Source: a virus (Duplodnaviria; Caudoviricetes). From it: a stretch of 57,341 nt of DNA. The notes below the pieces were generated by a model. That model searched no databases. It saw nothing but the letters and a program-made list of their open reading frames with translations, and was not told the origin of the DNA. The translations under genes were made by a program, and so were the position numbers. Numbering within the stretch: position 1 is the first letter of the stretch; the number at the start of each line of letters is the position of its first letter. Shown here piece after piece: positions 1 to 57,341 of the stretch. Location of the stretch: the IMG/VR virus record IMGVR_UViG_3300020034_000017, positions 1-57,341 of that record; one strand, 5' to 3'.

Positions 1-30
1 CCCAAATATAGCTCCGGGGGAATTTTGGGG
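1..30. other. Left-end palindromic element (candidate cos/packaging-proximal site)
   Basis: CCCAAA...CCGGGGGAATTTTGGG; the core recurs at 25855-25878. Confidence 0.45.
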
Positions 31-99
31 CAAACAATTTGCCTTTTGATTGCCCTGGGAGAGTCCATCCAACAACCAACTTTGAAAGAGGTAAACCAA

Positions 100-309
100 A
101 TGGGTGATGTAACCATTCCGCATGAGGACAAGGTTGAGGGCGTCATTCGTGACGAGCTCGATGGTGGCGAAGGCGGTACGAACGTTGGCCTCCCCAATCT
201 TGCTATTGTTCAAGATGCCCCTATTGCGCAAGATCACAACGCTGTTGTTAATAAGGTCAATGCAATTCTCGCAGCGCTTCGTAAGTCGAACATCATTCCC
301 GACGCGTGA
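100..309 (+). CDS. Small virion protein, head-fiber-like C-terminal helix
   Basis: RBS GAAAGAGG then ATG at 100. C-terminus AVVNKVNAILAALRKSNII resembles phage head-fiber/trimerisation tails. Confidence 0.55.
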   Translation: MGDVTIPHEDKVEGVIRDELDGGEGGTNVGLPNLAIVQDAPIAQDHNAVVNKVNAILAALRKSNIIPDA

Positions 310-393
310 TCAGCGTTACTTAGTTCTCCACTAGCGATAGTGGATGAGCTGTCACTCAACCGAGTGGCACCGACAGATAGAAAGAGAGATGGT

Positions 394-747
394 ATGTACA
401 CGTTGAAGATCAAATGGATGCGTTACGAGCAGGTTGACTCAAGGGATCCGGATTACATCCCCGAAGCATCGCCTCAGTTCAAACTTGTCGACGAGTCCAC
501 GTTGTTCATTGCTGCAGATCAAGTAGTTGTCGGCAGCGAGATCAAGTCTGTGGATGAGATGAAGGCATGGGAGTCAGGTTCGTATCTAAACTACAGCATG
601 CCGTTCATGAGCGATGATCCAGTTCAGAAACTCATGAAGGGAACTCGTCTGGTCCAGGTGATCAAGGACAACAAAGACACTTGGTACCTCGTTTCCAACG
701 CTTGGCTTCTCGGCCCAGACGGTAAGACCATTGAGCGTTTGACCTAG
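394..747 (+). CDS. Hypothetical protein
   Basis: ORF with purine-rich RBS before ATG at 394. Confidence 0.65.
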   Translation: MYTLKIKWMRYEQVDSRDPDYIPEASPQFKLVDESTLFIAADQVVVGSEIKSVDEMKAWESGSYLNYSMPFMSDDPVQKLMKGTRLVQVIKDNKDTWYLVSNAWLLGPDGKTIERLT

Positions 748-852
748 GTGCTGTTGGCGGTCTGATTGGTAATGCGACAATCGGTAAGATCCTTTCTGCA
801 GAAGAGAGGGCACCGCCACATCACTACAACTCTCGACAAGGAGGTGAGAAAG

Positions 853-1218
853 TTGAAGTCAATGATCAGAGATGTGACTGCGTTTGGGGTTACCTATCAG
901 TGTCTCATGTTCTGCTGCCCTGGTTGTATTGAAGCCGGCAAGGCTAAGGGCGCAACTGAGTACCAAGGTCTGCACACGCTACCGGTCAACGTAACTGTTA
1001 AGATCGACAAGCCGTCCTGGACCTTTGACGGAAACACGGATTGTCCAACTCTCTCACCGTCCATCCTCACACAAGGTGGTTACGGTAGGTGCCATTCGTA
1101 TCTTGAGAACGGTGTCTTCAGATTCTTGGATGACTGCGACCACTCACTAGCTGGACAAACCAATGTGCCTATGCCGGATCTTCCCGACTGGGCAATCAAG
1201 GAGATCACCGATGGATGA
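853..1218 (+). CDS. DUF6527-like Cys/His metal-binding phage protein
   Basis: CPGC, H, WTFDGNxxxPTLSPSIL, CHS, DCDHSLAGQT pattern; RBS AAGGAGGTG before TTG. Confidence 0.65.
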   Translation: MKSMIRDVTAFGVTYQCLMFCCPGCIEAGKAKGATEYQGLHTLPVNVTVKIDKPSWTFDGNTDCPTLSPSILTQGGYGRCHSYLENGVFRFLDDCDHSLAGQTNVPMPDLPDWAIKEITDG

Positions 1219-1672
1219 CAATGAACAAGAGCACGACAAGTCCGTGATGATCGCGCTTCTGCCGACCAGTTCGGAGTGGTGTCACATCGAGCTTCCTCAC
1301 ATGACACTCGTGTTCTGTGGCAAGGTGACAGACCACGATGACAACCCGCTGGCCTTCAATGAGATGTGCAAGGATGCATGCACCATCGCGATGCTCGGTC
1401 GTCCGCCAACTCTCCAGGTCACGACCCGTGAGAAGTTTGGCAACTGGGGTGATGGAGAGGTCGATGTCTTCAGACTGCGCAACACCCCTGAGCTTCAGGC
1501 CATGCGCAACATTGTCGAGAAGTGGGACGCTAGTGAGTTCCCGTTCAACCCACACGTGACGATCGGTCCTGTTGGATCATCCGTCCCCGAACCACCCAGA
1601 TACATCACCTTCCGTCGTATCGGTGTGTTCTGGGGTCGCGACCAAGAGCTGACCTTCAACATGGGCCCATAG
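1211..1672 (+). CDS. 2H phosphoesterase (2'-5' RNA ligase/LigT/Acb1-like fold)
   Basis: Two HxT motifs, PHMTL and PHVTI, about 85 aa apart in a 153-aa protein. Confidence 0.8.
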   Translation: MDDNEQEHDKSVMIALLPTSSEWCHIELPHMTLVFCGKVTDHDDNPLAFNEMCKDACTIAMLGRPPTLQVTTREKFGNWGDGEVDVFRLRNTPELQAMRNIVEKWDASEFPFNPHVTIGPVGSSVPEPPRYITFRRIGVFWGRDQELTFNMGP

Positions 1673-1686
1673 TCTAAGGAGACACG

Positions 1687-2394
1687 ATGGCTGAAGTAAC
1701 TGTTTACGATGCCGAGCGAATGAAGGCAATCGAGGATGCCAGCATTGTCAACGGTGAGATCGATGGCGCCGGTCATCTCATCCTTGTTCGATTCGATGGT
1801 TCGGAGATCGACGCGGGGGTTGCTGTTCAGGATCTTAGTGCTCTTCCTGGCGGTGGATTGTTCAAGATTGCTGCTGTGGATCTTGCCTCGCCAGCGGCCA
1901 CGATAGATATCCAGAACATTCCGCAGACGTACGAATCTCTTCGGCTTGTCGCTCATTTGAGAACAAATTTCAATCCTGGAGTCACTTATGAAAAAACATA
2001 TCTGTCGTTCAACAACGACACAGACAGTACACATTATGCCTATAGAGCACTTGAGAATTACGCGGCCACAGATGCCGCGGTTGGTAGTGGTGGAAGTCGG
2101 AATGGAATTCTAGTTGCTGGACTAGCAGCAGGGGCTGATATATTCGCTAATCCAATTATCGACATTCCGTTCTATAGGAAAGCGCACGCAAAGTCCTGGC
2201 ATGCACAGAATGGTCGGTTCGAGTATCCCCTTCCAAGTGGGAATCTTGCCGATGCGATTGTTCGTCCCGTTTTTGGTATGTGGAATGGTCTTGCAGCAAT
2301 CAATCGTATTACGATTTCAACATTTAATGGTGGTAGCAGTTTTGTTGTTGGCAGTTCGCTAAGTCTTTATGGCATCAAGAGCGGTACACCGTAA
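1687..2394 (+). CDS. Putative minor tail/tail-fiber protein
   Basis: N-terminus ERMKAIEDASIVNGEIDGAGHLIL..DGSEIDAG resembles actinophage tail-fiber N-termini; beta-rich C-terminus. Confidence 0.6.
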   Translation: MAEVTVYDAERMKAIEDASIVNGEIDGAGHLILVRFDGSEIDAGVAVQDLSALPGGGLFKIAAVDLASPAATIDIQNIPQTYESLRLVAHLRTNFNPGVTYEKTYLSFNNDTDSTHYAYRALENYAATDAAVGSGGSRNGILVAGLAAGADIFANPIIDIPFYRKAHAKSWHAQNGRFEYPLPSGNLADAIVRPVFGMWNGLAAINRITISTFNGGSSFVVGSSLSLYGIKSGTP

Positions 2395-2413
2395 ACCTAA
2401 GAAAGGAGGAGCC

Positions 2414-2545
2414 ATGCACGGTGATGGTGGAAACATTTTGGAGATCGGACAAGTTCAGTCGACCGCGGAAAGGCTTGTGGTCGGTTCACAGCAGCGAATC
2501 GAAGTTGAAGCTCGTACAGCACGAGTTATTCAGAATACTCTATAA
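2414..2545 (+). CDS. Small hypothetical protein (43 aa)
   Basis: Strong RBS GAAAGGAGGAG; fills the gap between genes. Confidence 0.6.
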   Translation: MHGDGGNILEIGQVQSTAERLVVGSQQRIEVEARTARVIQNTL

Positions 2546-2561
2546 ACACTAAGGAGAAATC

Positions 2562-3149
2562 GTGGCGACTGTAGATCGATGGAAAAACATAAAAGAAAAC
2601 TACATCACAAACGCTAGAGTAGTTGGTGGAGTTCTTAGCTTTAAACGATACGATCAAAGTGTTCTTACTTTCGATCCGACAGAAATGCAACCATCTACAA
2701 ATCCTGTCCAAGCTTCTCGTGTTTCTGGAAATATTGTGCTCGCCGTTTCGGCGATTTGGGCGGATGTTGATCCTGGTGGAACAGCTGCTGCTCGTCCGCT
2801 TGACATTGTGCTTCCAGAGATGGAAGTTGGCGACGGTTTTGACTTTAGACCATTCTTCTCCGTAGGAGCATCAGCTGGCGGGTTGCTTTGCAATCTAGCA
2901 GTGATCAAAGATGGTGACGTAGAACGTTTGTGTTTTGACGAGACGTATGGGTTGTTTCCTTGGGCGGTAGGAGGTGAAGCTTCTAAAGACATTAATGTTC
3001 GTACACCTCGTCTAACTGTGTTGGAAGGTGACCTCGAGGATGGAAGTCTTCGTCTTCGTCTCAAATACATTCAAGCAACGGCTACTCGAGACGTCAATGC
3101 GGTTTCTCTCATTCCGTTCTGGGTGGAGGGCAGAGGCCCTTTCCGCTGA
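2562..3149 (+). CDS. Putative virion structural protein; 0-frame product of a -1 frameshift locus
   Basis: RBS AAGGAG and GTG start; ends with slippery C CCT TTC one codon before TGA. Confidence 0.65.
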   Translation: MATVDRWKNIKENYITNARVVGGVLSFKRYDQSVLTFDPTEMQPSTNPVQASRVSGNIVLAVSAIWADVDPGGTAAARPLDIVLPEMEVGDGFDFRPFFSVGASAGGLLCNLAVIKDGDVERLCFDETYGLFPWAVGGEASKDINVRTPRLTVLEGDLEDGSLRLRLKYIQATATRDVNAVSLIPFWVEGRGPFR

Positions 3150-3179
3150 GGCCTGTCGTTGAATTAATCTTCGACGGGC
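3125..3179 (+). other. Programmed -1 ribosomal frameshift signal
   Basis: GGAGGG (3125-30), heptamer C-CCT-TTC (3137-43), 7-nt spacer, 8-bp stem GCCTGTCG/CGACGGGC (3151-3179). Confidence 0.7.
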
Positions 3180-3706
3180 AATCGTTTGTCCATTCTCCAC
3201 CATTGGAGAAAACGATTCCTCTTCTTGTCGCCGATCGTCTGCCTTATTCAGTGGGAATGCATGTTGTCGGGATCTCGAGCACTTCCTACACCACACGAAC
3301 CACTGATCAGCAAACCAGATCGTTTAGTAGATTTTCTGGTTGTCGTGAACCAATTCTAATAGACATCGGAGGGCAATCGGATCTCCTTGATGGTCTTACT
3401 GCTGAACAAATTCTTACAGCAATGGAATCATATCACAATGCAGCTAAAACGTCTGGCGCAGTTAGAACAATTGTTTCTACTATTCCACCAATGACAGAAG
3501 CGTGGGATTATACAACCCTAATGGAGACGCAACGTTTGGTGTTGAATGATCTTATTCTTGCTTCAGATGTTTGGGATGCTGTTGCAGATTTGGCGAGTCT
3601 TCCTGAATCAGAAGATCCTGATGACACGGATTACTTTGCTGACGGATTGCATCCAACGGGGGTTCTTGCGGCGTTGTTTGCCGATGAAATTGTGTCGCGT
3701 ATCTAA
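3143..3706 (+). CDS. SGNH/GDSL hydrolase domain, probably translated as a -1 frameshift extension of 2562..3149
   Basis: Block I LIFDGQS (3164-3184) lies in frame upstream of the first canonical start (3203); GGQSD and DGLHP catalytic blocks follow. Confidence 0.75.
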   Translation, partial: PLRPVVELIFDGQSFVHSPPLEKTIPLLVADRLPYSVGMHVVGISSTSYTTRTTDQQTRSFSRFSGCREPILIDIGGQSDLLDGLTAEQILTAMESYHNAAKTSGAVRTIVSTIPPMTEAWDYTTLMETQRLVLNDLILASDVWDAVADLASLPESEDPDDTDYFADGLHPTGVLAALFADEIVSRI

Positions 3707-3835
3707 TTTTGAAACGTAGAAAGAGGTGACACGGCAACATAACCGTTCTAACAGAAGAAAGAATGCTGGAGATTGAGACAGCATAGCAGTAAGAGATAAT
3801 CTAAGAGTTAGATTATCGCGGGCAGATAGGAAAAC

Positions 3836-4360
3836 ATGAGACCCAAAACTAGAACCGTCGTGATTATTATTTTGTTCTTGTTTCTACTTGTCCTTCTTAT
3901 TGGAGGAATAAGGGAGAACAAAGATAGCGATGAAACTAGTAGAGTCAACACTGATCAACTATCACAGCAATCGGTGGACAAGAAATTTTTGATGTTAACA
4001 TCAACTACAACGATTCCACCTACGACTACAACTACTACAACTACTACTCCTCCCCAACCACCAACCACGACGACAGCTCCTCCCACACCGGTGTCAGCAG
4101 CCGCGCAACCACCGAGGGACGGAGTTGATTGGTATGCAATTGCGATGTGCGAGTCGAGCTTAGGCACTGGCGCTCCGCAGTGGCATATCAACACAGGGAA
4201 TGGTTACTACGGTGGATTGCAGTTCAGTCATTCGACTTGGATTGCCTATGGTGGTGGACAGTACGCAGACAACGCGCATTTGACAAGCCCTGAGAATCAG
4301 ATCGCGATTGCGTCTGGTATGAGTTTGAGCCATTGGCCAACTTGCGGGAGGTACGGATAA
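3836..4360 (+). CDS. Resuscitation-promoting factor (Rpf)-type lytic transglycosylase with N-terminal TM and Thr/Pro linker
   Basis: WYAIAMCES..W.INTGNGYYGGLQF..STW..YGG..EnQIAIA..HWPTC matches the Rpf domain signature. Confidence 0.9.
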   Translation: MRPKTRTVVIIILFLFLLVLLIGGIRENKDSDETSRVNTDQLSQQSVDKKFLMLTSTTTIPPTTTTTTTTTPPQPPTTTTAPPTPVSAAAQPPRDGVDWYAIAMCESSLGTGAPQWHINTGNGYYGGLQFSHSTWIAYGGGQYADNAHLTSPENQIAIASGMSLSHWPTCGRYG

Positions 4361-4491
4361 TGAAAGCACATCTAGCAATCGCAACACTTAGCTTCTTTGC
4401 GGGGTTTGGGATTAGAGACGTAGTTGATCACGTTAAACTTGTTCTACGAAAGCGAGGCAATAATCGACATGTCTCTTCATGTGGACAATGA
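4360..4491 (+). CDS. Small hydrophobic protein (43 aa)
   Basis: TAATG coupling to the Rpf gene; N-terminal hydrophobic segment. Confidence 0.4.
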   Translation: MKAHLAIATLSFFAGFGIRDVVDHVKLVLRKRGNNRHVSSCGQ

Positions 4492-4672
4492 TAACCTTGG
4501 TTTCTGGTTAGCCATTATCATTACAGCACTTTGGGCCATCAGTTTCTTCGTTGATATTGTGGTCAAGTCCTACGAGGCAAATCCAAGTGTTCACGCGTTG
4601 ATGCTATTGGCGGCCGGCTATGGTTTTCGAGGAGCCCTTCCCGGAAGCAACAAAAACAAGGAGAATGAATGA
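4469..4672 (+). CDS. Two-TM membrane protein (holin-like)
   Basis: Two hydrophobic segments and a charged tail, upstream of the endolysin; start uncertain (4469 or 4481). Confidence 0.55.
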   Translation: MSLHVDNDNLGFWLAIIITALWAISFFVDIVVKSYEANPSVHALMLLAAGYGFRGALPGSNKNKENE

Positions 4673-5022
4673 TGGGTGATGACACCCAAACAGATGAGAA
4701 ACAAAAGAACTTCATTGGGTGGATGTGTGTCCTTCTTGCGGTCCTCATGGCTGGAAATTTCATTCGCTCTTTCTATGTCGAAGACGCAGCCGACAAAGCA
4801 ACATCTTCTGCTGAATCGGTGAGTAATGTGGCTGTGGAAGGCCGAGATGCATCCATTGATGTTCAAGCCACACTTCACGATATTCTGGATGAGCTGGAAA
4901 CTGCTAGTGAAACAAGTCAACCAGATTTGAACAATCAAGCCATCATTGATTCACTTCAAGCAATTGCACGAATTGAAGGGTATCTATGTAGTGGTCCATG
5001 TCCGGAAGTTCCAATCGAGTAA
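4669..5022 (+). CDS. Single-TM membrane protein (lysis-cassette associated)
   Basis: ATGA overlap; one TM followed by a helical acidic region. Confidence 0.6.
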   Translation: MMGDDTQTDEKQKNFIGWMCVLLAVLMAGNFIRSFYVEDAADKATSSAESVSNVAVEGRDASIDVQATLHDILDELETASETSQPDLNNQAIIDSLQAIARIEGYLCSGPCPEVPIE

Positions 5023-5033
5023 AGGAGAAACCA

Positions 5034-5171
5034 ATGGGAGACATTCCCACTGCAGAAGAGCAAGAGGGCAAGATTGTCGCAAGGAAGCGCCAGGAAGCAG
5101 AAGAGCGAGTCGCACGCCGGGAGAAGCTTGGACAGCAAGCTGTATCCGAGCCGGTTCTCAATCAGGACTAG
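5034..5171 (+). CDS. Small hypothetical protein (45 aa)
   Basis: RBS AAAGGAG; MGDIPTAEEQ... Confidence 0.6.
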   Translation: MGDIPTAEEQEGKIVARKRQEAEERVARREKLGQQAVSEPVLNQD

Positions 5172-5187
5172 TTAGAAGGAGAAAGCG

Positions 5188-5352
5188 ATGGGTGTTGAAG
5201 GCATCGACCATCTCAAAGGTGGAGACGACGAGCAGCCGAAGGAAGAGCTTGGTTCCATTGCTGATGGTGACCAGATTCCTGATTCCGAGGAGGAGATCAC
5301 TCAAACGGAGGAGCCAATCAATCCTGACGAGGCTGCAGAGGAGGAAGCATGA
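5188..5352 (+). CDS. Small acidic protein (54 aa)
   Basis: RBS GAAGGAG; ATGA overlap with the endolysin start. Confidence 0.6.
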   Translation: MGVEGIDHLKGGDDEQPKEELGSIADGDQIPDSEEEITQTEEPINPDEAAEEEA

Positions 5353-6071
5353 CACCCACCGCGCAACAGTTTCTGACTGCATTCCGGTCATATCTGGGTG
5401 TTGCTGAGTTTCCGTCAGGAAGTAATCGGACTCGAGTTGGTGTTGAGTTTGGTTGGAATGGTGTGGCTTGGTGTGCAATGACCGTCAGTGTATCCCTTCA
5501 GAAGGCTGGCTGGGGTCGTGAGTTCTGGTCCGCTTCAACTGATCAGTGGGAAGCACGTGCTCGCGCTGGTTACAAGGGGTCCAAGTGGATTTCCAGGACA
5601 GAGAAGCCGCGACCCGGCGATCTTCCTATTTGGGACTACGCTGGCGATGGAACAGCCAACCACATTTCCGCCATCGAGACAGTTCGACCCGACGGCATGT
5701 TTGTCACTCTTGGTGGCAACGAAAGTAATCGATGCCAACGCGCAGTTCGTAGTCGGTCGCATCTTCGTGGTTTTATTCGGCTTCCGTTCCGGACAGCAGT
5801 TGCTCAACCGAAGCCACCGCCCACAAACCAGTTCGGCAACTGGCCAAACACAACGAAGCAGACCATCAAGCAAGGTGCTCGTGGCCCTGTTGTTGGTTAT
5901 CTTCAGAGTGTGATCAATCGTAAGGCTGGTGGGGACATAATTGTTGACAATGACTTTGGTCCGAAGACTGAAGAGCGAGTCAAGGATGTTCAGCGCTTCT
6001 TCAAGCTAGCTGCTGATGGTGTTGTTGGTCCGAAGACCTGGGGCATCATCGATTACCTGGCCAAGAAGTAG
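5349..6071 (+). CDS. Endolysin: CHAP-type peptidase plus C-terminal peptidoglycan-binding domain
   Basis: AWCAMTVS (Cys), NHISAIE (His), GGNES; PG-binding repeat DFGPKTEERVKDVQRFFKLAADGVVGPKTW. Confidence 0.88.
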   Translation: MTPTAQQFLTAFRSYLGVAEFPSGSNRTRVGVEFGWNGVAWCAMTVSVSLQKAGWGREFWSASTDQWEARARAGYKGSKWISRTEKPRPGDLPIWDYAGDGTANHISAIETVRPDGMFVTLGGNESNRCQRAVRSRSHLRGFIRLPFRTAVAQPKPPPTNQFGNWPNTTKQTIKQGARGPVVGYLQSVINRKAGGDIIVDNDFGPKTEERVKDVQRFFKLAADGVVGPKTWGIIDYLAKK

Positions 6072-6103
6072 CCTTATTCTCTAACCGTTAGAAAGGAGGG
6101 AAA

Positions 6104-6445
6104 TTGGCTCCACGATCTGGCCGCAAAACTCGTCCTGCAATGACGCCAGAAGGTAGAGAGAACCAGTTGATTTCCCTTGCTTATGATCTAGCGGAAAAAC
6201 AACTCAGAGATGGAACAGCTTCCTCTCAAGTCACAACGCAGCTTCTGAAGTACGGAAGCCAGCGGGAAAGGCTTGAACGAGCGCAAATCGAGAACCAAAA
6301 CCTTCTCTTGAGTGCAAAGGTGGATCAACTTACTTCAGCTCAACGAGTTGAGGAACTCTACACAGAGGCCATGGCAGCTTTCCGAGAGTACAAAGGAGAG
6401 ATTGTCGAGGACGATTACAAGGATGGGTACTATGACGATCGCTAG
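6104..6445 (+). CDS. Conserved helical protein, possible terminase small subunit
   Basis: PEGRENQLISLAYDLAEKQLRDGTASSQV motif; position before HNH and terminase. Confidence 0.55.
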   Translation: MAPRSGRKTRPAMTPEGRENQLISLAYDLAEKQLRDGTASSQVTTQLLKYGSQRERLERAQIENQNLLLSAKVDQLTSAQRVEELYTEAMAAFREYKGEIVEDDYKDGYYDDR

Positions 6446-6845
6446 GTGTTATTCAGAGTTGAAAAGGCTTGATTCGTTCGATGAACGATACGAGTACTTG
6501 AAGCTCGAAGGTGGTGTCGGTCGTTCCACGTTTGGATTCGATCGACACATCAACCAAGCGTTCTATCGATCTCGTCAGTGGCGTGATGTACGCAACTTCG
6601 TGTTGTACAGAGATGATGGTTGTGATCTAGGCGTTCTGGGCCATGAAATTCATGTCAACCCTTTGATTCATCACATGAATCCTATGGGAATTGACGATAT
6701 TCTGCATGGAGACGAGTCCATCTTGGATCCGGAATTCCTGATCACAACCACTCATCACACCCACAACGCGATTCATTTTGGTGTAGAGAACAACGGTCCA
6801 AAGGTAGTCACAGAGAGGTCCCCAGGAGACACCAAACTTTGGTAA
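6432..6845 (+). CDS. HNH endonuclease (packaging-associated)
   Basis: WRDVRNFVLYRDDGCDLG...IHHMNP...LITTTHHTHNAIH. Confidence 0.8.
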   Translation: MTIARCYSELKRLDSFDERYEYLKLEGGVGRSTFGFDRHINQAFYRSRQWRDVRNFVLYRDDGCDLGVLGHEIHVNPLIHHMNPMGIDDILHGDESILDPEFLITTTHHTHNAIHFGVENNGPKVVTERSPGDTKLW

Positions 6846-6857
6846 GGAGGTGTATTA

Positions 6858-7223
6858 GTGGAAGAAAGCATTCTAAAGAGCATTCGAGCAATGCTTAACA
6901 TCGGCGCTGACGATGCGACTTTTGATGGTGAGATCATTCCACACATCAACGCGACATTTTCAACGTTGAGCCAGATTGGCGTCGGTAACGCGACACCCAT
7001 CACTAGTGATGAGCTGACGTGGTCAGATCTTGCTCTTCCGGATGAACAATTGAACCTCGTCAAGACTCTCATGCAGATGAAAGTGAAGCTTGGGTTTGAT
7101 CCTCCTGGCACCTCCTATCTCATCGACGTGATCAAAGAGATGATCAGGGAGCAAGAGTATCGACTTCAGACGTTCGCAGAGTGCACGGATACTTGGCCGA
7201 TCGAGGAGGTGATAACGCCATGA
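6858..7223 (+). CDS. Putative head-tail adaptor
   Basis: SILKSIRAML..FDGEIIPHIN..FDPP pattern, gp6-like size. Confidence 0.55.
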   Translation: MEESILKSIRAMLNIGADDATFDGEIIPHINATFSTLSQIGVGNATPITSDELTWSDLALPDEQLNLVKTLMQMKVKLGFDPPGTSYLIDVIKEMIREQEYRLQTFAECTDTWPIEEVITP

Positions 7224-8098
7224 GCGATCCAGTTCTTGAGCATCTAGAACACCATGGAATCAAAGGAATGAAGTGGGGTCAACGTAAAGACAAGAAGTGG
7301 CAAGCGAACATTTACAGCGTTCGTGGCGCTGTTGCTGTTCATAACGCCGTGGCTGAGAGAATGAACAACGGTGGTCTTGACAAACTGAACAACCAGCCGA
7401 AGTACAAGAATGCGACGAAGCTAATCGACCTCGATACTGGTCAGCCTGTTGGCGCACTCGGTAAGCAGTACATGCGCGACTACAACAAGATGGCTGAGCG
7501 GTTCTCTCACGAAGCCGTTGCCGAAGTGCACGGTACTAGTCCGTCGGGCGGCTTCAAGGCGACTATGGACACCTCGAATCCTAATCAGTGGAGCGTCAAG
7601 GTTGTAAAGACTGAGGCCGCGCATGCGGTACTGGCCAATGAAGACTTCATTTTCGAGGTGGATCACGACCGGCGCGGTATGATCACGTCGACCAAACTGA
7701 TCAAGGATGGCCTAAAGCAGGACAATCTGGAACATCACGGAGTCAAAGGAATGAAGTGGGGTGTCCGCCGAAAGGTTGGCTCAAATGGACGGGTCTCCTC
7801 TAAGAAACAACCAAGTGTTGATTTCAAAACAACGGCGCCTCTTCGTAAACGACCGCCTCACACGCTCAGTAACATGCAGCTCAAGAAGGTTACTGAGAGA
7901 ATGAATCTAGAGAAGAAGTTTTCCGACATGAATCCAAGCAGAGCGGCAAAAGGTAAAGAAGCTGTGAATAAAATGCTTCAACTTGGTACTGGTGCGGTCG
8001 GTGTTGGTGGTTTGGTTAAACTGGCTACTCATGAAAAGACACGTGAGTTGGGCAGGAAGGCTCTTACCATCGATTATACAAAAAAGTGGTCTGGATGA
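7220..8098 (+). CDS. Basic protein with two LEHHGxKGMKWG modules
   Basis: LEHHGIKGMKWGQRK near the N-terminus and LEHHGVKGMKWGVRR internally. Confidence 0.75.
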   Translation: MSDPVLEHLEHHGIKGMKWGQRKDKKWQANIYSVRGAVAVHNAVAERMNNGGLDKLNNQPKYKNATKLIDLDTGQPVGALGKQYMRDYNKMAERFSHEAVAEVHGTSPSGGFKATMDTSNPNQWSVKVVKTEAAHAVLANEDFIFEVDHDRRGMITSTKLIKDGLKQDNLEHHGVKGMKWGVRRKVGSNGRVSSKKQPSVDFKTTAPLRKRPPHTLSNMQLKKVTERMNLEKKFSDMNPSRAAKGKEAVNKMLQLGTGAVGVGGLVKLATHEKTRELGRKALTIDYTKKWSG

Positions 8099-8616
8099 TC
8101 ATCGACGAGAGCACCTACCTTGAGCACTATGGCCAGAAAGGCATGAAGTGGGGTGTTCGTAAGCAGAAACACCTAGTCAATAGGGCTAAAAGGGCTCAAA
8201 AAGCGGCCAACTTCAACAAAAGAATGGCCAAGGTGAACCCAAACGCCATAAACGACCAAGCTGCTAAAAGATCTCAGGTTAAAGCTGATAGGTTCAAGCG
8301 GCGTGCCCAAGGGAAAGAAACTGGCGCCGATAAAGCTATTCGAGCAGTACATGGAGCTGTTTACGTTAGTGCTGGTGCGCTTGTTGTTGCGTCAATAATG
8401 TCTAGTCATGGTAAGACACCGGTTAACCGGATTCCAAAGAAGCCTGTTTCTGGTGTAGAGGCGACTATTAGGCAAGCACATGCTGTAAAGCTTAGTTCTT
8501 TGACTAGGATGCATGCTGAAGGGAAGATGGATGCAGCTCAGTTCAAGAACTTCAGCGAAGCCCTTGCCGCTAGATACGACAGGAAAGTGGTTGACGCTTT
8601 GAAGGTGGTTCTGTAA
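8095..8616 (+). CDS. Basic protein with N-terminal LEHYGQKGMKWG module
   Basis: MIIDESTYLEHYGQKGMKWGVRK; ATGA overlap. Confidence 0.75.
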   Translation: MIIDESTYLEHYGQKGMKWGVRKQKHLVNRAKRAQKAANFNKRMAKVNPNAINDQAAKRSQVKADRFKRRAQGKETGADKAIRAVHGAVYVSAGALVVASIMSSHGKTPVNRIPKKPVSGVEATIRQAHAVKLSSLTRMHAEGKMDAAQFKNFSEALAARYDRKVVDALKVVL

Positions 8617-8651
8617 GAAGAGGCCAAGATAGTTGAGAGGAGGTTGTCAAA

Positions 8652-10391
8652 ATGGTACTAGCTTTGGCCAACAGGGCAACCCCTCGATACTACGGTGAGT
8701 TTCGTGAGCGTGTCCTGGCGGGTGAAATTCCCGTAAACAGACACATTTCGTCGGAGATGAACAGGATTGACGATCTAATCGCCAACTCAAACATCTATTA
8801 CGACGAAAACGCAGTCGAAGGGTTCGTCAAGTACTGCGAGAAAGAACTCACACTCACCGATGGTAGTGATCTTCACCTTCTTGACTCGTTCAAGTTGTGG
8901 GCTGAGCAGATTTTCTGTTGGTACTACTTCGTAGATCGAAGTGTGTACGATCCAGAGACTCAAACCTATGTAACGAAGACAATCAAGAAGCGTCTCACCA
9001 CCAAACAGTACTTGATCGTGGCTCGAGGCGCGGCAAAGTCGATGTATGCCTATTGCATTCATGCTTATTTCTTGAACATCGACACGTCGACGACTCACCA
9101 GATCAATACTGCTCCTACCATGAAGCAGGCAGAAGAGGTTCTCTCTCCCTTCCGTACTTCAATCACTCGAGCACGCGGCCCATTGTTTAGATTCCTCACT
9201 GAGGGGTCAATTCGCAACACTACAGGCCCTGCGGCTCAAAGACAGAAGTTGGTTTCGACCAAGAAGGGTATCGAGAACTTCCTTACCGGATCGCTGCTAG
9301 AGATTCGTCCGATGACGATCAACAAACTACAGGGTCTTCGACCCAAGATCTCATCTGTGGACGAATGGTTGTCCGGTGACATTCGGGAAGATGTTGTGGG
9401 TGCTATCGAACAGGGCGCTTCGAAGATGGATGACTATTTGATCGTCGCGATCAGTTCGGAAGGTACTGTCCGTAATGGTTCCGGCGATACGATTAAGATG
9501 GAGCTCGAGAACATCCTCAAGGGTGAGTATGAAGCTCCTCATATTTCCATCTTCTACTATCGTTTGGACGACATCGAAGAAGTCAATCAACCTGAGATGT
9601 GGTTGAAGGCTAACCCGAACCTTGGAAAGACCGTTACGTATGACGCCTATCATTTGGATGTGGAACGAGCCGAGAAAGCTCCTGCATCTCGCAACGATAT
9701 TCTGGCGAAGCGCTTCGGCATTCCGATGGAGGGTTACACCTACTACTTCACATACGAAGAGACCATCCCGCATTCTCCTCGCAGCTTTGCGGGAATGGCG
9801 GCGTCTCTTGGCGTGGATCTTTCACAAGGCGATGACTTCTGCGCATTTACTTTCTTGTTCCCTCTTGGGAATGGAGACTTTGGTATCAAAACACGAAGCT
9901 ACATCACGACATTGACTCTGATGAAGCTACCGGGAGCCATGCGCCACAAGTACGACGAGTTCATGAATGAGGACAGCCTTCAGATCATGGAGGGCAACAT
10001 CATTGACACCATGGAAGTCTATGACGACCTTGAGGCTTTCATGATTGCCAACGATTACGAAGTCAACTCGCTTGGGTTCGACCCGTACAACGCAAAAGAG
10101 TTCATTACTAGATGGGAACTCGAGAACGGTCCGTTCGGGATCGAGAAGGTTATTCAGGGAGCTAAGACGGAGTCGGTCCCTCTTGGTGAGTTGAAGAACC
10201 TGGCAGAACAGCAAGCTCTTATTTTCGATCAGTCGCTCATGTCGTTTGCTATGGGCAACGCGATCACACTTGAAGACACAAACGGAAACCGTAAGCTTCT
10301 CAAGAAGCGAGCGGAAGAGAAGATCGACAACGTATCCGCCATGTTGGACGCCTTCGTGGCGTACAAACTACACAAGGAGAACTTCGAATGA
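8652..10391 (+). CDS. terL: Terminase large subunit
   Basis: Walker A ARGAAKS, Walker B SSVDE, ANP motif, nuclease GVDLSQGDD and KID motifs. Confidence 0.93.
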   Translation: MVLALANRATPRYYGEFRERVLAGEIPVNRHISSEMNRIDDLIANSNIYYDENAVEGFVKYCEKELTLTDGSDLHLLDSFKLWAEQIFCWYYFVDRSVYDPETQTYVTKTIKKRLTTKQYLIVARGAAKSMYAYCIHAYFLNIDTSTTHQINTAPTMKQAEEVLSPFRTSITRARGPLFRFLTEGSIRNTTGPAAQRQKLVSTKKGIENFLTGSLLEIRPMTINKLQGLRPKISSVDEWLSGDIREDVVGAIEQGASKMDDYLIVAISSEGTVRNGSGDTIKMELENILKGEYEAPHISIFYYRLDDIEEVNQPEMWLKANPNLGKTVTYDAYHLDVERAEKAPASRNDILAKRFGIPMEGYTYYFTYEETIPHSPRSFAGMAASLGVDLSQGDDFCAFTFLFPLGNGDFGIKTRSYITTLTLMKLPGAMRHKYDEFMNEDSLQIMEGNIIDTMEVYDDLEAFMIANDYEVNSLGFDPYNAKEFITRWELENGPFGIEKVIQGAKTESVPLGELKNLAEQQALIFDQSLMSFAMGNAITLEDTNGNRKLLKKRAEEKIDNVSAMLDAFVAYKLHKENFE

Positions 10392-10615
10392 ATCCTGAAG
10401 ACGAAGCTGTGCAGGATGTGGATCTTCCGGTTGAGGATGATCGTCCTGTCAACGAAGAGGGACTGGTTGAGCCTGTTGTCACTGTGGATGCTGGCGGTGA
10501 TCCTGCTCCGGAGCCGGTTGAAGAGCCTTCTGAGCCTCTCGATGATGTTGCCACGCCTACCTCAGATCCAGTTCAGCCGACCGAGCCGTCGGCCGATCCC
10601 GAAGACAACGAGTAG
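10388..10615 (+). CDS. Acidic Pro-rich small protein
   Basis: ATGA overlap, RBS AAGGAG; very acidic low-complexity sequence. Confidence 0.6.
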   Translation: MNPEDEAVQDVDLPVEDDRPVNEEGLVEPVVTVDAGGDPAPEPVEEPSEPLDDVATPTSDPVQPTEPSADPEDNE

Positions 10616-10647
10616 TCCGTATTTCGGGCTTCGAAAGGAGGTAACAA

Positions 10648-10983
10648 GTGATCATCGATGAGAGCACATACCTTGAGCATTTTGGTAAGAAGGGTATGAA
10701 GTGGGGCGTTCGTCAAACTCGCAAAGCCCAAGGCAGAGTAGATCAGTTCAAACGTGTTGCTGAGGGAAAAGGCACTGGAAGAGATCGTCGTGCAGTTAAG
10801 GCCCAAACGAACTTTAGGGATCGTAAAAAGAGCAAAGGTGGCATTGAAAACGCCGCCAAAAAGCGTTTGGACTCGTTGGCTAACTCTCAAGCGAAGATGG
10901 CAGTTGGAAAGAACAAAGTTTCCAACATGTTGATGAAGCTTGAAGGAATCAACATGAAAGATCTCGATTTCAGTCATTCCTAG
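10648..10983 (+). CDS. Basic protein with N-terminal LEHFGKKGMKWG module
   Basis: MIIDESTYLEHFGKKGMKWGVRQ; RBS AAAGGAGG. Confidence 0.75.
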   Translation: MIIDESTYLEHFGKKGMKWGVRQTRKAQGRVDQFKRVAEGKGTGRDRRAVKAQTNFRDRKKSKGGIENAAKKRLDSLANSQAKMAVGKNKVSNMLMKLEGINMKDLDFSHS

Positions 10984-11021
10984 AACCAACGAGACCGACA
11001 AGTCAAAGGAGGTGATGATAT

Positions 11022-12332
11022 TTGGCCATCCGCGATAGAATGAAGAAAGCATGGAACGCGTTTCTTAATGTTGGACAGCAATCTACTGTCGAGTATGGCA
11101 CTAGCAGCTCATATTCTTCGAGTTCTCCGTCTCGGACCAGTAGGATGAGGAGTTACAACGATCGTTCCATTCTTACGTCGATCACGACTCGAATCGGTAT
11201 CGACGTCGCTGACGTTCTTATTCGTCACGTCAAACTCGACGAACAAGATCGATATTTGGAAGACGTGGATAGCAAACTCAACGCCTGCTTGACTTGGGAA
11301 GCCAATCTCGACCAATCACCACGAGCATTTCGTCAGGACATTGCACAGACCATTCTCGATCGAGGAGTTTGTGCTCTTGTTCCTGTCGACACTACGGTTG
11401 ACCCACAGACGCAAGAGATTTTCGATGTCATCACACTTCGTGTTGGCACAGTCAGTACTTGGTCAGCCAAACATATTCGTGTAGATGTTTGGAACGAGGC
11501 AAAGGGACGAAGGCAAGAGATCACTCTTGAAAAGCGATACGTGGCCATCATTGAGAATCCGCTTTTCGCTGTGATGAATGAGCACAACTCTACGTTCCAA
11601 CGTCTTTGTCGGAAGCTCACGCTGCTTGATGCTGTTGATGAGCAGGCAAGCTCTGGTAAGTTGGACATCATTATCCAGCTGCCATATGCCATCAAGACAG
11701 AGGCAAAGCGAGAAGCTGCAGAGATGCGTCGCACAGATATTGAAATGCAGCTGACGGGAAGTAAGTACGGAATTGCTTACGTCGATGGTACCGAAAAGAT
11801 CATCCAGCTGAATCGTCCTGCTGAGAACAACCTCATGAAGGCCATTGAGTTCCTTACAACCATGTTGTATGGACAGCTTGGTATCACAGAGGAAGTAATG
11901 AATGGTACAGCAGACGAAAAGACCATGCTCAATTATCAGAATCGAACAATCAAACCGATTGTTGATTCTATTGTCGAAAGCATGCAGAGATCGTTCCTTG
12001 GGCCTGCTGGAAAGCGGCGTAATGAACGTATTCTCTACTTCATCGACCCGTTCAAGCTGGTTACCATGAAGGATCTTGCCGAAATTGCTGACAAACTGAC
12101 TCGTAACGAGGTCATCACTTCTAATGAGATCAGAGGTGGCATCGGCATGAAGCCTTCGCCGGATCCAAAGGCAGATAAGCTTGGTAATCCCAACATGCCT
12201 GATGGTACAACCACGGTTAATGTTGGGACTTCTGCGGAAGATGACGCTGGTACCACAGCTGCTTTGGATGATCTAGATTCAACAATCGGCGACATTCTTA
12301 CTGAGTTTGGGGGTGAGCCGCCTAATGAATGA
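11022..12332 (+). CDS. Portal protein
   Basis: Position between terminase and capsid, 436 aa, HK97-like C-terminal TSNEIR motif. Confidence 0.88.
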   Translation: MAIRDRMKKAWNAFLNVGQQSTVEYGTSSSYSSSSPSRTSRMRSYNDRSILTSITTRIGIDVADVLIRHVKLDEQDRYLEDVDSKLNACLTWEANLDQSPRAFRQDIAQTILDRGVCALVPVDTTVDPQTQEIFDVITLRVGTVSTWSAKHIRVDVWNEAKGRRQEITLEKRYVAIIENPLFAVMNEHNSTFQRLCRKLTLLDAVDEQASSGKLDIIIQLPYAIKTEAKREAAEMRRTDIEMQLTGSKYGIAYVDGTEKIIQLNRPAENNLMKAIEFLTTMLYGQLGITEEVMNGTADEKTMLNYQNRTIKPIVDSIVESMQRSFLGPAGKRRNERILYFIDPFKLVTMKDLAEIADKLTRNEVITSNEIRGGIGMKPSPDPKADKLGNPNMPDGTTTVNVGTSAEDDAGTTAALDDLDSTIGDILTEFGGEPPNE

Positions 12333-12846
12333 GCTTGGAAAAGAGTTCGTTCTTGACCACGGCAATATTCCTTTGTCTCATGTGGAGGAAGTCGTCGCGC
12401 ACTATGCTGAAGGCTATAATCCAGTTAAAGCACGCGAATACTACCTGAAAACAAGAAAGCTAAAGGGAAGAACTGCTGGAATAAAACCAGTTGCCAAAGG
12501 TAGATCGCTTGGCTCTAAGAAACCAGTCGCGTCTGGGATAAAAAACCCAGCACAACATCGAAAGGAGACGCAGGCTAAAGTTGCAGCTCTGAAGCTTCGA
12601 CTTGAAACGCTTCGTGTTGTTCTCGTTAAACTTACGGAGCAGTCAAAAGCTAGTGGCGGTATGGATTTTCCATTGGAGAGACGAATCAACGATGTGTTGG
12701 ATAGACTCGCCGCCACTCGTGATTCTTTGAAGAGATCCGAAACTAGCGCTCGAATCGCTGTTGCTCGTGATTCTTTGAAGAAATCCGAAACTAGCGCTCG
12801 AAAAGAAGCATCGAAACCCACGGCTGCAAAAGGCCGCCGATCCTAA
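12325..12846 (+). CDS. Basic coiled-coil head-region protein
   Basis: VVAHYAEGYNPVKAREYYLKTRKLKG N-terminal motif; internal 16-aa duplication. Confidence 0.65.
   Translation: MNELGKEFVLDHGNIPLSHVEEVVAHYAEGYNPVKAREYYLKTRKLKGRTAGIKPVAKGRSLGSKKPVASGIKNPAQHRKETQAKVAALKLRLETLRVVLVKLTEQSKASGGMDFPLERRINDVLDRLAATRDSLKRSETSARIAVARDSLKKSETSARKEASKPTAAKGRRS
12716..12802 (+). repeat. Intragenic 39-bp direct repeat, period 48 bp
   Basis: CTCGTGATTCTTTGAAGA(G/A)ATCCGAAACTAGCGCTCGAA at 12716 and 12764. Confidence 0.9.
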
Positions 12847-12861
12847 GAAAGGAACGTCAAC

Positions 12862-14883
12862 ATGAAATGCGATTTCAGCGGCTGGGCAACCAAAGCCGAC
12901 GTGAAATGCACTGACGGACGAACCATCAATCCTAATGCTTTCGAGCATCAGGACACGATGCAGGTTCCGCTCGTTTGGCAGCATGGGCACAAGGACGTTG
13001 AGAACGTTCTCGGTCATGTGCTTCTCGAGAACCGAGACGAGGGTGTGTACTGCTATGCCTTCTTCAACGATACACCGAAGGCGAAGCATGCCAAGCAGGC
13101 AGTAGAGCACAAGGATATCAATCAGATGTCCATCTGGGCCAACGATCTCATCGAGCGGTCCAAGAGGGTGATGCACGGAGCAATTCGTGAGGTCAGCCTC
13201 GTGCTCTCTGGCGCTAACCCTGGCGCAGTCATCAAGAACATTCAACTTCGTCATTCTGAAGATGATGAGCTGGAGACGCTTGAGGATGAGGCAATCATCA
13301 CCACCGGTTTGAAGCTCGAGCATGCGGAGCTTCCGAAGGATCTGGAAGATGATGCTGCTGCAGGCGACGCTGGTGACGATGACCTCGACGGTCGCGTTGC
13401 TACCGAGGTTGAGCGTCAGCTTCAGCTTGCGCACGCAGCCGAAGATCCTACCATTCAGGACGTTTTCGAGTCCATGAGTGATGATCAGAAGGATGTGGTG
13501 TATTTCATGGTCGGCACGGCCCTCGAGTCGACCTCGGCAGAGCACAGCAACCTCGGTGACGAGGCCAACGACGACAAGAAAGGCAAAGAATCAATGGGAC
13601 ACAACGTGTTCGAGAAAGATGCTAAGGGGGGTACTGGTAGCAAGAACACCCTTGCTCATTCCGACCTTGAAGCCATCAAGGCTGAGGCAAAGCGGGGTGG
13701 TTCGCTCAAGCACGCTGTCGAGGCTTACGCCGAGGAGCACCTTGAGCATGGTATCCAGGACATCGACACGTTGTTCCCGGACGCCAAGGCCATTTCCAAC
13801 ACTCCCGAGATGCTCAGCCGTCGTGTTGAGTGGGTTGGCAAGCTGATGGGTGGCATCACCAAGCGCCCGTTTGCCCGGATCAAGACCCTCTCGGCGGACA
13901 TCACGGTGCCTGAGGCTCGCGCCAAGGGTTACATTACCGGCAGCCTGAAGAAGGAAGAGTTCTTCAAGGTTCTGAAGCGGGTCACTGAGCCCACCACCGT
14001 GTACAAGAAGCAGAAGCTCGATCGCGATGACATGATCGACATCACTGACTTCGACGTGGTGGCCTGGCTCAAGGCTGAGATGCGTCAGATGCTCGACGAG
14101 GAAATCGCCCGTGCGATCCTCCTTGGTGATGGCCGCGCCGGCGATCACGAGGACAAGATCAACGAAGAGAAGATCCGCCCAATCGTCTCTGATCACGAGC
14201 TGTACACCACCACAGTCAACGTCAATATCAACGATGCAAGCTCCAACATGAGCGAGGTTTCGGACAAGATCGCGCTGAGCAGGAAGCACCTGCGTGGCTC
14301 CGGTCTGCCGACCATGTTCACCACGGAGACTTACATCGCGATGTTCCTCACCCAGCGTGACTCGCTTGGTCGCCGGCTCTACACGAGCCTTGATCAGCTG
14401 GCCACGGAGCTTCGGGTGTCGGAGATCGTGGCTGTTGAGGTCATGGAGGAGTATGAGGACATCGTCGCGGTTCTTGTGAACCCGGCTGACTACGCGGTTG
14501 GCTCCAACGCCGGCGGCGAGGTCTCGATGTTTGACGACTTCGACATCGACTACAACGAGTACAAGTATCTCATCGAGGGTCGGTGCTCTGGTGCGCTCAC
14601 CAAGCTGAAGTCGGCTCTCGTGGTCAAGAAGGTTGCCGGTACGGACGTGCTCGTTGAGCCGGCCTCGCCGACCTTCGATCCGGAGTCCGGTGAAGTCACG
14701 ATCGTCAACACCACTGGTGTTGTGTACCGCAACCTCGACACGGACGCTGTGATCGACAACGCTGGCTCGCCGTACGAGCTGGCCGAGGGTGAGACCCTGA
14801 ACGTCCACGCAACGCCCGCCAGCGGCAAGTACTTCGCCGACAGCACCGTCGATGACTGGAGCTTCACCCGTCCCGAAGCGTGA
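12862..14883 (+). CDS. Prohead protease-major capsid protein fusion with C-terminal Ig-like extension
   Basis: N-terminal HK97-type protease (FSGWAT, PLVWQH, MSIW, EVSLVLSGANPGA), acidic linker, HK97-fold capsid region, beta-rich tail ending DDWSF. Confidence 0.9.
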   Translation: MKCDFSGWATKADVKCTDGRTINPNAFEHQDTMQVPLVWQHGHKDVENVLGHVLLENRDEGVYCYAFFNDTPKAKHAKQAVEHKDINQMSIWANDLIERSKRVMHGAIREVSLVLSGANPGAVIKNIQLRHSEDDELETLEDEAIITTGLKLEHAELPKDLEDDAAAGDAGDDDLDGRVATEVERQLQLAHAAEDPTIQDVFESMSDDQKDVVYFMVGTALESTSAEHSNLGDEANDDKKGKESMGHNVFEKDAKGGTGSKNTLAHSDLEAIKAEAKRGGSLKHAVEAYAEEHLEHGIQDIDTLFPDAKAISNTPEMLSRRVEWVGKLMGGITKRPFARIKTLSADITVPEARAKGYITGSLKKEEFFKVLKRVTEPTTVYKKQKLDRDDMIDITDFDVVAWLKAEMRQMLDEEIARAILLGDGRAGDHEDKINEEKIRPIVSDHELYTTTVNVNINDASSNMSEVSDKIALSRKHLRGSGLPTMFTTETYIAMFLTQRDSLGRRLYTSLDQLATELRVSEIVAVEVMEEYEDIVAVLVNPADYAVGSNAGGEVSMFDDFDIDYNEYKYLIEGRCSGALTKLKSALVVKKVAGTDVLVEPASPTFDPESGEVTIVNTTGVVYRNLDTDAVIDNAGSPYELAEGETLNVHATPASGKYFADSTVDDWSFTRPEA

Positions 14884-14899
14884 GCATTAAGGAGTTAAG

Positions 14900-15229
14900 A
14901 TGGCACGGTTCCACGGAGTAGTCGGTTATGGGAAATCCGTAGAGACACCTCCGGGATCCGGAAAGTGGTCGGACCAAATCACGGAGAAAACATACACCGG
15001 CGATGTTATTCGCAATACACGAAACCTTGAGCCTGGCGATCAAGTCAATTCTGACATCACTGTCGCCAACTCGATTAGCATCGTGGCCGATCAATTTGCC
15101 GTCGAACACTTCGCCCTAATCAAGTACGTGCGATGGGGCGGGGTGTACTGGACTGTTCCCACTGTGGAAGTTCGGCACCCCCGCCTCATCTTGAACATTG
15201 GGAAGGTGTATAATGGACCCAAAGCGTGA
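14900..15229 (+). CDS. Head-to-tail stopper
   Basis: Position after capsid; size and beta-rich pattern. Confidence 0.65.
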   Translation: MARFHGVVGYGKSVETPPGSGKWSDQITEKTYTGDVIRNTRNLEPGDQVNSDITVANSISIVADQFAVEHFALIKYVRWGGVYWTVPTVEVRHPRLILNIGKVYNGPKA

Positions 15230-15527
15230 TGCTCTGCATGAACTCTTGCTGAGTCTTATGCCAGAAGGCTCCAAGAACGTCTATTTTCAACCACCTCCTA
15301 GTCTTCAAATGCTGTATCCATGCATTCGCTATCAAAGGGATGACATTCGGGTTCAGTATGCGGATAATGTACAGTATAAGGGAAAGAAACGCTATCTTCT
15401 GACGATAATCACCAAAGATGTTGATAGTGAGATTCCCTCTACAGTGGCGAAGCTTCCTTACTGTTCTTTTGATCGCTTCTTCACGACCGAAAGCCTCAAT
15501 CACGACGTGTTCAATCTCTACTTCTAA
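15213..15527 (+). CDS. Tail terminator
   Basis: NVYFQPP..YPCIRY motif, immediately before the major tail gene. Confidence 0.65.
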   Translation: MDPKRDALHELLLSLMPEGSKNVYFQPPPSLQMLYPCIRYQRDDIRVQYADNVQYKGKKRYLLTIITKDVDSEIPSTVAKLPYCSFDRFFTTESLNHDVFNLYF

Positions 15528-15542
15528 AAGGAGAACAAGCAA

Positions 15543-16439
15543 ATGGTCAAACTCGCTTGGGACCTGGTTGGCGAACGGACTTACGAGACCGGCGTTGATC
15601 ATGGTGTCCTCTACGAGCCGGATGAGTCAGGGGCTTACGTCGATGGCGTAGCCTGGAATGGTCTTGTGACCGTCTCTGAGACTCCATCTGGTGCTGAGGC
15701 AAACCCGCAATATGCAGACAATATGAAGTACCTGAACCTGATCTCGGCTGAGCAGTTCGCTGCTACAATCGAGGCGTTCACGTACCCCGACGAGTTCCAG
15801 AAGTACGATGGACTTGCGGTGCCCACTCCGGGTGTCACGGTGGGACAACAGAGCCGCAAGGGCTTTGGTTTGTCCTATCGTACTCTGAAGGGCAATGACC
15901 TCCAAGGTGATGACTACGGATACAAGCTGAAGCTCGTGTATGGCTGCACTGCTAGTCCTTCCGAGAAGGCTTTCTCCAGCATCAACGAGTCGCCTGAGGC
16001 CATCCAGTTCAGCTGGGAGGTCGCCACCATTCCGGTGCCGGTTCCTGGTGTGATGATTGGTGGGAAGCCGTTGCGGCCGACATCGATCCTCACGATTGAT
16101 TCGACTGAGGTCGGTGCTGATGAGCTTGCTGCTCTTGAGCTGATTCTCTATGGGGATGATGCTGTCGCACCTCGGCTGCCTCTCCCCGCTGAGGTCATTG
16201 CCATCATCTCCGAGGGTGTTACGGAGTCCAGTATGCCGACTGAGCCTGCTTACAACGCAAGCACCGACATCATCACCATCCCGACCACCACTGGCGTCGA
16301 GTACCTCGTCGACGGTGAGGTTGTGCCGGCCGGTGCCTATGGCCCGATCACTGAGACGACAGTCGTTACCGCTCGACCGTTGGAAGGCTTTGTCTTCCCG
16401 CCGAACAGCGATGATGATTGGACGATCGTCTTCGCCTGA
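15543..16439 (+). CDS. Major tail protein
   Basis: WDLVGERTYETGVDHGVLY..AWNGL..YADN..FTYPDEF; C-terminal Ig-like domain ending DDWT. Confidence 0.88.
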   Translation: MVKLAWDLVGERTYETGVDHGVLYEPDESGAYVDGVAWNGLVTVSETPSGAEANPQYADNMKYLNLISAEQFAATIEAFTYPDEFQKYDGLAVPTPGVTVGQQSRKGFGLSYRTLKGNDLQGDDYGYKLKLVYGCTASPSEKAFSSINESPEAIQFSWEVATIPVPVPGVMIGGKPLRPTSILTIDSTEVGADELAALELILYGDDAVAPRLPLPAEVIAIISEGVTESSMPTEPAYNASTDIITIPTTTGVEYLVDGEVVPAGAYGPITETTVVTARPLEGFVFPPNSDDDWTIVFA

Positions 16440-16460
16440 TCTTTTGAATGGAGGTAGAGA

Positions 16461-17006
16461 ATGCTTAGAGTGGTCATCAAAGGAGAAGAATTGTGGAATG
16501 AAGGTAAGAACGAATTCATTCCGCCGAAGCCGGATGTCACTCTAGAACTCGAGCATTCTTTGCTCTCTGTGTCAAAATGGGAGTCGAAATACGAAAAGCC
16601 GTTCCTTCTCCCAGGTCGTAAAACAGTCGATGAGGTATACGATTACATCAGAGCAATGGTGATAACGCCCAACTTTGACCCCGGCGTTCTGGATGACTTG
16701 TCTCAAGAGTTTCTTAGTTCGGTTCAAGCCTACATTGACTCGAACCAAACGGCGACAACTTTTGGACATATGCCAGAGCGTCGGGGTCAGGGCGAAATCA
16801 TCACAGCAGAGCTAGTTTATTGGTGGATGGTGAATTTCAACATTCCGTTCACTTGTGAAACTTGGCATTTGAATCGACTCTTTGCTCTCATTCGAATTGC
16901 CAACGTCAAGACCTCGAAGCCAAAGCGCATGTCCAGGAATGAGATGGCTCAGAGGAACAAGGAGATTAACGATCGTAGAAGAGCCGAACTAGGCACCAAG
17001 GGATGA
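16461..17006 (+). CDS. Putative tail assembly chaperone
   Basis: Position after the major tail gene; LEHSLLSVSKWESK and WHLNRL motifs. Confidence 0.55.
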   Translation: MLRVVIKGEELWNEGKNEFIPPKPDVTLELEHSLLSVSKWESKYEKPFLLPGRKTVDEVYDYIRAMVITPNFDPGVLDDLSQEFLSSVQAYIDSNQTATTFGHMPERRGQGEIITAELVYWWMVNFNIPFTCETWHLNRLFALIRIANVKTSKPKRMSRNEMAQRNKEINDRRRAELGTKG

Positions 17007-17016
17007 AAGGAGGGTC

Positions 17017-17814
17017 ATGTCCACGCTTATTTGGGATGAAGTAGGAAGTCGTACGTACGAGTCCGGTCTAGACAAAGGTGTCTTGTACCTTCCGGAAGGT
17101 GGAGCAGTTCCTTGGAACGGTCTTGTCGAGGTTATCGAAAAGCACGACGGTGAATCTAACCCGGTGTACTTCGATGGCTCCAAGATCAACGATCTTGTTT
17201 CAGTTGGTTCCTTTCTCGGGACTGTGAAAGCAATCACTTATCCCGATGAGATGAGCAAACTTGAAGGAATGGGTGAAGCTAGCGCTGGTGTTTTCCTTGG
17301 TCATCAACGACCGAAGTTGTTTGGCTTGTGTTGGCGTACGAGAATTGCTGACGATCTAGATGAAGATTCCGGTTACAAACTCCATCTTCTGTACAATGTT
17401 TCGGCTGTGCCAAGCGACAAGACATATTCCACACTCGCAGACGCACCGAACATTGCCAACTTCGAATGGGGCATTGGCGCTGTCCCAGAACATGCTCCTG
17501 GTGTAAAGCCGACGGCGTACGTTGTGCTGGATTCAAGAGCTGTAAACCCCGATCTTCTCGCGGAATATGAAGCAATTCTCTACGGAACCGATTTGACTAT
17601 TCCTGCGATGATTCCCTTGATTGACTTTGTCAACAGCCTGTACTACGGCTACAAGTGGAAGATCATTGACAATGGCGACGGCACGTTCACTGCGATCACC
17701 CCAATCGAAGGCCTTCTTGAGGAAGGTGATGAACCCGGTAAGTGGATCCTGGATGATGTCAACATTACATATTTGACTGATGATCTGTACACTATGCGCG
17801 ATCAGTTGGTTTGA
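17017..17814 (+). CDS. Second major-tail-protein paralog
   Basis: WDEVGSRTYESGLDKGVLY..PWNGL..TYPDE..GYKLHLLY aligns with 15543..16439. Confidence 0.8.
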   Translation: MSTLIWDEVGSRTYESGLDKGVLYLPEGGAVPWNGLVEVIEKHDGESNPVYFDGSKINDLVSVGSFLGTVKAITYPDEMSKLEGMGEASAGVFLGHQRPKLFGLCWRTRIADDLDEDSGYKLHLLYNVSAVPSDKTYSTLADAPNIANFEWGIGAVPEHAPGVKPTAYVVLDSRAVNPDLLAEYEAILYGTDLTIPAMIPLIDFVNSLYYGYKWKIIDNGDGTFTAITPIEGLLEEGDEPGKWILDDVNITYLTDDLYTMRDQLV

Positions 17815-17816
17815 TC

Positions 17817-18197
17817 ATGTTTGCCATCGAGCACAAGGGAAACTTCAAACGAACTAGGGAATGGCTAGAAAGCCTTCATAACCGGGAGTTGTTCAGAGAC
17901 CTGGAACGGTGGGGCCAGATGGGTGTCGATGCTCTCAATGCAGCAACACCAATAGACTCTGGAGTGAGCGCTGGTTCTTGGCAGTATCGGGTTATTCGTA
18001 ACCACAGATGGCCAGGAATCGAATGGTATAATACTAATCCAGCCGGCGTGTCTAACGTGCCTGTTGTGATCCTCATTCAGTACGGTCATGCAACTAGAAA
18101 TGGCGGTTATATTCAGGGTAGAGACTTTATCAACCCTGCAATGAAGCCGGTGTTTGAGACAATCCAACGAGAGCTATGGAAGAAGGTGAGATCATGA
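17817..18197 (+). CDS. HK97 gp10-like neck/tail completion protein
   Basis: TPIDSG..SW..QYGHAT..GRDFINPA pattern. Confidence 0.6.
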   Translation: MFAIEHKGNFKRTREWLESLHNRELFRDLERWGQMGVDALNAATPIDSGVSAGSWQYRVIRNHRWPGIEWYNTNPAGVSNVPVVILIQYGHATRNGGYIQGRDFINPAMKPVFETIQRELWKKVRS

Positions 18198-21100
18198 GCA
18201 GTGTAGACGATAGCATTGTCGAAATGAAGTTTGACAACGTCAAGTTCCAACAGAAGATGGAAGAGACGATTCGAAGCCTCGACAAGCTTCGCGTTAGCCT
18301 TGATTTCGCTGCTGGTCAGAAGAGCATGGGCGATCTCTCCAAGGCAGCCAAGGATTTCAATGTAAATCCTATGGGGACCAGCCTTGAAGATGTCAGCCGA
18401 AAGTTCCTGGCGCTCTCTACCGTGGCTCTCACCGTTCTTTCGCAGATCACTCAAGCAGCGTTCACATCCGGTTTGTCAGTTGTCAAAGCGTTCACATTGG
18501 CTCCGATTACTTCTGGCTTCCAAGAGTTTGAAACGAACATGAACTCGATCCAGACGATCTTGGCTAACACCAAATCTGACGGGTCGAACCTGCGAGACGT
18601 TAACGCGGCTCTTGATGAGATGAATCATTATTCGGACAAGACCATCTACAACTTCTCGCAGATGGCTAGAAACGTCGGTACCTTCACGGCCGCTGGTGTG
18701 AATCTTCAGGATTCAACCAACGCGATCAAGGGCATTGCCAACCTGGCTGCCATTTCTGGTTCAAGTGCAGATCAGGCTTCTACAGCCATGTACCAGCTTT
18801 CTCAGGCCCTTGCTGCAGGCAAGGTGAGCCTCATGGACTGGAACTCGGTGGTCAACGCCGGTATGGGTGGTGAGGTCTTCAAGAAGGCTTTGTTCGAGAC
18901 AGGTAAAGCGATGGGTACCATCACAGATGTTCCTCTTGGTGCCTCGTTTGAGGAGTGGGAGAAGAAGGGTGGTACCTTCCGTGAGCAGATGCAGAAGGGT
19001 TGGATCACCGCCGACGTTCTCAAGACGTCGTTGGGTGCCTTCTCTGGCGAGCTTGATGCATCAGCACTCTCCGCACTTGGCTTCAGTGATGCTGCTGCCC
19101 AGGAGATGGTTGACCTAGGTAAGCTCGGTGTTGCTGCCGCGACTGAGGTCAAGACCTTGACTCAGCTTATCGGCACTGTCAAAGAGGCTGTTGGTTCAGG
19201 TTGGTCAATGACCTTCCGTACGGTTATCGGCGACTTTGCAGAGTCAAAGAAGCTCTTCACCGAGATCAACAATGCCATTGGTGGCTTTGTTTCCAAGTCG
19301 GCAGACGCTCGTAACCAGCTTCTGGCTGAGTGGAAGTTCATGGGTGGGCGTACACTGCTCATCGAAGGACTTAAGAACGCTTTCGGGGCGTTGGGTAACG
19401 TTTTCACAGCGGTCAAGGACGCGTTCCGAAACATTTTCCCCAAGACCACTTCGGCTGAGTTGTTCAGCATGACTGAAAGCTTTGCAAATTTCACTGAGAG
19501 GCTTCGGGAGCTGACTGAGAACTGGATGCCAAAGATCATGCAGGGTTTTCAGGGTTTCTTCTCGGTTATTTCAATTGGCTGGGAGATCATCAAGGGTCTT
19601 GCTCGTGTTATCAAGGCAATCTTTGGAGAAATTGTGGATGCTCTTGGTGGCCCAAGTGCAGGACTCATCTCAAAGGTTGCTGGTGGTCTTAGCGACCTTC
19701 GAAAGACGCTTGTTGTTGATGGAGGCATAAAGGATTTCTTCGATACACTCATTGAAGGTATTAGAAAGCCAGCCGAATTCATCGATAAGCTCGTCGAAGG
19801 AATCGGTGGTCTCATGGATGCCCTTCGTGGCGGCGGTGAGACAGACGCTCTTGACGGTGTAAACGATCGTCTGGGACGTGTAGGTGAAATGGTCAAGTCA
19901 ATTGGTGATGCATGGGACTGGTTGGTCGAGAAGACCGAAGGTGTGCGTCAAGCAATTGGCGATCTTTGGAATTACATCACTCAGTTCTTCCGTGAACTTG
20001 GTGACAGCATGAAGTCCGAGATGAATCAAAATGACTTCGAGGGTGCGTTAGATATTTTCAACGTAGCTTTCCTTGGTGGTATCGCTTTGATGATCCGGAA
20101 TTTCTTCAAGAACGGGTTCGGTAACCTGGGCGGCAACATCATTGAGAAGATCAATGGTATTCTCACCCAGACAACCGGTGTTCTTAAGGCTATGCAGACA
20201 GAGTTGAAGGCTAAGGCTCTAATGGAGATTGCCATCGCGATGGGAGTTTTAACTCTCGCGCTTGTTGGTCTTTCTATGATCAACTCTGCCGATCTCACCA
20301 AAGCGTTGGTAGCTATGTCTGTTGGGTTTGCTCAGCTGATTGGCGCTATGGTAGCCATTGAGAAACTGACATCCATGACCGGTGCATTCAGATTCAGCGT
20401 CGTCGCGGCTGGAATGATCCTTCTGGCAGGAGCTATGGTTATTCTGGCTGCAGCTATGAAGATCATGGCCACGATGAGTTGGAGTGAGCTGGCCAAGGGG
20501 CTTATCGGTGTCGCCGGTGGTTTGGCAATCATGATTACAGGGATCAACCTGTTGACCAGCGACACTTCTGGACTCATCAGAGCCGGTATTTCTATGATCG
20601 CTATTGCGGTAGCTCTTCGTATTCTTGCCAATGCTATGCAAGCGTTTGCAACCATGGGTTGGGAAGAGCTTGCCAAGGGGCTTATCGGCGTTGCCGGTGG
20701 TCTCACAGCGTTGGTTACCGCAATGAATTTCATGCCGGTTGAAGGTATGGTTCAAGCTGGTATTAGCATCATCGCCATCGCGGTTGGTATGCGTATTCTT
20801 GCCAACGCTATGCAAGCGTTTGCAACTATGTCGTGGACAGATATCGCCAAGGGACTAACTGGCGTAGCACTTGGGCTCGGTGCCATCGTTCTAATCACGA
20901 ACACGATGCCCGCTGGCGGAATGATCGCCATTGGTGTCGGACTTATCGCGGTTAGCGCCGCTTTGCTCATCATGGCTCAGGCTGTGAAATCCATGTCCGA
21001 TTTGGACCTTGGGGAGATGGTAAAGGGTATTGGTGGTCTTGCTGCCATGATGCTCATTCTGGTAGTCGCGACAAACGCGATGACGGGGGCTATGGCTGGC

Positions 21101-23065
21101 GCGGCTGCTATGATCATTGTCGCTGGCGCAGTGTTGATCATGTCAAAGGTTCTTCAAGAAATCGGCAGGATGGACATCAAGGAACTGATCATTGGTTTGG
21201 TTGGTCTTGCTGCCGTCTTGGCCCTTCTTGGGGGCGCGGCATATCTTCTGACGCCAGTAATTCCGGCTATGCTTGGTCTAGGTATCGCCATCGGTTTGCT
21301 TGGTGCAGGCTTCGCTTTGTTCGGAGCAGGCGCATATTTGACTATCAAAGCACTCGAGCTTCTAAGCAAGGTCGGTGTTGACGCGATGAAGGTTCTCATC
21401 GAGATGATTGCCATCTTCGTTGCTCGTGCTCCTCTGATTGGCATCGCGATTGCAAGAGTCGTCGTCGCGGCCGCCACAGATCTAGCAGAAGCTGCACCAA
21501 CTCTCATCAAGGCATTGAAGGTCGTCCTTCTTGAGCTGCTCGAAGCAGTAATCGAGTTGGCTCCGAAGATTGGCGAGGCTTTCGGCGCAATCCTTACGGT
21601 GATGTTGGGGCTTCTAGAGGAGTTTGCACCACAGATCATTGAGGCTGGGTTCAATCTTCTCATGGACTTCATGCGTGGAATCCGTGATAACACTCAAGAG
21701 CTAGTGACTGTTGGTGCTGAGATCTTGGTCAATCTCATGCAAGGTCTAGCTGACAAAGCTTCAGATCTTGTCAATGCGGCCGTGGATCTTCTGCAGTCGT
21801 TCCTTGGCGTGATCGGTGAACGAGCTGGCGATGTTGTAGCTGCTGGAATCAAACTGTTGGTTGATTTTCTTGCTGGCGTTGTTCAGAACATCAGTGACGT
21901 TATCACCACAGCTACGGACATTGTCATCGAATTCGTGACCGGCATTGTTCAGAACTTGAGTAAGATCATTTCTGCTGGTGCAAATCTGCTTGTGAAGTTT
22001 CTGTTTGGCGTCACCAGAGACATTCTCAAGGTTGCTGACGCGGTTACCACGATTGTTGTTGCGTTTGTGACAAGAATGGGTGAGAATGCAAACAAGATCA
22101 TCACTGCTGGTGTTGACGCTTTGATCGACTTCCTGTCTGGTATTACAGACAACGCAATCAAGGTTGTCGAGGCTGTGAGCACGATGGTTGCTCAATTCAT
22201 CTATGGCGTTGGTGCAAACGCTAGTAAGATTGTCACAGCGGGTACAGACGCGCTGATCGACTTCCTTAGTGGTGTTCGTAGTAACTCGACCAGGGCAGTC
22301 AATGCAATCGCCACTACAGGGTTGCATGTCATGAACGCCATTGGTAATGCAATCGTGTTCACTGTCGACAAAGCGGCACAGATCCTCTTGGACTTCCTCA
22401 GGAAGCTTAGGACAGCTATCGACAGGCATGCCGAAGAGATTGGCCAAGCAGGCAGACAACTTGCCGGCGCTATCATCAACGGTATCACTGGTGGCCTTGG
22501 TGCCCGAGCAGGCGACGTCGTCAATAAGATCAGAGGCATTGCCGGCGATGCTGTTGGTGGAGCGATGGACTTCCTCGGCATTGGTGGACCGTCCAAGGTC
22601 TTCTGTGAGATTGGTAAGGCTACCATGATGGGTTGGGCTGGTGGTATCGAGTCGAAAGGCAAAGTGCCTGAAAAGAAAGCCCAGATGGTTGCCAGTAATG
22701 TGGTTGACATCTTCCAGAAGTCATTGGGGAAGGCTACCGCCTCGCTCCCTGCTCTGGATGACCTCAATCCGGTGATCACACCAGTCTTGGACCTGTCCAA
22801 AGTACGAAAAGAAGCAACAAACCTGGACAAGATGATGGATGTAGCATCTATCATTCCAGATGTCTCGATTGAACGAGCAAGGGTTCTAGCCTTTGAGTCA
22901 AACGTTCAAAATGGCAGTAGTGATGAGACGCCTGAACCAAATGGACCAGTGGAGAACACATTCATCCAGAACAACTATTCGCCACAGGCACTTTCCACTG
23001 CGGACATTTACCGTCAAACCAAGAGCCAATTCGCTTTGGCAAAGGAGGAACTGGGTGTAGCATGA
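18194..23065 (+). CDS. Tape measure protein
   Basis: About 1620 aa, Ala/Gly/Ile-rich amphipathic repeats, tape-measure N-terminal domain (AMYQLSQALAAG). Confidence 0.95.
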   Translation: MSSVDDSIVEMKFDNVKFQQKMEETIRSLDKLRVSLDFAAGQKSMGDLSKAAKDFNVNPMGTSLEDVSRKFLALSTVALTVLSQITQAAFTSGLSVVKAFTLAPITSGFQEFETNMNSIQTILANTKSDGSNLRDVNAALDEMNHYSDKTIYNFSQMARNVGTFTAAGVNLQDSTNAIKGIANLAAISGSSADQASTAMYQLSQALAAGKVSLMDWNSVVNAGMGGEVFKKALFETGKAMGTITDVPLGASFEEWEKKGGTFREQMQKGWITADVLKTSLGAFSGELDASALSALGFSDAAAQEMVDLGKLGVAAATEVKTLTQLIGTVKEAVGSGWSMTFRTVIGDFAESKKLFTEINNAIGGFVSKSADARNQLLAEWKFMGGRTLLIEGLKNAFGALGNVFTAVKDAFRNIFPKTTSAELFSMTESFANFTERLRELTENWMPKIMQGFQGFFSVISIGWEIIKGLARVIKAIFGEIVDALGGPSAGLISKVAGGLSDLRKTLVVDGGIKDFFDTLIEGIRKPAEFIDKLVEGIGGLMDALRGGGETDALDGVNDRLGRVGEMVKSIGDAWDWLVEKTEGVRQAIGDLWNYITQFFRELGDSMKSEMNQNDFEGALDIFNVAFLGGIALMIRNFFKNGFGNLGGNIIEKINGILTQTTGVLKAMQTELKAKALMEIAIAMGVLTLALVGLSMINSADLTKALVAMSVGFAQLIGAMVAIEKLTSMTGAFRFSVVAAGMILLAGAMVILAAAMKIMATMSWSELAKGLIGVAGGLAIMITGINLLTSDTSGLIRAGISMIAIAVALRILANAMQAFATMGWEELAKGLIGVAGGLTALVTAMNFMPVEGMVQAGISIIAIAVGMRILANAMQAFATMSWTDIAKGLTGVALGLGAIVLITNTMPAGGMIAIGVGLIAVSAALLIMAQAVKSMSDLDLGEMVKGIGGLAAMMLILVVATNAMTGAMAGAAAMIIVAGAVLIMSKVLQEIGRMDIKELIIGLVGLAAVLALLGGAAYLLTPVIPAMLGLGIAIGLLGAGFALFGAGAYLTIKALELLSKVGVDAMKVLIEMIAIFVARAPLIGIAIARVVVAAATDLAEAAPTLIKALKVVLLELLEAVIELAPKIGEAFGAILTVMLGLLEEFAPQIIEAGFNLLMDFMRGIRDNTQELVTVGAEILVNLMQGLADKASDLVNAAVDLLQSFLGVIGERAGDVVAAGIKLLVDFLAGVVQNISDVITTATDIVIEFVTGIVQNLSKIISAGANLLVKFLFGVTRDILKVADAVTTIVVAFVTRMGENANKIITAGVDALIDFLSGITDNAIKVVEAVSTMVAQFIYGVGANASKIVTAGTDALIDFLSGVRSNSTRAVNAIATTGLHVMNAIGNAIVFTVDKAAQILLDFLRKLRTAIDRHAEEIGQAGRQLAGAIINGITGGLGARAGDVVNKIRGIAGDAVGGAMDFLGIGGPSKVFCEIGKATMMGWAGGIESKGKVPEKKAQMVASNVVDIFQKSLGKATASLPALDDLNPVITPVLDLSKVRKEATNLDKMMDVASIIPDVSIERARVLAFESNVQNGSSDETPEPNGPVENTFIQNNYSPQALSTADIYRQTKSQFALAKEELGVA

Positions 23066-23895
23066 GAATCACCAGTGTTGAACTTCACCCCGAAGGTTCC
23101 TCCGCTGTTTGCGAGCTGAGCTTCCGGGATCCTACGAGGCAGAATCCTTACAACGTGAAAGGAATCACCGGCCTAGATGCCGATGAAATCGTTGCAAGGT
23201 CGTATGGACCCGGAAGCTCAGGTTACCGCGAATTGGTCATGGTCAAGCGGGATGTTGCCGCTCTGATCGAGTTGAACCCAGACTACGCAAACGATCAAAC
23301 TCCAGCTACTCTTCGTGACGATCTCTACAGGATGATCGCCTCGTCGAGGAAGGGTTTGATGCATATTTGGTTCAAGGAAGATGAGACCGTTGTCGCTACG
23401 ATCTCCGGTACGGTCAAGAAGCTGGAGGCGTCTCACTTCTCAAAGAGTCCAGAAGTTCAGATCACAATTGAGTGTGATGAACCAGAGCTCAAGGCTCCTG
23501 CTCCGGTGTCACTGAACGTGATTGGGTTGGATCCGACGCTTACCATCATTGAAAACGACCTGTCGACAAAGCAGCATGGCTTCAAGTTCCAGCTTTCCTA
23601 TGACGCGAACGTTGCTTCACTTGTCGTGACGGATCCAGACGATGCTGGTTGGAACTTCACCGTTTCACCAGTTGGTGGTTTCCTCACAAACGATGTTCTT
23701 TGGTTTTCAAGCGAGTACAACGACAAGTATCTGTACATCATGCGTGGAGCAACCAAAATTCAGCTTGCGGATGTGATCACTTCGGGGTCAGTTTGGCCGA
23801 TTCTATTTCCTGGCGAGAACAAGTTCGCTTTGGCTAATGGAGCTAGTGTGGATTGGGATGCCATCTCGTACTACCCGACATACTGGGGGGTATGA
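23062..23895 (+). CDS. Distal tail protein (Dit-like)
   Basis: Directly after the tape measure; WPILFPGEN motif near the C-terminus. Confidence 0.7.
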   Translation: MRITSVELHPEGSSAVCELSFRDPTRQNPYNVKGITGLDADEIVARSYGPGSSGYRELVMVKRDVAALIELNPDYANDQTPATLRDDLYRMIASSRKGLMHIWFKEDETVVATISGTVKKLEASHFSKSPEVQITIECDEPELKAPAPVSLNVIGLDPTLTIIENDLSTKQHGFKFQLSYDANVASLVVTDPDDAGWNFTVSPVGGFLTNDVLWFSSEYNDKYLYIMRGATKIQLADVITSGSVWPILFPGENKFALANGASVDWDAISYYPTYWGV

Positions 23896-23896
23896 C

Positions 23897-25006
23897 ATGG
23901 ATATTTTCAAGTTCACGAACCCTACCGCGCCAACAAAGATGGAACGAGGGGTGATCATCAACGGACTCAAGAGTAAGTTGTGGGTCGAGAGATATCGACA
24001 GGCTGGAGAGTTCAAACTTGTTGGGCCTGTGAGGTTGGGGCTCCAACAGCTGCTTCCAATCGGGGCTTTCGTCTCGCATGTCGACACCAGCGAAGTGATG
24101 ATCGTCGAAGACCACGAGATCAACGAGGATCGCGACAAAGAATCGATGATCTCCATTTCCGGCCGCGGGTTCGAGGCATTCTTCGAGAACCGAGTGGTTG
24201 GAAGCAACAAGACCCTTCCGTTCAACACGGGCGTTACCGATTACACATTGACTGCCGGTTATCTCTGGATCCAAGCCCGTGATCTCATTCAGAACCACGT
24301 CTTGGCTTCTCTACTGATTGATGACGACAACGAGATTCCGTATTTACAGGTCATCGCGCAAGCGGCGACCTCCGGGACCTCGATTCAGAGATCAGTACAG
24401 CAAGGGGAGCTATATTCTCGGCTCATGGAGCTTCTAGAGATCGAGGATTTGGGAATTCGGGTCTTTCGGCCTGGTCCTCTGAATCCAGCCGGTTCTTCAA
24501 GTGTGGATATGTCCGTTGTCATCCACAAGGGCATTGACAGAAGCGCTTCGCTGGTGTTCTCCTATGACTCTGGAGAGGTCGAGAGTGCTGACTACCTCTG
24601 GAGCAGTAGACTACTGAAGAACTGCGCTCTTGTTTCTGGAAAGTGGATCCAGGTGCTTGTGGACCATGCAGCAGTAGGTATGGCTCGTAGAATGCTGTTC
24701 GTCGACGCTAATGACATCGACAACACATATTCTGTTGCGCCTACTGGCGGAGATTTGACCAATGTTCAGAACGCTATGCAGCAGCGTGGTATTCTAGCGC
24801 TTGCTGGTCAGAAAAGTGTTGATATCACCAAGATCGACGTCTCAAAGAAAGCAGGAAGAGCGGTATATCGTCGCGACTACCAAGTTGGCGACACAATCAT
24901 GGTTGACGGCGATTACAATGCGACCTCGAAGAGGGTTGTCAGCGAATACGTCGAGATCGAAGATGAAAACGGTGCAAGTGGTTATCCTACACTTGCGCCC
25001 ATCTAG
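23897..25006 (+). CDS. Minor tail (baseplate hub/Tal-like) protein
   Basis: WVERYRQAGEF.. and YRRDYQVGD motifs typical of Pepy6 gp37-like proteins. Confidence 0.75.
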   Translation: MDIFKFTNPTAPTKMERGVIINGLKSKLWVERYRQAGEFKLVGPVRLGLQQLLPIGAFVSHVDTSEVMIVEDHEINEDRDKESMISISGRGFEAFFENRVVGSNKTLPFNTGVTDYTLTAGYLWIQARDLIQNHVLASLLIDDDNEIPYLQVIAQAATSGTSIQRSVQQGELYSRLMELLEIEDLGIRVFRPGPLNPAGSSSVDMSVVIHKGIDRSASLVFSYDSGEVESADYLWSSRLLKNCALVSGKWIQVLVDHAAVGMARRMLFVDANDIDNTYSVAPTGGDLTNVQNAMQQRGILALAGQKSVDITKIDVSKKAGRAVYRRDYQVGDTIMVDGDYNATSKRVVSEYVEIEDENGASGYPTLAPI

Positions 25007-25018
25007 AAAAGAGAGAAC

Positions 25019-25387
25019 ATGTTCGTACTAAGTCAAAAAGCGTATAACTTCCTGAAGAACTTGGTTCAGCTGATTCTTCCTGGTCTGGGAACTCTATATG
25101 TCAGTCTTGCTGGTATTTGGGGTATTCCATCCGCCGAGAAGGTATCTGCCAGTCTGGCAGCTGTTGCGCTGTTCTTGGGCATCGTCCTGAAGATCAGTGC
25201 GGCCACATTCGAGAAACTGGGCCTAGCCTTCGACGGCGAGATGATCGTTGAAGAGGGTGAAGACGGAGCAACCATCCGTTTGGCTCTCAACGAGGACTCG
25301 GATGCACTTCTGCTCAAAGACAGCGTTTCGTTCCGTAAAGTGGTCCACCGCGACCGACCTCTAGAGGCTGCCCCACCCCAAGGGTGA
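25019..25387 (+). CDS. Holin (Dp-1-like)
   Basis: LSQKAYNFLK..QLILPGLGTLY..LAGIWGIP with two TMs. Confidence 0.75.
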   Translation: MFVLSQKAYNFLKNLVQLILPGLGTLYVSLAGIWGIPSAEKVSASLAAVALFLGIVLKISAATFEKLGLAFDGEMIVEEGEDGATIRLALNEDSDALLLKDSVSFRKVVHRDRPLEAAPPQG

Positions 25388-25388
25388 A

Positions 25389-25413
25389 CGCAGACTATAC
25401 GTCGTGTATAACG
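25389..25413 (+). promoter_or_regulatory. Repeated motif, candidate phage promoter, copy 1 (variant)
   Basis: CGCA-GACTA-TACG-TCGTG-TATAAC-G. Confidence 0.6.
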
Positions 25414-25434
25414 GAGACTACAGAAAGGATGGAA

Positions 25435-25731
25435 ATGCTGAATTTTTCCTGGAACAAAGAACCGGAAAAGCACATTGACAAGGAAATCACTGCTGTCACG
25501 CGGAAGATGCATGATGAAGGAGTAGATTCGGAGAAGTACCCCACGCTGTTGCGCTATCTGGAGCGTCTACACGAGCTGAAGAAGAAGAACAAGCTTCCGC
25601 CCGTTAGCCGCGACACACTCGCAATTGTCGTCGGGAACTTCCTGATCGCACTCGCCATCATCGCATATGAGCAAAAGCATGTGATGACCACGAAGGTGCC
25701 GATCCCGTTCACCAGAACAGGGAAGACCTAG
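25435..25731 (+). CDS. Small membrane-associated protein
   Basis: RBS GAAAGGA; VSRDTLAIVVGNFLIALAIIAYEQ. Confidence 0.7.
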   Translation: MLNFSWNKEPEKHIDKEITAVTRKMHDEGVDSEKYPTLLRYLERLHELKKKNKLPPVSRDTLAIVVGNFLIALAIIAYEQKHVMTTKVPIPFTRTGKT

Positions 25732-25752
25732 TACGACCACCAGAAGTAGATG

Positions 25753-25807
25753 AAAGCATAGAAGCCGTGTGATATTCGAGAGAGTATTACATGGCTTCTA
25801 TGCTTTT
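25753..25807. terminator. Long (about 25 bp) hairpin, likely terminator closing the structural region
   Basis: AAAGCATAGAAGCCGTGTGATATTC-GAGA-GAGTATTACATGGCTTCTATGCTTTT. Confidence 0.8.
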
Positions 25808-26024
25808 CTGGCTGAAAACGCAATTTTCACGACGATTGGTCTTTTTTCTCCTCTGAAAATCCCCGGGGGGAAATTTTCGTGCAACTTTTTGAAAAAACAC
25901 CCAGCTAGATTCCTCTGTAATCGATTTGGTGATCCATTCATGAGTGTTGATCCCCGAAAGTTGCTCAAACAGCTTAGAACGCATTCTAGAGGGGTATCCG
26001 CTGATTTAACGGTTATTTCGCACG

Positions 26025-26049
26025 CGCAAATTCTACATGTTGTATTATG
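26025..26049 (+). promoter_or_regulatory. Candidate phage promoter, copy 2
   Basis: CGCA-AATTC-TACA-TGTTG-TATTAT-G. Confidence 0.75.
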
Positions 26050-26079
26050 GAACAAGACCGTCAATCAAAGGAGCCAACA

Positions 26080-26256
26080 ATGGAGACCCCCGAGACCAAC
26101 GAGCAGGACCAGACCAACTCGAACACCTCTGCGTTCGTCAGTGGCATCGCCTTCGTGGCGATCGTCGCTGTCAGCGTGGTGGGGTTCAGGAAGGTCCGGA
26201 ACAAGCTCGCTGCCCGGAAGGCCAGCCAGACGTTCACCCCAGTGACCGCCGAGTAA
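26080..26256 (+). CDS. Small single-TM protein (cassette gene)
   Basis: RBS AAAGGAG; AFVSGIAFVAIVAVSVVGF followed by basic residues. Confidence 0.75.
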   Translation: METPETNEQDQTNSNTSAFVSGIAFVAIVAVSVVGFRKVRNKLAARKASQTFTPVTAE

Positions 26257-26262
26257 TGATCC

Positions 26263-26294
26263 AAAGTGAGAGTGCCCACAAGCATTCTCATTTT
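26263..26294 (+). terminator. Repeated terminator hairpin, copy A
   Basis: AAAGTGAGAGTGC-CCACAA-GCATTCTCATTTT. Confidence 0.75.
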
Positions 26295-26298
26295 CTCA

Positions 26299-26323
26299 CG
26301 CAAGTTCTACACGCTCTATTATG
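26299..26323 (+). promoter_or_regulatory. Candidate phage promoter, copy 3
   Basis: CGCA-AGTTC-TACA-CGCTC-TATTAT-G. Confidence 0.75.
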
Positions 26324-26354
26324 AGGAATACCCCTCTACAACCAAGGAGCAATC

Positions 26355-26513
26355 ATGAGTGAAGTCCACGACATCACCGAGACGATCCGGGGCCGCGCCA
26401 CCAAGAGCCGCATCCGCAAGGCAATCGCCTTCGCAGGTGCCGCCCTCGTGGGCGCTGCTGCCCTGGCCGTCGTCGCGAAGAAGTCGACCAACTCGGATAC
26501 CCCCGAGCAGTAG
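26355..26513 (+). CDS. Small single-TM protein (52 aa, cassette gene)
   Basis: RBS AAGGAG; MSEVHDITETIRGRATKSRIRKAIAFAGAALVGAAALAVVAKK... Confidence 0.75.
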   Translation: MSEVHDITETIRGRATKSRIRKAIAFAGAALVGAAALAVVAKKSTNSDTPEQ

Positions 26514-26527
26514 AAGAGCAATCCCCC

Positions 26528-26557
26528 AAAGTGAGAGTCCGCAAGGATTCTCATTTT
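26528..26557 (+). terminator. Repeated terminator hairpin, copy B
   Basis: AAAGTGAGAGTCC-GCAA-GGATTCTCATTTT; compensatory base-pair change relative to the other copies. Confidence 0.75.
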
Positions 26558-26561
26558 CTCT

Positions 26562-26586
26562 CGCATCTTTTACATGGTTTGTTATG
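26562..26586 (+). promoter_or_regulatory. Candidate phage promoter, copy 4
   Basis: CGCA-TCTTT-TACA-TGGTT-TGTTAT-G. Confidence 0.75.
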
Positions 26587-26609
26587 GAACCACTACAAAG
26601 GAGATTCTA

Positions 26610-26726
26610 ATGGCAAAGAGGAAGAAGTACAGGATCCGGAGCTTTCTGTTCGACATCATCATGGTGTGCGCAACAGGAGGCCTCTGGCTTATCTGGATTT
26701 TCTGCCGCGAGTCAAGGAACAAGTAG
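26610..26726 (+). CDS. Small membrane peptide (38 aa, cassette gene)
   Basis: RBS AAAGGAG; MAKRKKYRIRSFLFDIIMVCATGGLWLIWIFCRESRNK. Confidence 0.75.
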   Translation: MAKRKKYRIRSFLFDIIMVCATGGLWLIWIFCRESRNK

Positions 26727-26735
26727 AAGTGATCC

Positions 26736-26765
26736 AAAGTGAGAGTGCGCAAGCATTCTCATTTT
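26736..26765 (+). terminator. Repeated terminator hairpin, copy C
   Basis: AAAGTGAGAGTGC-GCAA-GCATTCTCATTTT. Confidence 0.75.
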
Positions 26766-26767
26766 CA

Positions 26768-26792
26768 CGCAGAAAATACATGCACTGTAATG
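26768..26792 (+). promoter_or_regulatory. Candidate phage promoter, copy 5
   Basis: CGCA-GAAAA-TACA-TGCAC-TGTAAT-G. Confidence 0.75.
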
Positions 26793-26851
26793 AGAAGAAG
26801 ATCTGTCTGTATAGACAGCGCTTCTCTTTTTGTCTCATATTTGGAGGACTA

Positions 26852-27094
26852 ATGACAAACGCACAAAAAGAAGAGCTAGCACAAGAAGCCGTCGAGATGT
26901 ACAAGGATGGGATCTCGATTCATATTCCGAAGAAGGTTGCCGTCGGTCTCTTCGGAGCTGTTATCGCCGCCAACGTCGCGACCGTGTTCGTGATGCAGGC
27001 AATGGTTATCGTGGCGAAGCGATTCAAGAAGGATGAAGACGATGCGGACGTTGTGGTGGTCCAAACACAACGTGATGGAAATACTAAGGAGTAA
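26852..27094 (+). CDS. Small single-TM protein
   Basis: RBS TTGGAGGA; VAVGLFGAVIAANVATVFVMQAMVIVA. Confidence 0.7.
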   Translation: MTNAQKEELAQEAVEMYKDGISIHIPKKVAVGLFGAVIAANVATVFVMQAMVIVAKRFKKDEDDADVVVVQTQRDGNTKE

Positions 27095-27119
27095 CGCAGG
27101 ATCTACATCCACTGTAATG
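27095..27119 (+). promoter_or_regulatory. Candidate phage promoter, copy 6
   Basis: CGCA-GGATC-TACA-TCCAC-TGTAAT-G. Confidence 0.75.
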
Positions 27120-27238
27120 AGAAGAGGACGAGACACGCAGGTGTAGCACCAACAAACCAAAAGTTGCTACCCGTCCGGTGCGATCGAGAGATCGCTAATC
27201 ACGGTTTGCGCTGGGCTGTGAACCCTAGACTTCTCATT
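27116..27238 (+). ncRNA. Candidate small structured RNA or leader (about 120 nt)
   Basis: Closing helix AATGAGAAG/CTTCTCATT, internal GCGATC-GAGA-GATCGC hairpin, U-rich tail, no ORF. Confidence 0.55.
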
Positions 27239-27269
27239 TCATTTTGTCTGATGAAAGGACGGAAGCCCG

Positions 27270-28016
27270 TTGACAACACCAGCTATTTTTGACAGAACAA
27301 TCAAAACGCTCAAATCGCATTCACCTGAAATCCTGACCGCCTTCGGGATCACAGGTGTTGCTACAACCGCATATTTGACTGGAAAGGCAACCGTCACTGC
27401 CACGAGACTTGTGGATGAGAGTGAGAGCCGAGGCGGCATCTCTAATGTTCGCAAGCAACGAATCAAGGAGCGTGTACAACTTGTCTGGAAGCTCTACATC
27501 CCAGCAGCCTCTTCGGGTGCCATCACGATTGCTTGCATTTTTGGTGCTCAAAGGGTTAATACTCGTCGGACTACGGCTGCTGTCACGGCGTATACGGTCG
27601 CTGAACGAGCTTTCTCAGAATACCGAGAAAAGGTCGTAGAGCAGATCGGAAAGGGGCCAGAACAGAAAGTTCGTGACAAGATTGCTCAAGATAGGGTAGA
27701 CAAATTTCCGCCTTCTGGGCTAGTTGTCATGGGCACGGGTCATGTTCTGTGCTGTGAGCTGTACACCGGGCGATATTTCCAGAGCGAGATGGAAACGCTC
27801 AAGCAAGCCAGGAACGACATCAATGCAAGAGTCAATCAAGAACGTTGGGTAACGCTGAGTGAGTTCTATGACATCATCGGTCTAGATCACACGTCAGTAT
27901 CTTCCAGCCTTGGGTGGGATGCAGACAAGCTGATGGATATTCAGTTCACGTCTGTTCTTGCTGAGGGTAAGGACCCATGCCTAGCGTTCGACTACAACTA
28001 CGTGAAGCCACTCTAG
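27270..28016 (+). CDS. DUF6353-like membrane-associated protein, paralog 1
   Basis: HSPEILT..G..G...T N-terminus, KLYIPA, C-terminal VTLSEFYDIIGL..LGW. Confidence 0.7.
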   Translation: MTTPAIFDRTIKTLKSHSPEILTAFGITGVATTAYLTGKATVTATRLVDESESRGGISNVRKQRIKERVQLVWKLYIPAASSGAITIACIFGAQRVNTRRTTAAVTAYTVAERAFSEYREKVVEQIGKGPEQKVRDKIAQDRVDKFPPSGLVVMGTGHVLCCELYTGRYFQSEMETLKQARNDINARVNQERWVTLSEFYDIIGLDHTSVSSSLGWDADKLMDIQFTSVLAEGKDPCLAFDYNYVKPL

Positions 28017-28029
28017 AGGAGATATTTGA

Positions 28030-28170
28030 ATGGATGAAACCACAATCGCTGCCATCGAGCTTCCGCCCATGCAGAAGCTGGGTGTGCTCGTGTTGGGCAC
28101 AATCGCAGGATTCGCTGCCGACCATTTCACCAGAAAGGGTGTCACGAAGTTCCTTCTGAACCGACAGTAA
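28030..28170 (+). CDS. Small single-TM protein (46 aa)
   Basis: RBS GAGGAG; KLGVLVLGTIAGFAA. Confidence 0.65.
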   Translation: MDETTIAAIELPPMQKLGVLVLGTIAGFAADHFTRKGVTKFLLNRQ

Positions 28171-28176
28171 ACCATT

Positions 28177-28211
28177 ACCAGAGTGTGTGCTTTGGCATGC
28201 ACTCTGGTTTT
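28177..28211 (+). terminator. Intrinsic terminator
   Basis: ACCAGAGTGTGTGC-TTTG-GCATGCACTCTGGT-TTT. Confidence 0.7.
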
Positions 28212-28233
28212 GCCAGATGAAAGGACGGCATAT

Positions 28234-28488
28234 TTGACTTGGTTCGTATTAGCTGCAGCCGTTCCAGACGGCACACAGATCTTGGCAGTAGATGCTCCAG
28301 TTCGTCGGGACGCCATGATATTTGCTGAGAAGCAGATTCGTGAGGTGTACAAACTTCCGACCAGCTACGAGATCATGGGACAAGTTCTCGAAGAGTGCAC
28401 CACAGAAGAGGAAGCCCGATCGTTTATGGAACGTCTTCGTGACGTCATGGAGAAAGCAAAGGAAAAAGATGCTCAAGCGACCGATTAA
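28234..28488 (+). CDS. Hypothetical protein
   Basis: RBS GAAAGGA before TTG. Confidence 0.6.
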   Translation: MTWFVLAAAVPDGTQILAVDAPVRRDAMIFAEKQIREVYKLPTSYEIMGQVLEECTTEEEARSFMERLRDVMEKAKEKDAQATD

Positions 28489-28945
28489 GTACAAGGATTT
28501 TGATGACCAGGATGTTGAAGAGGAGTTCTACTTCAACATCTCAGAAGCAGAGATCATTGAGCTAGAGCACGAGCACAAGGGCGGAATGTCCGGGTGGTTG
28601 GAAGAGCTTGTCAAAATTGAAGACAACAAAAGACTGTTTGCGGAGTTGAAGAACATTGTCTTGCTTTCGTATGGCGAGAAGTCTCCTGACGGAAAGCAGT
28701 TTGTCAAGAGTCCTGAGATTCGCGCTGGTTTCGAATCCCATGCTGCATACAATGCGCTAATGTACGAGATCTTCTCGGATGAAGGCAATGCGGCCGCTTT
28801 CTTGACTGGCGTCTTCCCAGAGCGAGTTCGCAAAGAAATCGCAGAGAATGCCGCTAAGAGAGCAGCGAAGGATGCCGGTGCTGATTCCCCAGCAGAACCG
28901 AAGCCTCCGCTTCCTCCTACTCCCCCGACTCCACCTACGACTTAA
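28469..28945 (+). CDS. Conserved hypothetical phage protein
   Basis: MLKRPIKYKDFD..EEFYFN..SYGEKSPDGKQFVKS; Pro-rich tail. Confidence 0.7.
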   Translation: MLKRPIKYKDFDDQDVEEEFYFNISEAEIIELEHEHKGGMSGWLEELVKIEDNKRLFAELKNIVLLSYGEKSPDGKQFVKSPEIRAGFESHAAYNALMYEIFSDEGNAAAFLTGVFPERVRKEIAENAAKRAAKDAGADSPAEPKPPLPPTPPTPPTT

Positions 28946-28954
28946 GGAGCCTTT

Positions 28955-29668
28955 ATGGCAGACGAAGAAGAACCGAAGGAAGATGAGCCAAAAGGGAAGG
29001 CCGTCGATCCAAGAGAACCTAAGCCGACTAAGGGCACGGATTACTCCAACGCTCAAAAGAAAGGCGGACGGCAGAAGGTAGAGAAGGCTGAGAAGAACAT
29101 CAAGAAGGTCGTCTCTGGCGAAGTCAAAGTCGAGAAGCGAGGCATCGGTAAGAAGATCAAAGATCTCTTCGTCGCGGCTGATATCAGATCTGTCTGGTCA
29201 TACGTGGCCTTTGATATTCTGATTCCAGCAGCAAAGGGAATGATCGTGGACGGTGTTGCTCGTGGTGCTGATCGATTTGTCTACGGAGATAGCCGTGCAG
29301 CACGACGAAGTGGTGGTCTCGGTGAGCGTTCACGTATCACGTACGGCGGAATCGTCGATCGTGGTCGCGACGAGCGCAGAGATTCTCGTACACGTCCACC
29401 GAGCAACATCGATCGCACTCGACATCCTCGCTCGAACCGAAACGACTATATCTTCACCAGACGAGAAGATGCTGTCGATGTTCTAGACGAGATGTATCGT
29501 GTTCTCGAGGTCTGCGACGTTGTTTCTGTCGGAGACTTCAACGACATGGTTGGACTTCCTTCTCCTCACACAGATCAGAAGTGGGGTTGGGAGGAACTCC
29601 GAGGTGTTGATATTCGTGATGTACGTAGCGGATGGGTGATTGATCTTCCAGACCCCGAGCCAATCTAA
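28955..29668 (+). CDS. Hypothetical protein with DUF6353-like C-terminal motif
   Basis: VVSVGDFNDMVGL..KWGW resembles the C-termini of the neighbouring paralogs. Confidence 0.7.
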   Translation: MADEEEPKEDEPKGKAVDPREPKPTKGTDYSNAQKKGGRQKVEKAEKNIKKVVSGEVKVEKRGIGKKIKDLFVAADIRSVWSYVAFDILIPAAKGMIVDGVARGADRFVYGDSRAARRSGGLGERSRITYGGIVDRGRDERRDSRTRPPSNIDRTRHPRSNRNDYIFTRREDAVDVLDEMYRVLEVCDVVSVGDFNDMVGLPSPHTDQKWGWEELRGVDIRDVRSGWVIDLPDPEPI

Positions 29669-29685
29669 CGCAAAGGAGGTTGGGT

Positions 29686-29820
29686 GTGGATACGAATCAG
29701 CAAAGGGAAGCATTACTAAAGGTGTACCCGCACTGGACCGACAAGGTGAAGAAGATGTCTGAGGCTCAGGTCACAGCCATTTTCCTACGGCTTCAATCTC
29801 AAGGAAAGTTGGGTAAATGA
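29686..29820 (+). CDS. Small hypothetical protein (44 aa)
   Basis: RBS AAAGGAGG; ..VYPHWTDKVKKMSEAQVTAIFLRL. Confidence 0.65.
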   Translation: MDTNQQREALLKVYPHWTDKVKKMSEAQVTAIFLRLQSQGKLGK

Positions 29821-30698
29821 TGAAATTCGTACCTACAGGTGTGACACGGCTAGTTGGTAAAACCATGTTGCAGACGAAGAAGAACTCGCCGCATATTTTC
29901 TTCGCTGCTGGAGTAACCGGAGTGTGTGTCAGTACGTTTCTCGCTTGTCGAGCAACTCTGAAGCTGGAGCCAGTTCTAGATCAGATGAAGGACAATCTTG
30001 ACAGAGCGAAGCGAAAGCCTGACGTTGCTGAAAGAAACGGAATCGGATATTCTGATTCTGAACATCGACGAGAGATGGCTCATGTGTACTTCCAGGGAGG
30101 CAAAGAACTAGGTAAGCTTTATGGTCCCGCTTTCGTTGTGGGAGCGGCATCCATTACTGCACTCACAGGTTCACATGTTCAGCTTTCTCGTCGCAATGCT
30201 GCTCTCACGGCTGCATACGCTGGTATCGCTCAGGCACTCGAAGAGTACCGAGGGCGTGTCAGGGCGGAGGTCGGCGATGAGAAGGAGAGTGATATTTGGC
30301 TCGGAGTCGAAGAGCAGACTATCACAGATGAAGATGGCAAGAAGCAAAAGATCAAGGTTGCAGCAAATCCGGAGCGTCATTCTCGATTCTTCGATCAGAA
30401 ATGCGGTAACTGGAAGCCAGATCCAGATTACAACCGTTTCTTCTTGCAATCTCAGCAGAACTTCTGGAATCAGCGACTCCATGCCTTCGGGTATGTCTTC
30501 CTGAACGACGTTTACGAGTCACTCGGCTATGAGCGAACCAGCGATGGTCAGCTTCTTGGTTGGACTGTGGACTCAGGGGAAGGCTATATTTCGTTCGGGC
30601 TTGAGGATCATCTGAACGTCAAGAATCGAGATGTTCTGGGATGGAGTCAGCTTCTCACGTTCAACATCGACACAACCGTAATGTACCACAAGATCTAG
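29817..30698 (+). CDS. DUF6353-like protein, paralog 2
   Basis: KNSPHIFFAAG, KLYGPA, QQNFWNQRL..GYVFLNDVYESLG..LGW. Confidence 0.7.
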   Translation: MMKFVPTGVTRLVGKTMLQTKKNSPHIFFAAGVTGVCVSTFLACRATLKLEPVLDQMKDNLDRAKRKPDVAERNGIGYSDSEHRREMAHVYFQGGKELGKLYGPAFVVGAASITALTGSHVQLSRRNAALTAAYAGIAQALEEYRGRVRAEVGDEKESDIWLGVEEQTITDEDGKKQKIKVAANPERHSRFFDQKCGNWKPDPDYNRFFLQSQQNFWNQRLHAFGYVFLNDVYESLGYERTSDGQLLGWTVDSGEGYISFGLEDHLNVKNRDVLGWSQLLTFNIDTTVMYHKI

Positions 30699-30710
30699 GA
30701 GGGATCCGTT

Positions 30711-31574
30711 ATGAACGAGCGCATTGCTCATATTTTCAAGAGCCCCTGGACGATTCCATCGGCTGTTGGCGTTGTTGCGTTCGGAGGAGGTGTTGGTCTA
30801 GGTTATATTCTCGGTAAGCGAAAGGCTGAGAAGGATCTGGACGCGCAGTTTACCAACGTCTCTTACGATGAGGTCAAGGATTACTTGGCAGGTGACGGAG
30901 ACGATGAAGTCCATGAGTTCTTCGACACAGAAGGAATGGCTAGGCAACGAGTGATCATCGACGAAGAGGCATACCATTCTCCAGCGGTTATTCCGGAGAC
31001 GGATGCTGAGATTGGACCAAATGGCGATACCGTCATCGTGCGACCTCAAGACTTCGGCGAGGAGCATCTGGAGGACGATATTTCCGAGAAGTCGTTCGAG
31101 GAAGAGTTGCGAGAAGGCACTCCTCACGAAGACACCGAGGAACCGGATTTCGAGCCTGTTCATGTTAACGTTTTCGATGATGGCAACTGGGATTGGGAGA
31201 TCGAAGTTGCTGCTCGAGAAGCTCTCAACCCCGGCACGCCGTATATCCTGCATCGAGACGAGTTCTACAGAAACGAGTTCGACTACACCCAGACCACACT
31301 CGCATATTACGAAGGTGATGAAACCGTGGTCGTCGAAGGAGAGCAGGAGCCTCTCTTTGATTTCCAAAGGTTGACGGGTGAGCTGAACTTTGGTCACGGA
31401 TCAGGGGATCCAAACGTCGTTCTCATTCGCAACGACGAACGACGAGCCGAGTACGAGATTTGTCGTAACGAAGGACATTTCGCAAAGGAAGTTCTCGGGT
31501 ACGAGGCTGAGCAACGAGCAGAAGCCAAAGACCTGAAGCACTCCCGAGTCGGAAGGTTCCGGGACGAGGACTAA
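30711..31574 (+). CDS. Membrane-anchored acidic protein
   Basis: N-terminal TM (AVGVVAFGGGVGLGYILG); acidic body. Confidence 0.7.
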   Translation: MNERIAHIFKSPWTIPSAVGVVAFGGGVGLGYILGKRKAEKDLDAQFTNVSYDEVKDYLAGDGDDEVHEFFDTEGMARQRVIIDEEAYHSPAVIPETDAEIGPNGDTVIVRPQDFGEEHLEDDISEKSFEEELREGTPHEDTEEPDFEPVHVNVFDDGNWDWEIEVAAREALNPGTPYILHRDEFYRNEFDYTQTTLAYYEGDETVVVEGEQEPLFDFQRLTGELNFGHGSGDPNVVLIRNDERRAEYEICRNEGHFAKEVLGYEAEQRAEAKDLKHSRVGRFRDED

Positions 31575-31576
31575 CC

Positions 31577-32095
31577 ATGGCTGAGCCTCTTGAAGAGACA
31601 TATTTCAAGTGGCTTTGCGCAAAAGTACGCAAAAACTCAGGCTCACACCACTACAACCTGTTTAGAATCCTTCACAACACCGAGTTCACTTGGGTTGTGA
31701 GTATGGACAGGAACAGAGCAGCGGATGGGCGGGAACTCCGAGAGTATTACTGCACTGCAGCATATGTTCGAAAAGATCGGATCTGGTTCGGAGAACCATG
31801 TTCGGTACTCGAGATGCTAATTGCATTTGCTGATCGGGCTTCATATCAGACAGACATGCCGCTGAGAGACTGGTTTTGGCAGTTCATGATCAATCTCAAG
31901 CTTGACGGATACAGCGGAGTAAGTAGGTCTGATGAACCGTACATCGAGGAGATTCTCTATATCTTCTTGGCTAGACAGTACGACGAGTGTGGCGACGGAG
32001 GTTTGTTTCCGTTGCGCAAGCCATGTAAACGCGATCAAAGAAGGAGGGAACTCTGGTATCAGCTGTTTGACTACTTGGACGACCAGGGCATCTGA
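31577..32095 (+). CDS. Conserved hypothetical protein upstream of the replicase
   Basis: YFKWLC..DRNRAADG..CSVLEMLI..GGLFP..ELWYQ. Confidence 0.7.
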   Translation: MAEPLEETYFKWLCAKVRKNSGSHHYNLFRILHNTEFTWVVSMDRNRAADGRELREYYCTAAYVRKDRIWFGEPCSVLEMLIAFADRASYQTDMPLRDWFWQFMINLKLDGYSGVSRSDEPYIEEILYIFLARQYDECGDGGLFPLRKPCKRDQRRRELWYQLFDYLDDQGI

Positions 32096-32106
32096 AAGGA
32101 GGGGTA

Positions 32107-35100
32107 TTGGATTTCTATAACATCGTAATTCGAGAGAATGAGAAGAAAGGTACCCTTCAGATTCGTCCTGATTGGCGAGTAGGTCCATCAAATGATCTAA
32201 TGACTAGGTCTGGTTCGTTCTATGCTGTTTGGGACGAACAGAGAGGACTTTGGTCACAGAACATCTACGATGTGGCACGTCTGGTCGACGCAGATCTCAT
32301 GCGATATTCCAGAGAACAGCAGAAGAAGACTGGGCTACCGTACGACGTAGCTAGGTTGGAGATCAACAGCACAAAGCTGTGGGATGAGTTCCAGAGGTTC
32401 ATCCGTAACAGTGGTAGTAACAGCGTCAATCTGGATGAGCGTCTCGTATTTGCCAACACCGAGGTCAAGAAGACGGATTACGCCTCCAAGCGTCTTTCAT
32501 ATTCTCTCGCTGCTGGTCCATACGATGCATGGGACACCATTGTTGGGACTCTTTTCAATGAAGAGGAACGAGCCAAGATCGAGTGGGCCATAGGAGCAGT
32601 TGTTTCTGGTGATAGCAGGTTCATCCAGAAGTTCCTCGTTTTCTATGGTCCACCGGCCAGCGGCAAGTCCACCATTCTCAACATCATCCACAAGATGTTC
32701 AATGGCTACACAGCAGTGTTCGACGCTCGAGAACTGGCAGCTAGCGGCAACTCGTTTGCTGCATCTGCTTTCAAATCGAATCCTCTTGTAGCCATTCAAC
32801 ATGATGGTGATCTGTCCCGGATATACGACAATACAAAGCTGAACTCAATTGTTGCTCATGAGATCATCCCGATCAACGAGAAGTACAAAGCCGTGGTCGA
32901 ATCTCGATCAAATGCGTTTCTGTTTATGGGAACCAACCTACCGGTCAAGATTTCGGACGCCAAATCAGGCATCATCCGACGTCTGATCGACGTTATTCCC
33001 ACACAGCAGATGATCGAGAACAGTCACTATCATCGTTTGATGGAGCAAGTCAACGGCGAACTTGGGGCAATTGCTCAGCATTGTCTGGACGTATATTCGA
33101 CGATGGGTAGGAACTACTACAGTGGTTACCGCCCAACTGAGATGATGCTCCAGACAGACGTGTTCTACAACTTCGTCGAGGCACACTTTGATATCTTCAA
33201 GGAGCAAGACGGCGTTACCTTGAAGCAAGCTTGGGAGCTCTACAAGACATACTGCCAGGAGACAGGCATCGAGAAGATGCTTCCTCAGTACAAGATTCGG
33301 GAAGAGTTGAAAAACTACTTCTACGTGTTCGAAGAGCGAGCACGCATTGACGGGCACAATGTCCGTTCATATTACCAGGGGTTCAAGAACCTCACTTCCA
33401 CTCCAACCGCCGAGATCCCGATCAAACCAGAAGGCGTCTACGAGATCGTCTTGCAAGAACAACCATCGGTCTTCGACGTACAATATCCTGGGCTGTTGGC
33501 ACAGTACAAGCACGAAGAAGAGGATCGACCTGAGCACAAGTGGATCAATGTCACGACAACGTTGTCGGATATTGACACGTCGAAGTTGCACTATGTCAAG
33601 GTTCCTGAGCAGCATATTGTCATCGATCTTGATCTGACTGACGAAGATGGCAACAAGAGCCTTGAGGCTAATCTGAAGAAGGCAGCAGAGTTCCCACCGA
33701 CTTATGCAGAGGTAAGCAAGAGCGGACAAGGCTTGCACCTCCACTATATCTACACGGGTGACGTTCGAGAACTGGCTTCTGTGTACAACGTTGGAATCGA
33801 GGTCAAGACACTTCTTGGGGACAGTTCCCTGCGGAGAAAATTGACTCTTTGCAACAACATGAACATCACTCCTCTTGACGGAGGTTTGCCTAAGAAGGAG
33901 AAGCCCGTGATCTCGGATAAGAGCATCAAGACCGAAAGGGGGCTTCGTGAACTCATCATCAGGAATCTGCGCAAGGAGATCAATGCGGGCACCAAGCCTT
34001 CTGTCGATTTCATCCATCACATCCTCGAAGAAGCTTACAATTCGGGTATGTCTTACGACGTAAGAGACATGCGAAGTGATATTCTCACGTTCGCTGCCAG
34101 GAGTTCTAACCAAGCTGCAGCGTGTATCAAGCTGGTACAGCAAATGCAGTTTGTTGGGCAGAACTCCATGGAAGAAGTTGAACCGGGGGATGGCCCCATT
34201 GTCTTCTTTGATGTTGAGGTATACCCGAACCTGTTCGTCGTATGTTGGAAAGCTGAAGACTCGGATACGGTCGTACGAATGATCAACCCGGCTCCGAAGG
34301 AGATGGAAGGTCTGTTCGCCATGAAGCTGGTTGGCTTCAACTGCCGGCGATACGACAACCACATCATCTACGCTCGGTATCTCGGATATTCGTTGGAGCA
34401 GCTCTTCGAACTTAGCCAGAAGATCATCGCTGGCGGGAACGACAAAACGATGCTCTTTGGGGAAGCATACAACCTCTCGTATGCGGATATCTACGACTAC
34501 AGTGCCAAGAAGCAAGGGCTCAAGAAGTTCATGATCGAGTACGACGTTCCTCACATGGAACTTGATATTCCGTGGGATGAGCCTGTTCCGGAAGGAATGT
34601 GGGACAAGATTGTAGACTACTGTGTAAACGACGTTCTCGGCACAGAGACTACACACAAAGAACGTAAGCAAGACTTCGTCGCTCGGCAAATCCTTGCCGA
34701 AATTTCAGGGTTGTCTGTCAATCACACGACGCAAGCACACACTGCCAAGATCATTTTCGGTGAGGACAGGAACCCGCAGCGAGCGTTTGTTTACACGGAT
34801 CTGAGTGAAATGTTCCCAGGCTACAAGTTCGATGGAAAGGAGAGTACCTACCGTGGGGAAGTCACTGGTGAGGGTGGTTACGTCTACGCAGAACCCGGCG
34901 TGTATGAAAACGTCGCCCTTCTGGACGTTGCGTCCATGCATCCGACGAGTATCGAGCGTCTCAACCTATTCGGTCCATACACCGAGCGTTTTGCCGATCT
35001 CAAAACAGCGAGAATGGCAATTAAGCGTAAGGATGACGAGGCAGCCGCTAGGCTATTGGGAGGTAAACTCGAGAAGTTTGTGGGCGGCAGCGATGCAGAT

Positions 35101-35859
35101 CGTGAAGCTCTATCGTACGCCCTCAAAATCGTAATCAATACTGTTTACGGTTTGACGAGTGCACGATTTGAGAATGCTTTCCGAGACAATCGCAACAAGG
35201 ACAACATCGTAGCCAAGCGTGGCGCTTTGTTCATGGTCGATCTGAAGGTTGCTGTTCAAGAGAAGGGATTCCAGGTTGCGCACATCAAGACTGACTCCAT
35301 TAAGATCCCGAATGCCAACCAAGACATCATCGATTTCGTTGTCGAATTTGGTAGGCAATACGGTTACGATTTCGAGCACGAAGGAACATATGACAAATTC
35401 ATTCTCGTCAATGATGCGGTCTATATTGCTCGAACCGGAGACAAGTGGACTGCAGTGGGTGCACAGTTCCAACACCCCTACGTCTTCAAGAAGCTCTTCA
35501 CACACGAACCAGTAGTCTTCAATGATTTCTGTGAGACAAAGAACGTCATTCAGGGAGCAATGTACATGGACTTCGTTGGATCCGAGGATCTGAAGGACAT
35601 GGTTCATGTTGGGCGCACTGGTAGCTTCGTGCCAGTCACTGAAGGGGGCGGAACTCTCTGGCGTGTCAAAGACGACAAGAAGTACGCCGTCACTGGCACC
35701 AAGGGATATTCTTGGGTTGTCCGAGACGTTGCTCGAAGCATGAACGATGCTGACATGCTAAACATCGATTCTTCATATTTCGAGGATCTGAAGGCAAAAG
35801 CTATTGAAGCGATCATGCAGTTCGACACACTAGGTGACTTCGAGCAAATCATTTCCTAA
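32107..35859 (+). CDS. Fused SF3 helicase / AEP primase / 3'-5' exonuclease / DNA polymerase
   Basis: Walker A GPPASGKST and MGTN (SF3); IDLD..SKSGQGLHLHY (AEP); FDVEV, GFN..YD, YCVNDV (exonuclease); DVASMHP, KIVINTVYG, KTDS (B-family-like polymerase motifs). Confidence 0.88.
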   Translation: MDFYNIVIRENEKKGTLQIRPDWRVGPSNDLMTRSGSFYAVWDEQRGLWSQNIYDVARLVDADLMRYSREQQKKTGLPYDVARLEINSTKLWDEFQRFIRNSGSNSVNLDERLVFANTEVKKTDYASKRLSYSLAAGPYDAWDTIVGTLFNEEERAKIEWAIGAVVSGDSRFIQKFLVFYGPPASGKSTILNIIHKMFNGYTAVFDARELAASGNSFAASAFKSNPLVAIQHDGDLSRIYDNTKLNSIVAHEIIPINEKYKAVVESRSNAFLFMGTNLPVKISDAKSGIIRRLIDVIPTQQMIENSHYHRLMEQVNGELGAIAQHCLDVYSTMGRNYYSGYRPTEMMLQTDVFYNFVEAHFDIFKEQDGVTLKQAWELYKTYCQETGIEKMLPQYKIREELKNYFYVFEERARIDGHNVRSYYQGFKNLTSTPTAEIPIKPEGVYEIVLQEQPSVFDVQYPGLLAQYKHEEEDRPEHKWINVTTTLSDIDTSKLHYVKVPEQHIVIDLDLTDEDGNKSLEANLKKAAEFPPTYAEVSKSGQGLHLHYIYTGDVRELASVYNVGIEVKTLLGDSSLRRKLTLCNNMNITPLDGGLPKKEKPVISDKSIKTERGLRELIIRNLRKEINAGTKPSVDFIHHILEEAYNSGMSYDVRDMRSDILTFAARSSNQAAACIKLVQQMQFVGQNSMEEVEPGDGPIVFFDVEVYPNLFVVCWKAEDSDTVVRMINPAPKEMEGLFAMKLVGFNCRRYDNHIIYARYLGYSLEQLFELSQKIIAGGNDKTMLFGEAYNLSYADIYDYSAKKQGLKKFMIEYDVPHMELDIPWDEPVPEGMWDKIVDYCVNDVLGTETTHKERKQDFVARQILAEISGLSVNHTTQAHTAKIIFGEDRNPQRAFVYTDLSEMFPGYKFDGKESTYRGEVTGEGGYVYAEPGVYENVALLDVASMHPTSIERLNLFGPYTERFADLKTARMAIKRKDDEAAARLLGGKLEKFVGGSDADREALSYALKIVINTVYGLTSARFENAFRDNRNKDNIVAKRGALFMVDLKVAVQEKGFQVAHIKTDSIKIPNANQDIIDFVVEFGRQYGYDFEHEGTYDKFILVNDAVYIARTGDKWTAVGAQFQHPYVFKKLFTHEPVVFNDFCETKNVIQGAMYMDFVGSEDLKDMVHVGRTGSFVPVTEGGGTLWRVKDDKKYAVTGTKGYSWVVRDVARSMNDADMLNIDSSYFEDLKAKAIEAIMQFDTLGDFEQIIS

Positions 35860-35868
35860 AGGAGGATA

Positions 35869-36051
35869 ATGGATTCTGAAGCGTTGATTCCACCAGAGGA
35901 CTGGGTTACTCATCCAAACCCTGGGTATGATGAGTCCTGTCCTACTTGTTCGTCTCTAGTAGAAAACCGTGCTATTCATAGAGAATGGCATATTGCGATA
36001 GTTGAACGAGCAGATCGTCATGTTCCAGCTCCTAGATACGGAGGAGGATGA
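35869..36051 (+). CDS. Small Cys/His (Zn-finger-like) protein
   Basis: CPTC..H..WH; RBS AAGGAGG. Confidence 0.6.
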   Translation: MDSEALIPPEDWVTHPNPGYDESCPTCSSLVENRAIHREWHIAIVERADRHVPAPRYGGG

Positions 36052-36333
36052 ATGGACGAAATTCAAGAGAAGGAGTATGCCGAAGGACTGAAACCGACGA
36101 AGTATATTCTCGGGGACAAGACGACCGACGGTCATACCCATGTCTTCTATCTGAGGACCGAGCTTCCCATTGCTACAACGACAGATGACTGGGAAGCAAC
36201 TTATCCTCATGCTCATTCTATAGAGGAAGGACCCGATTTCACAGTAATCTGCGTTGAAGAAGCTGGTCACACGCACACCAAACTCGTAATCGAAGAAGCA
36301 GGGGACTACCTTCCTCGGACGCTTCATATCTGA
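36052..36333 (+). CDS. His-rich hypothetical protein
   Basis: GHTH, PHAH, GHTH repeats; RBS GGAGGAGG. Confidence 0.6.
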   Translation: MDEIQEKEYAEGLKPTKYILGDKTTDGHTHVFYLRTELPIATTTDDWEATYPHAHSIEEGPDFTVICVEEAGHTHTKLVIEEAGDYLPRTLHI

Positions 36334-36344
36334 AAGGAACACCA

Positions 36345-36839
36345 ATGCCGCAGCAAGACAACACCATCACAATTGAAAACGCCGAGCTTGTTTGGCCTAA
36401 CTTCAAAGGGAAAGAAGGTCGATTCAATCGAGAAGGTCAGAAGACCTTCTGCATTTTTCTGCCGGAGTCAGAGATTGATGGGCTCAAGGCAGATCGCTGG
36501 AATGTCAAATACACGAAGGAACGAGAAGACGACGAAGATCGCCTGGTTCGTGCATATCTTCCGGTAGAGGCTCGGTTCGATCCGAAGCCGCCGAAGATCG
36601 TCATGATCACCAACGAAGGGAAGACTCGTACACACCTGGATGAAGACACGGTTGAGGTCTTGGACTACGCCGATATCAAGACGGTAGATCTTATCCTGAA
36701 TCCATACGACTGGACCATGCCGAACGGAGACACTGGGCGAAAGGCTTACCTCAAGACGATGTTTGTCACGGTCAACGAGGATGTTCTGGAGCGCAAGTAC
36801 GCCAAGTTGATGGATGAGAAGGGAGCAGTTGATGATTGA
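36345..36839 (+). CDS. Putative single-stranded DNA-binding protein
   Basis: NFKGKEGRFNREG..F..LNPYDW..KAYLKTMFV pattern; replication context. Confidence 0.65.
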   Translation: MPQQDNTITIENAELVWPNFKGKEGRFNREGQKTFCIFLPESEIDGLKADRWNVKYTKEREDDEDRLVRAYLPVEARFDPKPPKIVMITNEGKTRTHLDEDTVEVLDYADIKTVDLILNPYDWTMPNGDTGRKAYLKTMFVTVNEDVLERKYAKLMDEKGAVDD

Positions 36840-36999
36840 GGACAAACTTGATACGGATCAACGCATTCGACTTGAGTCTTTGAACCAAGCGAATCAATCT
36901 CTTGTTGGAAGTGGCGCTGGTGAATCTTTCATCCTGATGAGAGCAGAGAAGTTTGAGAAGTATATTCGAGAAGGGATTGATCCAGATGTCGCTAGTTGA
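36832..36999 (+). CDS. Hypothetical protein
   Basis: Coupled small ORF. Confidence 0.5.
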   Translation: MIEDKLDTDQRIRLESLNQANQSLVGSGAGESFILMRAEKFEKYIREGIDPDVAS

Positions 37000-37351
37000 G
37001 CATGCAAAGAGGGAGCTTGCTCTCCTGGACAACGATGAGCCGTTCAACGATTGCATCATCAAGGCAGTTGAGGCATTCGCTGCCTATGGTCACTCTGGCG
37101 GTTCTGCTTCGGTGGGGATTTATATTCTCAACGATCTGCTTCAGTTCAAGGAGCTTTCTCCGTTGACGAATGACCCAGAGCATTGGGTTCATCACACCGA
37201 AGAAGTATGGGGAGAACCAGGAGGCATCTGGCAAAGTTCTCGATGTGCAGAAGCGTTCTCGAACGATGGTGGTAAGACATACTACCTCATTTCTGAGAAT
37301 GATGATCCACAACATCCGACAGTTATTCATACAGCGAAAGAGGCTGCATAA
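36986..37351 (+). CDS. Conserved hypothetical phage protein
   Basis: HAKRELAL..FAAYGHSGGSA..LSPLT pattern. Confidence 0.65.
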   Translation: MSLVEHAKRELALLDNDEPFNDCIIKAVEAFAAYGHSGGSASVGIYILNDLLQFKELSPLTNDPEHWVHHTEEVWGEPGGIWQSSRCAEAFSNDGGKTYYLISENDDPQHPTVIHTAKEAA

Positions 37352-37443
37352 TGGAGTTCATCATCGGAGGGGTTTACACCCTTTTCGTCCTTGTCATTGG
37401 TGTCGCGATTGGCCAGATGAAGAACCAGAAAGGTGGTGAGTAA
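37351..37443 (+). CDS. Tiny TM peptide (30 aa)
   Basis: TAATG coupling at both ends; hydrophobic. Confidence 0.5.
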   Translation: MEFIIGGVYTLFVLVIGVAIGQMKNQKGGE

Positions 37444-37889
37444 TGGAATACGAAAAGTACGTTCGTAAGGCGTTTCTCGTCGACGTTGTCGTAGTAACTC
37501 AGGAGAATATCTACGAGATCTCCAAACTTGTCGGTGAGCTGCGTGAGGAAAACGGCAAGCCGTACATCCAGGTGAACAACAACGTTGTCCCTGGGATCAA
37601 GCGTGTCCATATCGGCTACTACATGACTCGTATGGGTGATAACATCCGTTGCTACAACCCTCGGGTGTTCAAGAGTCAGTTCTGTCCGAACACGCCCGAG
37701 ATCGAGCAGTGGGTTGTCTACATCAAGGATGCAATCGTCAAGCAGGAAGTTGGTGCTTTCGGTCGAGTCACGGAGGTAGTGGAGACTCCTACCGAAGAGC
37801 TTCCGCAGCCTGAAATTCAGGAATCAACCGGAAACACGGACGTCAGCGATGATGTTCTGACTAATCCCGAGGAGGTGGCCAGTGGGTGA
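37443..37889 (+). CDS. Hypothetical protein (KYxRKP-VxAV-like small phage family) with acidic tail
   Basis: KYVRKAFLVDVV..GYYM..YNPRVFKSQF. Confidence 0.6.
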   Translation: MEYEKYVRKAFLVDVVVVTQENIYEISKLVGELREENGKPYIQVNNNVVPGIKRVHIGYYMTRMGDNIRCYNPRVFKSQFCPNTPEIEQWVVYIKDAIVKQEVGAFGRVTEVVETPTEELPQPEIQESTGNTDVSDDVLTNPEEVASG

Positions 37890-38070
37890 TACCTACAAAT
37901 GCGACTACGTGGGGACAGTCGACTTCGGCGATGGTCCGGTACAAGTTCGTTGCACTGAGACCGGTCCTCATGATGAACACAAGTGTGAGGTGATCCTAGG
38001 AGCAACAATCCCTCCTGAAGGTTTCGTCACGAAGAACGTGTTCGATGATGACGGTGATGCTGGTGGGTAA
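37882..38070 (+). CDS. Small Cys/His protein
   Basis: C..CTETGPHDEH; RBS GAGGAGG. Confidence 0.5.
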   Translation: MGDTYKCDYVGTVDFGDGPVQVRCTETGPHDEHKCEVILGATIPPEGFVTKNVFDDDGDAGG

Positions 38071-38383
38071 GGATGCATATATTCCCAATGACTACGTTCC
38101 AAAGCTGGGAAGCTGTCTCGAGGATCAAGGTGTTGTGGAGATCGTCGAGGCGGTAAAAAGGCGTCAGTCAAAGTTCCCGGACGAGCCACTTGAGCAGACT
38201 CTCCCGCTTATTCTCATGAACATCGGAGATAGGTATATTCCTCTTCGATGCGAACAGAAAGAGTGGCGAGGATACAAGAAGGATATTCTGGTTAAGCCAG
38301 GAGAAGACCCGACGTGTCCTAACGGTCATGCTCTCATCAAACAACGTGGTGTAGCACTAGGTTGGGTCATCGACAATCGATGA
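38057..38383 (+). CDS. Hypothetical protein
   Basis: ORF with CPNGH motif; start uncertain. Confidence 0.5.
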   Translation: MLVGKDAYIPNDYVPKLGSCLEDQGVVEIVEAVKRRQSKFPDEPLEQTLPLILMNIGDRYIPLRCEQKEWRGYKKDILVKPGEDPTCPNGHALIKQRGVALGWVIDNR

Positions 38384-38414
38384 TGGACGCGGAGACTGAT
38401 CCGAAAGGGCTAAG

Positions 38415-38648
38415 ATGGCCTACGAGGAATTGGTTATACCAGCCATTCAGAGAAAGGATGTGAAAGGCTTTGATCATCGGTTTCGGTCGTTTGCTACTAA
38501 AGAGGAACGCGACCGAACGTTGAAGATGATCCGAGAGAACGAAAGCGCAGTGTTAGCAGCAAATATGGAACCAGTTATGCTTCGGGTTATCGTCGAGACA
38601 GACGAGAACAACCAACTAACTTTGGATCTGAAACAGAAAGGAGGATGA
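38415..38648 (+). CDS. Hypothetical protein
   Basis: ORF in operon. Confidence 0.55.
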   Translation: MAYEELVIPAIQRKDVKGFDHRFRSFATKEERDRTLKMIRENESAVLAANMEPVMLRVIVETDENNQLTLDLKQKGG

Positions 38649-38649
38649 T

Positions 38650-38844
38650 ATGGACGAAAGCCCAATTCTTCGTTACTTTGTGTACGACCACCTACCAGAG
38701 AAACTTCAGGACGTGAGCAAGGCGTTTTCGATCTTGGCCCATGCAATCGAGGAGACTCTTCCGGTAGGGCCTGAGAAGTCGACGGCACTCAGAAAACTCT
38801 TGGAGGCAAAGGACGCAGCTGTTCGAGCAGCACTTGACGCCTAG
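38650..38844 (+). CDS. Small helical-hairpin protein (Acb2/Tad1-like candidate)
   Basis: ILRYF.YDHLP..LQ.VS..F..LA..LP.GPEKSTALRKLLEAKDAAVRA; RBS AAAGGAGG. Confidence 0.65.
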   Translation: MDESPILRYFVYDHLPEKLQDVSKAFSILAHAIEETLPVGPEKSTALRKLLEAKDAAVRAALDA

Positions 38845-38846
38845 CA

Positions 38847-38871
38847 CGCAGAAAAAACATGCAGTATAATG
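38847..38871 (+). promoter_or_regulatory. Candidate phage promoter, copy 7
   Basis: CGCA-GAAAA-AACA-TGCAG-TATAAT-G. Confidence 0.7.
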
Positions 38872-38953
38872 AGAAGGCGTCGATGTACTAACACGATAGT
38901 ACGTCACCAGACACCATCTCATCTTATTTTTGTCTCTCACGAAAGGGAGCCGA

Positions 38954-39331
38954 TTGGGAAAGAAGCGAAAGCACAGGCCCTTTGTTGGGGTTCACCACAA
39001 GCAGGTTTGGCTCAAGACACGAGGACACAACGTCGATATTCACGTTTACCCAGTCATGCAAATGCTCTGGGACGCAGGGATTCAGACGTTCTTTTCTTGT
39101 CAGGGTGGACCGGACAAGCTCTACCTCTACGGCGGGGGGAAGAAGATCAAGTCAGATCGAGCGATGGTCATCGTCTTGAAGAAAGATGTTGATCGGGTCT
39201 GCGATATCTTGGCGCATCTGAACCCGACCGTTGAGAAGTGGGACAACCGGTACCGACGAGATCATGCAGCAATCAAGTTCGACCCGTCCCAAGAGGCACA
39301 AGCAGCAAGAGTCACAGTTCAAGGAGAGTAA
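38954..39331 (+). CDS. Hypothetical basic protein
   Basis: RBS GAAAGGGAG before TTG; LWDAGIQTFFSCQG motif. Confidence 0.6.
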   Translation: MGKKRKHRPFVGVHHKQVWLKTRGHNVDIHVYPVMQMLWDAGIQTFFSCQGGPDKLYLYGGGKKIKSDRAMVIVLKKDVDRVCDILAHLNPTVEKWDNRYRRDHAAIKFDPSQEAQAARVTVQGE

Positions 39332-39334
39332 AGA

Positions 39335-39950
39335 CCTGGTGAAGGACACACCAAAAGACGGCTGTGCATGGTCGTAGTGAAAAAACCGCTTCGTGGACGC
39401 TTTTGCCGGTAGCCTTCGGGAGCCGGGTTGCGACAGAGCTACCGAACAACACTCAGTTTGGGATGCAATTGCTCGGCTGGAGAGCTCGAGCAGCGAAGGA
39501 CGTGGAGGAGAGCAAAATGTATTCATGTGGGCGCCCTGCGTTAAGTATCGGAAAGACCGAGGCGTTTACGTTTTACTCTTCTCCGCAATCTCTCAGTGGG
39601 GACACCATAATGTACTGACGTCGGGGGAAGTACATTATGCTGATGAGGCTTCGGCGCTTTGAGGACGAAGGTTCCTTAGACCTTATCCTTGGCGACGATC
39701 CAAATCTAACCCACTGTTCTTAGTATGGTCCGTGCTGGTCTACGGCATTCGGATAAGGAGACACCACGGGGAGTGGTTCTCTGAAGAGGGAATGATTAAA
39801 CCCGCCATACTGAGCTCTAGGGTGCTAAGAATTGGGAATGCAACCGTTTCGTCGGGTTACGGTTAGTACCAAGAGTCTTACTGTCTGCGCAGGATTACTT
39901 GACGGTCATCCTAGTCAGGCCACCCTAGTTCCTACCCACAGCTTCTCATA
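39335..39950 (+). ncRNA. Candidate large structured non-coding RNA (about 585-615 nt)
   Basis: No RBS-led ORF in an otherwise gene-dense genome; about 10 helices found by eye including nested long-range pairs; UUCG loops. Confidence 0.65.
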
Positions 39951-39962
39951 TTTGGAGGACTA

Positions 39963-40304
39963 ATGAATTTGCAAGAAGCTAAGACCCTACTCGACGGATG
40001 CGAACGCCTTGAGCTTCGCGACCACGCCTTTGGTGACAAGGAGGTTACATGGAAGAAAGACGGGATCGTCATCGCGATCGGATACGCCGGCAGTGCTGCG
40101 GCCTCTGTGACTATTACGGTCGACCCTACCGCGTCATTTGGAAACGACGACGCTCGCTCACTAATGTCTTGTGGCACACCGGGTTCAGTTGGTCGAAACG
40201 ACGAGACCGGACCGGAACAGTTCGTCGAGGGCCAAACCATGCCAGGCCTAACTCTTGAGGGAGTTCGTCAAGAATTGATTGACGAAAGGGTTTGGCTCAA
40301 ATAA
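39963..40304 (+). CDS. Hypothetical protein
   Basis: RBS TTGGAGGA. Confidence 0.65.
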   Translation: MNLQEAKTLLDGCERLELRDHAFGDKEVTWKKDGIVIAIGYAGSAAASVTITVDPTASFGNDDARSLMSCGTPGSVGRNDETGPEQFVEGQTMPGLTLEGVRQELIDERVWLK

Positions 40305-40402
40305 TCTAAGTGGGGTCGGTTTGCCATGTAATGGCCCGACTTAAACGACCATCTGGTGCCCACTATTTCTACAATCCGACCATATTCAAAGGAGACAATT
40401 CT

Positions 40403-40717
40403 GTGTTGGGTTTAACGCAAGAAGAAACCGCACTCTTGATGGAAAACGGATATACTCCTGGATACATGATGGACGTCCAGGAGGGGGATCTAGTAGCTAT
40501 CGCGCCAGCCATGAGGACTAGCTTTGATGGCAAGCCAAATCCTGTCAAGACATTGGTCGTTAAGCGCATTATGAACAACGATGCGTCGTACTACAATCCG
40601 GACAAGGACGAAGTGGTTCCCCACCGGGTAATCAACTTCATCGGGTTCAACCTTGACAATCTGCCGGAACATTGCAGTTACGGCCACACATATCCGTGTT
40701 TCTACAAAAGAGAATAG
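40403..40717 (+). CDS. Hypothetical protein
   Basis: RBS AAAGGAG before GTG. Confidence 0.6.
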   Translation: MLGLTQEETALLMENGYTPGYMMDVQEGDLVAIAPAMRTSFDGKPNPVKTLVVKRIMNNDASYYNPDKDEVVPHRVINFIGFNLDNLPEHCSYGHTYPCFYKRE

Positions 40718-40744
40718 GTAAGTAAGATGACCGACGACAAGGTC

Positions 40745-41128
40745 CAGCTCGCCGACGGCATCGAGAACGGGACGCTGAACTACTAGCAGTGCCGAGTGGG
40801 AGATAAAGACGGAAAACGAAGCAGACCAAACTCTGAAATAGGAGACCGCTTGTGGATACAGATCGGCTGACGCAACTAAGTCAGGTAGCCCACTACATTC
40901 TAAAGCTGCACGTTATCAGCGGCGATAGACGGCGATGATATCCTAACAGTGACGCCCATCAGCTTATCGATACTGCCCCACTCAACGATGGGTAAGTCGG
41001 TAGGAACCACTGGTGAGAAAACGAGCTGAGCAGATGGAGCCGCATTACTAAGTGTAGACATTGTATGCAGTGTGGTGTGGGTGCCGGCGCGTCTACCTCG
41101 GCAGATAACGAACCCACAATACCACACT
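40745..41128 (+). ncRNA. Candidate second structured non-coding RNA (about 385 nt)
   Basis: Nested long-range helices CAGCTCG/CGAGCTG, CCGAC/GTCGG, CATCG/CGATG, GAGTGGG/CCCACTC, plus a 3' hairpin. Confidence 0.55.
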
Positions 41129-41160
41129 CATATTCCAAAACTCACTCAAAGGAGTTGTTG

Positions 41161-41376
41161 ATGCCCGCTAAGAAGTTCATGCTCTTCGAAGACAATGAAG
41201 ATGGCACCACCACCTTGACCATTAACATGGCCGGTGAAGAGGAACTGACTTTTGTCATTCCTTTTGGTCTCGAAGAATTTGGGAACATGATTCCCCAGTC
41301 CACGATGGACGAAACAGCGGCCTTGACCATTGCGAATGTGATCCCAATCCCGAACGATGTAACCGGCGGCTTCTGA
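41161..41376 (+). CDS. Small acidic protein
   Basis: RBS AAAGGAG. Confidence 0.6.
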   Translation: MPAKKFMLFEDNEDGTTTLTINMAGEEELTFVIPFGLEEFGNMIPQSTMDETAALTIANVIPIPNDVTGGF

Positions 41377-41386
41377 AAGGAGGACC

Positions 41387-41962
41387 GTGTACACCTTTCC
41401 AAGCGAAGAGATCATCAAAACGTGTCATGACGCGACTCCAAACGACATGTATCCAAACAAGCATCCGTGGATTGTCGTGTTGGAGGAGTACCTGAGCGAG
41501 CAGATCTGTGACGAGATCATTGCCCGAGGTATTACTGAGGAGGCATATCGGTTCCCACAGTGCAACGCCGCGACCAGAGAACTCGAGATGCGAGCTCATC
41601 ATGAGCTGAAGCCGATTGCCGAAGTCATCGCCGATGTGAACCGGATGTTCTGGCAGTACAAGCTGGGGAATAACTGGACCGCTTGGATGCAGACATATCG
41701 TGAGAACGACAGCTACGAACCACACTTGGATGGATCAATCGGGCAGACACGAAAGCTGACCGCGATCGCGTTGCTCACTGATTCGAGCTACTACGTCGGC
41801 GGTGATCTGCTGTTCTATATCCATCCACACACCTTTCACGCTCCTCGACTCAGAGGGACCGTCATCGTGTTTCCTCACTGGGTGATCCATGAGGTAAAGG
41901 AAGTAAAAGCAGGCAATCGACAGACGATCAACCTTGGCGTCTGGGGTCCACCTTTCCAATAG
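41387..41962 (+). CDS. 2OG-Fe(II) oxygenase (prolyl-hydroxylase-like)
   Basis: YEPHLDG (HxD), RKLT, GGDL, GTVIVFP, HEVKEVKAGNR. Confidence 0.85.
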   Translation: MYTFPSEEIIKTCHDATPNDMYPNKHPWIVVLEEYLSEQICDEIIARGITEEAYRFPQCNAATRELEMRAHHELKPIAEVIADVNRMFWQYKLGNNWTAWMQTYRENDSYEPHLDGSIGQTRKLTAIALLTDSSYYVGGDLLFYIHPHTFHAPRLRGTVIVFPHWVIHEVKEVKAGNRQTINLGVWGPPFQ

Positions 41963-41972
41963 GAGGAGTTAG

Positions 41973-42737
41973 ATGATCATAAAAATGGGGTTATTCGATC
42001 TGATAGATCCTCCTCCTGGTCAAGCTGATAAGGTGATCGCGGCGTACCACGCTTGCTCATATCCTTGGCAGAGACTGATCCCGAGGTTGAGAAGTGATCC
42101 GCAAGGGCGGGTTCTGGTCAAGTGGCTGAACACTGGCCAAACCGTTTCTGGTTTGTGGATCTCCGGTACCAACGAGATTCATCTCTCGAATCTGAGCTAC
42201 CACATGCCGTATGACGTCGGTTTTGTTTTCTTGCACGAGGTCGGCCATCTTATCGATTCGGCAACGCTGAACGATGCGGAGAAAGCGGAGCTCATTTCCT
42301 TGATGCACACAATGGCACCTCAGATCGGGCACATCAACCACGATCATCCAGATGCTGGACACACCAGCGAGATCTGGAACAACTCCTCAGAACCATACAT
42401 GGCTCGCATCAAGGAGGCATTTGCGGATCTGTTTGTAGCGACCTTCGCACCAACGGTCTACAATGGCACAAGCGGTGGCCCAGCCTCAGAAGAACATTTC
42501 TTCAGGTTCGTCCACTGGGTACAGAATTTAGATTTCGTTCGACAGATAGTCCTTCAAAGGAGGATCCAAGTGTTTTCAGACGTACCTGCCACACACACGC
42601 ATGTTGAAGGTATCGAGTGGGCAGCCGGTCAGGGAATCGTTTCGGGTTATCCGGACGGTACCTTCAAGCCGAACGACCCGGTGAGCCGAGGCGCATTCGC
42701 AACCATGCTCAAGCGATACGACGATCTGCAACCCTAA
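41973..42737 (+). CDS. HExxH zinc-peptidase-like domain fused to a C-terminal SLH domain
   Basis: FLHEVGH..EAFADLF; FSDVP..H..GIEWAAGQGIVSGYPDGTFKPNDPVSRGAFATML. Confidence 0.8.
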   Translation: MIIKMGLFDLIDPPPGQADKVIAAYHACSYPWQRLIPRLRSDPQGRVLVKWLNTGQTVSGLWISGTNEIHLSNLSYHMPYDVGFVFLHEVGHLIDSATLNDAEKAELISLMHTMAPQIGHINHDHPDAGHTSEIWNNSSEPYMARIKEAFADLFVATFAPTVYNGTSGGPASEEHFFRFVHWVQNLDFVRQIVLQRRIQVFSDVPATHTHVEGIEWAAGQGIVSGYPDGTFKPNDPVSRGAFATMLKRYDDLQP

Positions 42738-42755
42738 TCGAATAAGGAGATTTTG

Positions 42756-42980
42756 ATGATTGATAATGAAGAACTCCAGTTCCGTAAGGACGCCCTTGCG
42801 GAAGCTCAGAAGATCGTAGACCCGGTTGTCGCCAAGTTCCCGCCAGAGGAATACCGAGTGACTCATTCCCCGGCAGTTGTCTTCTCTGTGCCGGCTGGTT
42901 CGACGGTTACGCCTGTCGAGACGGTGCTGCGCCTGTACATGGATATTGGCGAATGGCTTCTGAAGGAGCACAAGGACTGA
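42756..42980 (+). CDS. Hypothetical protein
   Basis: RBS AAGGAG. Confidence 0.55.
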   Translation: MIDNEELQFRKDALAEAQKIVDPVVAKFPPEEYRVTHSPAVVFSVPAGSTVTPVETVLRLYMDIGEWLLKEHKD

Positions 42981-43141
42981 TGCCGATCATCCTCGCCATT
43001 GCTGTTGTGTTCTTTCTTATCTGCTTGTTTACTGGTGTACTCAGGCGGAACAAGTTCTACGACCTAGCTGTCGTTGTGTGGATCGGCTTTGCAGCATGGG
43101 CGATGTACATGTCGTACCTTCTGTCGCAATACCATTCGTAG
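42980..43141 (+). CDS. Small two-TM protein
   Basis: TGATG coupling; two hydrophobic segments. Confidence 0.55.
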   Translation: MPIILAIAVVFFLICLFTGVLRRNKFYDLAVVVWIGFAAWAMYMSYLLSQYHS

Positions 43142-43177
43142 ACGCCCACCCACCACCCCATTTCAAAGGAGATAATT

Positions 43178-43471
43178 GTGGTAGATTTGTTCAACGAGAA
43201 CTCTCTCCGAGCAGACATTTCAAAAACGTGGGGAGAGCATGGGGCTCATATCGACGTGTTTGATATGATGCTCAAGAAGATGAAGGAAGTTCCAGCTCTC
43301 ATCGAAATTGATGTCCAGCCAATGACAACCGAAGAACCAGCTCGATGGTCTGTGAAGATCAACTCGAAGGAGCGCAGCGGATTTCCTGACGAAGAGTTTC
43401 CCGATCTTCCGACTTGGGCCGATGCTTTGGAGGCTGTTGCTGACTGGATGCGAAAGGAAGTAAAGTTCTGA
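43178..43471 (+). CDS. Hypothetical protein
   Basis: RBS AAAGGAG before GTG. Confidence 0.6.
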   Translation: MVDLFNENSLRADISKTWGEHGAHIDVFDMMLKKMKEVPALIEIDVQPMTTEEPARWSVKINSKERSGFPDEEFPDLPTWADALEAVADWMRKEVKF

Positions 43472-43704
43472 TGACAGACATGCTTCTGGAAACTCCAACA
43501 CCTCTTCTGGACGACACACCACAGGATCCAGAGGATTGCAAGCATCTCGTCGATCAGCACAAAAACCAGTGCAACGTGACAGAAGCACGGGTCCTGGGTA
43601 TCGAGGTGGTTGCTTTGTGTGGCTACAAATGGATTCCCAGCAAGGATCCAGAGCCGCTGCCGATGTGCCAAGCGTGCAGCAAGATCTTGGCGGCGATGCC
43701 CTGA
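43471..43704 (+). CDS. DUF3039-like actinobacterial Zn-binding protein
   Basis: HLV..VTEARVLG.EVVALCGYKWIPSKDP..LPMCQAC. Confidence 0.75.
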   Translation: MTDMLLETPTPLLDDTPQDPEDCKHLVDQHKNQCNVTEARVLGIEVVALCGYKWIPSKDPEPLPMCQACSKILAAMP

Positions 43705-43910
43705 TGGTGATTGTGCGAAACACCATATTGGTACTTTCTGTGGCAATCTTGTTTGTTGTTTTCACTTGGCGAATGGCTATTACACTAAGAGATGACCGTC
43801 AAGAACGTCAAACGACTGAGAAGGAGCTGGTCGACGGTGAAGAATGCATGGTCGTTCGCGACTATGCCAAAAGAATTCAAGCAATAGACTGCAACTGGGG
43901 GAATGGTTAA
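43704..43910 (+). CDS. Small single-TM protein
   Basis: TGATG coupling; N-terminal TM. Confidence 0.55.
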   Translation: MVIVRNTILVLSVAILFVVFTWRMAITLRDDRQERQTTEKELVDGEECMVVRDYAKRIQAIDCNWGNG

Positions 43911-44077
43911 TGGGCGCTTGCGAATACGACCACTACCATGGGGACAAGCTCAGCCAGCGTAACATCGAAGTTCGAGAAGAGGATGGATGGAAGTTGCTGA
44001 GCCATGTTGTGACGACTGGCGATGTTCACAACTACACGTTCAAGCGAATGAAGGAGGAGAATGCTGTTTCTCAATGA
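43910..44077 (+). CDS. Small protein (DUF4177-like GW motif)
   Basis: EDGWKL..YTFKR. Confidence 0.5.
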   Translation: MGACEYDHYHGDKLSQRNIEVREEDGWKLLSHVVTTGDVHNYTFKRMKEENAVSQ

Positions 44078-44315
44078 TGAACGCGACATCGAGTACGAAT
44101 TTCACCTCCTCGATGGGCGACTTGAACGGGGTCATATCCACTTCGGTCGCCTGTATGATGGGTCTGGAATCGCCGGAACCACGTACAAAATGGACGGAAC
44201 TCCAATGGTAGTGGCTCTGGCTTCTGCAGGTAGAAACGCGTTCGAGCGATCACAAATCGAGCCAAGAATCTTCATGCCTTGGTCTTCCATCATGTCGTAC
44301 AAGAAACTCGACTGA
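44061..44315 (+). CDS. Hypothetical protein
   Basis: RBS AAGGAGGAG. Confidence 0.6.
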   Translation: MLFLNDERDIEYEFHLLDGRLERGHIHFGRLYDGSGIAGTTYKMDGTPMVVALASAGRNAFERSQIEPRIFMPWSSIMSYKKLD

Positions 44316-44321
44316 GCCTTC

Positions 44322-44398
44322 GCCTCTGTAGCTCAGTTGGTTAGAGCAGCGGCCTTTTAAGCCGATGGTCGAAGGTTCGAATCCTTCCAGGGGCACCA
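44322..44398 (+). tRNA. tRNA-Lys(UUU)
   Basis: Acceptor GCCTCTG/CAGGGGC, D arm GCTC/GAGC, anticodon loop CTTTTAA, GGTTCGAATCC T arm, encoded CCA. Confidence 0.93.
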
Positions 44399-44424
44399 TA
44401 TTCGACTACCTATTTGGAGGAGCA

Positions 44425-44751
44425 ATGGAAATCGAAGTTCAATACGACGAGACTAGTACCAGCTGGAACCCAAGCGGATCGTACAACCACATGTTCTTGC
44501 TGGCACAGCAGAACTACTTCAACCAAAGGCTCCAGAGCTTCGGTTTTGTGATCCTTAACGAAGTATATGAGGCTCTTGGTATTCCTCGTACGACGCAAGG
44601 ATGCATCACCGGTTGGGTCTTGCTTCACGACGACCATATTGACTTCGGTTTGGATCAGGTGGAGAACTGGTGCGCCGCGACACTGCGTCTGAACGTCAAG
44701 GGGATCATGTTCGGATACATCGACATGATCAACCGGGCGGTGACATCATGA
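44425..44751 (+). CDS. Stand-alone DUF6353-like C-terminal domain
   Basis: QQNYFNQRLQSFGFVILNEVYEALGIPRT..GW aligns with the C-terminus of 29817..30698. Confidence 0.7.
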   Translation: MEIEVQYDETSTSWNPSGSYNHMFLLAQQNYFNQRLQSFGFVILNEVYEALGIPRTTQGCITGWVLLHDDHIDFGLDQVENWCAATLRLNVKGIMFGYIDMINRAVTS

Positions 44752-44990
44752 GCACATATCTACGGATGTGGGAGCTCATCAAGACGTCATCCGTAAAAGA
44801 ACGCGACGACTTTCTCAGAGAACATCCTCGTGCCGAGGGTAAAGACATAGAGTTCCAGGGTCAAACTTTCTTCGACGTTGATCTGCTAGAGGCTATCCGA
44901 AGCTCGCTAAAGACCAGTGATATCGTTTGCGAGAATCCGGAGTGTCCTGACGTTGGCAGATGCGGCGGCGAATGTGCACGGAAATTCTAA
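44748..44990 (+). CDS. Hypothetical protein with Cys-rich tail
   Basis: ATGA overlap. Confidence 0.55.
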   Translation: MSTYLRMWELIKTSSVKERDDFLREHPRAEGKDIEFQGQTFFDVDLLEAIRSSLKTSDIVCENPECPDVGRCGGECARKF

Positions 44991-44993
44991 TCA

Positions 44994-45063
44994 GGGGAGG
45001 CTTATCCTCATAGACGAGCTCGGCCGAAGCCGAGGCTGGTGAAATAATCCGGCAAGCCCACCA
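44994..45063 (+). ncRNA. tRNA-like cloverleaf element
   Basis: GGCTT/AAGCC closing stem, three arms, ends in ACCA; lacks canonical anticodon and T loops. Confidence 0.4.
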
Positions 45064-45077
45064 CAAGGAGTACCGTA

Positions 45078-45191
45078 ATGTTCGTAATCGAGATGGAGGT
45101 AGAGAAATCCACGCTTAGTAAGAGTGCTGTGATCATTTTCATCGCTCTAACCGAGTACCTTCTCATCCGCAAGATCAAGAGCTTGGAGTAG
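45078..45191 (+). CDS. Small hydrophobic peptide (37 aa)
   Basis: RBS AAGGAG. Confidence 0.5.
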   Translation: MFVIEMEVEKSTLSKSAVIIFIALTEYLLIRKIKSLE

Positions 45192-45193
45192 AC

Positions 45194-45571
45194 ATGGATG
45201 AACCTATTACCCCGGACGCGTTTCGGGATTCAATTGCGGAAACCGCCGAGCGTCTTGGAGAGCAACTCAAGAGTTCGGTCGCAGCAGAAAGCATGTCCGC
45301 CATGAAAAAAGAAGCCAAGGAGAGATTCAAGATGGTTACAGCAGACAGGGTTTGGATTGCAGTCATCGCCGGCGGAGGTCTGCTCGTTCGCGACCGTCAC
45401 CATCGCAGGAAGATCAAGGAGCTCAAGAAGCTCGCAACGGCTCTTGCCCTCGAGAACGAGTTCCTTCATGCCTTCATCAAGGGCCTCATGGATCCCAGTG
45501 CCGACAAGGCAGAGATCTTGAAAGGTCTCACCGGCAAGCTCCAGAAGCTCAATCTGGCTAGGGCTGCTTGA
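45194..45571 (+). CDS. Hypothetical membrane-associated protein
   Basis: RBS GGAG; short hydrophobic stretch. Confidence 0.6.
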   Translation: MDEPITPDAFRDSIAETAERLGEQLKSSVAAESMSAMKKEAKERFKMVTADRVWIAVIAGGGLLVRDRHHRRKIKELKKLATALALENEFLHAFIKGLMDPSADKAEILKGLTGKLQKLNLARAA

Positions 45572-45765
45572 TGGATCTTGACGAACTAGGACGAAAGATC
45601 AACGAAAAGGCAGCTGGACTTCAAGAAGCAATTGAAGAGTTCAGACAGGAGGGAATTGCTGATATTGAGGCTGCCAAAAACGACATGATCCTTGGAGAGA
45701 TCAGAAAGCTCAACACTCGACTCGATGGAATTGAGGCGCGACTTCCTGACCCCGAGGAGGACTGA
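45571..45765 (+). CDS. Small coiled-coil protein
   Basis: TGATG coupling. Confidence 0.55.
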   Translation: MDLDELGRKINEKAAGLQEAIEEFRQEGIADIEAAKNDMILGEIRKLNTRLDGIEARLPDPEED

Positions 45766-45917
45766 TGAAGTTCGGTAAGAGCAAAGAGAAGAGAACTCGA
45801 CGACGAACGCGGCATTACCTTGCTAGTCCTAAGGGTATCATGCTGAAGAAGCAGATGCGCAGACGACGCGCCAAGAACAAAGTGGCACGGGCTTCGAGGC
45901 AGAAGAATCGGCCATGA
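45765..45917 (+). CDS. Arg/Lys-rich 50-aa peptide
   Basis: RBS GAGGAGG; MKFGKSKEKRTRRRTRHYLASPKGIMLKKQMRRRRAKNKVARASRQKNRP. Confidence 0.55.
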   Translation: MKFGKSKEKRTRRRTRHYLASPKGIMLKKQMRRRRAKNKVARASRQKNRP

Positions 45918-45928
45918 TGTTTACAGAC

Positions 45929-45953
45929 CGCAGTAAATACACGCGCTATAATG
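45929..45953 (+). promoter_or_regulatory. Candidate phage promoter, copy 8
   Basis: CGCA-GTAAA-TACA-CGCGC-TATAAT-G. Confidence 0.75.
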
Positions 45954-45970
45954 AGGAAAGGAGGAACCAC

Positions 45971-46009
45971 ATGCGCCGTATTCGCGGAGTTGAATGGGGA
46001 GGCAAGTAG
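45971..46009 (+). CDS. 12-aa micropeptide MRRIRGVEWGGK
   Basis: Own promoter copy, RBS AAAGGAGG at normal spacing, own terminator. Confidence 0.5.
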   Translation: MRRIRGVEWGGK

Positions 46010-46013
46010 CCTC

Positions 46014-46048
46014 AAAAGCTGGGGATCCCTACGGGGATTCTCAGTTTT
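46014..46048 (+). terminator. Terminator hairpin (variant of the repeat family)
   Basis: AAAAGCTGGGGATCCC-TACG-GGGATTCTCAGTTTT. Confidence 0.7.
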
Positions 46049-46063
46049 ACAACCATATACGCT

Positions 46064-46088
46064 CGCAGTTCCTACATGGTGTATTATG
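46064..46088 (+). promoter_or_regulatory. Candidate phage promoter, copy 9
   Basis: CGCA-GTTCC-TACA-TGGTG-TATTAT-G. Confidence 0.75.
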
Positions 46089-46111
46089 GAGACCACTATG
46101 AAAGGACTACA

Positions 46112-46297
46112 ATGCGAAAGATGCACTTGCTAAACAAGAACAACCCGCAACGTCCATTCTGTGCAGCTCGCATTGACATGATTCGAAACGGTTTCGATAC
46201 AACCGAAATCGAAGAAGAAGTTACATGCCGGCTTTGCAGGATGACGCTGGGGTTGCTCGAAGATACAAGAGGCAACTGGGACAACAGAACCAAGTAG
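46112..46297 (+). CDS. Small Zn-binding protein (cassette gene)
   Basis: H..C..VTCRLC; RBS GAAAGGA. Confidence 0.65.
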   Translation: MRKMHLLNKNNPQRPFCAARIDMIRNGFDTTEIEEEVTCRLCRMTLGLLEDTRGNWDNRTK

Positions 46298-46303
46298 AAA
46301 TCC

Positions 46304-46336
46304 AAAAGTGAGAGTGCTAACAAGCATTCTCATTTT
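46304..46336 (+). terminator. Repeated terminator hairpin, copy D
   Basis: AAAAGTGAGAGTGC-TAACAA-GCATTCTCATTTT. Confidence 0.75.
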
Positions 46337-46340
46337 CGCA

Positions 46341-46365
46341 CGCAGAGCGTACATGCTTTGTAATG
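46341..46365 (+). promoter_or_regulatory. Candidate phage promoter, copy 10
   Basis: CGCA-GAGCG-TACA-TGCTT-TGTAAT-G. Confidence 0.75.
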
Positions 46366-46485
46366 AGAAGAGGAGACCACCCCGATAGGAACCCAATGGA
46401 CAAGCGCCAATCAATGCAAATTGAGAAGGCTCGTAACAAGATCCTGGATGGTAACATCTACTCTATTTTTTCTCTAGGAGGAAAC

Positions 46486-46701
46486 ATGGTAATTATCAAG
46501 GTTAGTTTCACCAATCTTCACTTGATTACCGCATTAAATGCTGGGGTGATCCCGAACATCGATGAAGAGAACCCTATGTTTTTGATCATGGAGAGCGGAG
46601 AGGTAAATCGCATCATCTCGTCAGAGGAGCTACATGAGATTTCTACTACGAAGAAGTTGAATTTGAGAACGGTAGAGATTTTCTACGCATCTTTTACATA
46701 G
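46486..46701 (+). CDS. Hypothetical protein
   Basis: RBS AGGAGG. Confidence 0.6.
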   Translation: MVIIKVSFTNLHLITALNAGVIPNIDEENPMFLIMESGEVNRIISSEELHEISTTKKLNLRTVEIFYASFT

Positions 46702-46710
46702 GTTGTAATG
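46686..46710 (+). promoter_or_regulatory. Candidate phage promoter, copy 11
   Basis: CGCA-TCTTT-TACA-TAGGT-TGTAAT-G. Confidence 0.75.
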
Positions 46711-46831
46711 GAGACTAACCCACAGAAACGACTTGTCGAGACGAAGACTCTAATCCAGTCAGAAGCGTGGCACGGATCGAATCCCGGCATTGGTAAAACA
46801 GTTGATTATCTCCAAATTGAAAAGGAGTTCG

Positions 46832-47149
46832 ATGATGGGTAATGATAGATATGAATATGTGTGGGTTGAAATCTACTCAGACCAGCTCAATAAATTAGGC
46901 AATGAAGGTTGGCGGGTTGTGCCTGGAGTTTTTAATCAGCGATCCCGAGACAACGCGCCTTCTGTTTTGATGGAGCTGACAAAGGAACCGAAAGAGACAA
47001 AAGTTATGGGTGATGACCTCGAGATCAAAGAAGAAACACCCGTCGAAACGTGTGGAGCAACAAGAGCGGCCAGGTGGGCAGCCCGTGCGACATGCTCGTT
47101 CCCTAAGCATGGTCCAGATACCCCACATTCGTGGGTAGCAACCACTTAG
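46832..47149 (+). CDS. DUF4177-like protein
   Basis: YEYVWV..LNKLGNEGWRVV; RBS AAAGGAG. Confidence 0.55.
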   Translation: MMGNDRYEYVWVEIYSDQLNKLGNEGWRVVPGVFNQRSRDNAPSVLMELTKEPKETKVMGDDLEIKEETPVETCGATRAARWAARATCSFPKHGPDTPHSWVATT

Positions 47150-47158
47150 GAGAAACCA

Positions 47159-47356
47159 ATGGAGCGATCCCAAAGATACTTGTGCCCGAGCTGCGGTTGG
47201 GGTACAACGTTACAACCGAAGGCAGATGTATCAACCGAGGAGTTCCAGCTCAACCTCAAAGAATCTGTGCCTTGCGGTAACAAAGACCAAAACTGCAAGG
47301 ACTACGCTGTGAAGCAGCGCTATATTGTGAAGGAGGTGAAAGATGCCGCCGATTGA
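47159..47356 (+). CDS. Small Zn-ribbon protein
   Basis: CPSC..C..C; RBS AGGAG. Confidence 0.55.
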   Translation: MERSQRYLCPSCGWGTTLQPKADVSTEEFQLNLKESVPCGNKDQNCKDYAVKQRYIVKEVKDAAD

Positions 47357-47555
47357 TCGCAACAACGCAGATGCAATCGAGACACGAGCAAAGTTTCGAT
47401 ATGATATGGATCCTGTCTTCAAGGCGACAGTGGATCTAGCTGTTAAGCTCTCGATTCCAACCACACTTAATGTCAACGTGGCTTTACGAATCGCGTTGGA
47501 GGAGCAAGCAATTGCTTCTGCTAGCATCGCTTTGGTGTTACACGACGAAACCTAA
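47343..47555 (+). CDS. Hypothetical protein
   Basis: RBS AAGGAGGTG. Confidence 0.55.
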   Translation: MPPIDRNNADAIETRAKFRYDMDPVFKATVDLAVKLSIPTTLNVNVALRIALEEQAIASASIALVLHDET

Positions 47556-47567
47556 GGAGGTTCTATT

Positions 47568-47957
47568 TTGAGACAGACTCTGTTTCTCAACGACTACGGA
47601 CGATGTGATATCACGACCGGATGCGACAAGATGGACGAGATCATCGACGAAGCGGGCGAACTGTTGAGCAATATGCCAATAGACGCTACGGTGTTCGTCA
47701 CGTCAAGCGATCTCGATCTTCTCACTGACATGATGTACGAACTTTCGGACTACGAAATCGACGACTTGACGATGGTGACTCCACAGGAGATCTTGAACGG
47801 TCGACTACGTGGTCGCATCGGGGTGTTGCTCCAGAAGGACATGCGGTTCTTGAGTGACATCGAACGGGAGCTCATCGATTTAGAGGCCCATATTCTTCAG
47901 CTTGGACCGTCGTGGTACGGTGTTTATGCTGCCAAGGATCCGGAGGAGGCACGTTGA
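47568..47957 (+). CDS. Hypothetical protein
   Basis: RBS AAGGAGG before TTG. Confidence 0.6.
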   Translation: MRQTLFLNDYGRCDITTGCDKMDEIIDEAGELLSNMPIDATVFVTSSDLDLLTDMMYELSDYEIDDLTMVTPQEILNGRLRGRIGVLLQKDMRFLSDIERELIDLEAHILQLGPSWYGVYAAKDPEEAR

Positions 47958-48268
47958 TGCCGATGTACACAGAAGAATGCGGCATTACCTTCGCCCACAG
48001 GCATACTGGTGAGATACACGAGTCTCATTATGTTGAATACTGGTGCCCGACGATGGTCCAATGGGTAAGTCATCCTTCTTGTATGAGGGCCGATGGTGTG
48101 CACAACCACATGAAGGCTAGAACTCAAACGACTACCACTGAGACAATCGAGATCCTGGAGGATCGAAATGAATTTGTGGAGTGGCTGAAGCAAGAGCTGT
48201 TCGAACGACAACTCTGTCTGTTCTTAGAAGGCGAAGAGGCATACGAAGCCAAATACGGGAGGTCATGA
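47957..48268 (+). CDS. Hypothetical protein
   Basis: RBS GGAGGAGG; TGATG coupling. Confidence 0.55.
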   Translation: MPMYTEECGITFAHRHTGEIHESHYVEYWCPTMVQWVSHPSCMRADGVHNHMKARTQTTTTETIEILEDRNEFVEWLKQELFERQLCLFLEGEEAYEAKYGRS

Positions 48269-48465
48269 TGTCAAAGAATCTAATCGCAAGAAACTATAAG
48301 AAGTTCACGTTTGATCTAGTTCGACAAGATCGATGGGGGCTTGGGTTCCGACGTAAGAAGTGGTTGTTCTTTCGTGATGATGTCAAAAGAGAAGTTACAT
48401 ACAATCTAACTCTCGGGCCTTTTATGATCAGTGTCTGGAAGAAGATCAAGCGTCTAAACGTTTAA
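48265..48465 (+). CDS. Hypothetical basic protein
   Basis: RBS GGAGG; ATGA overlap. Confidence 0.5.
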   Translation: MMSKNLIARNYKKFTFDLVRQDRWGLGFRRKKWLFFRDDVKREVTYNLTLGPFMISVWKKIKRLNV

Positions 48466-48472
48466 GGAGATC

Positions 48473-48985
48473 GTGATGTACGAAGGAATGCGTGATGCAA
48501 TACGAGCTGCCTGCAATGTCGATATTGTCTCGTGGGTTCAAGACGAAACACAAGAGGCCATCATCAACGTTGAGCGATACGGTCAGATGCTTCGTACGTT
48601 CAGAGCATCGAGATATGTTCTCGTCGAGGCAAATGCTGTAGACGAGTTCAAGCACAAGGCGTTTGATGCAGCTAATGAAATCGTAGACGAGATTTTGGAA
48701 GAAGTTGACTGGGACAGATTCTTTCCTGTTGGTTGGCTGGTTTTTGCTGACGGTGAAGAACGGGAAATTCCTAGACTGATGTCTCCAAAAGAGTTTATGG
48801 GATTCACAACATATCCGCTTCTCAAGACGGGAGATCAAAGGAGACAATCTTACCCATGCGCCAAAGTCATCCGATGCGAAGAGCATGCCCCACACGATTG
48901 GATGTTTCAACCAGAAGACGATTCGCCCGAGACGGTTGATGCATTCTGTCTTGGGTACTATTCATTTTCACCAAAGGAGATATGA
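48473..48985 (+). CDS. Hypothetical protein
   Basis: RBS AAGGAG. Confidence 0.6.
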   Translation: MMYEGMRDAIRAACNVDIVSWVQDETQEAIINVERYGQMLRTFRASRYVLVEANAVDEFKHKAFDAANEIVDEILEEVDWDRFFPVGWLVFADGEEREIPRLMSPKEFMGFTTYPLLKTGDQRRQSYPCAKVIRCEEHAPHDWMFQPEDDSPETVDAFCLGYYSFSPKEI

Positions 48986-49293
48986 TGGAACCAGTAGATC
49001 AAGCAATCGAGGTTCTGAACCGGATTCACAAAACAGATCCGACAGTGCTACCGGAGCTTATCTTTCATCGTGTACAATGTAACAAAGCATTGGCTGACGA
49101 CGAAACAGTCCAGGTCGGTAAGAAAGAGTGGGTGGTCGAGGAAGAGGACACATACGAGGTTGGCATTCTCGGTATCATCAACGGGTTGTTCGGAGTTGAT
49201 GAGAAGAGTTGGGGCTTCATCTATGCCAACTTCGATGACAAGGGCACGCTGGTGGACTTCTCTAAGGCTCCCATTACCTACTGCAAGAGGTGA
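48982..49293 (+). CDS. Hypothetical protein
   Basis: RVQCNKALAD..VGILGIINGLFG motif; RBS AAAGGAG. Confidence 0.6.
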   Translation: MMEPVDQAIEVLNRIHKTDPTVLPELIFHRVQCNKALADDETVQVGKKEWVVEEEDTYEVGILGIINGLFGVDEKSWGFIYANFDDKGTLVDFSKAPITYCKR

Positions 49294-49296
49294 ATT

Positions 49297-49503
49297 ATGG
49301 GTATCCGAGCTAAACCATACACAGAGAAAGGTCTCAAACGTAAACGTTGTACAAGATGCCCGAACATGGCGTCTGAGCAGTGGCTCGTACGATCGTGTCG
49401 CGCCGGTGTGAACTGGGGATACCTTCCTCTCTGCTCGAGATGTGACGAGCTTCTTAACGAGATTGTGTTGAGCTTCTTTCCGATTCAACCGAGGAGAAAA
49501 TGA
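49297..49503 (+). CDS. Small Zn-binding protein
   Basis: CTRC..C..CSRCD. Confidence 0.55.
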   Translation: MGIRAKPYTEKGLKRKRCTRCPNMASEQWLVRSCRAGVNWGYLPLCSRCDELLNEIVLSFFPIQPRRK

Positions 49504-49766
49504 TGGAAGATGAAATTGTAGAACGATCTTTTGATGGTTATACTACTCAACGCGAGTTGAAGACGGGCGACGGACGGAATAGTTTTCCAGATCGGCCGAA
49601 GTCGTGGTGGAGAACTAAGCTCGGATACGTGGCCATCATGGTCATTGATAAAGGCAAGTGGAAGGGGTTTGTTGTTACGCCTACTGGTGTTTCAGCCGAA
49701 GGCGAGATCACAAAGCTTCATTACGAATGGCAGTGGAGACCTTTCCAAAAGAGGAGGAAATCATGA
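49500..49766 (+). CDS. Hypothetical protein
   Basis: RBS GAGGAG. Confidence 0.55.
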   Translation: MMEDEIVERSFDGYTTQRELKTGDGRNSFPDRPKSWWRTKLGYVAIMVIDKGKWKGFVVTPTGVSAEGEITKLHYEWQWRPFQKRRKS

Positions 49767-49927
49767 ACGATGCACAATACGACATCATCTTAGCTGAACG
49801 AGCTCTACATCATCTGTCTGTGGCGGAAGGAGCTATCGGGATGATAAGTACTTGGCGCGGTTCACGCTGGGCCAAACGGAAAGTGGAGAAAGTACGGAAG
49901 CGAGTCAAGAAGGCTTTTCGATTCTAG
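49763..49927 (+). CDS. Hypothetical protein
   Basis: RBS GAGGAGG; ATGA overlap. Confidence 0.5.
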   Translation: MNDAQYDIILAERALHHLSVAEGAIGMISTWRGSRWAKRKVEKVRKRVKKAFRF

Positions 49928-49931
49928 GGAG

Positions 49932-50138
49932 GTGAAATCGAACATGCAGTACAGACATTGCGCAGAATCGGGATGCGAAGAGAAGTTCTTCGGTAACCGA
50001 GGCGCGATGATGAAAGCCCACTACTCTGGTTGGTATCTACAAAAAAGTGGAAAAGTGTGGTGTCCAGATCATAGACCTGCATGGGCACCTAAATTTGAAA
50101 AGAGGTCAGATGTACTGGGATCGAGCGCTGAGGATTAG
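49932..50138 (+). CDS. Small Cys/His protein
   Basis: CAESGC..GW..WCPDH. Confidence 0.5.
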   Translation: MKSNMQYRHCAESGCEEKFFGNRGAMMKAHYSGWYLQKSGKVWCPDHRPAWAPKFEKRSDVLGSSAED

Positions 50139-50268
50139 ACCGTGTCTATGTGGTCATGACGAATTTGATCACTCTCAAATCTTGTTCGGAGAACCATGCT
50201 TGGATTGTGACTGTCCTGGATTCATGCATCTATACCGACCAAACCCCAGCGTTAGTCCACGTCAATAG
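50110..50268 (+). CDS. Small Cys/His protein
   Basis: CLCGH..H..C..CDCPGF. Confidence 0.5.
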   Translation: MYWDRALRIRPCLCGHDEFDHSQILFGEPCLDCDCPGFMHLYRPNPSVSPRQ

Positions 50269-50278
50269 GAGGTGAGTC

Positions 50279-50452
50279 ATGGAGTTAAAGCTAGAAGACA
50301 TTCCAGATCCAGAAACAGTTGCTAAAGTGCTGGTCCTTTTGGGTGATGTCATTCGTCCTGAGATGTTTCGTTTATATGACGGAACATTTGAAGCGCGACT
50401 GACTGTAAATCCAGACTTTGCTTTTGCTGCTCTACAACAAAAACCGGTATAA
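50279..50452 (+). CDS. Hypothetical protein (57 aa)
   Basis: RBS AGGAGGTG. Confidence 0.55.
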   Translation: MELKLEDIPDPETVAKVLVLLGDVIRPEMFRLYDGTFEARLTVNPDFAFAALQQKPV

Positions 50453-50463
50453 GGAGGTGATTC

Positions 50464-51672
50464 ATGGAGCTGATGGAACACCAGGAGAAGGTTGTCGACC
50501 AACTGGACAGCGGTAAGATCCTGCACGGAGGCACAGGAAGTGGGAAGTCAGCTGCAGCCATGGCTTGGTATCATCGATACGAGCGACCAAAGCATCTGTA
50601 TGTCATCACCACCGCCAAGAAGCGTGACACTCTGGACTGGGAGAAAATCGCTGCAGCTTTCGGTATCTCTGGGTCGGTCTTTCTGGAAGATGAGGAGTAC
50701 CTGAAGTACGCAGGTGTTCTGACAGTTGATAGTTGGAATAACATTGGAAACTACGTAGATGTTGAGGACGCTGTATTCATCTTCGACGAGCAGCGAGTTG
50801 TGGGATACGGTGCGTGGGTCAAGGCGTTTCTGAAGATTGCTAAGAAGAACCGCTGGATTCTGCTGACCGCTACGCCTGGTGACACGTGGACAGACTACAT
50901 GCCGGTGTTCGTCGCGAACGGTTGGTACAAGAACAAGACGGAATTCGACCGTAAGCACATTCTGTACGAGCCTTTCCGTAAGTATCCGGTGATTGCTGGG
51001 TATCTGAATGTTGGCAAGCTCGAGATGATGCGCAACGAAGTACTGGTCGAGATGCCATACGACATGCACACCGAACGGATGCTGAACTGGCTTCCTGTTG
51101 ACCACGATCTGGAGCTCTTCAAGAGAGCATACAAAGATCGTTGGCATGTGTACGAAGAGCGACCGATTCGTGATGTTGCAGAGATGTTCCGCGTACTCAG
51201 ACGCATAGTCAACTCGGATCTTAGTCGACTGGAGATGATCAGAAAGCTGTTCAAGTGTCATGATCGGTTGATCATCTTCTACAACTTCGACTACGAGCTC
51301 GACATACTGAGGGGGTTGGAAAGCTCGGTATCTGTGTACGAATGGAACGGCCATCAGAAGGATCATAACGTCACATTCGAGGACGAAGATCGCTGGGTTT
51401 ACCTGGTTCAGTACGTGGCTGGAGCTGAGGCGTGGAACTGTACGAAAACAGACGCAATGGTCCTTTATTCCCTTACATACAGCTACAAAAACTTCCTACA
51501 GGCACAGGGGCGAATTGACCGTCTTGACACGCTTTACACTTGGCTCTACTACTACATCCTGATAAGCAACTCAATAGTCGACCGAGGGATCCGAAAGAGT
51601 CTGGATGCAAAAGAGAATTTCAACGAAAGGAAGTTTGTTCAAAAGGAACTAGAAGGAGAATGGGATGATTGA
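50464..51672 (+). CDS. SF2 DNA helicase (SNF2/DExx-like)
   Basis: GTGSGKS, FDEQ, LTATPG, QAQGRIDR motifs. Confidence 0.9.
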   Translation: MELMEHQEKVVDQLDSGKILHGGTGSGKSAAAMAWYHRYERPKHLYVITTAKKRDTLDWEKIAAAFGISGSVFLEDEEYLKYAGVLTVDSWNNIGNYVDVEDAVFIFDEQRVVGYGAWVKAFLKIAKKNRWILLTATPGDTWTDYMPVFVANGWYKNKTEFDRKHILYEPFRKYPVIAGYLNVGKLEMMRNEVLVEMPYDMHTERMLNWLPVDHDLELFKRAYKDRWHVYEERPIRDVAEMFRVLRRIVNSDLSRLEMIRKLFKCHDRLIIFYNFDYELDILRGLESSVSVYEWNGHQKDHNVTFEDEDRWVYLVQYVAGAEAWNCTKTDAMVLYSLTYSYKNFLQAQGRIDRLDTLYTWLYYYILISNSIVDRGIRKSLDAKENFNERKFVQKELEGEWDD

Positions 51673-52141
51673 AGAATGGGTGGTTATTGAGGAGGCATCA
51701 AACTATCTGGTAAGTAATCTAGGTAGGGTCTATAGCAAAACTACCAATAGAATTCTCAAGCCGGGTATGGGTGGTCAAGGAGCCTACCCGTTTGTTGTTC
51801 TTTCAAATGGGGGTCCACAGTTCAACCGATATGTACACGTGCTAGTCGCCGAAACTTTCGTTACGAATTGGGACAACAAACCCGAAGTTAATCACATCGA
51901 CGGCAATCATACCAACAATGAATACTGGAACCTAGAATGGGCAACCCACAAAGAAAACATGGAGCATGCGTCCATAATGGGTCTAATGGGAAAAAGGGTG
52001 AAAATTGTCGAAACTGGCGAGGTTTTCAAGAGTTTGACCGCTTGTGCGCGTGCCATAAACGGGCAGCCAGGAAACATAAGTCACTGTTTGAGTGGCCGAA
52101 GAAGGTCACATCGAGGTTTTACGTTTGAATTGATAGACTGA
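51665..52141 (+). CDS. NUMOD4-HNH homing endonuclease with C-terminal NUMOD1-like domain
   Basis: YLVSNLGRV, VHVLVAETF, VNHIDGNHTNN..NLEWAT..EN, FKSLTACARAI. Confidence 0.85.
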   Translation: MIEEWVVIEEASNYLVSNLGRVYSKTTNRILKPGMGGQGAYPFVVLSNGGPQFNRYVHVLVAETFVTNWDNKPEVNHIDGNHTNNEYWNLEWATHKENMEHASIMGLMGKRVKIVETGEVFKSLTACARAINGQPGNISHCLSGRRRSHRGFTFELID

Positions 52142-52288
52142 AATGGAGATGAAATAGTGATGTCCAATTCTTCCGACTTTGGCATACGATTCAGATTTGA
52201 CAAACGTGGCACCGATGGGATTATACTGAAGTACACTAAAAAGTCGCTGAAATAGGGTCTTTATGTGTACATACGGTACATTTCATAG

Positions 52289-52431
52289 ATGTGTCAAATC
52301 TGATCGATTTAGAGCTAAAAACTCTCTACTACAGAACCTACTACATACGCTCTTTTCCTGCCCGCGTAAAGGAAGTAAGCGTATGTAGTGCGATCTTCAC
52401 TAGAGAGTTTTGGATTATGGATTTGACACAT
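52289..52431. repeat. Nested long inverted repeat (candidate origin/cruciform)
   Basis: ATGTGTCAAATC/GATTTGACACAT, AAAACTCTCTA/TAGAGAGTTTT, ACTACATACGCT/AGCGTATGTAGT, TTCCT/AGGAA. Confidence 0.75.
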
Positions 52432-52472
52432 TATTTGACACACGAGTCTAACCACACCAAATTGGAGGCGAA

Positions 52473-52772
52473 ATGGGACTTCTAAACGAATTAATCTTTA
52501 CTGAGGCAGTTGAGCAGGTTCAGGCGATTCTCACGTCTCAGAGCTCCGACGAGATTAGCGATCGTCTGGAAGCGATTGTCAAGATCGAGGATTTGGCACT
52601 GGCGTGCCTCATGTTGCTAGCTATGAAGGCTAAGGGTATTGACATATCTGATGCTAATGGAATTGAGATGGCAAACGCCCAACCAACAATCGCGGATCTC
52701 ATCATTGCTAGTCCAGGAACACCTATCGACGCATATGTGATTCTACCATCGAGAGGAGGACAACATGAGTAA
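52473..52772 (+). CDS. Hypothetical protein
   Basis: RBS TGGAGG. Confidence 0.6.
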   Translation: MGLLNELIFTEAVEQVQAILTSQSSDEISDRLEAIVKIEDLALACLMLLAMKAKGIDISDANGIEMANAQPTIADLIIASPGTPIDAYVILPSRGGQHE

Positions 52773-53268
52773 TCCTTCATGGAGCAGAATTCCAGAGTTT
52801 CCAAACTACATCATCAATGACCGTGGTGAGATCTTCAATCTATCCGCAGATCAGTACATGCGTGTCTATCCAAATACGTATGGACACATGAGAATCACTT
52901 TGACCAATGTCGAAACCGGTAAGCGGTATGATCGTGGAGTTGCTAAACTCGTTGCAGAGGCCTTTGTAGAGCCACCTAACGATCTCTGCACTCGTGTCAT
53001 GATACTCGATGGGCAATTGTTCCACGTAAGTGCTCAGAACCTCGTGTGGCGGCCAATGTGGTTTGTCATGCGATACTCTCGGCAATTGAAACGAGATCAT
53101 CCAGCTCACTATAGTAATCTTCGAATCAAGAACGTCGAGACAGGTAAGCGATACGACAACATCATTGAATGTGCTATGGCCGAAGGTCTTCTCTTTGACG
53201 ATGTCTGGAGATCAACTTTCAGTGGTGCAAAGATCTTCCCATATGGTGATACCTTCGAGATTGTCTAA
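52765..53268 (+). CDS. NUMOD4-domain protein with degenerate HNH site
   Basis: WSRIPEFPNYIINDRGEI, VAKLVAEAFV, NLVW; catalytic His replaced. Confidence 0.65.
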   Translation: MSNPSWSRIPEFPNYIINDRGEIFNLSADQYMRVYPNTYGHMRITLTNVETGKRYDRGVAKLVAEAFVEPPNDLCTRVMILDGQLFHVSAQNLVWRPMWFVMRYSRQLKRDHPAHYSNLRIKNVETGKRYDNIIECAMAEGLLFDDVWRSTFSGAKIFPYGDTFEIV

Positions 53269-53279
53269 GCGTATGTCCT

Positions 53280-53304
53280 GGCACGCAAAACATGTATTGT
53301 AATG
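53280..53304 (+). promoter_or_regulatory. Candidate phage promoter, copy 12 (variant), heading the operon that contains the RNAP gene
   Basis: GGCA-CGCAA-AACA-TGTAT-TGTAAT-G. Confidence 0.6.
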
Positions 53305-53359
53305 AGGGAGAGTCGCAAATTGATTCTCTTCACACCCTTTCTCTTTTTTCGGAGGCTTG

Positions 53360-53662
53360 ATGGTTTGTTCGAGAGCAGAAACAGTCTATCAAGCTGACCT
53401 AATCAAGAGAATAGAGCGCCTTCTTCCTGATTGTATGGTGTTCAAGATGGATCCAGACCAGTATCAGGGAATTCCAGACCTTCTTGTTTTGTTTGAGGAC
53501 AAGTGGGCTGCGCTTGAGGTGAAAGTGAGTGCTTCAGCAGAAGTTCAACCAAATCAAGAGTGGTATATTGACAAGTTTGCGGAGATGTCGTTTGCGGCAT
53601 TTATCTATCCTGCGGTTGAGGATCAAGTACTTGAAGAGTTGGTAACTAGGCTAGCTTCGTAG
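53360..53662 (+). CDS. VRR-NUC / Holliday-junction-resolvase-like nuclease
   Basis: E..Q..GIPDL..ALEVK..QPNQ. Confidence 0.8.
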   Translation: MVCSRAETVYQADLIKRIERLLPDCMVFKMDPDQYQGIPDLLVLFEDKWAALEVKVSASAEVQPNQEWYIDKFAEMSFAAFIYPAVEDQVLEELVTRLAS

Positions 53663-53671
53663 AGGAGAGTC

Positions 53672-54232
53672 ATGGATTTTCACTCCCACCCAGAACTGGC
53701 TGGCAGACATGCTTTCCTAGGGCCAAGTAAGTCTAGCTGGTTGCGGTACAATGATCAGAAACTAGAAGCTCGTTTTTATGCTGCTCAAGCAGCTAGAATA
53801 GGAAGCGACAAACACGAGCTTGCTAGAAATGCAATTCGCCTAGGCATCAAGATAGACAGAAGATCCAATCCCTCATTGGCTGCCTATGTTGCTGATGCTC
53901 TTGCCTACAAGATGCGTTGCGAACAACCCCTCTACTACTCAGACAACTGCTTTGGGACAGCTGACGCTATTTCCTTCCGTAGAGGGAAACTCAGAATTCA
54001 CGATCTCAAAACTGGGATCACGAAAACATCATTTGAGCAGCTCGAGGTGTATGCCGCACTCTTCTGTCTAGAGTATGGCATCGATCCGTTCGACATTGAA
54101 ATCGAGCTTCGCATTTATCAAAGAGAGGACATGGATGTTGTACAACCTATTCCGGAGAAAATTCTCCAAATCATGGAAACCATCGTTGCCTTTGATCGTC
54201 AAATCAACATCATAAAGGAGGCTAACTGGTGA
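53672..54232 (+). CDS. PD-(D/E)XK exonuclease (DUF2800/Cas4-like)
   Basis: HAFLGPS, EQ.L, FGTADAI, IHDLKTG, QLEVYAA. Confidence 0.8.
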   Translation: MDFHSHPELAGRHAFLGPSKSSWLRYNDQKLEARFYAAQAARIGSDKHELARNAIRLGIKIDRRSNPSLAAYVADALAYKMRCEQPLYYSDNCFGTADAISFRRGKLRIHDLKTGITKTSFEQLEVYAALFCLEYGIDPFDIEIELRIYQREDMDVVQPIPEKILQIMETIVAFDRQINIIKEANW

Positions 54233-56982
54233 TCATCGATGAAGAAGAACATCTTGCTCACTATGGTATCCTCCGCCGTTCAGGCCGTTGGCCTTGGGGT
54301 AGTGGTGAGGGTAGTGGCACACAGTCCGGCAGGAACAAGAAGTTCCTCGATTTTGTTGAGAGCATGAAGAAGCAGGGTCTTTCGGAACAAGAAATTGCTT
54401 CCGGACAAGGGATCTCGGTTACTCAAATCAGAGCAGCCAAGACCTATGCCAAAAATGAGCAAAAGCAACAGCAGATTGCTATGGCTCAGAGACTCAAAGA
54501 CAAGGGTTTGTCCAATCCAGCCATTGCTGAGAGAATGAATCTTGCTGGAGAATCCTCGGTTCGGGCACTCCTCGAGCCAGGAGCCAAGGACAAAGCTGAC
54601 ATTCTGATCAGTGTGTCTAACATGCTGAAAGAGCACGTCGATGAGAAGACATACGTGGACATCGGTAGTGGTACCGAAACACATCTCAAGATCAGCAAAG
54701 AGAGACTTGCTGCAGCAGTCTTTGTTCTGGTCGAACAGGGATATGAAGTTCACGTTGTGCCTGTTCCTCAGATTGGTACTGGGTTCAACACAAAGACCAA
54801 GGTTCTTGTGCCTCCTGGTGTCTCTCAAAAGGACGCTTTCATCCATCGGTATGAGATCAAGCAGATCTCGACGTTCACTGAGGATGGTGGTCGACACTTC
54901 GCCAAGCAGCATCCCATCGTCTCGATTCATCCCGACCGTCTTGCGGTTCGGTATGCTGAGGATGGTGGCGGTAATGCTGATGGTGTGATCTACCTCAGGC
55001 CCGGTGTCAAAGAACTTTCCATGGGTAAGGCAAACTACGCTCAAGTTCGAATTCAGGTTGGTAAGGACAAGTACCTCAAGGGTATGGCGATGTACAAGGA
55101 TGATCTTCCTCCTGGTACAGACATCGTGTTCAACACCAACAAGTCTAAGGCCGAGTATCCGGACAAACTTGACACGTTGAAGAAACTGTCTAAGGACAAG
55201 GATCTTCCTTTTGAGTCTGTTACTCGTCCCGTTCTTCTCGATGCTCACTCACCCAAAGAAAGGGTTGAGTCTGCAATCCACAAGGTCAACGAAGAAGGCG
55301 ATTGGAACAACTGGTCGGATAGTTTGGCTAGTCAAGTTCTGGTAAAACAAAGTCCTTCTTTGATCAAACAACAGCTGGACATTAGTCATGATCGTCGTCA
55401 AAAAGACTTCGACGACATCATGAAACTTACCAACCCTGCCGTAAAGAAGAAGCTTTTAGAAGACCTTGCTGATTCTGCTGATTCTGCAGCGGTACATCTA
55501 AAAGCAGCCGCTCTTCCAAGGCAGTCGTGGAAAGTAATTCTTCCCATTGAATCGTTGAAGCCTGGAGAGATCTATGCCCCAACGTACAACAATGGCGAAA
55601 AGGTAGTTCTAATTCGGTACCCGCATGGTGGTACGTTCGAGATTCCTGAAGTGACTGTGAACAATAGACATGGTCCCTCTAGGAAGATGTTGCGGGATAC
55701 TGAGGATGCCATTGGCATCCATCCTGAGGTTGCTCAGAGGTTGTCTGGTGCAGACTTTGATGGTGATACGGTTCTTGTGATTCCCAACCCTCAGGGTAGG
55801 GTCACTAGTACACCAAAATTGGCTCAACTCAAAGGCTTTGATCCTCAGAAAGACTATGCACCTTATGATGGTATGCGTACCATTGATGGTGGTGTGTACA
55901 ACGCTAAGACTCGGAAGGTCGACTATGGGGACAAGCAACCCATGCGTAGTCCTAAAGAGATGGAGATGGGAAAGGTTTCCAATCTAATCACAGACATGAC
56001 TATTCGTGGTGCCCCTCATGATGAGATTGCTCGTGCAGTCAAACACTCCATGGTTGTGGTCGATGCAGAGAAGCATCATCTAGACTTCAGACGGTCTGCC
56101 ATTGACAACGGGATTCCTAAACTTAGGGCTACCTACCAGAGCGAGCATAAGGACAACAAGAGGCCAGGTGCCTCCACCCTCATCTCGAGACAGGGTAGTA
56201 CTGTTAGAATCCCTGAGCTTAAGGGTCAACCGAACTTTCCTCAAGGTGCACCGATTGATAGGGCTACAGGTAAGAAGCTTCAGATCCCTACAGGTAGGAC
56301 CAAGCGAGATAGGGCAGGGCAGGTAAGCGTTACTACTAGGGAGTACAAGAAGCTAGACCTTACGGATGATGCACACACATTGTCCTCTGGTACTAGGCCT
56401 GAATCTCTTTATGCTGATTACTCTAACAAGCAGAAGGCTCTTGCCAACCGCGCTAGAGTAGAAGCGTTTAAGACCCCCCCCGTCCAATGGAGTCACTCTG
56501 CCAAGAACGTTCATAAAGCAGAAGTAGCCTCCCTCGATGCTAAATTGGCCCTCGCCAAGAAGAACCGCACCCTTGAACGCCATGCACAGGTCATCGCTAA
56601 TGCTCAGATCAAGGCTAAGCGTGATGCTAATCCCAATCTTGATGGAGATTCCCTCAAGAAGATCAAGTTTCAAGCCCTTGCTGATGCACGTACCCGCACC
56701 AAAGCGGATCAGACAAAGATTGAGATCACACCTAAAGAATGGGATGCTATTCAAGCAGGCGCCATCAGTAACAACAAGCTAACCCAGCTCCTAGCTAAGG
56801 CTGACATGGAGAAGGTTAGAGAGCTTGCTACCCCCCGTCCCAAGGTGTTGATGAGTACATCTAAGACAGCCCAGGCCAAACAGCTAGCGTCATTGGGTTA
56901 CACTAGGGCCGAGATTGCAAGTCGGCTTGGTGTATCAATCAAGACGTTGGATCGAGCTATCAACGAAGAGGAAGGTGGGTGA
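54229..56982 (+). CDS. Putative single-chain two-barrel (YonO/RdRP-like) RNA polymerase with terminal HTH motifs
   Basis: ADGVI, AQVRI, YLKG (first barrel); IRYPH and LSGADFDGDTV (second barrel, metal-binding DxDGD); VDAEKH; HTH-like segments at both termini. Confidence 0.8.
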   Translation: MIIDEEEHLAHYGILRRSGRWPWGSGEGSGTQSGRNKKFLDFVESMKKQGLSEQEIASGQGISVTQIRAAKTYAKNEQKQQQIAMAQRLKDKGLSNPAIAERMNLAGESSVRALLEPGAKDKADILISVSNMLKEHVDEKTYVDIGSGTETHLKISKERLAAAVFVLVEQGYEVHVVPVPQIGTGFNTKTKVLVPPGVSQKDAFIHRYEIKQISTFTEDGGRHFAKQHPIVSIHPDRLAVRYAEDGGGNADGVIYLRPGVKELSMGKANYAQVRIQVGKDKYLKGMAMYKDDLPPGTDIVFNTNKSKAEYPDKLDTLKKLSKDKDLPFESVTRPVLLDAHSPKERVESAIHKVNEEGDWNNWSDSLASQVLVKQSPSLIKQQLDISHDRRQKDFDDIMKLTNPAVKKKLLEDLADSADSAAVHLKAAALPRQSWKVILPIESLKPGEIYAPTYNNGEKVVLIRYPHGGTFEIPEVTVNNRHGPSRKMLRDTEDAIGIHPEVAQRLSGADFDGDTVLVIPNPQGRVTSTPKLAQLKGFDPQKDYAPYDGMRTIDGGVYNAKTRKVDYGDKQPMRSPKEMEMGKVSNLITDMTIRGAPHDEIARAVKHSMVVVDAEKHHLDFRRSAIDNGIPKLRATYQSEHKDNKRPGASTLISRQGSTVRIPELKGQPNFPQGAPIDRATGKKLQIPTGRTKRDRAGQVSVTTREYKKLDLTDDAHTLSSGTRPESLYADYSNKQKALANRARVEAFKTPPVQWSHSAKNVHKAEVASLDAKLALAKKNRTLERHAQVIANAQIKAKRDANPNLDGDSLKKIKFQALADARTRTKADQTKIEITPKEWDAIQAGAISNNKLTQLLAKADMEKVRELATPRPKVLMSTSKTAQAKQLASLGYTRAEIASRLGVSIKTLDRAINEEEGG

Positions 56983-56991
56983 TGAATCAAG

Positions 56992-57285
56992 ATGATAGAG
57001 CACATGCTCACAACAGATGACAACCCCCACGATCCTTTCGTTGATTGGGATGCCTGGTATGCTTTTGATGAGCGTGCTGGGTACCACACCACCGCCTACC
57101 TGGGTAGAGTAGTTGTAACTTCAGATGAATTGTCTGAGACCGATCAGCAACTTGCAATTGAGAGAGCAATCGATGAGATTGTGGAGATGAACGTACTCGG
57201 TATCTACAAGAAGGTGTCGAGTAAAGCGGGAGTTGGATCTGAGAAACCAGAGGAAGCTCAGATGATCGAGGAAACTTCTGCTTAG
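56992..57285 (+). CDS. Conserved hypothetical protein
   Basis: MLTTDDNPHDPF..WYAFD..GYHT..YL.R motif. Confidence 0.7.
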   Translation: MIEHMLTTDDNPHDPFVDWDAWYAFDERAGYHTTAYLGRVVVTSDELSETDQQLAIERAIDEIVEMNVLGIYKKVSSKAGVGSEKPEEAQMIEETSA

Positions 57286-57297
57286 GAGGTATGGCTT

Positions 57298-57340
57298 TAC
57301 ATAGGGGGGGAGGGGTCGCAAAGACTACCCCCCTTATGTA
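57298..57340. other. Right-end inverted repeat
   Basis: TACATAGGGGGGG...GTC-GCAAA-GAC..CCCCCCTTATGTA. Confidence 0.55.
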
Positions 57341-57341
57341 T

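What the first reader, a model, noticed from the sequence alone, without database searches (positions are those of the whole stretch)
25389..53304. Twelve copies of a fixed-spacing tripartite motif CGCA-N5-TACA-N5-TRTWATG, a likely phage-RNAP promoter
Seen: copies start at 25389, 26025, 26299, 26562, 26768, 27095, 38847, 45929, 46064, 46341, 46686 and 53280. All are on the + strand with identical spacing, at gene boundaries and often directly after a terminator; none was spotted in the head/tail operon. Half have TG rather than TA in the last box, lacking the near-invariant A of a sigma70 -10 element. Downstream RNA helices begin right at the final ATG/G, so +1 may fall at the end of the motif as in compact phage promoters. 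Inference: recognised by the 917-aa polymerase. Copy 12 heads the operon containing the RNAP gene, which could give positive feedback.
Basis: partly seen in the sequence, partly recalled or inferred. Interest (0 to 1): 0.85.

Follow-up and report, generated by a model that had tools for sequence, protein, structure and literature searches.

The report
Promoter set of a phage's own RNA polymerase
Twelve copies of a three-box DNA signal in this soil phage look like the promoters read by the phage's own unusual single-chain RNA polymerase, and the same signal turns up in related phages of very different bacteria.

Summary
The window has 9 exact and 3 near copies of the motif at the stated places. 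All 12 are on the + strand and intergenic. A 32-nt weight matrix finds these 12 and nothing else on either strand.

The "917-aa polymerase" is not T7-like. It is a two-barrel (YonO/QDE-1-type) single-chain RNA polymerase with a GADFDGD site. It has a Pfam-level HTH at the C-terminus and two weaker HTH-like segments at the N-terminus.

The same motif, with the same spacing and strand, occurs in all 10 known-host relatives that I fetched because they carry this polymerase. Their hosts are Streptomyces, Gordonia, Rhodococcus, Arthrobacter, Curtobacterium, Microbacterium, Lactococcus and Faecalibacterium. Five phages of the same hosts that lack the polymerase have it only at chance level.

Box 3 breaks the sigma-A -10 rule (TANNNT) in 36 of 122 sites. 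A -35-like hexamer is present in only 22 of 122.

A weaker copy lies about 0.9 kb upstream of the polymerase gene in 7 of 11 genomes and in 42 of 76 metagenomic loci.

Best reading (about 0.6): these are promoters of the phage polymerase, which is probably carried in the virion. No 5'-end data exist, so this is comparative inference.

I found no paper that links the motif to this polymerase.

The parts
25389..25413 (+). motif copy 1 (2 mismatches to the stated consensus); 2 nt after the stop of ORF 25019-25387, 16 nt before a start codon at 25429
26025..26049 (+). motif copy 2; leader of 31 nt to gene 26080-26256
26299..26323 (+). motif copy 3; directly after a hairpin plus T-run (-16.8 kcal/mol)
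26562..26586 (+). motif copy 4; directly after a hairpin plus T-run (-18.7 kcal/mol)
26768..26792 (+). motif copy 5 (best score, 40.5); after a hairpin plus T-run (-19.6); followed by a hairpin that starts at G25 and ends in a T-run
27095..27119 (+). motif copy 6; 1 nt after the stop of ORF 26531-27094; 151-nt leader to gene 27270-28016 (DUF6353)
38847..38871 (+). motif copy 7 (AACA in box 2); followed by a -21.3 kcal/mol hairpin that starts at G25
45929..45953 (+). motif copy 8
46064..46088 (+). motif copy 9; preceded by a hairpin plus T-run (-21.5 kcal/mol)
46341..46365 (+). motif copy 10; after the same terminator-like repeat as copies 3-5 (-17.5 kcal/mol)
46686..46710 (+). motif copy 11
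53280..53304 (+). motif copy 12, the weakest match (GGCA, AACA); 949 nt upstream of the polymerase start; conserved in position in relatives; heads the ORFs 53360-53662, 53672-54232 and 54229-56982
54229..56982 (+). 917-aa two-barrel single-chain RNA polymerase: GADFDGD at residues 507-513, C-terminal HTH (residues 883-916), two weaker HTH-like segments near residues 49-70 and 80-104, and an N-terminal tag like that of the head-region proteins
53672..54232 (+). exonuclease-family gene (phrog_3953) just upstream of the polymerase gene, in the operon headed by copy 12

Best explanation
The 12 sites are the promoters of a phage-specific transcription system.

Proposed working (inferred):
- The HTH modules bind the upstream boxes, CGCA and TACA, which start 9 bp apart.
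- The A/T-rich third box (TRTWAT) is melted.
- RNA starts at or next to the invariant G at motif position 25, giving purine-rich 5' ends (GAGA.., GGAA.., AGAAG..).
- Eleven copies drive the short early/middle cassettes of the right arm, many of them fenced by terminator hairpins.
- The twelfth, weaker copy drives the exonuclease-polymerase operon. Once the genome ends are joined, that operon runs on into the promoter-free lysis, head and tail genes.
- The polymerase is probably packed into the virion and injected, so that early transcription need not wait for, or depend on, the host enzyme.

Shown here: the sites, their strand, spacing and placement; the polymerase fold and motifs; co-occurrence of motif and polymerase across hosts. 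Inferred: who reads the sites, where RNA starts, and virion delivery.
For: (1) The site set is clean. There are 12 sites, all on the + strand, with no intermediate scores, and all are intergenic.

(2) The ORF is an RNA polymerase of the two-barrel kind.
- GADFDGD is present, with D509, F510, D511, G512 and D513 invariant in 28 sequences.
- It matches phrog_4291 over its full length.
- The AlphaFold model (pLDDT 74.3) is closest to QDE-1 (E 1.5e-7) and to the gp64/gp62 non-virion RNAPs of P23-45-type Thermus phages (E 5e-5 and 8e-5), then to RDR2 and bacterial beta'.
- It has an HTH_23 match above Pfam's cut-off at 883-916 (27.9 bits against 24.6); the Sigma70_r4_2 match on the same stretch is just below its cut-off (23.8 bits against 25.7). 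There are sub-threshold HTH matches at about 49-70 and 80-104.

(3) The motif is shared by relatives. The same boxes, spacing and strand occur in all 10 known-host relatives I fetched, which I had chosen because they carry the polymerase: 7-16 sites each, 122 in all with the window. With one pooled matrix the 11 genomes give 116 forward hits and 1 reverse hit. De novo 8-mer enrichment independently put CTATAATG, TATAATGA, CCCTATAA and CTATAGTG among the top strand-specific words in Rima, Untouchable, ReqiPepy6 and P092.

(4) Negative control. Five phages of Rhodococcus, Streptomyces and Lactococcus have no polymerase homologue (0 of 5). They have the motif at chance level: 0-2 forward against 0-2 for the reversed control pattern.

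(5) The fit to sigma-A is poor.
- Box 3 obeys TANNNT in 86 of 122 sites. By genome: 5 of 12 in the window, 2 of 7 in RosaAsantewaa, 0 of 16 in FP_oengus and 4 of 10 in Yotsuba.
- A -35-like hexamer (at least 4 of 6) at 16-18 bp is present in 22 of 122 sites.
- The sigma-70 consensus scan flags 1 of the 6 copies lying in the stretch it covered, 24500-40000. It finds fewer sites there than shuffles do: 9 against 13.2.

(6) Motif variants follow the phage, not the host.
- The two L. lactis phages differ: TTTA..TATAAT-G against CACA..TATAGT-A.
- The two Streptomyces phages differ in box 3.
- A Streptomyces phage and a Gordonia phage are nearly identical.
- Motif divergence correlates with polymerase divergence: Mantel r 0.79, with 0 of 5000 permutations reaching it.

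(7) Position 25 is a purine in 121 of 122 sites and the next bases are 74-98% purine, as at the start sites of phage polymerase promoters.

(8) In 80 metagenomic loci there are 87 hits on the polymerase strand and 2 on the other. In 42 of 76 loci a hit lies 858-1249 bp upstream of the polymerase start.

(9) Virion link.
- The full-length homologue in Lactococcus phage 1706 (37% identity, E 5e-177) is deposited as 'structural protein'.
- The N-terminus shares a tag with head-region ORFs 8086 and 10648, which match Pfam DUF7211.
- In FP_oengus the polymerase gene lies upstream of the structural genes on one uninterrupted record, with no site between. In L009 it is followed by homologues of the window's left-end ORFs.

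(10) Pfam finds no sigma factor or other transcription factor in the 30 right-arm ORFs that I scanned.
Against: - There are no RNA 5'-end data for this phage or for any relative. No biochemical work on this polymerase family was found.
- In most relatives box 3 is a perfect TATAAT (for example 15 of 16 in ReqiPepy6, 10 of 10 in P092 and 7 of 7 in Mudcat). That is exactly the sigma-A -10 consensus. A genome announcement on a cluster DJ Gordonia phage read its 50-bp motif as a sigma-70 promoter.
- Many sites follow hairpin plus T-run terminators, which are a signal of the host-type enzyme.
- The Mantel correlation and the motif/polymerase co-occurrence would also arise from shared phage ancestry, or from another conserved phage factor.
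- The polymerase gene is itself behind a copy of the motif. Either the enzyme arrives with the virion (only indirectly supported) or something else must fire first.
- Neither the protein nor a 28-sequence profile matches any solved structure at sequence level. Pfam's RdRP family is not hit.
- Sites in relatives were collected with matrices seeded from my own box 2/3 pattern.
- For RosaAsantewaa I kept 7 of 16 matrix hits by eye. A pooled matrix later gave 7 forward and 0 reverse hits.
Confidence: 0.62

Rival explanations
1. Host RNA polymerase with its primary sigma factor uses box 3 as a -10 element. Boxes 1 and 2, which sit where a -35 or -30 element would, are bound by a phage-encoded activator in the manner of T4 middle promoters (MotA/AsiA, recalled). 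That activator could be the HTH modules of the 917-aa protein itself. RNA would start about 7 nt after box 3.
For: - Box 3 is TATAAT or TATAGT in most relatives: 86 of 122 sites fit TANNNT.
- The Vardy genome announcement read the motif this way.
- Intrinsic-terminator-like hairpins flank the cassettes.
- Conservation of boxes 1 and 2 across hosts needs only a conserved phage DNA-binding protein, not a polymerase.
Against: - 36 of 122 sites lack the A at position 2 or the T at position 6 of a -10 hexamer. This includes 7 of 12 in the window and 16 of 16 in FP_oengus, and no shifted register rescues them (my reading of the sequences and the counts).
- Phages of the same host carry different box 3 variants.
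- A purine-rich block begins immediately after box 3 in 11 of 11 genomes, which is not a usual feature of sigma-A promoters.
- Pfam found no separate activator or sigma-like gene in the 30 right-arm ORFs that I scanned.
- The protein that carries the HTH modules has an intact polymerase active site that is invariant in 28 sequences.
Confidence: 0.25
2. The sites are not promoters. They would be binding sites for a phage regulator (repressor, antiterminator loader, or partition/packaging protein), or they act as an RNA-level signal. Transcription would start elsewhere.
For: HTH proteins commonly bind short phased boxes. No start sites are known. The motif plus leader is conserved as a longer unit (GAGACCCCTAYGAAAGGA in relatives), which could be an RNA element.
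Against: - The strand bias is strict: 122 of 122 curated sites are on the coding strand.
- Sites sit right after terminators and 16-151 nt before start codons.
- In relatives some sites lie directly in front of what read as tRNA genes, judged by eye from TAGCTCAG-type sequence.
- Sites cluster at the head of the right arm in all 10 collinear genomes.
- No other promoter class is evident there: the sigma-70-like scan is below its shuffle level.
Confidence: 0.05

Closest known systems
YonO of Bacillus prophage SPbeta (single-chain two-barrel DNA-dependent RNA polymerase; PMC5467207, passages read)
   Same: It is a single polypeptide with the DxDGD site of multisubunit polymerases, is phage-encoded, and transcribes a defined set of phage genes.
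   Different: The paper says YonO's promoter sequence is undetermined. Its text holds no 'helix-turn-helix' (0 occurrences). I did not compare the YonO sequence itself. The protein here has HTH modules at both ends and a candidate promoter set. Nothing here has been tested experimentally.
P23-45 Thermus phage gp96 virion RNAP and gp64 non-virion RNAP with their AT-rich and GC-rich promoter motifs (PMC10770324, passages read)
   Same: They are two-barrel single-chain phage polymerases. Relatives of gp64 (PDB 8f72 and 8f5m) are among the best fold matches. Each polymerase has its own motif, and that paper used the same logic: the motif is present in relatives with the enzyme and absent in those without.
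   Different: There are two polymerases there and one here. The virion enzyme there is fused to the tape measure protein. The motifs are unrelated. Those promoters were mapped by ONT-cappable-seq and ChIP-seq, whereas these are predicted.
T7/SP6-type phage promoters (recalled from general knowledge)
   Same: Both are compact conserved blocks of about 25 bp, on one strand and in many copies. Both have an upstream recognition part, an A/T-rich part just before +1, and a conserved purine-rich initial transcript. Weaker variants drive other gene classes.
   Different: The polymerase here is not T7-like: Pfam finds no T7-type RNAP family and the fold is two-barrel. The likeness is in logic only.
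Sigma-70/sigma-A promoters, and the 50-bp 'TATAAT' motif reported in Gordonia phage Vardy (PMC9671010, passages read)
   Same: Box 3 resembles, and often equals, TATAAT. The cluster DJ relative Untouchable has 11 sites, so Vardy's 5 copies are probably the same motif class.
   Different: The -35 is missing, the A at -11 is not kept in several lineages, and the block downstream of box 3 is conserved. Vardy's figure with the sequences is not held, so I could not confirm that the two motifs are identical.
'Putative RNA polymerase' of FP_oengus and the actinophage supercluster (Koert et al., bioRxiv 10.1101/842583, passages read)
   Same: It is the same protein family. That preprint already reported the DxDGD motif, an HHpred link to PF05183, and HTH domains at both ends.
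   Different: The word 'promoter' does not occur in that text. No DNA motif, no virion link and no transcription scheme is given there. Its supplementary figures were not available to me.

Membership tests
Two-barrel (double-psi beta-barrel) single-chain RNA polymerases (YonO / QDE-1 / crAss gp66 / P23-45 gp64 kind) | DxDGD metal-binding loop | tested here: met
   GADFDGD at residues 507-513. D509, F510, D511, G512 and D513 are invariant in 28 sequences.
Two-barrel (double-psi beta-barrel) single-chain RNA polymerases (YonO / QDE-1 / crAss gp66 / P23-45 gp64 kind) | Fold similar to solved two-barrel polymerases | tested here: met
   Model pLDDT 74.3, pTM 0.55. Foldseek top hits are QDE-1 (E 1.5e-7), phage gp64/gp62 RNAPs (E 5e-5 and 8e-5), RDR2 and bacterial beta'. 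TM-scores are low (about 0.3), so the match is to the core and not to the whole chain.
Two-barrel (double-psi beta-barrel) single-chain RNA polymerases (YonO / QDE-1 / crAss gp66 / P23-45 gp64 kind) | Sequence-level match to Pfam RdRP (PF05183) or to a solved member | tested here: not met
   Pfam lists only HTH families at E up to 0.001. phmmer and a 28-sequence profile find nothing in the PDB. Koert et al. report an HHpred hit of P=95.68%, which I did not repeat.
Two-barrel (double-psi beta-barrel) single-chain RNA polymerases (YonO / QDE-1 / crAss gp66 / P23-45 gp64 kind) | DNA-templated RNA synthesis | not testable with these tools
   Needs purified protein.
Sigma-70/sigma-A promoter | -10 hexamer with T at position 1, A at position 2 and T at position 6 | tested here: not met
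   5 of 12 window sites and 86 of 122 sites in 11 genomes fit; 0 of 16 in FP_oengus.
Sigma-70/sigma-A promoter | -35-like hexamer 16-18 bp upstream | tested here: not met
   At least 4 of 6 matches to TTGACA in 3 of 12 window sites and in 22 of 122 overall. The consensus scan flags 1 of the 6 copies lying in the stretch it covered (24500-40000) and is below its shuffle level.
Sigma-70/sigma-A promoter | RNA start 6-8 nt after the -10 hexamer, sensitive to rifampicin | not testable with these tools
   No RNA holder was listed for this DNA.
Phage-polymerase-specific promoter class | One long conserved motif, on one strand, intergenic, in many copies per genome | tested here: met
Phage-polymerase-specific promoter class | Motif present where the polymerase gene is present and absent where it is not | tested here: met
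   10 of 10 known-host relatives, chosen for carrying the polymerase gene, have the motif. 0 of 5 control phages have the gene, and the motif is at chance level in them. This is a small control set.
Phage-polymerase-specific promoter class | Motif changes together with the polymerase | tested here: inconclusive
   Mantel r 0.79, with 0 of 5000 permutations reaching it, but shared ancestry gives the same result. One lead: P092 alone has box 1 TTTA and alone lacks the ESSVR helix of the second N-terminal HTH. That is a single event.
Phage-polymerase-specific promoter class | Initiation by the phage enzyme at the motif | not testable with these tools
   Needs 5'-end mapping or in vitro transcription.
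Virion-packaged RNA polymerase (N4, crAss-like, P23-45 kind) | Protein present in purified virions | tested here: inconclusive
   The homologue orf75 of phage 1706 is deposited as 'structural protein' and is a full-length homologue. ReqiPepy6 gp106 carries a note that quotes this. I could not see the basis of the label, and the paper is not held (for the ReqiPepy6 paper).
Virion-packaged RNA polymerase (N4, crAss-like, P23-45 kind) | Packaging signal shared with other internal virion proteins | tested here: inconclusive
   The N-terminal tag resembles that of ORFs 8086 and 10648, which match Pfam DUF7211. The polymerase itself does not reach the Pfam threshold. The function of the tag is unknown.

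The most novel reading that the evidence does not exclude
This is a self-sufficient, sigma-free promoter-recognition system. A single-chain two-barrel RNA polymerase reads a three-box promoter with three fused HTH modules, two N-terminal and one C-terminal, sigma-region-4-like. Each module reads one box, with boxes starting 9 bp apart. The enzyme travels in the capsid and is injected. A whole supercluster of siphoviruses of Actinobacteria and Firmicutes would then run its transcription programme, early genes through late genes, without the host polymerase.
Probability: 0.3. Interest if true: 0.85.

Novelty: new variant of a known kind. Interest (0 to 1): 0.72.

Why it matters
Single-chain relatives of cellular RNA polymerases are known from a few phages (YonO, crAss-like gp66, P23-45 gp64/gp96). 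How such minimal enzymes find promoters without sigma factors is largely open, and the YonO paper states that its promoter is undetermined.

Here a large family is paired with a sharply defined candidate promoter. The family has 250 deposited phage genomes and 215 IMG/VR stretches that encode a relative. The candidate promoter is conserved from Streptomyces phages to Lactococcus phages, and the enzyme carries fused HTH modules that could read it.

That makes the question directly testable with cultivable, harmless hosts such as Gordonia, Streptomyces, Arthrobacter and Lactococcus lactis.

It would also:
- change how hundreds of SEA-PHAGES genomes are annotated ('helix-turn-helix DNA-binding protein', 'sigma-70 promoter');
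- give a compact orthogonal polymerase/promoter pair for Gram-positive synthetic biology;
- offer a simple marker for the early genes of these phages, where anti-defence genes such as the Tad3 homologue lie.

Tried and rejected
- RNA evidence: the look-up of sequencing runs on window 25000-34999 gave 3 DNA holders from soil metagenomes and no RNA holder listed.
- Sequence-level link to solved polymerases: phmmer and a 28-sequence profile against the PDB found nothing.
- DNA similarity to deposited phages: only a 48-bp ligase stretch matched.
- A second over-represented word family (SATATT, for example CATATTTG) surfaced in the 8-mer screen. On inspection most copies lie inside ORFs and look like codon pairs (GAT ATT, CAT ATT). 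A few sit before Shine-Dalgarno sequences. I rejected it as a second promoter class for the window.
- Iterative matrix refinement drifted into coding sequence in RosaAsantewaa: 16 hits at threshold 14.8, against a reverse-strand maximum of 13.8. I kept 7 and dropped 9 by eye.
- Covariation between HTH recognition helices and the boxes: 11 genomes give only one clear event (P092), which is too few to count.
None returned a paper that links this motif to this polymerase or that characterises the enzyme. One search returned only unrelated papers. The ReqiPepy6 paper (PMC3020559) is not held, and the phage 1706 paper was not found. So the basis of the 'structural protein' label rests on the GenBank records and on my recollection that it came from virion mass spectrometry. 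Supplements and figures of Koert et al. and of the Vardy announcement could not be seen and may bear on the motif and the alignment.

Full report
**1. The observation**

The stated pattern occurs 9 times exactly, always on the + strand, where shuffles give none. Copies 25389, 38847 and 53280 are the imperfect ones.

A 32-nt weight matrix built from the 12 copies scores them 26.5-40.5. No other position on either strand of the 57,341-nt window scores above 10. The set is therefore complete and sharply bounded, and the left 25.4 kb (lysis, head, tail) has none.

The information profile extends the motif a little, to (C)A-CGCA-N5-TACA-YG-N3-TRTWAT-G-RRRA.

All 12 copies are intergenic or at gene junctions. 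Five follow strong hairpin plus T-run structures, and leaders from G25 to the next plausible start codon are 16-151 nt. The window is a whole, about 95% complete, IMG/VR virus record. Its DNA is held by soil metagenome runs.

**2. The polymerase**

The 917-aa ORF (54229-56982) is not T7-like. Pfam sees an HTH_23 match above its cut-off at 883-916, and a Sigma70_r4_2 match on the same stretch just below its cut-off. PHROGs places the whole length in phrog_4291, which is labelled 'RNA-dependent RNA polymerase'.

The sequence carries GADFDGD, and these residues are invariant in 28 family members. An AlphaFold model (pLDDT 74.3) is closest to QDE-1, then to the gp64/gp62 RNA polymerases of P23-45-type Thermus phages, plant RDR2 and bacterial beta' subunits. 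So it is a two-barrel, YonO/QDE-1-type single-chain polymerase.

Two further HTH-like segments lie near residues 49-70 and 80-104, below Pfam thresholds.

Koert et al. (bioRxiv 10.1101/842583; passages read) had already flagged this family as a possible polymerase with HTH domains at both ends, found in an actinophage supercluster and in Lactococcus and Faecalibacterium phages. That text never uses the word 'promoter'.

tblastn finds the gene in 250 deposited phage genomes, nearly always at the right genome end. In IMG/VR, 215 stretches encode a relative.

**3. The motif travels with the polymerase**

I fetched ten known-host relatives, chosen because they carry the gene. Each has the same three boxes at the same spacing on the coding strand only:

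| Phage (host) | Sites |
|---|---|
| Rima (Streptomyces) | 13 |
| RosaAsantewaa (Streptomyces) | 7 |
| Mudcat (Arthrobacter) | 7 |
| Untouchable (Gordonia) | 11 |
| ReqiPepy6 (Rhodococcus) | 16 |
| Yotsuba (Curtobacterium) | 10 |
| DizzyRudy (Microbacterium) | 9 |
| P092 (Lactococcus) | 10 |
| CHPC971 (Lactococcus) | 11 |
| FP_oengus (Faecalibacterium) | 16 |

With the window's 12 sites this makes 122.

One pooled matrix gives 116 forward hits and 1 reverse hit on the 11 genomes. On 80 metagenomic loci it gives 87 hits on the polymerase strand and 2 on the other.

An unbiased 8-mer screen put words of the motif at the top in several genomes.

Five phages of the same host genera have no homologue of the polymerase: ReqiDocB7, ReqiPine5, phiC31, sk1 and c2. 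They have the motif only at the level of a reversed control pattern.

In all 10 collinear genomes (the window and 9 relatives) the first site lies at 0.43-0.53 of the genome length, just after the tail genes (RosaAsantewaa after my curation).

**4. Host sigma-A or phage enzyme?**

Box 3 is often a perfect TATAAT. That is the main argument for the host enzyme, and it is how a genome announcement read the motif in a cluster DJ phage (PMC9671010).

Against the host enzyme:
- Box 3 fits TANNNT in 86 of 122 sites. By genome this is 5 of 12 in the window (TGTAAT, TGTTAT), 2 of 7 in RosaAsantewaa (TTAAAT), 4 of 10 in Yotsuba (TTTAAT) and 0 of 16 in FP_oengus (CTTTAT).
- A -35-like hexamer at 16-18 bp is present in 22 of 122 sites.
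- The consensus scan of 24.5-40 kb flags 1 of the 6 copies lying in that stretch and finds fewer sigma-70-like sites than shuffles do.
- Two L. lactis phages differ in box 1, box 3 and position 25. Two Streptomyces phages differ in box 3. Yet a Streptomyces phage and a Gordonia phage share almost the same motif.
- Motif divergence follows polymerase divergence: Mantel r 0.79, with 0 of 5000 permutations as high. Common descent alone would also produce this.
- Position 25 is a purine in 121 of 122 sites and is followed by a conserved purine-rich block (GAGACC.., AGAAGG..). That is typical of the initial transcribed sequence of phage-polymerase promoters.
- In the window, four leaders form helices whose 5' arm begins exactly at G25. 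This fits an RNA that starts there but is anecdotal.
- Pfam finds no sigma factor or other transcription factor among the 30 right-arm ORFs that I scanned.

**5. Copy 12 and the virion idea**

A weaker, distinct variant (..AACATG-N3-TNTAAT-A/G-GAAGGGA) lies 907-974 nt upstream of the polymerase start in 7 of 11 genomes (from positions and the annotated gene starts). In 42 of 76 metagenomic loci a hit lies 858-1249 nt upstream. The window's copy 12 is 949 nt upstream.

In FP_oengus, whose record is permuted, the order on one uninterrupted record is exonuclease, polymerase, a small ORF, terminase, portal, capsid and tape measure, with no site between. In contig L009 the polymerase gene is followed by homologues of the window's left-end ORFs. 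Copy 12 therefore probably heads the long late operon once the genome ends are joined.

The full-length homologue in Lactococcus phage 1706 (37% identity, E 5e-177) is deposited as 'structural protein', and the ReqiPepy6 record quotes this.

Those ORFs match Pfam DUF7211.

Together these points suggest a virion-borne polymerase that starts early transcription after injection, as in N4, crAss-like and P23-45 phages (PMC10770324). This step is inferred.

**6. Comparison and novelty**

The closest known systems are:
- YonO, whose promoter the paper states is undetermined;
- the P23-45 polymerases with their mapped motifs;
- in logic only, T7/SP6 promoters.

The protein family and a 'TATAAT motif' in one phage were each noted before, separately. 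In ten searches I found no text that joins them, shows the cross-phylum conservation, or proposes the transcription scheme. I class this as a new variant of a known kind.

**7. Verdict**

- Confidence is about 0.9 that these are promoters, about 0.6 that the phage polymerase reads them directly, and about 0.25 that host sigma-A plus a phage factor does.
- Interest is 0.72.

Noticed in passing
window 26792-26835, 38871-38930, 53304-53350: Directly after promoter copies 5, 7 and 12 the transcript would fold into a hairpin whose 5' arm starts at G25. The hairpin is followed by a T-run, with energies from -13 to -21 kcal/mol. These could be 5' stabilising stem-loops, leader attenuators or small RNAs.
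   Followed up: partly
window 7181-8098, 8086-8616, 10648-10983 and 54229-54310: A short N-terminal tag (..IIDE..L.HYG..GMKWG..) matches Pfam DUF7211 in three head-region ORFs (twice in the ORF at 7181). It recurs in diverged form at the N-terminus of the polymerase and of all 10 homologues examined. It could be a capsid-targeting signal.
   Followed up: partly
window 36953-37351: This ORF matches Pfam Tad3, a type I Thoeris inhibitor (E 2.4e-31). It is an anti-defence gene in the right arm.
   Followed up: no
window 41973-42737; 27270-28016, 29817-30698, 44365-44751: One protein has a C-terminal S-layer-homology (SLH) domain. Three paralogous DUF6353 proteins are also present, one of them directly downstream of promoter copy 6.
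   Followed up: no
window 3836-4360 and 5349-6071: A membrane-anchored Rpf-type transglycosylase-like protein (PF06737) lies near a CHAP plus PG_binding_1 endolysin. This points to an actinobacterial host, although the phage is only about 50% G+C.
   Followed up: partly
window 44322-44398: A single tRNA-Lys (UUU) gene. In relatives several motif copies sit immediately upstream of what read as tRNA genes, judged by eye from TAGCTCAG-type sequence and not by ARAGORN: P092 23581 and 23969, ReqiPepy6 41174 and FP_oengus 2910.
   Followed up: no
window 26836-26854 and 39947-39965: An identical CATATTTGGAGGACTAATG ribosome-binding context occurs at two distant genes. SATATT words are strongly strand-biased genome-wide (28 forward against 6 reverse for CATATT), but most lie inside ORFs.
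   Followed up: partly
relatives: W02 (Rima), W04 (Untouchable), W05 (ReqiPepy6): The leader after the motif is almost invariant (GAGACCCCTAYGAAAGGA, ending in the Shine-Dalgarno sequence) across phages of three host genera. Promoter plus 5'UTR behaves as one conserved module.
   Followed up: no
P092 polymerase, second N-terminal HTH (alignment): P092 is the only genome with box 1 TTTA instead of CGCA, CGCG or CACA. It is also the only one whose second N-terminal HTH lacks the conserved ESSVR helix (it has PGSVTN). This is a single-event lead for which module reads box 1.
   Followed up: no

What the first reader, a model, noticed from the sequence alone, without database searches (positions are those of the whole stretch)
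26790..53349. Promoter copies that directly drive 5'/3'-closed small structured RNAs
Seen: six motif copies are followed not by an RBS but by a purine-rich start that pairs with a downstream pyrimidine tract. They are 26790-26831 (GAGAAG/CTTCTC plus U-tract), 27116-27238, 38869-38931 (ATGAGA/TCTCAT with inner GATGTACTA/TAGTACGTC), 46365-46474 (GCAA and GTAA tetraloops), 46709-46814 (TGGAGA/TCTCCA) and 53304-53349. The interiors are unrelated, 40-120 nt long, and several have GNRA loops. Inference: either a set of phage sRNAs on a common scaffold (decoys, antitoxin mimics, anti-CRISPR RNAs) or attenuating leaders that gate the downstream operons.
Basis: partly seen in the sequence, partly recalled or inferred. 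Interest (0 to 1): 0.72.

Follow-up and report, generated by a model that had tools for sequence, protein, structure and literature searches.

The report
Clamped terminator-ended leader RNAs behind phage promoters
Behind several copies of its own repeated promoter, this soil phage places short RNA modules whose first bases pair with a tract just before a run of U, a design shared by many related phages of actinobacteria, where the same modules also stand alone as small RNA genes.

Summary
The window is a whole 57,341-bp actinophage genome. It has 12 copies of one promoter motif (CGCA-N5-TACAYG-N3-TRTWATG), all on the + strand.

The claimed 5'/3' closure holds unevenly:
- Solid at 26792-26831, 27117-27246 and 38869-38931.
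- Partial at 53304-53349.
- Degenerate at 46365-46471.
- Unsupported at 46709-46814 (no U-run, fold z +0.41).

The design is not chance. In 258 distinct promoter units from 191 sources, 67 of 108 starts reading GAGAAG have a Watson-Crick complement plus T-run downstream, against 38 of 599 control sites. The 3' arm also covaries with the start.

Of 88 closed non-coding units, 47 precede a gene and 26 precede another promoter, so those 26 stand alone as small RNA units.

The 27117 element belongs to a new four-helix RNA family. It has 23 members, 26 of 33 pairs covary, and there is no Rfam match. It usually lies upstream of a DUF6353 gene.

Best reading: these are leaky promoter-proximal terminators that release stable clamped RNAs and let some transcription pass into the operons. 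No RNA data exist. The scan noted similar promoter-to-terminator RNA units before on other DNA (e1-6099526).

The parts
26768..26792 (+). Promoter motif copy driving L1 (CGCA-N5-TACATG-N3-TGTAATG)
26792..26831 (+). L1: 5' arm GAGAAG 26792-26797, inner hairpin 26803-26808/26813-26818, 3' arm CTTCTC 26821-26826, T5 26827-26831. SD is at 26843 and ATG at 26852.
   Evidence: (z -2.67)
27095..27119 (+). Promoter motif copy driving L2
27117..27246 (+). L2: conserved four-helix RNA. P1 27117-27124/27230-27237; P2 27126-27130/27172-27176 with inner helix 27141-27148/27165-27171; P3 27180-27183/27192-27195 (GAGA loop); P4 27199-27207/27213-27221; U-rich tail 27238-27246. The DUF6353 gene starts at TTG 27270.
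38847..38871 (+). Promoter motif copy driving L3
38869..38931 (+). L3: 5' arm ATGAGA 38869-38874, long inner hairpin, 3' arm TCTCAT 38917-38922, T5 38927-38931. SD is at 38945 and the gene starts at TTG 38954; that frame is confirmed by homologs.
   Evidence: (z -5.32)
46341..46365 (+). Promoter motif copy driving L4
46365..46471 (+). L4: degenerate member. GAGAAG 46365-46370 against CTACTC 46458-46463 (one mismatch), T6 46466-46471, two GNRA-capped hairpins. It is open in frame with the gene, whose strong SD is at 46476 and ATG at 46486; a gene caller chose ATG 46396.
   Evidence: (z -0.91)
46686..46710 (+). Promoter motif copy before L5
46709..46814 (+). L5: TGGAGA 46709-46714 / TCTCCA 46809-46814 with no U-run and no excess folding. 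It is not supported as a member. A 43-codon frame from the promoter ATG (46708-46839) overlaps the next gene's start.
   Evidence: (z +0.41)
53283..53304 (+). Promoter motif copy before L6. This is a variant with shorter spacing, which matches the pattern with 2 mismatches.
53304..53349 (+). L6: 5'-terminal hairpin (GAGAGTC 53308-53314 / GATTCTC 53322-53328), alternative closure GAGGG 53304-53308 / CCCTT 53335-53339, T6 53344-53349. SD is at 53351 and the ATG of the VRR-NUC-like gene at 53360.
   Evidence: (z -1.24)
45929..46048 (+). Seventh short unit, not in the finding: promoter 45929-45953, SD 45960, 12-codon ORF from ATG 45971, terminator hairpin 46017-46044 plus T4. The next promoter follows at 46064.
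   Evidence: (z -4.47)

Best explanation
The long leaders are promoter-proximal, terminator-like RNA modules of a lineage-specific design.

Proposed mechanism:
1. Transcription from the repeated promoter starts at or next to the G that follows the TATAAT-like box (inferred).
2. The purine-rich first bases (GAGAAG) form the 5' strand of a helix. Its 3' strand (CUUCUC, often CUUCUCAU) lies immediately before a U-run, so the whole leader is a clamped stem enclosing a variable cargo, and it looks like an intrinsic terminator.
3. Part of the polymerases stop there and release a short RNA whose two ends are both base-paired, and which is therefore stable (inferred).
4. The rest read on into the operon and carry the same structure as a 5' cap (inferred).

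In the window the modules at 26792, 38869 and (less cleanly) 53304 carry only a hairpin. These most likely serve in cis, setting how much transcription passes from a fixed-strength promoter and protecting the 5' end. The module at 27117 carries a conserved four-helix RNA that probably has a function of its own tied to the DUF6353 gene block. The element at 46365 is a weak member, and the one at 46709 is probably not one.

Shown: the sequence architecture, its enrichment, covariation of the clamp and of L2, and stand-alone copies in relatives. Inferred: the start site, termination, stability and partial read-through.
For: 1. Six long against six short leaders, and the folds.

2. Enrichment. Of 108 distinct promoter units starting GAGAAG, 73 have a helix of at least 6 bp from the first 3 nt plus a T-run of at least 4. 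Under the strict Watson-Crick rule the figure is 67 of 108, against 38 of 599 non-promoter GAGAAG sites on the same strand of the same loci.

3. Covariation of start and 3' arm, counted without assuming pairing.
- Start GAGAAG (n=108): CTTCTC plus T-run 48, CCTCTC plus T-run 1.
- Start GAGAGG (n=12): CTTCTC plus T-run 1, CCTCTC plus T-run 6.
- The G-U-compatible arms CTTCTT (15) and CTTTTC (3) are tolerated, which fits RNA rather than DNA pairing.

4. Helices often extend well beyond the conserved six bases with unrelated sequence (7-16 bp).

5. What follows the 88 closed non-coding units: 47 an SD and gene, 26 another promoter copy, 15 other. T-runs are alike in the two main settings (mean 5.7 against 5.3).

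6. The same layout occurs before orthologous VRR-NUC genes with unrelated interiors, in L025, L049, L092 and L119. Arthrobacter phage Phaby 53275 starts GATAGGA and has the arm TCCCATC. Gordonia phage Petito 56413 has only a 5'-proximal hairpin plus T4.

7. L2 family. There are 23 hits at E below 1e-6 in 22 sources. 96.8% of cells are paired and 26 of 33 pairs have changes on both sides. 0 of 500 shuffles reach this, and slid controls give 38-47% paired. 4 of the 8 pairs of the closing helix covary. A stand-alone copy in Petito at 31067 is followed by T9 and the next promoter.

8. In the window, closed leaders head the long blocks (27270 to 38.8 kb, 38954 to 45.9 kb, 53360 to the end). Short leaders head one-gene cassettes that end in strong terminators.

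9. Precedents read. Cluster A mycobacteriophages make an abundant stable non-coding RNA from Pleft, with a drop of more than 90% for the genes behind it (PMC5712189, passages). Stx phage PR' is terminated just downstream and yields a regulatory small RNA (PMC7547250, start of abstract in the listing).
Against: - No RNA data exist. No RNA run holds this DNA, so the start site, termination and read-through are all inferred.
- The stems next to the U-run are A/U-rich (A-U, U-A, G-C), so they may be weak terminators or none.
- In L3 a 4-nt spacer separates stem and U-run. In L6 the gap is 11 nt in the best fold. L5 has no U-run.
- If the TATAAT-like box were an ordinary sigma-A -10 element, the start would lie about 7 nt downstream and GAGAAG would not be in the RNA. 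The covariation argues against that, but no start site has been mapped.
- All six window modules lack a second promoter before the gene. An efficient terminator would therefore silence operons that hold replication genes and the polymerase-like gene.
- 69 of 71 cargo clusters are singletons or pairs. This fits a generic structural role and speaks against specific trans-acting functions for most.
- The harvest was seeded with patterns that required ATGAGAAG, so the share of GAGAAG starts among promoters is inflated, although what lies downstream was not selected.
Confidence: 0.55

Rival explanations
1. The modules are purely cis-acting 5' caps. The clamped structure does not terminate transcription. 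It only shields the 5' end of long operon messages from 5'-end-dependent nucleases, and the U-rich stretch keeps the ribosome site open.
For: - The structure begins at the very first transcribed bases.
- The stems next to the U-run are A/U-rich.
- The U-run lies 5-12 nt before the SD in all window cases.
- No second promoter precedes the genes.
- Orthologous genes keep the layout while the interior drifts.
- From memory, not read here: the T7 gene 10 leader forms such a 5' hairpin from the promoter's first bases.
Against: - 26 of 88 closed units are followed by a new promoter rather than a gene, so they protect no message (Petito 31067 and Crocheter 32916).
- T-runs are as long there as before genes.
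- The short-leader messages of the same phage do without any cap.
Confidence: 0.15
2. All six are primarily free-standing trans-acting small RNAs (decoys, sponges or regulators), and their position before genes is incidental.
For: - Stand-alone copies exist in relatives.
- L2 is a conserved covarying RNA.
- The cargo in relatives includes a tRNA-like RNA with a 4-nt loop in place of the anticodon loop (Crocheter; 42.6 bits to RF00005; ARAGORN calls none).
- Tandem repeated hairpins occur in L009, L053 and L096, in L154 and L181 and in Petito 33756.
Against: - L1, L3 and L6 carry only one plain hairpin and have no sequence relatives among 190 loci.
- 69 of 71 cargo clusters have one or two members.
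- Orthologous positions keep the clamp but not the cargo.
- No target or partner was found.
Confidence: 0.12
3. The modules are regulated gates. They are efficient terminators that are overcome at a set time by a phage antiterminator (lambda Q or N style), or, for L2, by a ligand or protein that changes P1 stability (riboswitch style).
For: - A promoter, a terminator and then a long operon with no other promoter is the lambda PR'-tR' layout (PMC7547250, start of abstract in the listing).
- Closed leaders head the long blocks, whereas the small cassettes have open leaders.
- L2 is a junction RNA closed by a P1 that abuts the U-run, and it is syntenic with one gene family in 17 of 21 loci.
Against: - No antiterminator was identified, although no dedicated search was made.
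- Gated and ungated promoters share the same upstream motif.
- No alternative antiterminator pairing was seen in L2.
- L2 relatives also stand alone before a fresh promoter (L032; Petito), which an obligate cis switch would not need.
Confidence: 0.1
4. There is no RNA function. The pairs are chance, DNA-level inverted repeats (binding or recombination sites), or scars of cassettes whose gene was lost between the promoter start and a terminator arm.
For: - The cassette terminators of the window (AAAGTGAGAG...TTCTCATTTT) resemble the promoter start plus the 3' arm. Recombination between TGAGA repeats could therefore leave a promoter fused to a terminator.
- A preprint on cluster AU reads the repeat as a recombination boundary (10.1101/2020.01.10.891226, passages).
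- L5 is compatible with chance.
Against: - The enrichment is tenfold over control sites.
- Covariation exists in the clamp and in L2.
- G-U pairs are tolerated (three conserved U-G pairs in P4).
- The elements occur on one strand only.
- The layout is conserved at orthologous positions across phages of Gordonia and Arthrobacter and metagenomic relatives.
Confidence: 0.04
5. The conserved ATG of the promoter is a leaderless start codon, and the 'leaders', at least L4 and L5, are coding.
For: - The frame from ATG 46363 is open into the gene (112 codons).
- The frame from ATG 46708 runs 43 codons and overlaps the next start by 8 nt.
- A gene caller placed the start of the L4 gene at 46396.
Against: - Across 258 units the ATG frame is no more open than the control frame: 22.9% against 27.1% reach 40 codons. 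Before genes it is short (median 9 codons).
- L2 relatives differ by frame-shifting indels.
- The L3 gene frame is the SD-led one (62.6% identity over 123 aa to L089 and L135).
- L4 contains T6 and a perfect AGGAGG 5 nt before ATG 46486.
- No homolog of either extension was found.
Confidence: 0.04

Closest known systems
Lambdoid late promoter PR' with terminator tR' (lambda 6S RNA; StxS small RNA of Stx phages). PMC7547250, start of abstract as shown in the search listing. The lambda details are textbook knowledge, recalled.
   Same: A promoter is followed at once by a terminator in front of a long operon. The short terminated transcript is a by-product that can itself be a functional small RNA.
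   Different: - The window has six copies in one genome, not one.
- The 5' strand of the terminator stem is the very start of the transcript.
- The cargo varies.
- No Q-like antiterminator or qut site was identified.
- The promoter is not a plain sigma-70 type.
Abundant stable early non-coding RNA from Pleft of cluster A mycobacteriophages L5, D29 and StarStuff (PMC5712189, passages read)
   Same: [quoted passage not shown]
   Different: That RNA region is about 500 bp, no canonical stem-loop terminator is evident there, it is present once per genome, and no 5'/3' clamp is described.
5' stem-loop of T7 late messages such as the gene 10 leader
   Same: The conserved purine-rich first bases of a phage-polymerase promoter pair with a downstream pyrimidine tract. 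This gives a hairpin at the extreme 5' end, followed by a U-rich stretch and the ribosome site.
   Different: - T7 uses a single-subunit T7-type polymerase; here the candidate enzyme belongs to the family annotated as YonO/QDE-1-like.
- The T7 hairpin is short and is not followed by a terminator-like U-run.
- It has no variable cargo and no stand-alone units.
Repeated intergenic motif of cluster DJ Gordonia phages (50 bp; Vardy, PMC9671010) and of cluster AU Arthrobacter phages (32 bp; preprint 10.1101/2020.01.10.891226)
   Same: A repeated intergenic motif with TATAAT lies in the middle of the genome, upstream of small genes. I found the window's motif in three cluster DJ records (Petito, Crocheter, and L151, an IMG/VR contig whose 60,218-bp length equals Rickmore's) and in Arthrobacter phages Phaby and Tribby. 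Neither Vardy's nor Giantsbane's own genome was scanned here, so that the published motifs are the same one is likely but not checked.
   Different: In the passages I read, those papers describe the motif as a promoter or a recombination boundary only. The clamped RNA modules behind some copies are not mentioned.

Membership tests
Intrinsic (factor-independent) terminator or attenuator | A stable stem is followed within about 3 nt by a U-run. | tested here: inconclusive
   Met for L1 (U5 directly after the stem) and L2 (AUUUCAUUUU). L3 has a 4-nt spacer before U5. L4 has an imperfect stem and then UA plus U6. L6 has an 11-nt gap in the best fold. L5 has no U-run.
Intrinsic (factor-independent) terminator or attenuator | Transcripts actually end in the U-run. 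| not testable with these tools
   No RNA run holds this DNA.
Intrinsic (factor-independent) terminator or attenuator | The element lies between a promoter and the first ORF of the unit. | tested here: met
   All six lie between a motif copy and an SD plus start codon.
Lambda PR'-tR' / Q antitermination unit | A Q-type antiterminator gene and a Q-binding site at the promoter. | not tested
   No dedicated search was made. The Pfam and PHROG scans of 29 query ORFs (27 distinct) named none.
Any Rfam 15 family | A covariance-model match at the gathering score, or at E up to 5. | tested here: not met
   In the window only tRNA-Lys at 44322-44395 matches, and nothing matches in any leader. Four L2 relatives (L032, L044, L105, L108) gave no hit over the element at E up to 1.
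Riboswitch (for L2) | A conserved aptamer-like fold supported by covariation. | tested here: met
   26 of 33 pairs have changes on both sides, and 0 of 500 shuffles reach this.
Riboswitch (for L2) | An expression platform with mutually exclusive pairings, always in cis to the regulated gene. | tested here: not met
   No alternative pairing was seen. Relatives stand alone before a fresh promoter (L032; Petito 31067).
tRNA or tRNA-like RNA (for the window's modules) | A match to the tRNA model or an ARAGORN call. | tested here: not met
   None of the six matches. A relative's module, Crocheter L003:184-250, does match at 42.6 bits but has a 4-nt loop for the anticodon loop.
Sigma-70/sigma-A promoter (for the motif that supplies the 5' arm) | Transcription starts about 6-8 nt downstream of the -10 hexamer, and there is a -35 element about 17 bp upstream. 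| tested here: inconclusive
   The box reads TATAAT/TGTAAT. However, the conserved upstream blocks lie at about -30 to -27 and -21 to -16, not at -35. Covariation shows that base +5 after the box is in the RNA. No start site has been mapped.

The most novel reading that the evidence does not exclude
Actinophages that carry this promoter use one 'clamp and terminate' scaffold as an expression cassette for a fast-evolving library of small RNAs. The scaffold is the promoter's first bases, a cargo, the complement of those bases, and a U-run. Known cargoes include a four-helix junction RNA tied to DUF6353 genes (present in the window at 27117-27246), a tRNA mimic without an anticodon loop, and tandem-hairpin arrays. 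These RNAs act in trans as decoys or regulators during infection, and the plain-hairpin leaders are the empty form of the same cassette.
Probability: 0.3. Interest if true: 0.8.

Novelty: new variant of a known kind. Interest (0 to 1): 0.62.

Why it matters
If the modules work as proposed, a large and well-sampled group of phages tunes or gates its operons not by varying promoters but by placing clamped, leaky terminators behind one invariant promoter. The group includes cultured phages of Gordonia, Arthrobacter, Streptomyces and Rhodococcus. The same scaffold would also be used to make small stable RNAs.

The work yields three things:
- A concrete, uncatalogued RNA family (23 members) linked to a protein family of unknown function (DUF6353).
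- An indirect fix on the transcription start next to the TATAAT-like box, which bears on which polymerase reads these promoters.
- Test cases in harmless, cultured phage-host pairs.

It also explains unannotated gaps in deposited genomes, such as Crocheter between genes 39 and 40.

Tried and rejected
- Wrong spacing. Searches (viral contigs; Petito, Phaby) used N6 instead of N5 between CGCA and TACA. Their zero results are void. They were repeated correctly.
- Close relatives. Megablast of 26000-30000 against phages found nothing. Blastn of 25900-27400 found only an 87-96-nt stretch in 11 Gordonia records. A search of viral contigs with the 248-aa protein confirmed no relative.
- Sequence relatives of the other leaders. 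Blastn-short of L1, L3, L4, L5, L6 and the 45953 unit against 190 loci gave only short matches with E from 1e-4 to about 1. The strongest were four hits to the terminator end of the 45953 unit. L2 alone had clear relatives.
- MAFFT plus RNAalifold on 23 L2 relatives recovered only P4, because the 5' ends were misaligned. I used the model-fitted alignment instead. It leans towards the model's structure, but the independent 7-sequence fold gave the same helices.
- Whole-message closure. 17 units seemed to pair the 5' end with the terminator behind a whole gene. In L084 most cassettes have ordinary local terminators, so I dropped this as a rule.
- Leaderless translation from the promoter ATG was rejected.
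- No RNA holder was listed for 25300-29300.
- Contigs of three DNA runs laid on 26700-46699 were almost identical to the window. There was one A>T at 46441 in all three and one 2-nt insertion at 26747 that looks like cross-mapping of the paralogous terminator, so microdiversity gave no test.
- The protein search with the 112-aa frame found only the window's own 101-aa call.
- The motif was not found at up to 1 mismatch in Lactococcus phage 1706 or Faecalibacterium phage FP_oengus, although both hold the polymerase-like gene.
- Literature. No paper was found for DUF6353, and none on clamped small RNAs of actinophages with the terms. Supplements were not opened.
- Not compared: host CRISPR repeats or toxin-antitoxin RNAs, because the host is unknown (soil metagenome).

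Full report
**What the window is**

The window is a complete 57,341-bp contig with all long ORFs on the + strand.
- It encodes a large terminase, portal, protease-capsid fusion, tape measure and a Gp37-like tail protein. It is therefore a siphovirus.
- Its terminase is 77% identical to those of Gordonia cluster DJ and some Streptomyces phages.
- Its 917-aa ORF at 54229-56982 has full-length relatives (45-53% identity) in 250 phage records. These are Arthrobacter 95, Gordonia 55, Streptomyces 54, Lactococcus 13 and others. Some are annotated as RNA-dependent RNA polymerase or putative RNA polymerase.
- No near-identical phage is in the collections.
- The DNA occurs in soil metagenome runs only, and no RNA run holds it.

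**The promoter motif**

Twelve copies of CGCA-N5-TACAYG-N3-TRTWATG lie on the + strand between 25388 and 53304, with none on the other strand and none in the structural half. I first mis-wrote the spacing, so searches are void.

With the right spacing the same motif turns up in six cultured phages, forward strand only, with zero control matches:

| Phage | Copies |
|---|---|
| Gordonia phage Petito | 12 |
| Gordonia phage Crocheter | 7 |
| Arthrobacter phage Phaby | 7 |
| Arthrobacter phage Tribby | 2 |
| Streptomyces phage Esketit | 8 |
| Rhodococcus phage ReqiPoco6 | 14 |

It was not found in Lactococcus phage 1706 or Faecalibacterium phage FP_oengus. A repeated motif has been noticed before: as a 50-bp motif with a TATAAT box in the cluster DJ phage Vardy (PMC9671010, passages), and as a 32-bp boundary repeat in cluster AU (preprint 10.1101/2020.01.10.891226, passages). 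I did not scan those two genomes, so identity with the window's motif is likely but unchecked. Neither passage mentions structured RNAs behind the copies.

**Check of the observation**

Six copies are followed by a ribosome site and start codon within 22-32 nt. Folding and exact coordinates give three clean cases.
- L1: GAGAAG 26792-97 / CTTCTC 26821-26, then U5; z -2.67.
- L2: ATGAGAAG / CTTCTCAT enclosing 105 nt; z -2.26.
- L3: ATGAGA / TCTCAT enclosing a long hairpin; z -5.32.

The other three are weaker.
- L6 folds best as a 5'-terminal hairpin that ends 11 nt before its U6. The closure GAGGG/CCCTT is only an alternative.
- L4 has a mismatch in the clamp, does not fold better than shuffles (z -0.91) and is open in frame with its gene. 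A gene caller even started the gene inside it. It does, however, hold U6 and a perfect AGGAGG 5 nt before ATG 46486.
- L5 has the 6-bp pair but no U-run and no excess structure (z +0.41).

**Is it more than chance?**

I harvested relatives by the promoter itself: for metagenome contigs and for viral contigs. With the window and named phages this gave 191 sources. They held 302 motif copies, or 258 after dropping identical or truncated ones.

- Among the 108 units that start GAGAAG, 73 have a helix of at least 6 bp that begins in the first 3 nt and is followed by at least 4 T. A further 26 have a helix only, and 9 have none.
- Under a strict Watson-Crick rule the count is 67 of 108, against 38 of 599 other GAGAAG sites on the same strand of the same loci.
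- The harvest patterns required ATGAGAAG, which inflates the share of that start, but they did not constrain what follows.
- A count that does not assume pairing shows covariation. With start GAGAAG the arm CTTCTC plus T-run occurs 48 times and CCTCTC once. With start GAGAGG the counts are 1 and 6. The G-U-compatible arms CTTCTT (15) and CTTTTC (3) are common.
- Many helices run on for 7-16 bp with unrelated sequence.

The pairing is thus selected at the RNA level, and base +5 after the TATAAT-like box must be part of the RNA. This places the start closer to that box than a sigma-70-type start would be. That is an inference; no start has been mapped.

**What follows the modules**

| Class of the 258 units | Count |
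|---|---|
| Short leader | 124 |
| Closed, then SD and gene | 47 |
| Closed, then another promoter copy | 26 |
| Closed, seeming to enclose a small ORF | 17 |
| Closed, other | 15 |
| Unclassified | 29 |

- The stand-alone form is plain in cultured phages. In Crocheter a unit after 32916 sits in the unannotated gap between genes 39 and 40, and the next promoter follows it directly. In Petito a unit after 31067 ends in T9 and the next promoter follows.
- T-runs are the same whether a gene or a promoter follows (mean 5.7 against 5.3).
- Cargo is very diverse. The 88 closed non-coding units fall into 71 sequence clusters, and only two clusters have more than two members.
- Cargo seen in relatives includes tandem repeated hairpins, in L009, L053 and L096, L154 and L181 and Petito 33756.
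- In Crocheter the cargo is a tRNA-like RNA that scores 42.6 bits on the tRNA model but has a 4-nt loop where the anticodon loop should be. ARAGORN calls no tRNA there.

**The L2 family**

Seven relatives of 27117-27249 aligned well, and RNAalifold gave four helices with 16 of 33 pairs compensated.
- A covariance model found 23 hits with E below 1e-6 in 22 sources. At E up to 0.01 it found 32 hits among 91 sources.
- On the model-fitted alignment, 96.8% of cells pair and 26 of 33 pairs show changes on both sides. 0 of 500 shuffles reach this, and slid controls give 38-47% paired. 4 of the 8 clamp pairs covary.
- That alignment leans towards the model, but the independent fold agrees with it.
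- No Rfam family matches the window copy or four relatives.
- In 17 of 21 loci the RNA lies upstream of a homolog of the window's 248-aa protein. That protein is DUF6353, for which I found no paper.

**Cis role of the plain modules**

The gene behind L3 is the SD-led frame from 38954, which is 62.6% identical over 123 aa to L089 and L135. The leader is therefore non-coding.

The VRR-NUC-like gene behind L6 has homologs in many loci.
- Those in L025, L049, L092 and L119 are preceded by a promoter plus a closed, U-run-ended leader with an unrelated interior.
- Phaby 53275 is likewise closed; it starts GATAGGA and the arm reads TCCCATC.
- Petito 56413 has only a 5'-proximal hairpin plus T4.

What is kept is the clamp and the U-run, not the cargo. 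In the window the closed leaders head the long blocks (27270 to 38.8 kb, 38954 to 45.9 kb, 53360 to the end). The short leaders head one-gene cassettes for small, mostly membrane proteins that end in strong terminators. The conserved ATG in the motif is not a leaderless start, since its frame is no more open than a control frame.

**Mechanism**

The best-supported reading is a leaky promoter-proximal terminator whose 5' strand is the start of the transcript.
- Polymerases that stop release a short RNA with both ends paired.
- Polymerases that pass carry the structure at the 5' end of the operon message.
- With one invariant promoter, such modules would set the output of each operon.
- With a cargo, they would also deliver a small RNA.

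Precedents are the PR'-tR' unit of lambdoid phages, whose short transcript is a regulatory RNA in Stx phages (PMC7547250, listing), and the abundant stable RNA from Pleft of cluster A mycobacteriophages, with a drop of more than 90% behind it (PMC5712189, passages). The T7 gene 10 5' hairpin is a recalled parallel for the use of the promoter's first bases as a helix strand.

Everything about termination, stability and read-through is inferred. The A/U-rich stem bases, the spacers in L3 and L6, and the lack of a second promoter before essential operons are real difficulties. They keep the pure-cap and the regulated-gate readings alive.

**Which polymerase**

This is not settled here.
- The conserved blocks do not sit at -35, and the clamp covariation puts the start next to the box. 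Both fit a phage-type enzyme.
- The polymerase-like gene co-occurs with the motif in all six cultured actinophages tested.
- An annotation note in the ReqiPoco6 record calls the Lactococcus 1706 homolog a structural protein.
- YonO of SPbeta, the studied member of this kind, starts its late operon upstream of an unannotated non-coding RNA (PMC5467207, passages).
- On the other side, the box reads TATAAT, and the polymerase-like gene itself lies behind a motif copy.

**Verdict**

The finding is real for three or four of the six sites. It belongs to a widespread, undescribed variant of a known kind of device, and it includes one new covarying RNA family. Earlier notes of this scan describe similar promoter-to-terminator RNA units in other soil actinophages (e1-6099526); I did not test those.

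Noticed in passing
window 45929-46048: A stand-alone short unit: promoter copy, strong SD, 12-codon ORF (from ATG 45971), strong terminator (fold z -4.47), then the next promoter at 46064. It may encode a micro-peptide or be a small RNA.
   Followed up: partly
window 25754-25807 and 25845-25877: Two terminators in a row behind gene 25435-25731. The first is a very strong 52-nt hairpin (-37.5 kcal/mol). The second is an A-tract, CCCCGGGGGG, T-tract element, and near-copies of it follow closed units in L131 and L176.
   Followed up: no
window 26265-26295, 26530-26558, 26738-26766, 46307-46337: Four near-identical terminators (AAAGTGAGAGnnC, a loop, GnnTTCTCATTTTC), each abutting the next promoter copy. 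One copy has a compensated stem change (GTGC/GCAT against GTCC/GGAT). The 3' arm also matches the promoter's first bases.
   Followed up: partly
L003:184-250 (Gordonia phage Crocheter 32945-33011): A tRNA-like RNA inside a closed unit, in an unannotated gap. It has canonical acceptor, D and T arms (42.6 bits to RF00005) but a GCAA tetraloop in place of the anticodon loop. A near copy lies in L151.
   Followed up: partly
L105:2106-2168: A Pistol ribozyme match (55.8 bits against a gathering score of 34.5) in a metagenomic relative of this phage, about 300 nt after a tRNA-Lys gene.
   Followed up: no
window 53360-57341: The right-end block (VRR-NUC-like gene, Cas4/RecB-like exonuclease, 917-aa polymerase-like gene, small ORF) is kept in the same order in the Streptomyces, Rhodococcus and Arthrobacter records. 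In the first two the VRR-NUC/endonuclease gene follows an HNH endonuclease gene after a gap of about 100 nt. Lactococcus 1706 and Faecalibacterium FP_oengus keep only the polymerase-like gene and the small ORF after it, and in FP_oengus the block is not at the genome end.
   Followed up: partly
window 1-25387: The structural half holds no copy of the promoter motif and few terminator-like sites. Its transcription must come from other promoters or from read-through across the joined genome ends.
   Followed up: no
window 27270-28016 and 29817-30698: Two paralogous DUF6353 genes (248 and 293 aa) lie in the block headed by L2. The family co-occurs with the polymerase-like gene: 237 against 250 phage records, with the same host genera.
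   Followed up: partly
L089:6430-6969: In a relative, the homolog of the window's gene 38954 lies about 540 nt behind its closed leader, leaving an ORF-poor stretch. In the window a similar ORF-poor stretch (39335-39950) lies after the gene.
   Followed up: no

Follow-up and report, generated by a model that had tools for sequence, protein, structure and literature searches.

The window analyzed here, a stretch of 57,341 nucleotides of phage DNA, contains a gene-free interval of ~630 bases (39332-39962) that separates two small phage genes, P0001 and P0002. P0001 (38930-39331, plus strand) encodes 133 amino acids when read from a TTG codon, although its true start may lie later; the non-coding stretch begins, on its 5' side, where this gene ends. 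P0001 has a positive codon score in frame and 15 homologues (39-93% identity), no Pfam match and a single weak PHROG match. P0002 (39963-40304, plus strand) encodes 113 amino acids with a strong codon score and is preceded by the ribosome-binding site GGAGGA (39954-39959, plus strand). A search with P0002 returned 57 proteins at E <= 0.01, its own entry counted, and its AlphaFold2 model (pLDDT 92.3) has no PDB fold match at E <= 0.001; no Pfam match was found. The nearest homologues of P0001 and P0002 show 60-93% identity and are encoded on contigs from Logan, ENA and JGI records. The first-pass annotation had called the interval free of open reading frames. This is not literally so, as ORFs of 84 (39364-39618), 89 (39393-39662) and 124 amino acids (39152-39526, minus strand) overlap the RNA region, but none of them carries a coding signal: the best value in a codon log-likelihood scan of 39300-39950 is +6.7 bits, as compared to +15 to +29 in the flanking genes, and the three ORFs have no Pfam or PHROG match. 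The non-coding character of the stretch was thus borne out.

Most likely, a plus-strand transcript covers the interval along with P0001 and P0002. A promoter-like motif that is repeated in this phage, CGCA-N-ACATG-N-TATAATGAGAAG, occurs at 38847-38875 (plus strand), and its 12 copies have a fixed spacing in common; this copy probably marks the start of a transcript carrying P0001, the RNA region and P0002, and it is not among the sites listed by a sigma-70 consensus scan. No terminator-like site was found on the plus strand between 39335 and 39963. The plus-strand reading of the RNA is supported by G-U pairs that are retained in covarying helices (e.g. a pair in module C, described below, that is UG in 18 copies and UA in 9). 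Three DNA sequencing runs from two studies contain the stretch, two of which may be the source of this DNA, and the runs listed for it include no RNA run; contigs from the runs are identical to the window, indicating that there is no microdiversity.

The base pairings proposed for the region in the first-pass annotation all exist, as judged by eye, and RNAfold recovers most of the helices with pair probabilities of 0.86-1.0. They include a 20-bp helix with three G-U pairs and one mismatch (39502-39521/39567-39586), the helix CAGTGGG (39594)/CCCACTG (39710), an 11-bp helix CATAATGTACT/AGTACATTATG, the helix CTTAGTATGG (39719)/CCATACTGAG (39805) with one G-U pair, and the helix CTAGGGTG (39817)/CACCCTAG (39921); two C-UUCG-G loops and the alternative pairing TTCTTAGTA (39717)/TGCTAAGAA (39823) are also present. 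The minimum free energy of the plus strand is -228.9 kcal/mol, corresponding to a z-score of -1.99 with 20 shuffles and -2.9 with 100 shuffles, all of them less stable than the native sequence (minus strand, z = -1.33). Four 300-nt segments that lie wholly inside the region have z-scores of -1.36, -3.22, -2.42 and +0.57. Genome-wide, however, 381 segments of 300 nt have a mean z-score of -1.27 (sd 1.6), with 28% below -2 and 12% below -3. Values like those of the region are therefore ordinary in this genome, and the thermodynamic signal alone does not distinguish it. No Rfam 15 family matched the RNA region: a search of 39200-40100 at E <= 10 returned chance-level matches alone (E 2-4; eukaryotic lncRNA and snoRNA models). 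In the whole window a tRNA is the sole match at gathering score, and the only other match at E <= 1 is a chance-level one to the Afu_294 snoRNA (46518-46602; 29.5 bits, gathering score 43; E 0.088).

Conserved structure was located by comparison with uncultured phage contigs, which showed that two parts of the region, 39337-39502 (modules K and A) and 39817-39928 (module C), belong to two motifs that occur on many of them. Module K (39337-39395) consists of two hairpins, the first with an AAGG loop and the second with a self-complementary one, followed by AAAAAACCG. The first hairpin, H1 (39337-39353, plus strand), has the stem UGGUG/CACCA and the loop AAGGACA, and its helix is 97.8% paired, with the pair 8/24 occurring as UA in 29 copies, CG in 4 and GC in 3. 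The second, H2 (39358-39375, plus strand), has the stem ACGGCU/GGUCGU and a 6-nt loop, GUGCAU. It is followed by an A-rich block with CCGCUUCGUG (39376-39395, plus strand), which contains a 16-nt stretch identical to the related locus L071. The strings GUGAAGG and ACAC in H1, as well as AAAAAACC, are invariant in 36 of 36 aligned copies, although for 27 of these the invariance is partly built in, because they came from a pattern scan in which GUGAAGG, ACAC and AAAAAACCG were fixed (38 matches, from which about 8 were removed by eye as spurious and 2 as duplicates). The window carries both hallmarks of the module, GUGAAGG...ACAC at 39339-39351 and the AAAAAACCG A-rich block at 39380-39388. A covariance model built from 35 copies without the window (R3) matches 39331-39398 with 20.8 bits (E 0.0044); this is a weak match, and E-values of such models are rough, yet it is the only one in the 57 kb on either strand. 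The apex of H2 contains a palindrome of at least 4 nt in 30 of the 36 copies, where shuffling predicts 13.5 and control hairpins give 62 of 253, and the palindromic cores differ among copies (GAUC, AGCU, GGCC, GCGC, GUAC, CUAG, ACGU and UGCA). In the window the loop GUGCAU is self-complementary if G-U pairs are counted; its Watson-Crick palindrome is UGCA, only 4 nt, and shuffling this loop alone gives an equally long palindrome 25% of the time (p 0.25).

Module C forms a three-way junction (39817-39928, plus strand), composed of P1 (39817-39824/39921-39928), P2 (39826-39830/39876-39880 and inner pairs) and P3 (39883-39887/39916-39920 and inner pairs), and ends 26 nt upstream of the P0002 ribosome-binding site. 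Its conserved strings, GCUA, UAC-N-GUCUG and GUCAGGCC, are all present in the window. A covariance model built from 28 copies, excluding both the window and L071 (R2), matches 39807-39937 with 70.3 bits (E 3.9e-18), again as the sole match in 57 kb on both strands. Among 30 aligned copies 96.1% of the cells at paired positions are paired, as compared to 75.6% after shuffling and 34-45% in slid controls, and 22 of 28 pairs are altered on both sides; a 12-copy set gives the same covariation picture. The alignments were fitted to the model and lean towards structure, and the shuffle and binomial figures overstate independence because many of the copies are related. The region does contain RNA structure that is conserved and supported by covariation.

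The segments between K and C are conserved to differing degrees. Module A (39396-39502, plus strand) contains variable hairpins, a hairpin with a GGAG loop (39469-39493) and the block CGAAGGACG (39494-39502). An nhmmer alignment joins 39363-39511 of the window to 1362-1504 of L071 (E 4e-8), and two pairs of the hairpin at 39469-39493 are changed on both sides in this comparison of two sequences. In 17 of 37 copies an AAGGAC(G/A) block lies 70-125 nt downstream of the A-rich block. The possibility of a small conserved ORF spanning K and A was rejected, because the gaps relative to L071 are not multiples of three. The long hairpin that follows (39502-39586, plus strand) has a 20-bp base with pair probabilities of 0.86-0.99; inspection by eye shows a long hairpin at the matching place in both L071 and L183, the base helix of the latter being similar, so that conservation extends, less surely, to the base of this hairpin. 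The K-like stretch of L183 was not detected by R3 and its reading relies on inspection by eye and nhmmer (E 0.033, weak support for homology of the hairpin); an alignment of the window, L183 and L071 by MAFFT and RNAalifold was discarded as L183 was misaligned. The hairpin also contains a 33-codon ORF after GGAGGAG, which is not conserved in L071. For the next third of the region, 39587-39814, the structure is a prediction only, because no homologue was detected beyond one 15-nt match. This match lies in domain B2 (39594-39716, plus strand; closed by CAGUGGG/CCCACUG, pair probability 0.78-1.0), in which 39701-39715 is identical to the 3' side of the pistol ribozyme P3 arm of locus L083 (E 0.014) and the 5' side, AGUGGGGACA, resembles that arm by eye. 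For domain B3 (39719-39814, plus strand; closed by CUUAGUAUGG/CCAUACUGAG, pair probability 0.58-0.97) no homologue was found, and its structure is likewise predicted. A weak idea, suggested by AAGGAGACAC at 39754 and UUAAACCCGCC at 39796 as seen by eye, is that B3 could be a decayed second K; R3 gives no match there at E <= 1.

The modules are distributed sporadically and in varied gene contexts. The order K, then C, then a gene of the P0002 family is seen in the window, L120, L121, L122 and L123, whereas in L071 C stands before a small ORF and K after it, and in L183 C is located upstream of a P0001 homologue. Stand-alone copies of C end ~16-110 nt before the next ORF in the ORF listing (window, L071, L056, L123, L125, L127 and L120), and in at least nine loci C serves as an arm of the pistol ribozyme. 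The genes beside the modules are diverse, with 134 of 164 neighboring ORFs being singletons; linkage to P0002 was rejected as a rule, since none of the 38 pattern-scan loci has a P0002 homologue and the neighbors are so varied. In the nearest genome relatives, K and C were not found at the 44 loci that surround the primase gene, and nhmmer and blastn searches of the region against these loci returned nothing; because of this absence, the element appears sporadic and could be dispensable. A blastn search in distant mode with 39300-39990 against 50,697 phage records gave no match, single P0001 and P0002 sequences searched against viral contigs recovered no related loci, and a scan of genome contigs with the P0001 alignment found none.

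The relatives' RNA is headed by a known self-cleaving ribozyme, pistol, a feature that the first-pass annotation had missed. Pistol reportedly also features in the 2015 work of Weinberg et al. In the relatives, an upstream stop codon is followed by the pistol 5' half, a large P3 arm, a (G/A)U dinucleotide and module K; after K come variable hairpins, in many cases a further module C, and then the next gene. The large arm is either module C, whose matches abut K in L168, L180, L177, L156, L145, L166, L179, L173 and L182, or another arm closed by GUAGUGGG/CCCACUAC; C is thus often the enlarged P3 arm of the relatives' pistol. A strict pattern identified 26 pistol 5' halves, 24 of which precede a K hairpin by 20-134 nt (downstream of the remaining two there is no K), and the loop-to-pseudoknot pairs covary by eye (ACUGAG/CUCAGA, ACCGAG/CUCGGU and ACUGGG/CCCAGU). 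The Rfam pistol model, RF02679, matches all nine loci scanned with 31.2-48.1 bits; seven reach the gathering score of 34.5 and two fall below it (33.6 and 31.2). As in pistol, the relatives' RNAs start with a P1 hairpin, the linker UAAAUA, UUAGG and a pseudoknot strand whose sequence complements that of the P1 loop, and their intergenic setting in phage DNA agrees with the phage association described in the parts of Harris et al. (2015, PMC4604425) considered here, which give no biological role for pistol. They differ in that the P3 stem is replaced by an arm of 75-150 nt, so that the Rfam model is a true fit over just the first two thirds and a forced one beyond them, and in that module K lies outside the pistol model. 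By analogy with the pistol consensus, the (G/A)U dinucleotide before K would be the cleavage site. We know of no biological role for pistol that has been established since 2015.

The window lacks this ribozyme. Its module K begins 6 nt past the P0001 stop codon and does not directly follow a pistol P3 arm with its presumed cleavage dinucleotide, and RF02679 gives no match in 39200-40100 (E <= 10) or in the whole window (E <= 1). The linker-plus-UUARG pattern is absent from both strands of the window, and UUARG-N-GCG does not occur in 38000-42000. Pieces that might have made up a permuted or split pistol (CUCAG at 39592, CUGAG at 39810, UUAAAC at 39797 and GCGUUAAGUAUCGG at 39538) form no pistol core by eye. 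The hammerhead, twister and hatchet models of Rfam have no match in the window, and a hammerhead-like CUGAUGA noticed by eye at 39640 was dropped for want of model support.

We conclude that the region is probably a real, modular and conserved RNA of the K/C family without a pistol head. The homology of the modules and their separate occurrence argue for a modular, uncatalogued phage RNA as opposed to one closed fold of 600 nt. In the relatives, self-cleavage by pistol would yield an RNA whose 5'-hydroxyl end lies a few bases upstream of K. The copy in this phage may remain joined to the P0001 message or be trimmed by host enzymes, and it would act as a long, folded leader on the 5' side of P0002. 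Two copies of the RNA could pair loop to loop through H2, whose apical loop is self-complementary, and the middle (39503-39814) would be specific to this lineage and may be the remnant of a second, decayed pistol unit. The leader step and the dimer step, each taken alone, are less probable than the identification of the RNA itself. As to its role, our best guess is that the RNA forms a stable folded leader that associates with itself and controls how stable the downstream message is or how well it is translated. A broader proposal, which we consider a long shot, is that K-C RNAs are a widespread self-assembling class in which pistol frees an RNA with a 5'-hydroxyl end, H2 joins at least two copies, and C senses. 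C would then gate pistol cleavage when it forms the P3 arm, and translation when it precedes a ribosome-binding site, as it does here; gating of cleavage through the P3 arm would make these RNAs natural allosteric pistol ribozymes. Were this proposal true, the headless copy would be evidence that the body of the RNA can function with no ribozyme attached.

The region had originally been pictured as a single closed, ornate RNA of ~600 nt, a new class that is free-standing like GOLLD and ROOL and is closed by the helix GGCTGTG (39360-39366)/CACAGCT (39937-39943) on the plus strand. This helix is indeed present, with a pair probability of 0.76-0.93, and the ensemble favors it over H2 (about 0.9 vs 0.04); moreover, the domains are well defined in the ensemble, the energy lies below that of every one of the 100 shuffles, and K and C may belong to one RNA because the K-then-C order recurs in five loci. 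However, the closing helix draws on bases from the stem and loop of the conserved H2, forcing H1 and H2 to form costs only 0.9 kcal/mol, and no equivalent of the helix is seen by eye in L071, the one relative with sequence homology. The two modules are found alone or reordered, and in other gene contexts of other phage contigs (L071, L183 and the loci with C as a pistol arm), C is followed by the P0002 start after only 35 nt and a ribosome-binding site with no terminator-like site between, and the z-score is ordinary for the genome. The picture of one closed fold has accordingly fared poorly, and we regard it as quite improbable.

Two further readings accept the modules and differ over what they do. 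In one, the region is mostly an inert spacer: K and C would be short conserved signals for processing or stability, or else what is left of a decayed ribozyme unit, and the remaining ~400 nt would be lineage-specific filler with hairpins that mirror how readily this genome folds in general. The genome-wide z-scores agree with this, as do the lack of a homologue for 39587-39814, the missing pistol head, the sporadic occurrence among relatives, and the resemblance of B2 to a pistol P3 arm without its ribozyme. Yet K retains every base that is invariant in the family and C, with none of its junction bases altered, scores 70 bits, which makes both look maintained and not decayed, and the 160 nt of K and A can be aligned with L071, unlike the flanking small genes at the DNA level; we therefore think a mostly inert spacer unlikely. 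In the other, module C is a sensor of a ligand or protein that controls translation of the next gene here and conditional cleavage in the relatives, with the rest of the RNA as a passive leader. Conserved junction strands joined to covarying stems are the usual pattern of a binding pocket, and C has both (GCUA, UAC-N-GUCUG and GUCAGNCC in the junction); the short distance from stand-alone copies to the next ORF, and the placement of C inside a ribozyme stem that tolerates insertions, would also fit. In a compact phage genome, however, the next ORF is never far from an intergenic element, the diversity of the downstream genes argues against a metabolite-specific switch, and no Rfam riboswitch matched, so that a sensor of this kind seems distinctly improbable. 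A modular K/C-family RNA that has lost its pistol head is the reading we prefer.

For the window alone the gain is modest: a structured non-coding leader is annotated, about a third of which is unexplained. More generally, pistol is here linked to a defined and conserved RNA body (K, often with C), which none of the literature titles and abstracts consulted describes, and the side arm of the ribozyme is itself a conserved three-way junction that is also found alone. The window provides a natural control, as K and C are kept and the ribozyme is lost. With 30 and 36 aligned copies, the two motifs are candidates for RNA family databases.

The RNA shares features with several known systems. The RAGATH series comprises RNA motifs associated with ribozymes, and K and C resemble them as conserved structured RNAs beside self-cleaving ribozymes in phage-like DNA; they differ in that no Rfam 15 RAGATH model matches them (nine relatives at E <= 1, window at E <= 10). 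Both modules are absent from Rfam 15; they may already figure among the RAGATH motifs listed by Weinberg in 2015 and 2017. A weak RAGATH-25 match, the sole one, occurs elsewhere, at 818-847 of L049. The retroviral DIS hairpin is a kissing-loop dimerisation signal, and H2 is similar to such signals in having an apical loop with a self-complementary sequence of 4-6 nt that varies among relatives and yet stays self-complementary. It differs in that the case for it comes from sequence statistics alone, and the loop in the window makes a weak example, with UGCA by Watson-Crick pairing and GUGCAU once G-U pairs are counted; as DNA, the H2 palindromes could instead be sites for dimeric proteins. Natural RNA assemblies held by kissing loops are the subject of a recent preprint (bioRxiv 10.64898/2026.07.01.735769). 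The region departs from GOLLD and ROOL in that it has no Rfam match at E <= 10, is modular with parts found apart and reordered, and lies next to a ribosome-binding site, whereas the single tRNA is 4.4 kb away. The models of GOLLD and ROOL are in Rfam. It is like them in being a large, multi-domain non-coding RNA of phage origin, and its self-complementary loop suggests self-association, which would parallel the homo-oligomers that GOLLD, ROOL and OLE are reported to form (Kretsch et al., Nature 2025, PMC12286853).

The sequence between two small plus-strand genes of the phage, P0001 (38930-39331; 15 homologues) and P0002 (39963-40304; 57 proteins including the query itself at E <= 0.01), carries a real structured RNA on the plus strand that is conserved and modular. 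The 57,341-bp IMG/VR virus record is ~95% complete, its sequence occurs in soil-metagenome runs, and the ORFs taken as genes lie on the plus strand throughout. Proteins from 44 uncultured viral contigs share 50-57% identity with its primase/polymerase, and Gordonia phages such as Rickmore give DNA matches to the window at 71-74%. The P0002 family has invariant DHAFGD and RNDxTGP motifs and a confidently predicted alpha/beta fold (pLDDT 92), which has no match in the PDB at E <= 0.001. A motif of fixed spacing, CGCA-N5-TACATG-N3-TGTAATGAGAAG, is found in 12 plus-strand copies at gene boundaries between 25389 and 53304, including 38847, upstream of the RNA, and 46341; a further copy lies at 600-625 of the relative contig L071. 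This repeat looks like a phage-specific promoter. Within the RNA region there are no terminator-like sites on the plus strand.

The first-pass annotation described the region as ORF-free, which holds in the sense of coding but not literally: ORFs do overlap it, but codon log-likelihood scanning, with 16 long genes of the same phage as the training set, detects no coding frame in 39300-39950, in contrast to P0001 and P0002, which both score clearly. Pfam and PHROG searches of the ORFs inside the region returned no match. A 33-codon ORF at 39517-39618 lies within a long hairpin (39502-86); it is preceded by a strong ribosome-binding site, GGAGGAG, and is not conserved in L071. Every pairing proposed in the first pass is present in the sequence at the coordinates given, and RNAfold assigns most of them a high pair probability. 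By itself, the folding energy looks significant against shuffled controls, as the region folds with z = -2.9 and none of 100 dinucleotide shuffles folds as well. But when the whole window was cut into 381 overlapping pieces of 300 nt, z averaged -1.27 with 28% of values below -2, and the four pieces entirely within the region gave -1.36, -3.22, -2.42 and +0.57; folding energy therefore does not set it apart from ordinary phage genes. The lowest values in the genome (-6.7 to -7.8), much stronger than that of the region, belong to 52201-52500, 12001-12300, 25651-25950 and 16651-16950. A second ORF-poor paired region noted earlier, 40745-41128, has ordinary 300-nt values (-0.3 to -1.4) and matches neither the module K nor the module C covariance model, which represent two parts of the RNA.

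DNA searches with the region found no match in phage records or in the 44 primase loci. Among 98 loci (18 viral and 80 metagenome) collected with a P0002-family alignment, nhmmer matched L071 only, in two pieces whose order is changed: 39363-39511 resembles L071 1362-1504 (E 4e-8) and 39794-39944 resembles L071 850-992 (E 0.0025), with a small ORF separating the pieces in L071. The L071 non-coding region as query yielded eight additional loci. A covariance model of module C (39817-39928), built from the window and L071, located 12 copies in P0002 loci and 22 more in further loci. Covariation among homologues, proposed earlier as a check, is evident here: in 30 aligned copies standard pairs occupy 96.1% of cells as compared to 75.6% after shuffling, in an alignment of related copies that was fitted to the model and is thus biased toward structure, but the margin is still large. 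Both sides have changed in 22 of the 28 pairs, and sliding the partner by 1-3 columns reduces pairing to 34-45%. A second model, made from 28 copies with both the window and L071 left out, has a single match in the window (70.3 bits, E 3.9e-18) and scores 69.7 bits on L071. Sequence conservation is seen in the junction strands GCUA, UAC-N-GUCUG and GUCAGNCC.

Aligned regions that follow a pistol ribozyme in the relatives share the order H1 hairpin (loop AAGG), H2 hairpin and AAACAAAAAACCGCUU block, which together make up module K, at 39337-39395 in the window. A pattern scan of viral contigs with three K motifs gave 38 loci, ~8 of them spurious by eye and 2 duplicates; the scan itself imposed the 'invariant' letters in 27 of 36 copies, and the nine copies that come from the P0002 loci and the window did not depend on it. 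H1 is 97.8% paired across the 36 aligned copies, one pair being UA in 29, CG in 4 and GC in 3. At the H2 apex, 30 of 36 copies have a self-complementary core of at least 4 nt, versus 13.5 expected by shuffling; among control hairpins predicted in these RNAs the figure is 62 of 253. The cores vary (GAUC, AGCU, GGCC, GCGC, GUAC, CUAG, ACGU, UGCA). We infer that the RNA may dimerize and may act as a leader. A K model built without the window has a single match there, at 39331-39398 (20.8 bits, E 0.0044). The closing helix of the first-pass annotation (39360-66/39937-43) conflicts with this module, as it occupies bases of H2; forcing H1 and H2 in the window costs 0.9 kcal/mol, and the ensemble nonetheless favours the closing helix. 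Module A, from K to 39502, can be aligned between the window and L071, and two pairs of its hairpin 39469-93 are changed on both sides between these two sequences. An AAGGAC(G/A) block lies 70-125 nt after the A-rich block in 17 of 37 copies, and the long hairpin 39502-86 has look-alikes, by eye, in L071 and L183.

Module K begins 6 nt past the P0001 stop codon, and K is followed by C and then by a P0002-family gene in the window as it is in loci L120, L121, L122 and L123. Two module C copies are found in each of the non-coding regions L121 2724-3443 and L122 108-821, the first forming the pistol P3 arm and the second downstream of module K; between these two loci the H2 stem varies in a compensating way (UAUAG/CUAUA versus UACAG/CUGUA). 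The window has ~300 additional bases between modules A and C. Here, predicted domain B2 (39594-39716) shares 15 identical bases, and 10 more by eye, with the ends of the L083 pistol arm; for predicted domain B3 (39719-39814) homologue searches found no relative. None of the 44 primase-relative loci contains K or C; of the 98 P0002 loci, 11 carry K and 11 carry C. The 38 K pattern-scan loci contain no P0002 homologues, and their neighbouring ORFs are mostly unrelated to each other. L183, the sole viral contig with a P0001 homologue, has module C upstream of that gene and a pistol, arm and K-like stretch 0.8 kb downstream. On this contig a pistol ribozyme is followed by ~1.1 kb (6172-7266) in which no ORF is convincing, possibly a far longer representative of the K/C RNA family.

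At gathering score, Rfam 15 identifies one tRNA only in the whole window, joined at E <= 1 by a chance-level snoRNA match (46518-46602). The stretch 39200-40100 yields only chance-level matches at E <= 10; the RNA family is outside Rfam 15. Rfam does recognize the common 5' end of the L071-linked loci as the self-cleaving pistol ribozyme (RF02679) in 9 of 9 loci scanned, 7 at gathering score. Of the 26 pistol 5' halves recovered with a strict pattern, 24 sit 20-134 nt upstream of a K hairpin; in the entire window neither the Rfam model nor a pattern search finds such a half. The interval from the 5' half to K forms the P3 arm, which is module C in at least nine loci and in other loci an arm closed by GUAGUGGG/CCCACUAC. 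The Rfam pistol model fits P1, the linker and the pseudoknot only, the remainder being forced. By eye, the 4-5 bases preceding H1 pair, with covariation, with bases after the UAAAUAG linker (GGCA/UGCC in L168, GUUC/GAAC in L179); this pairing would correspond to pistol stem P2 and be directly preceded by the putative cleavage dinucleotide. A pistol ribozyme heads this RNA family in the relatives, and the window copy has lost that head or never had one.
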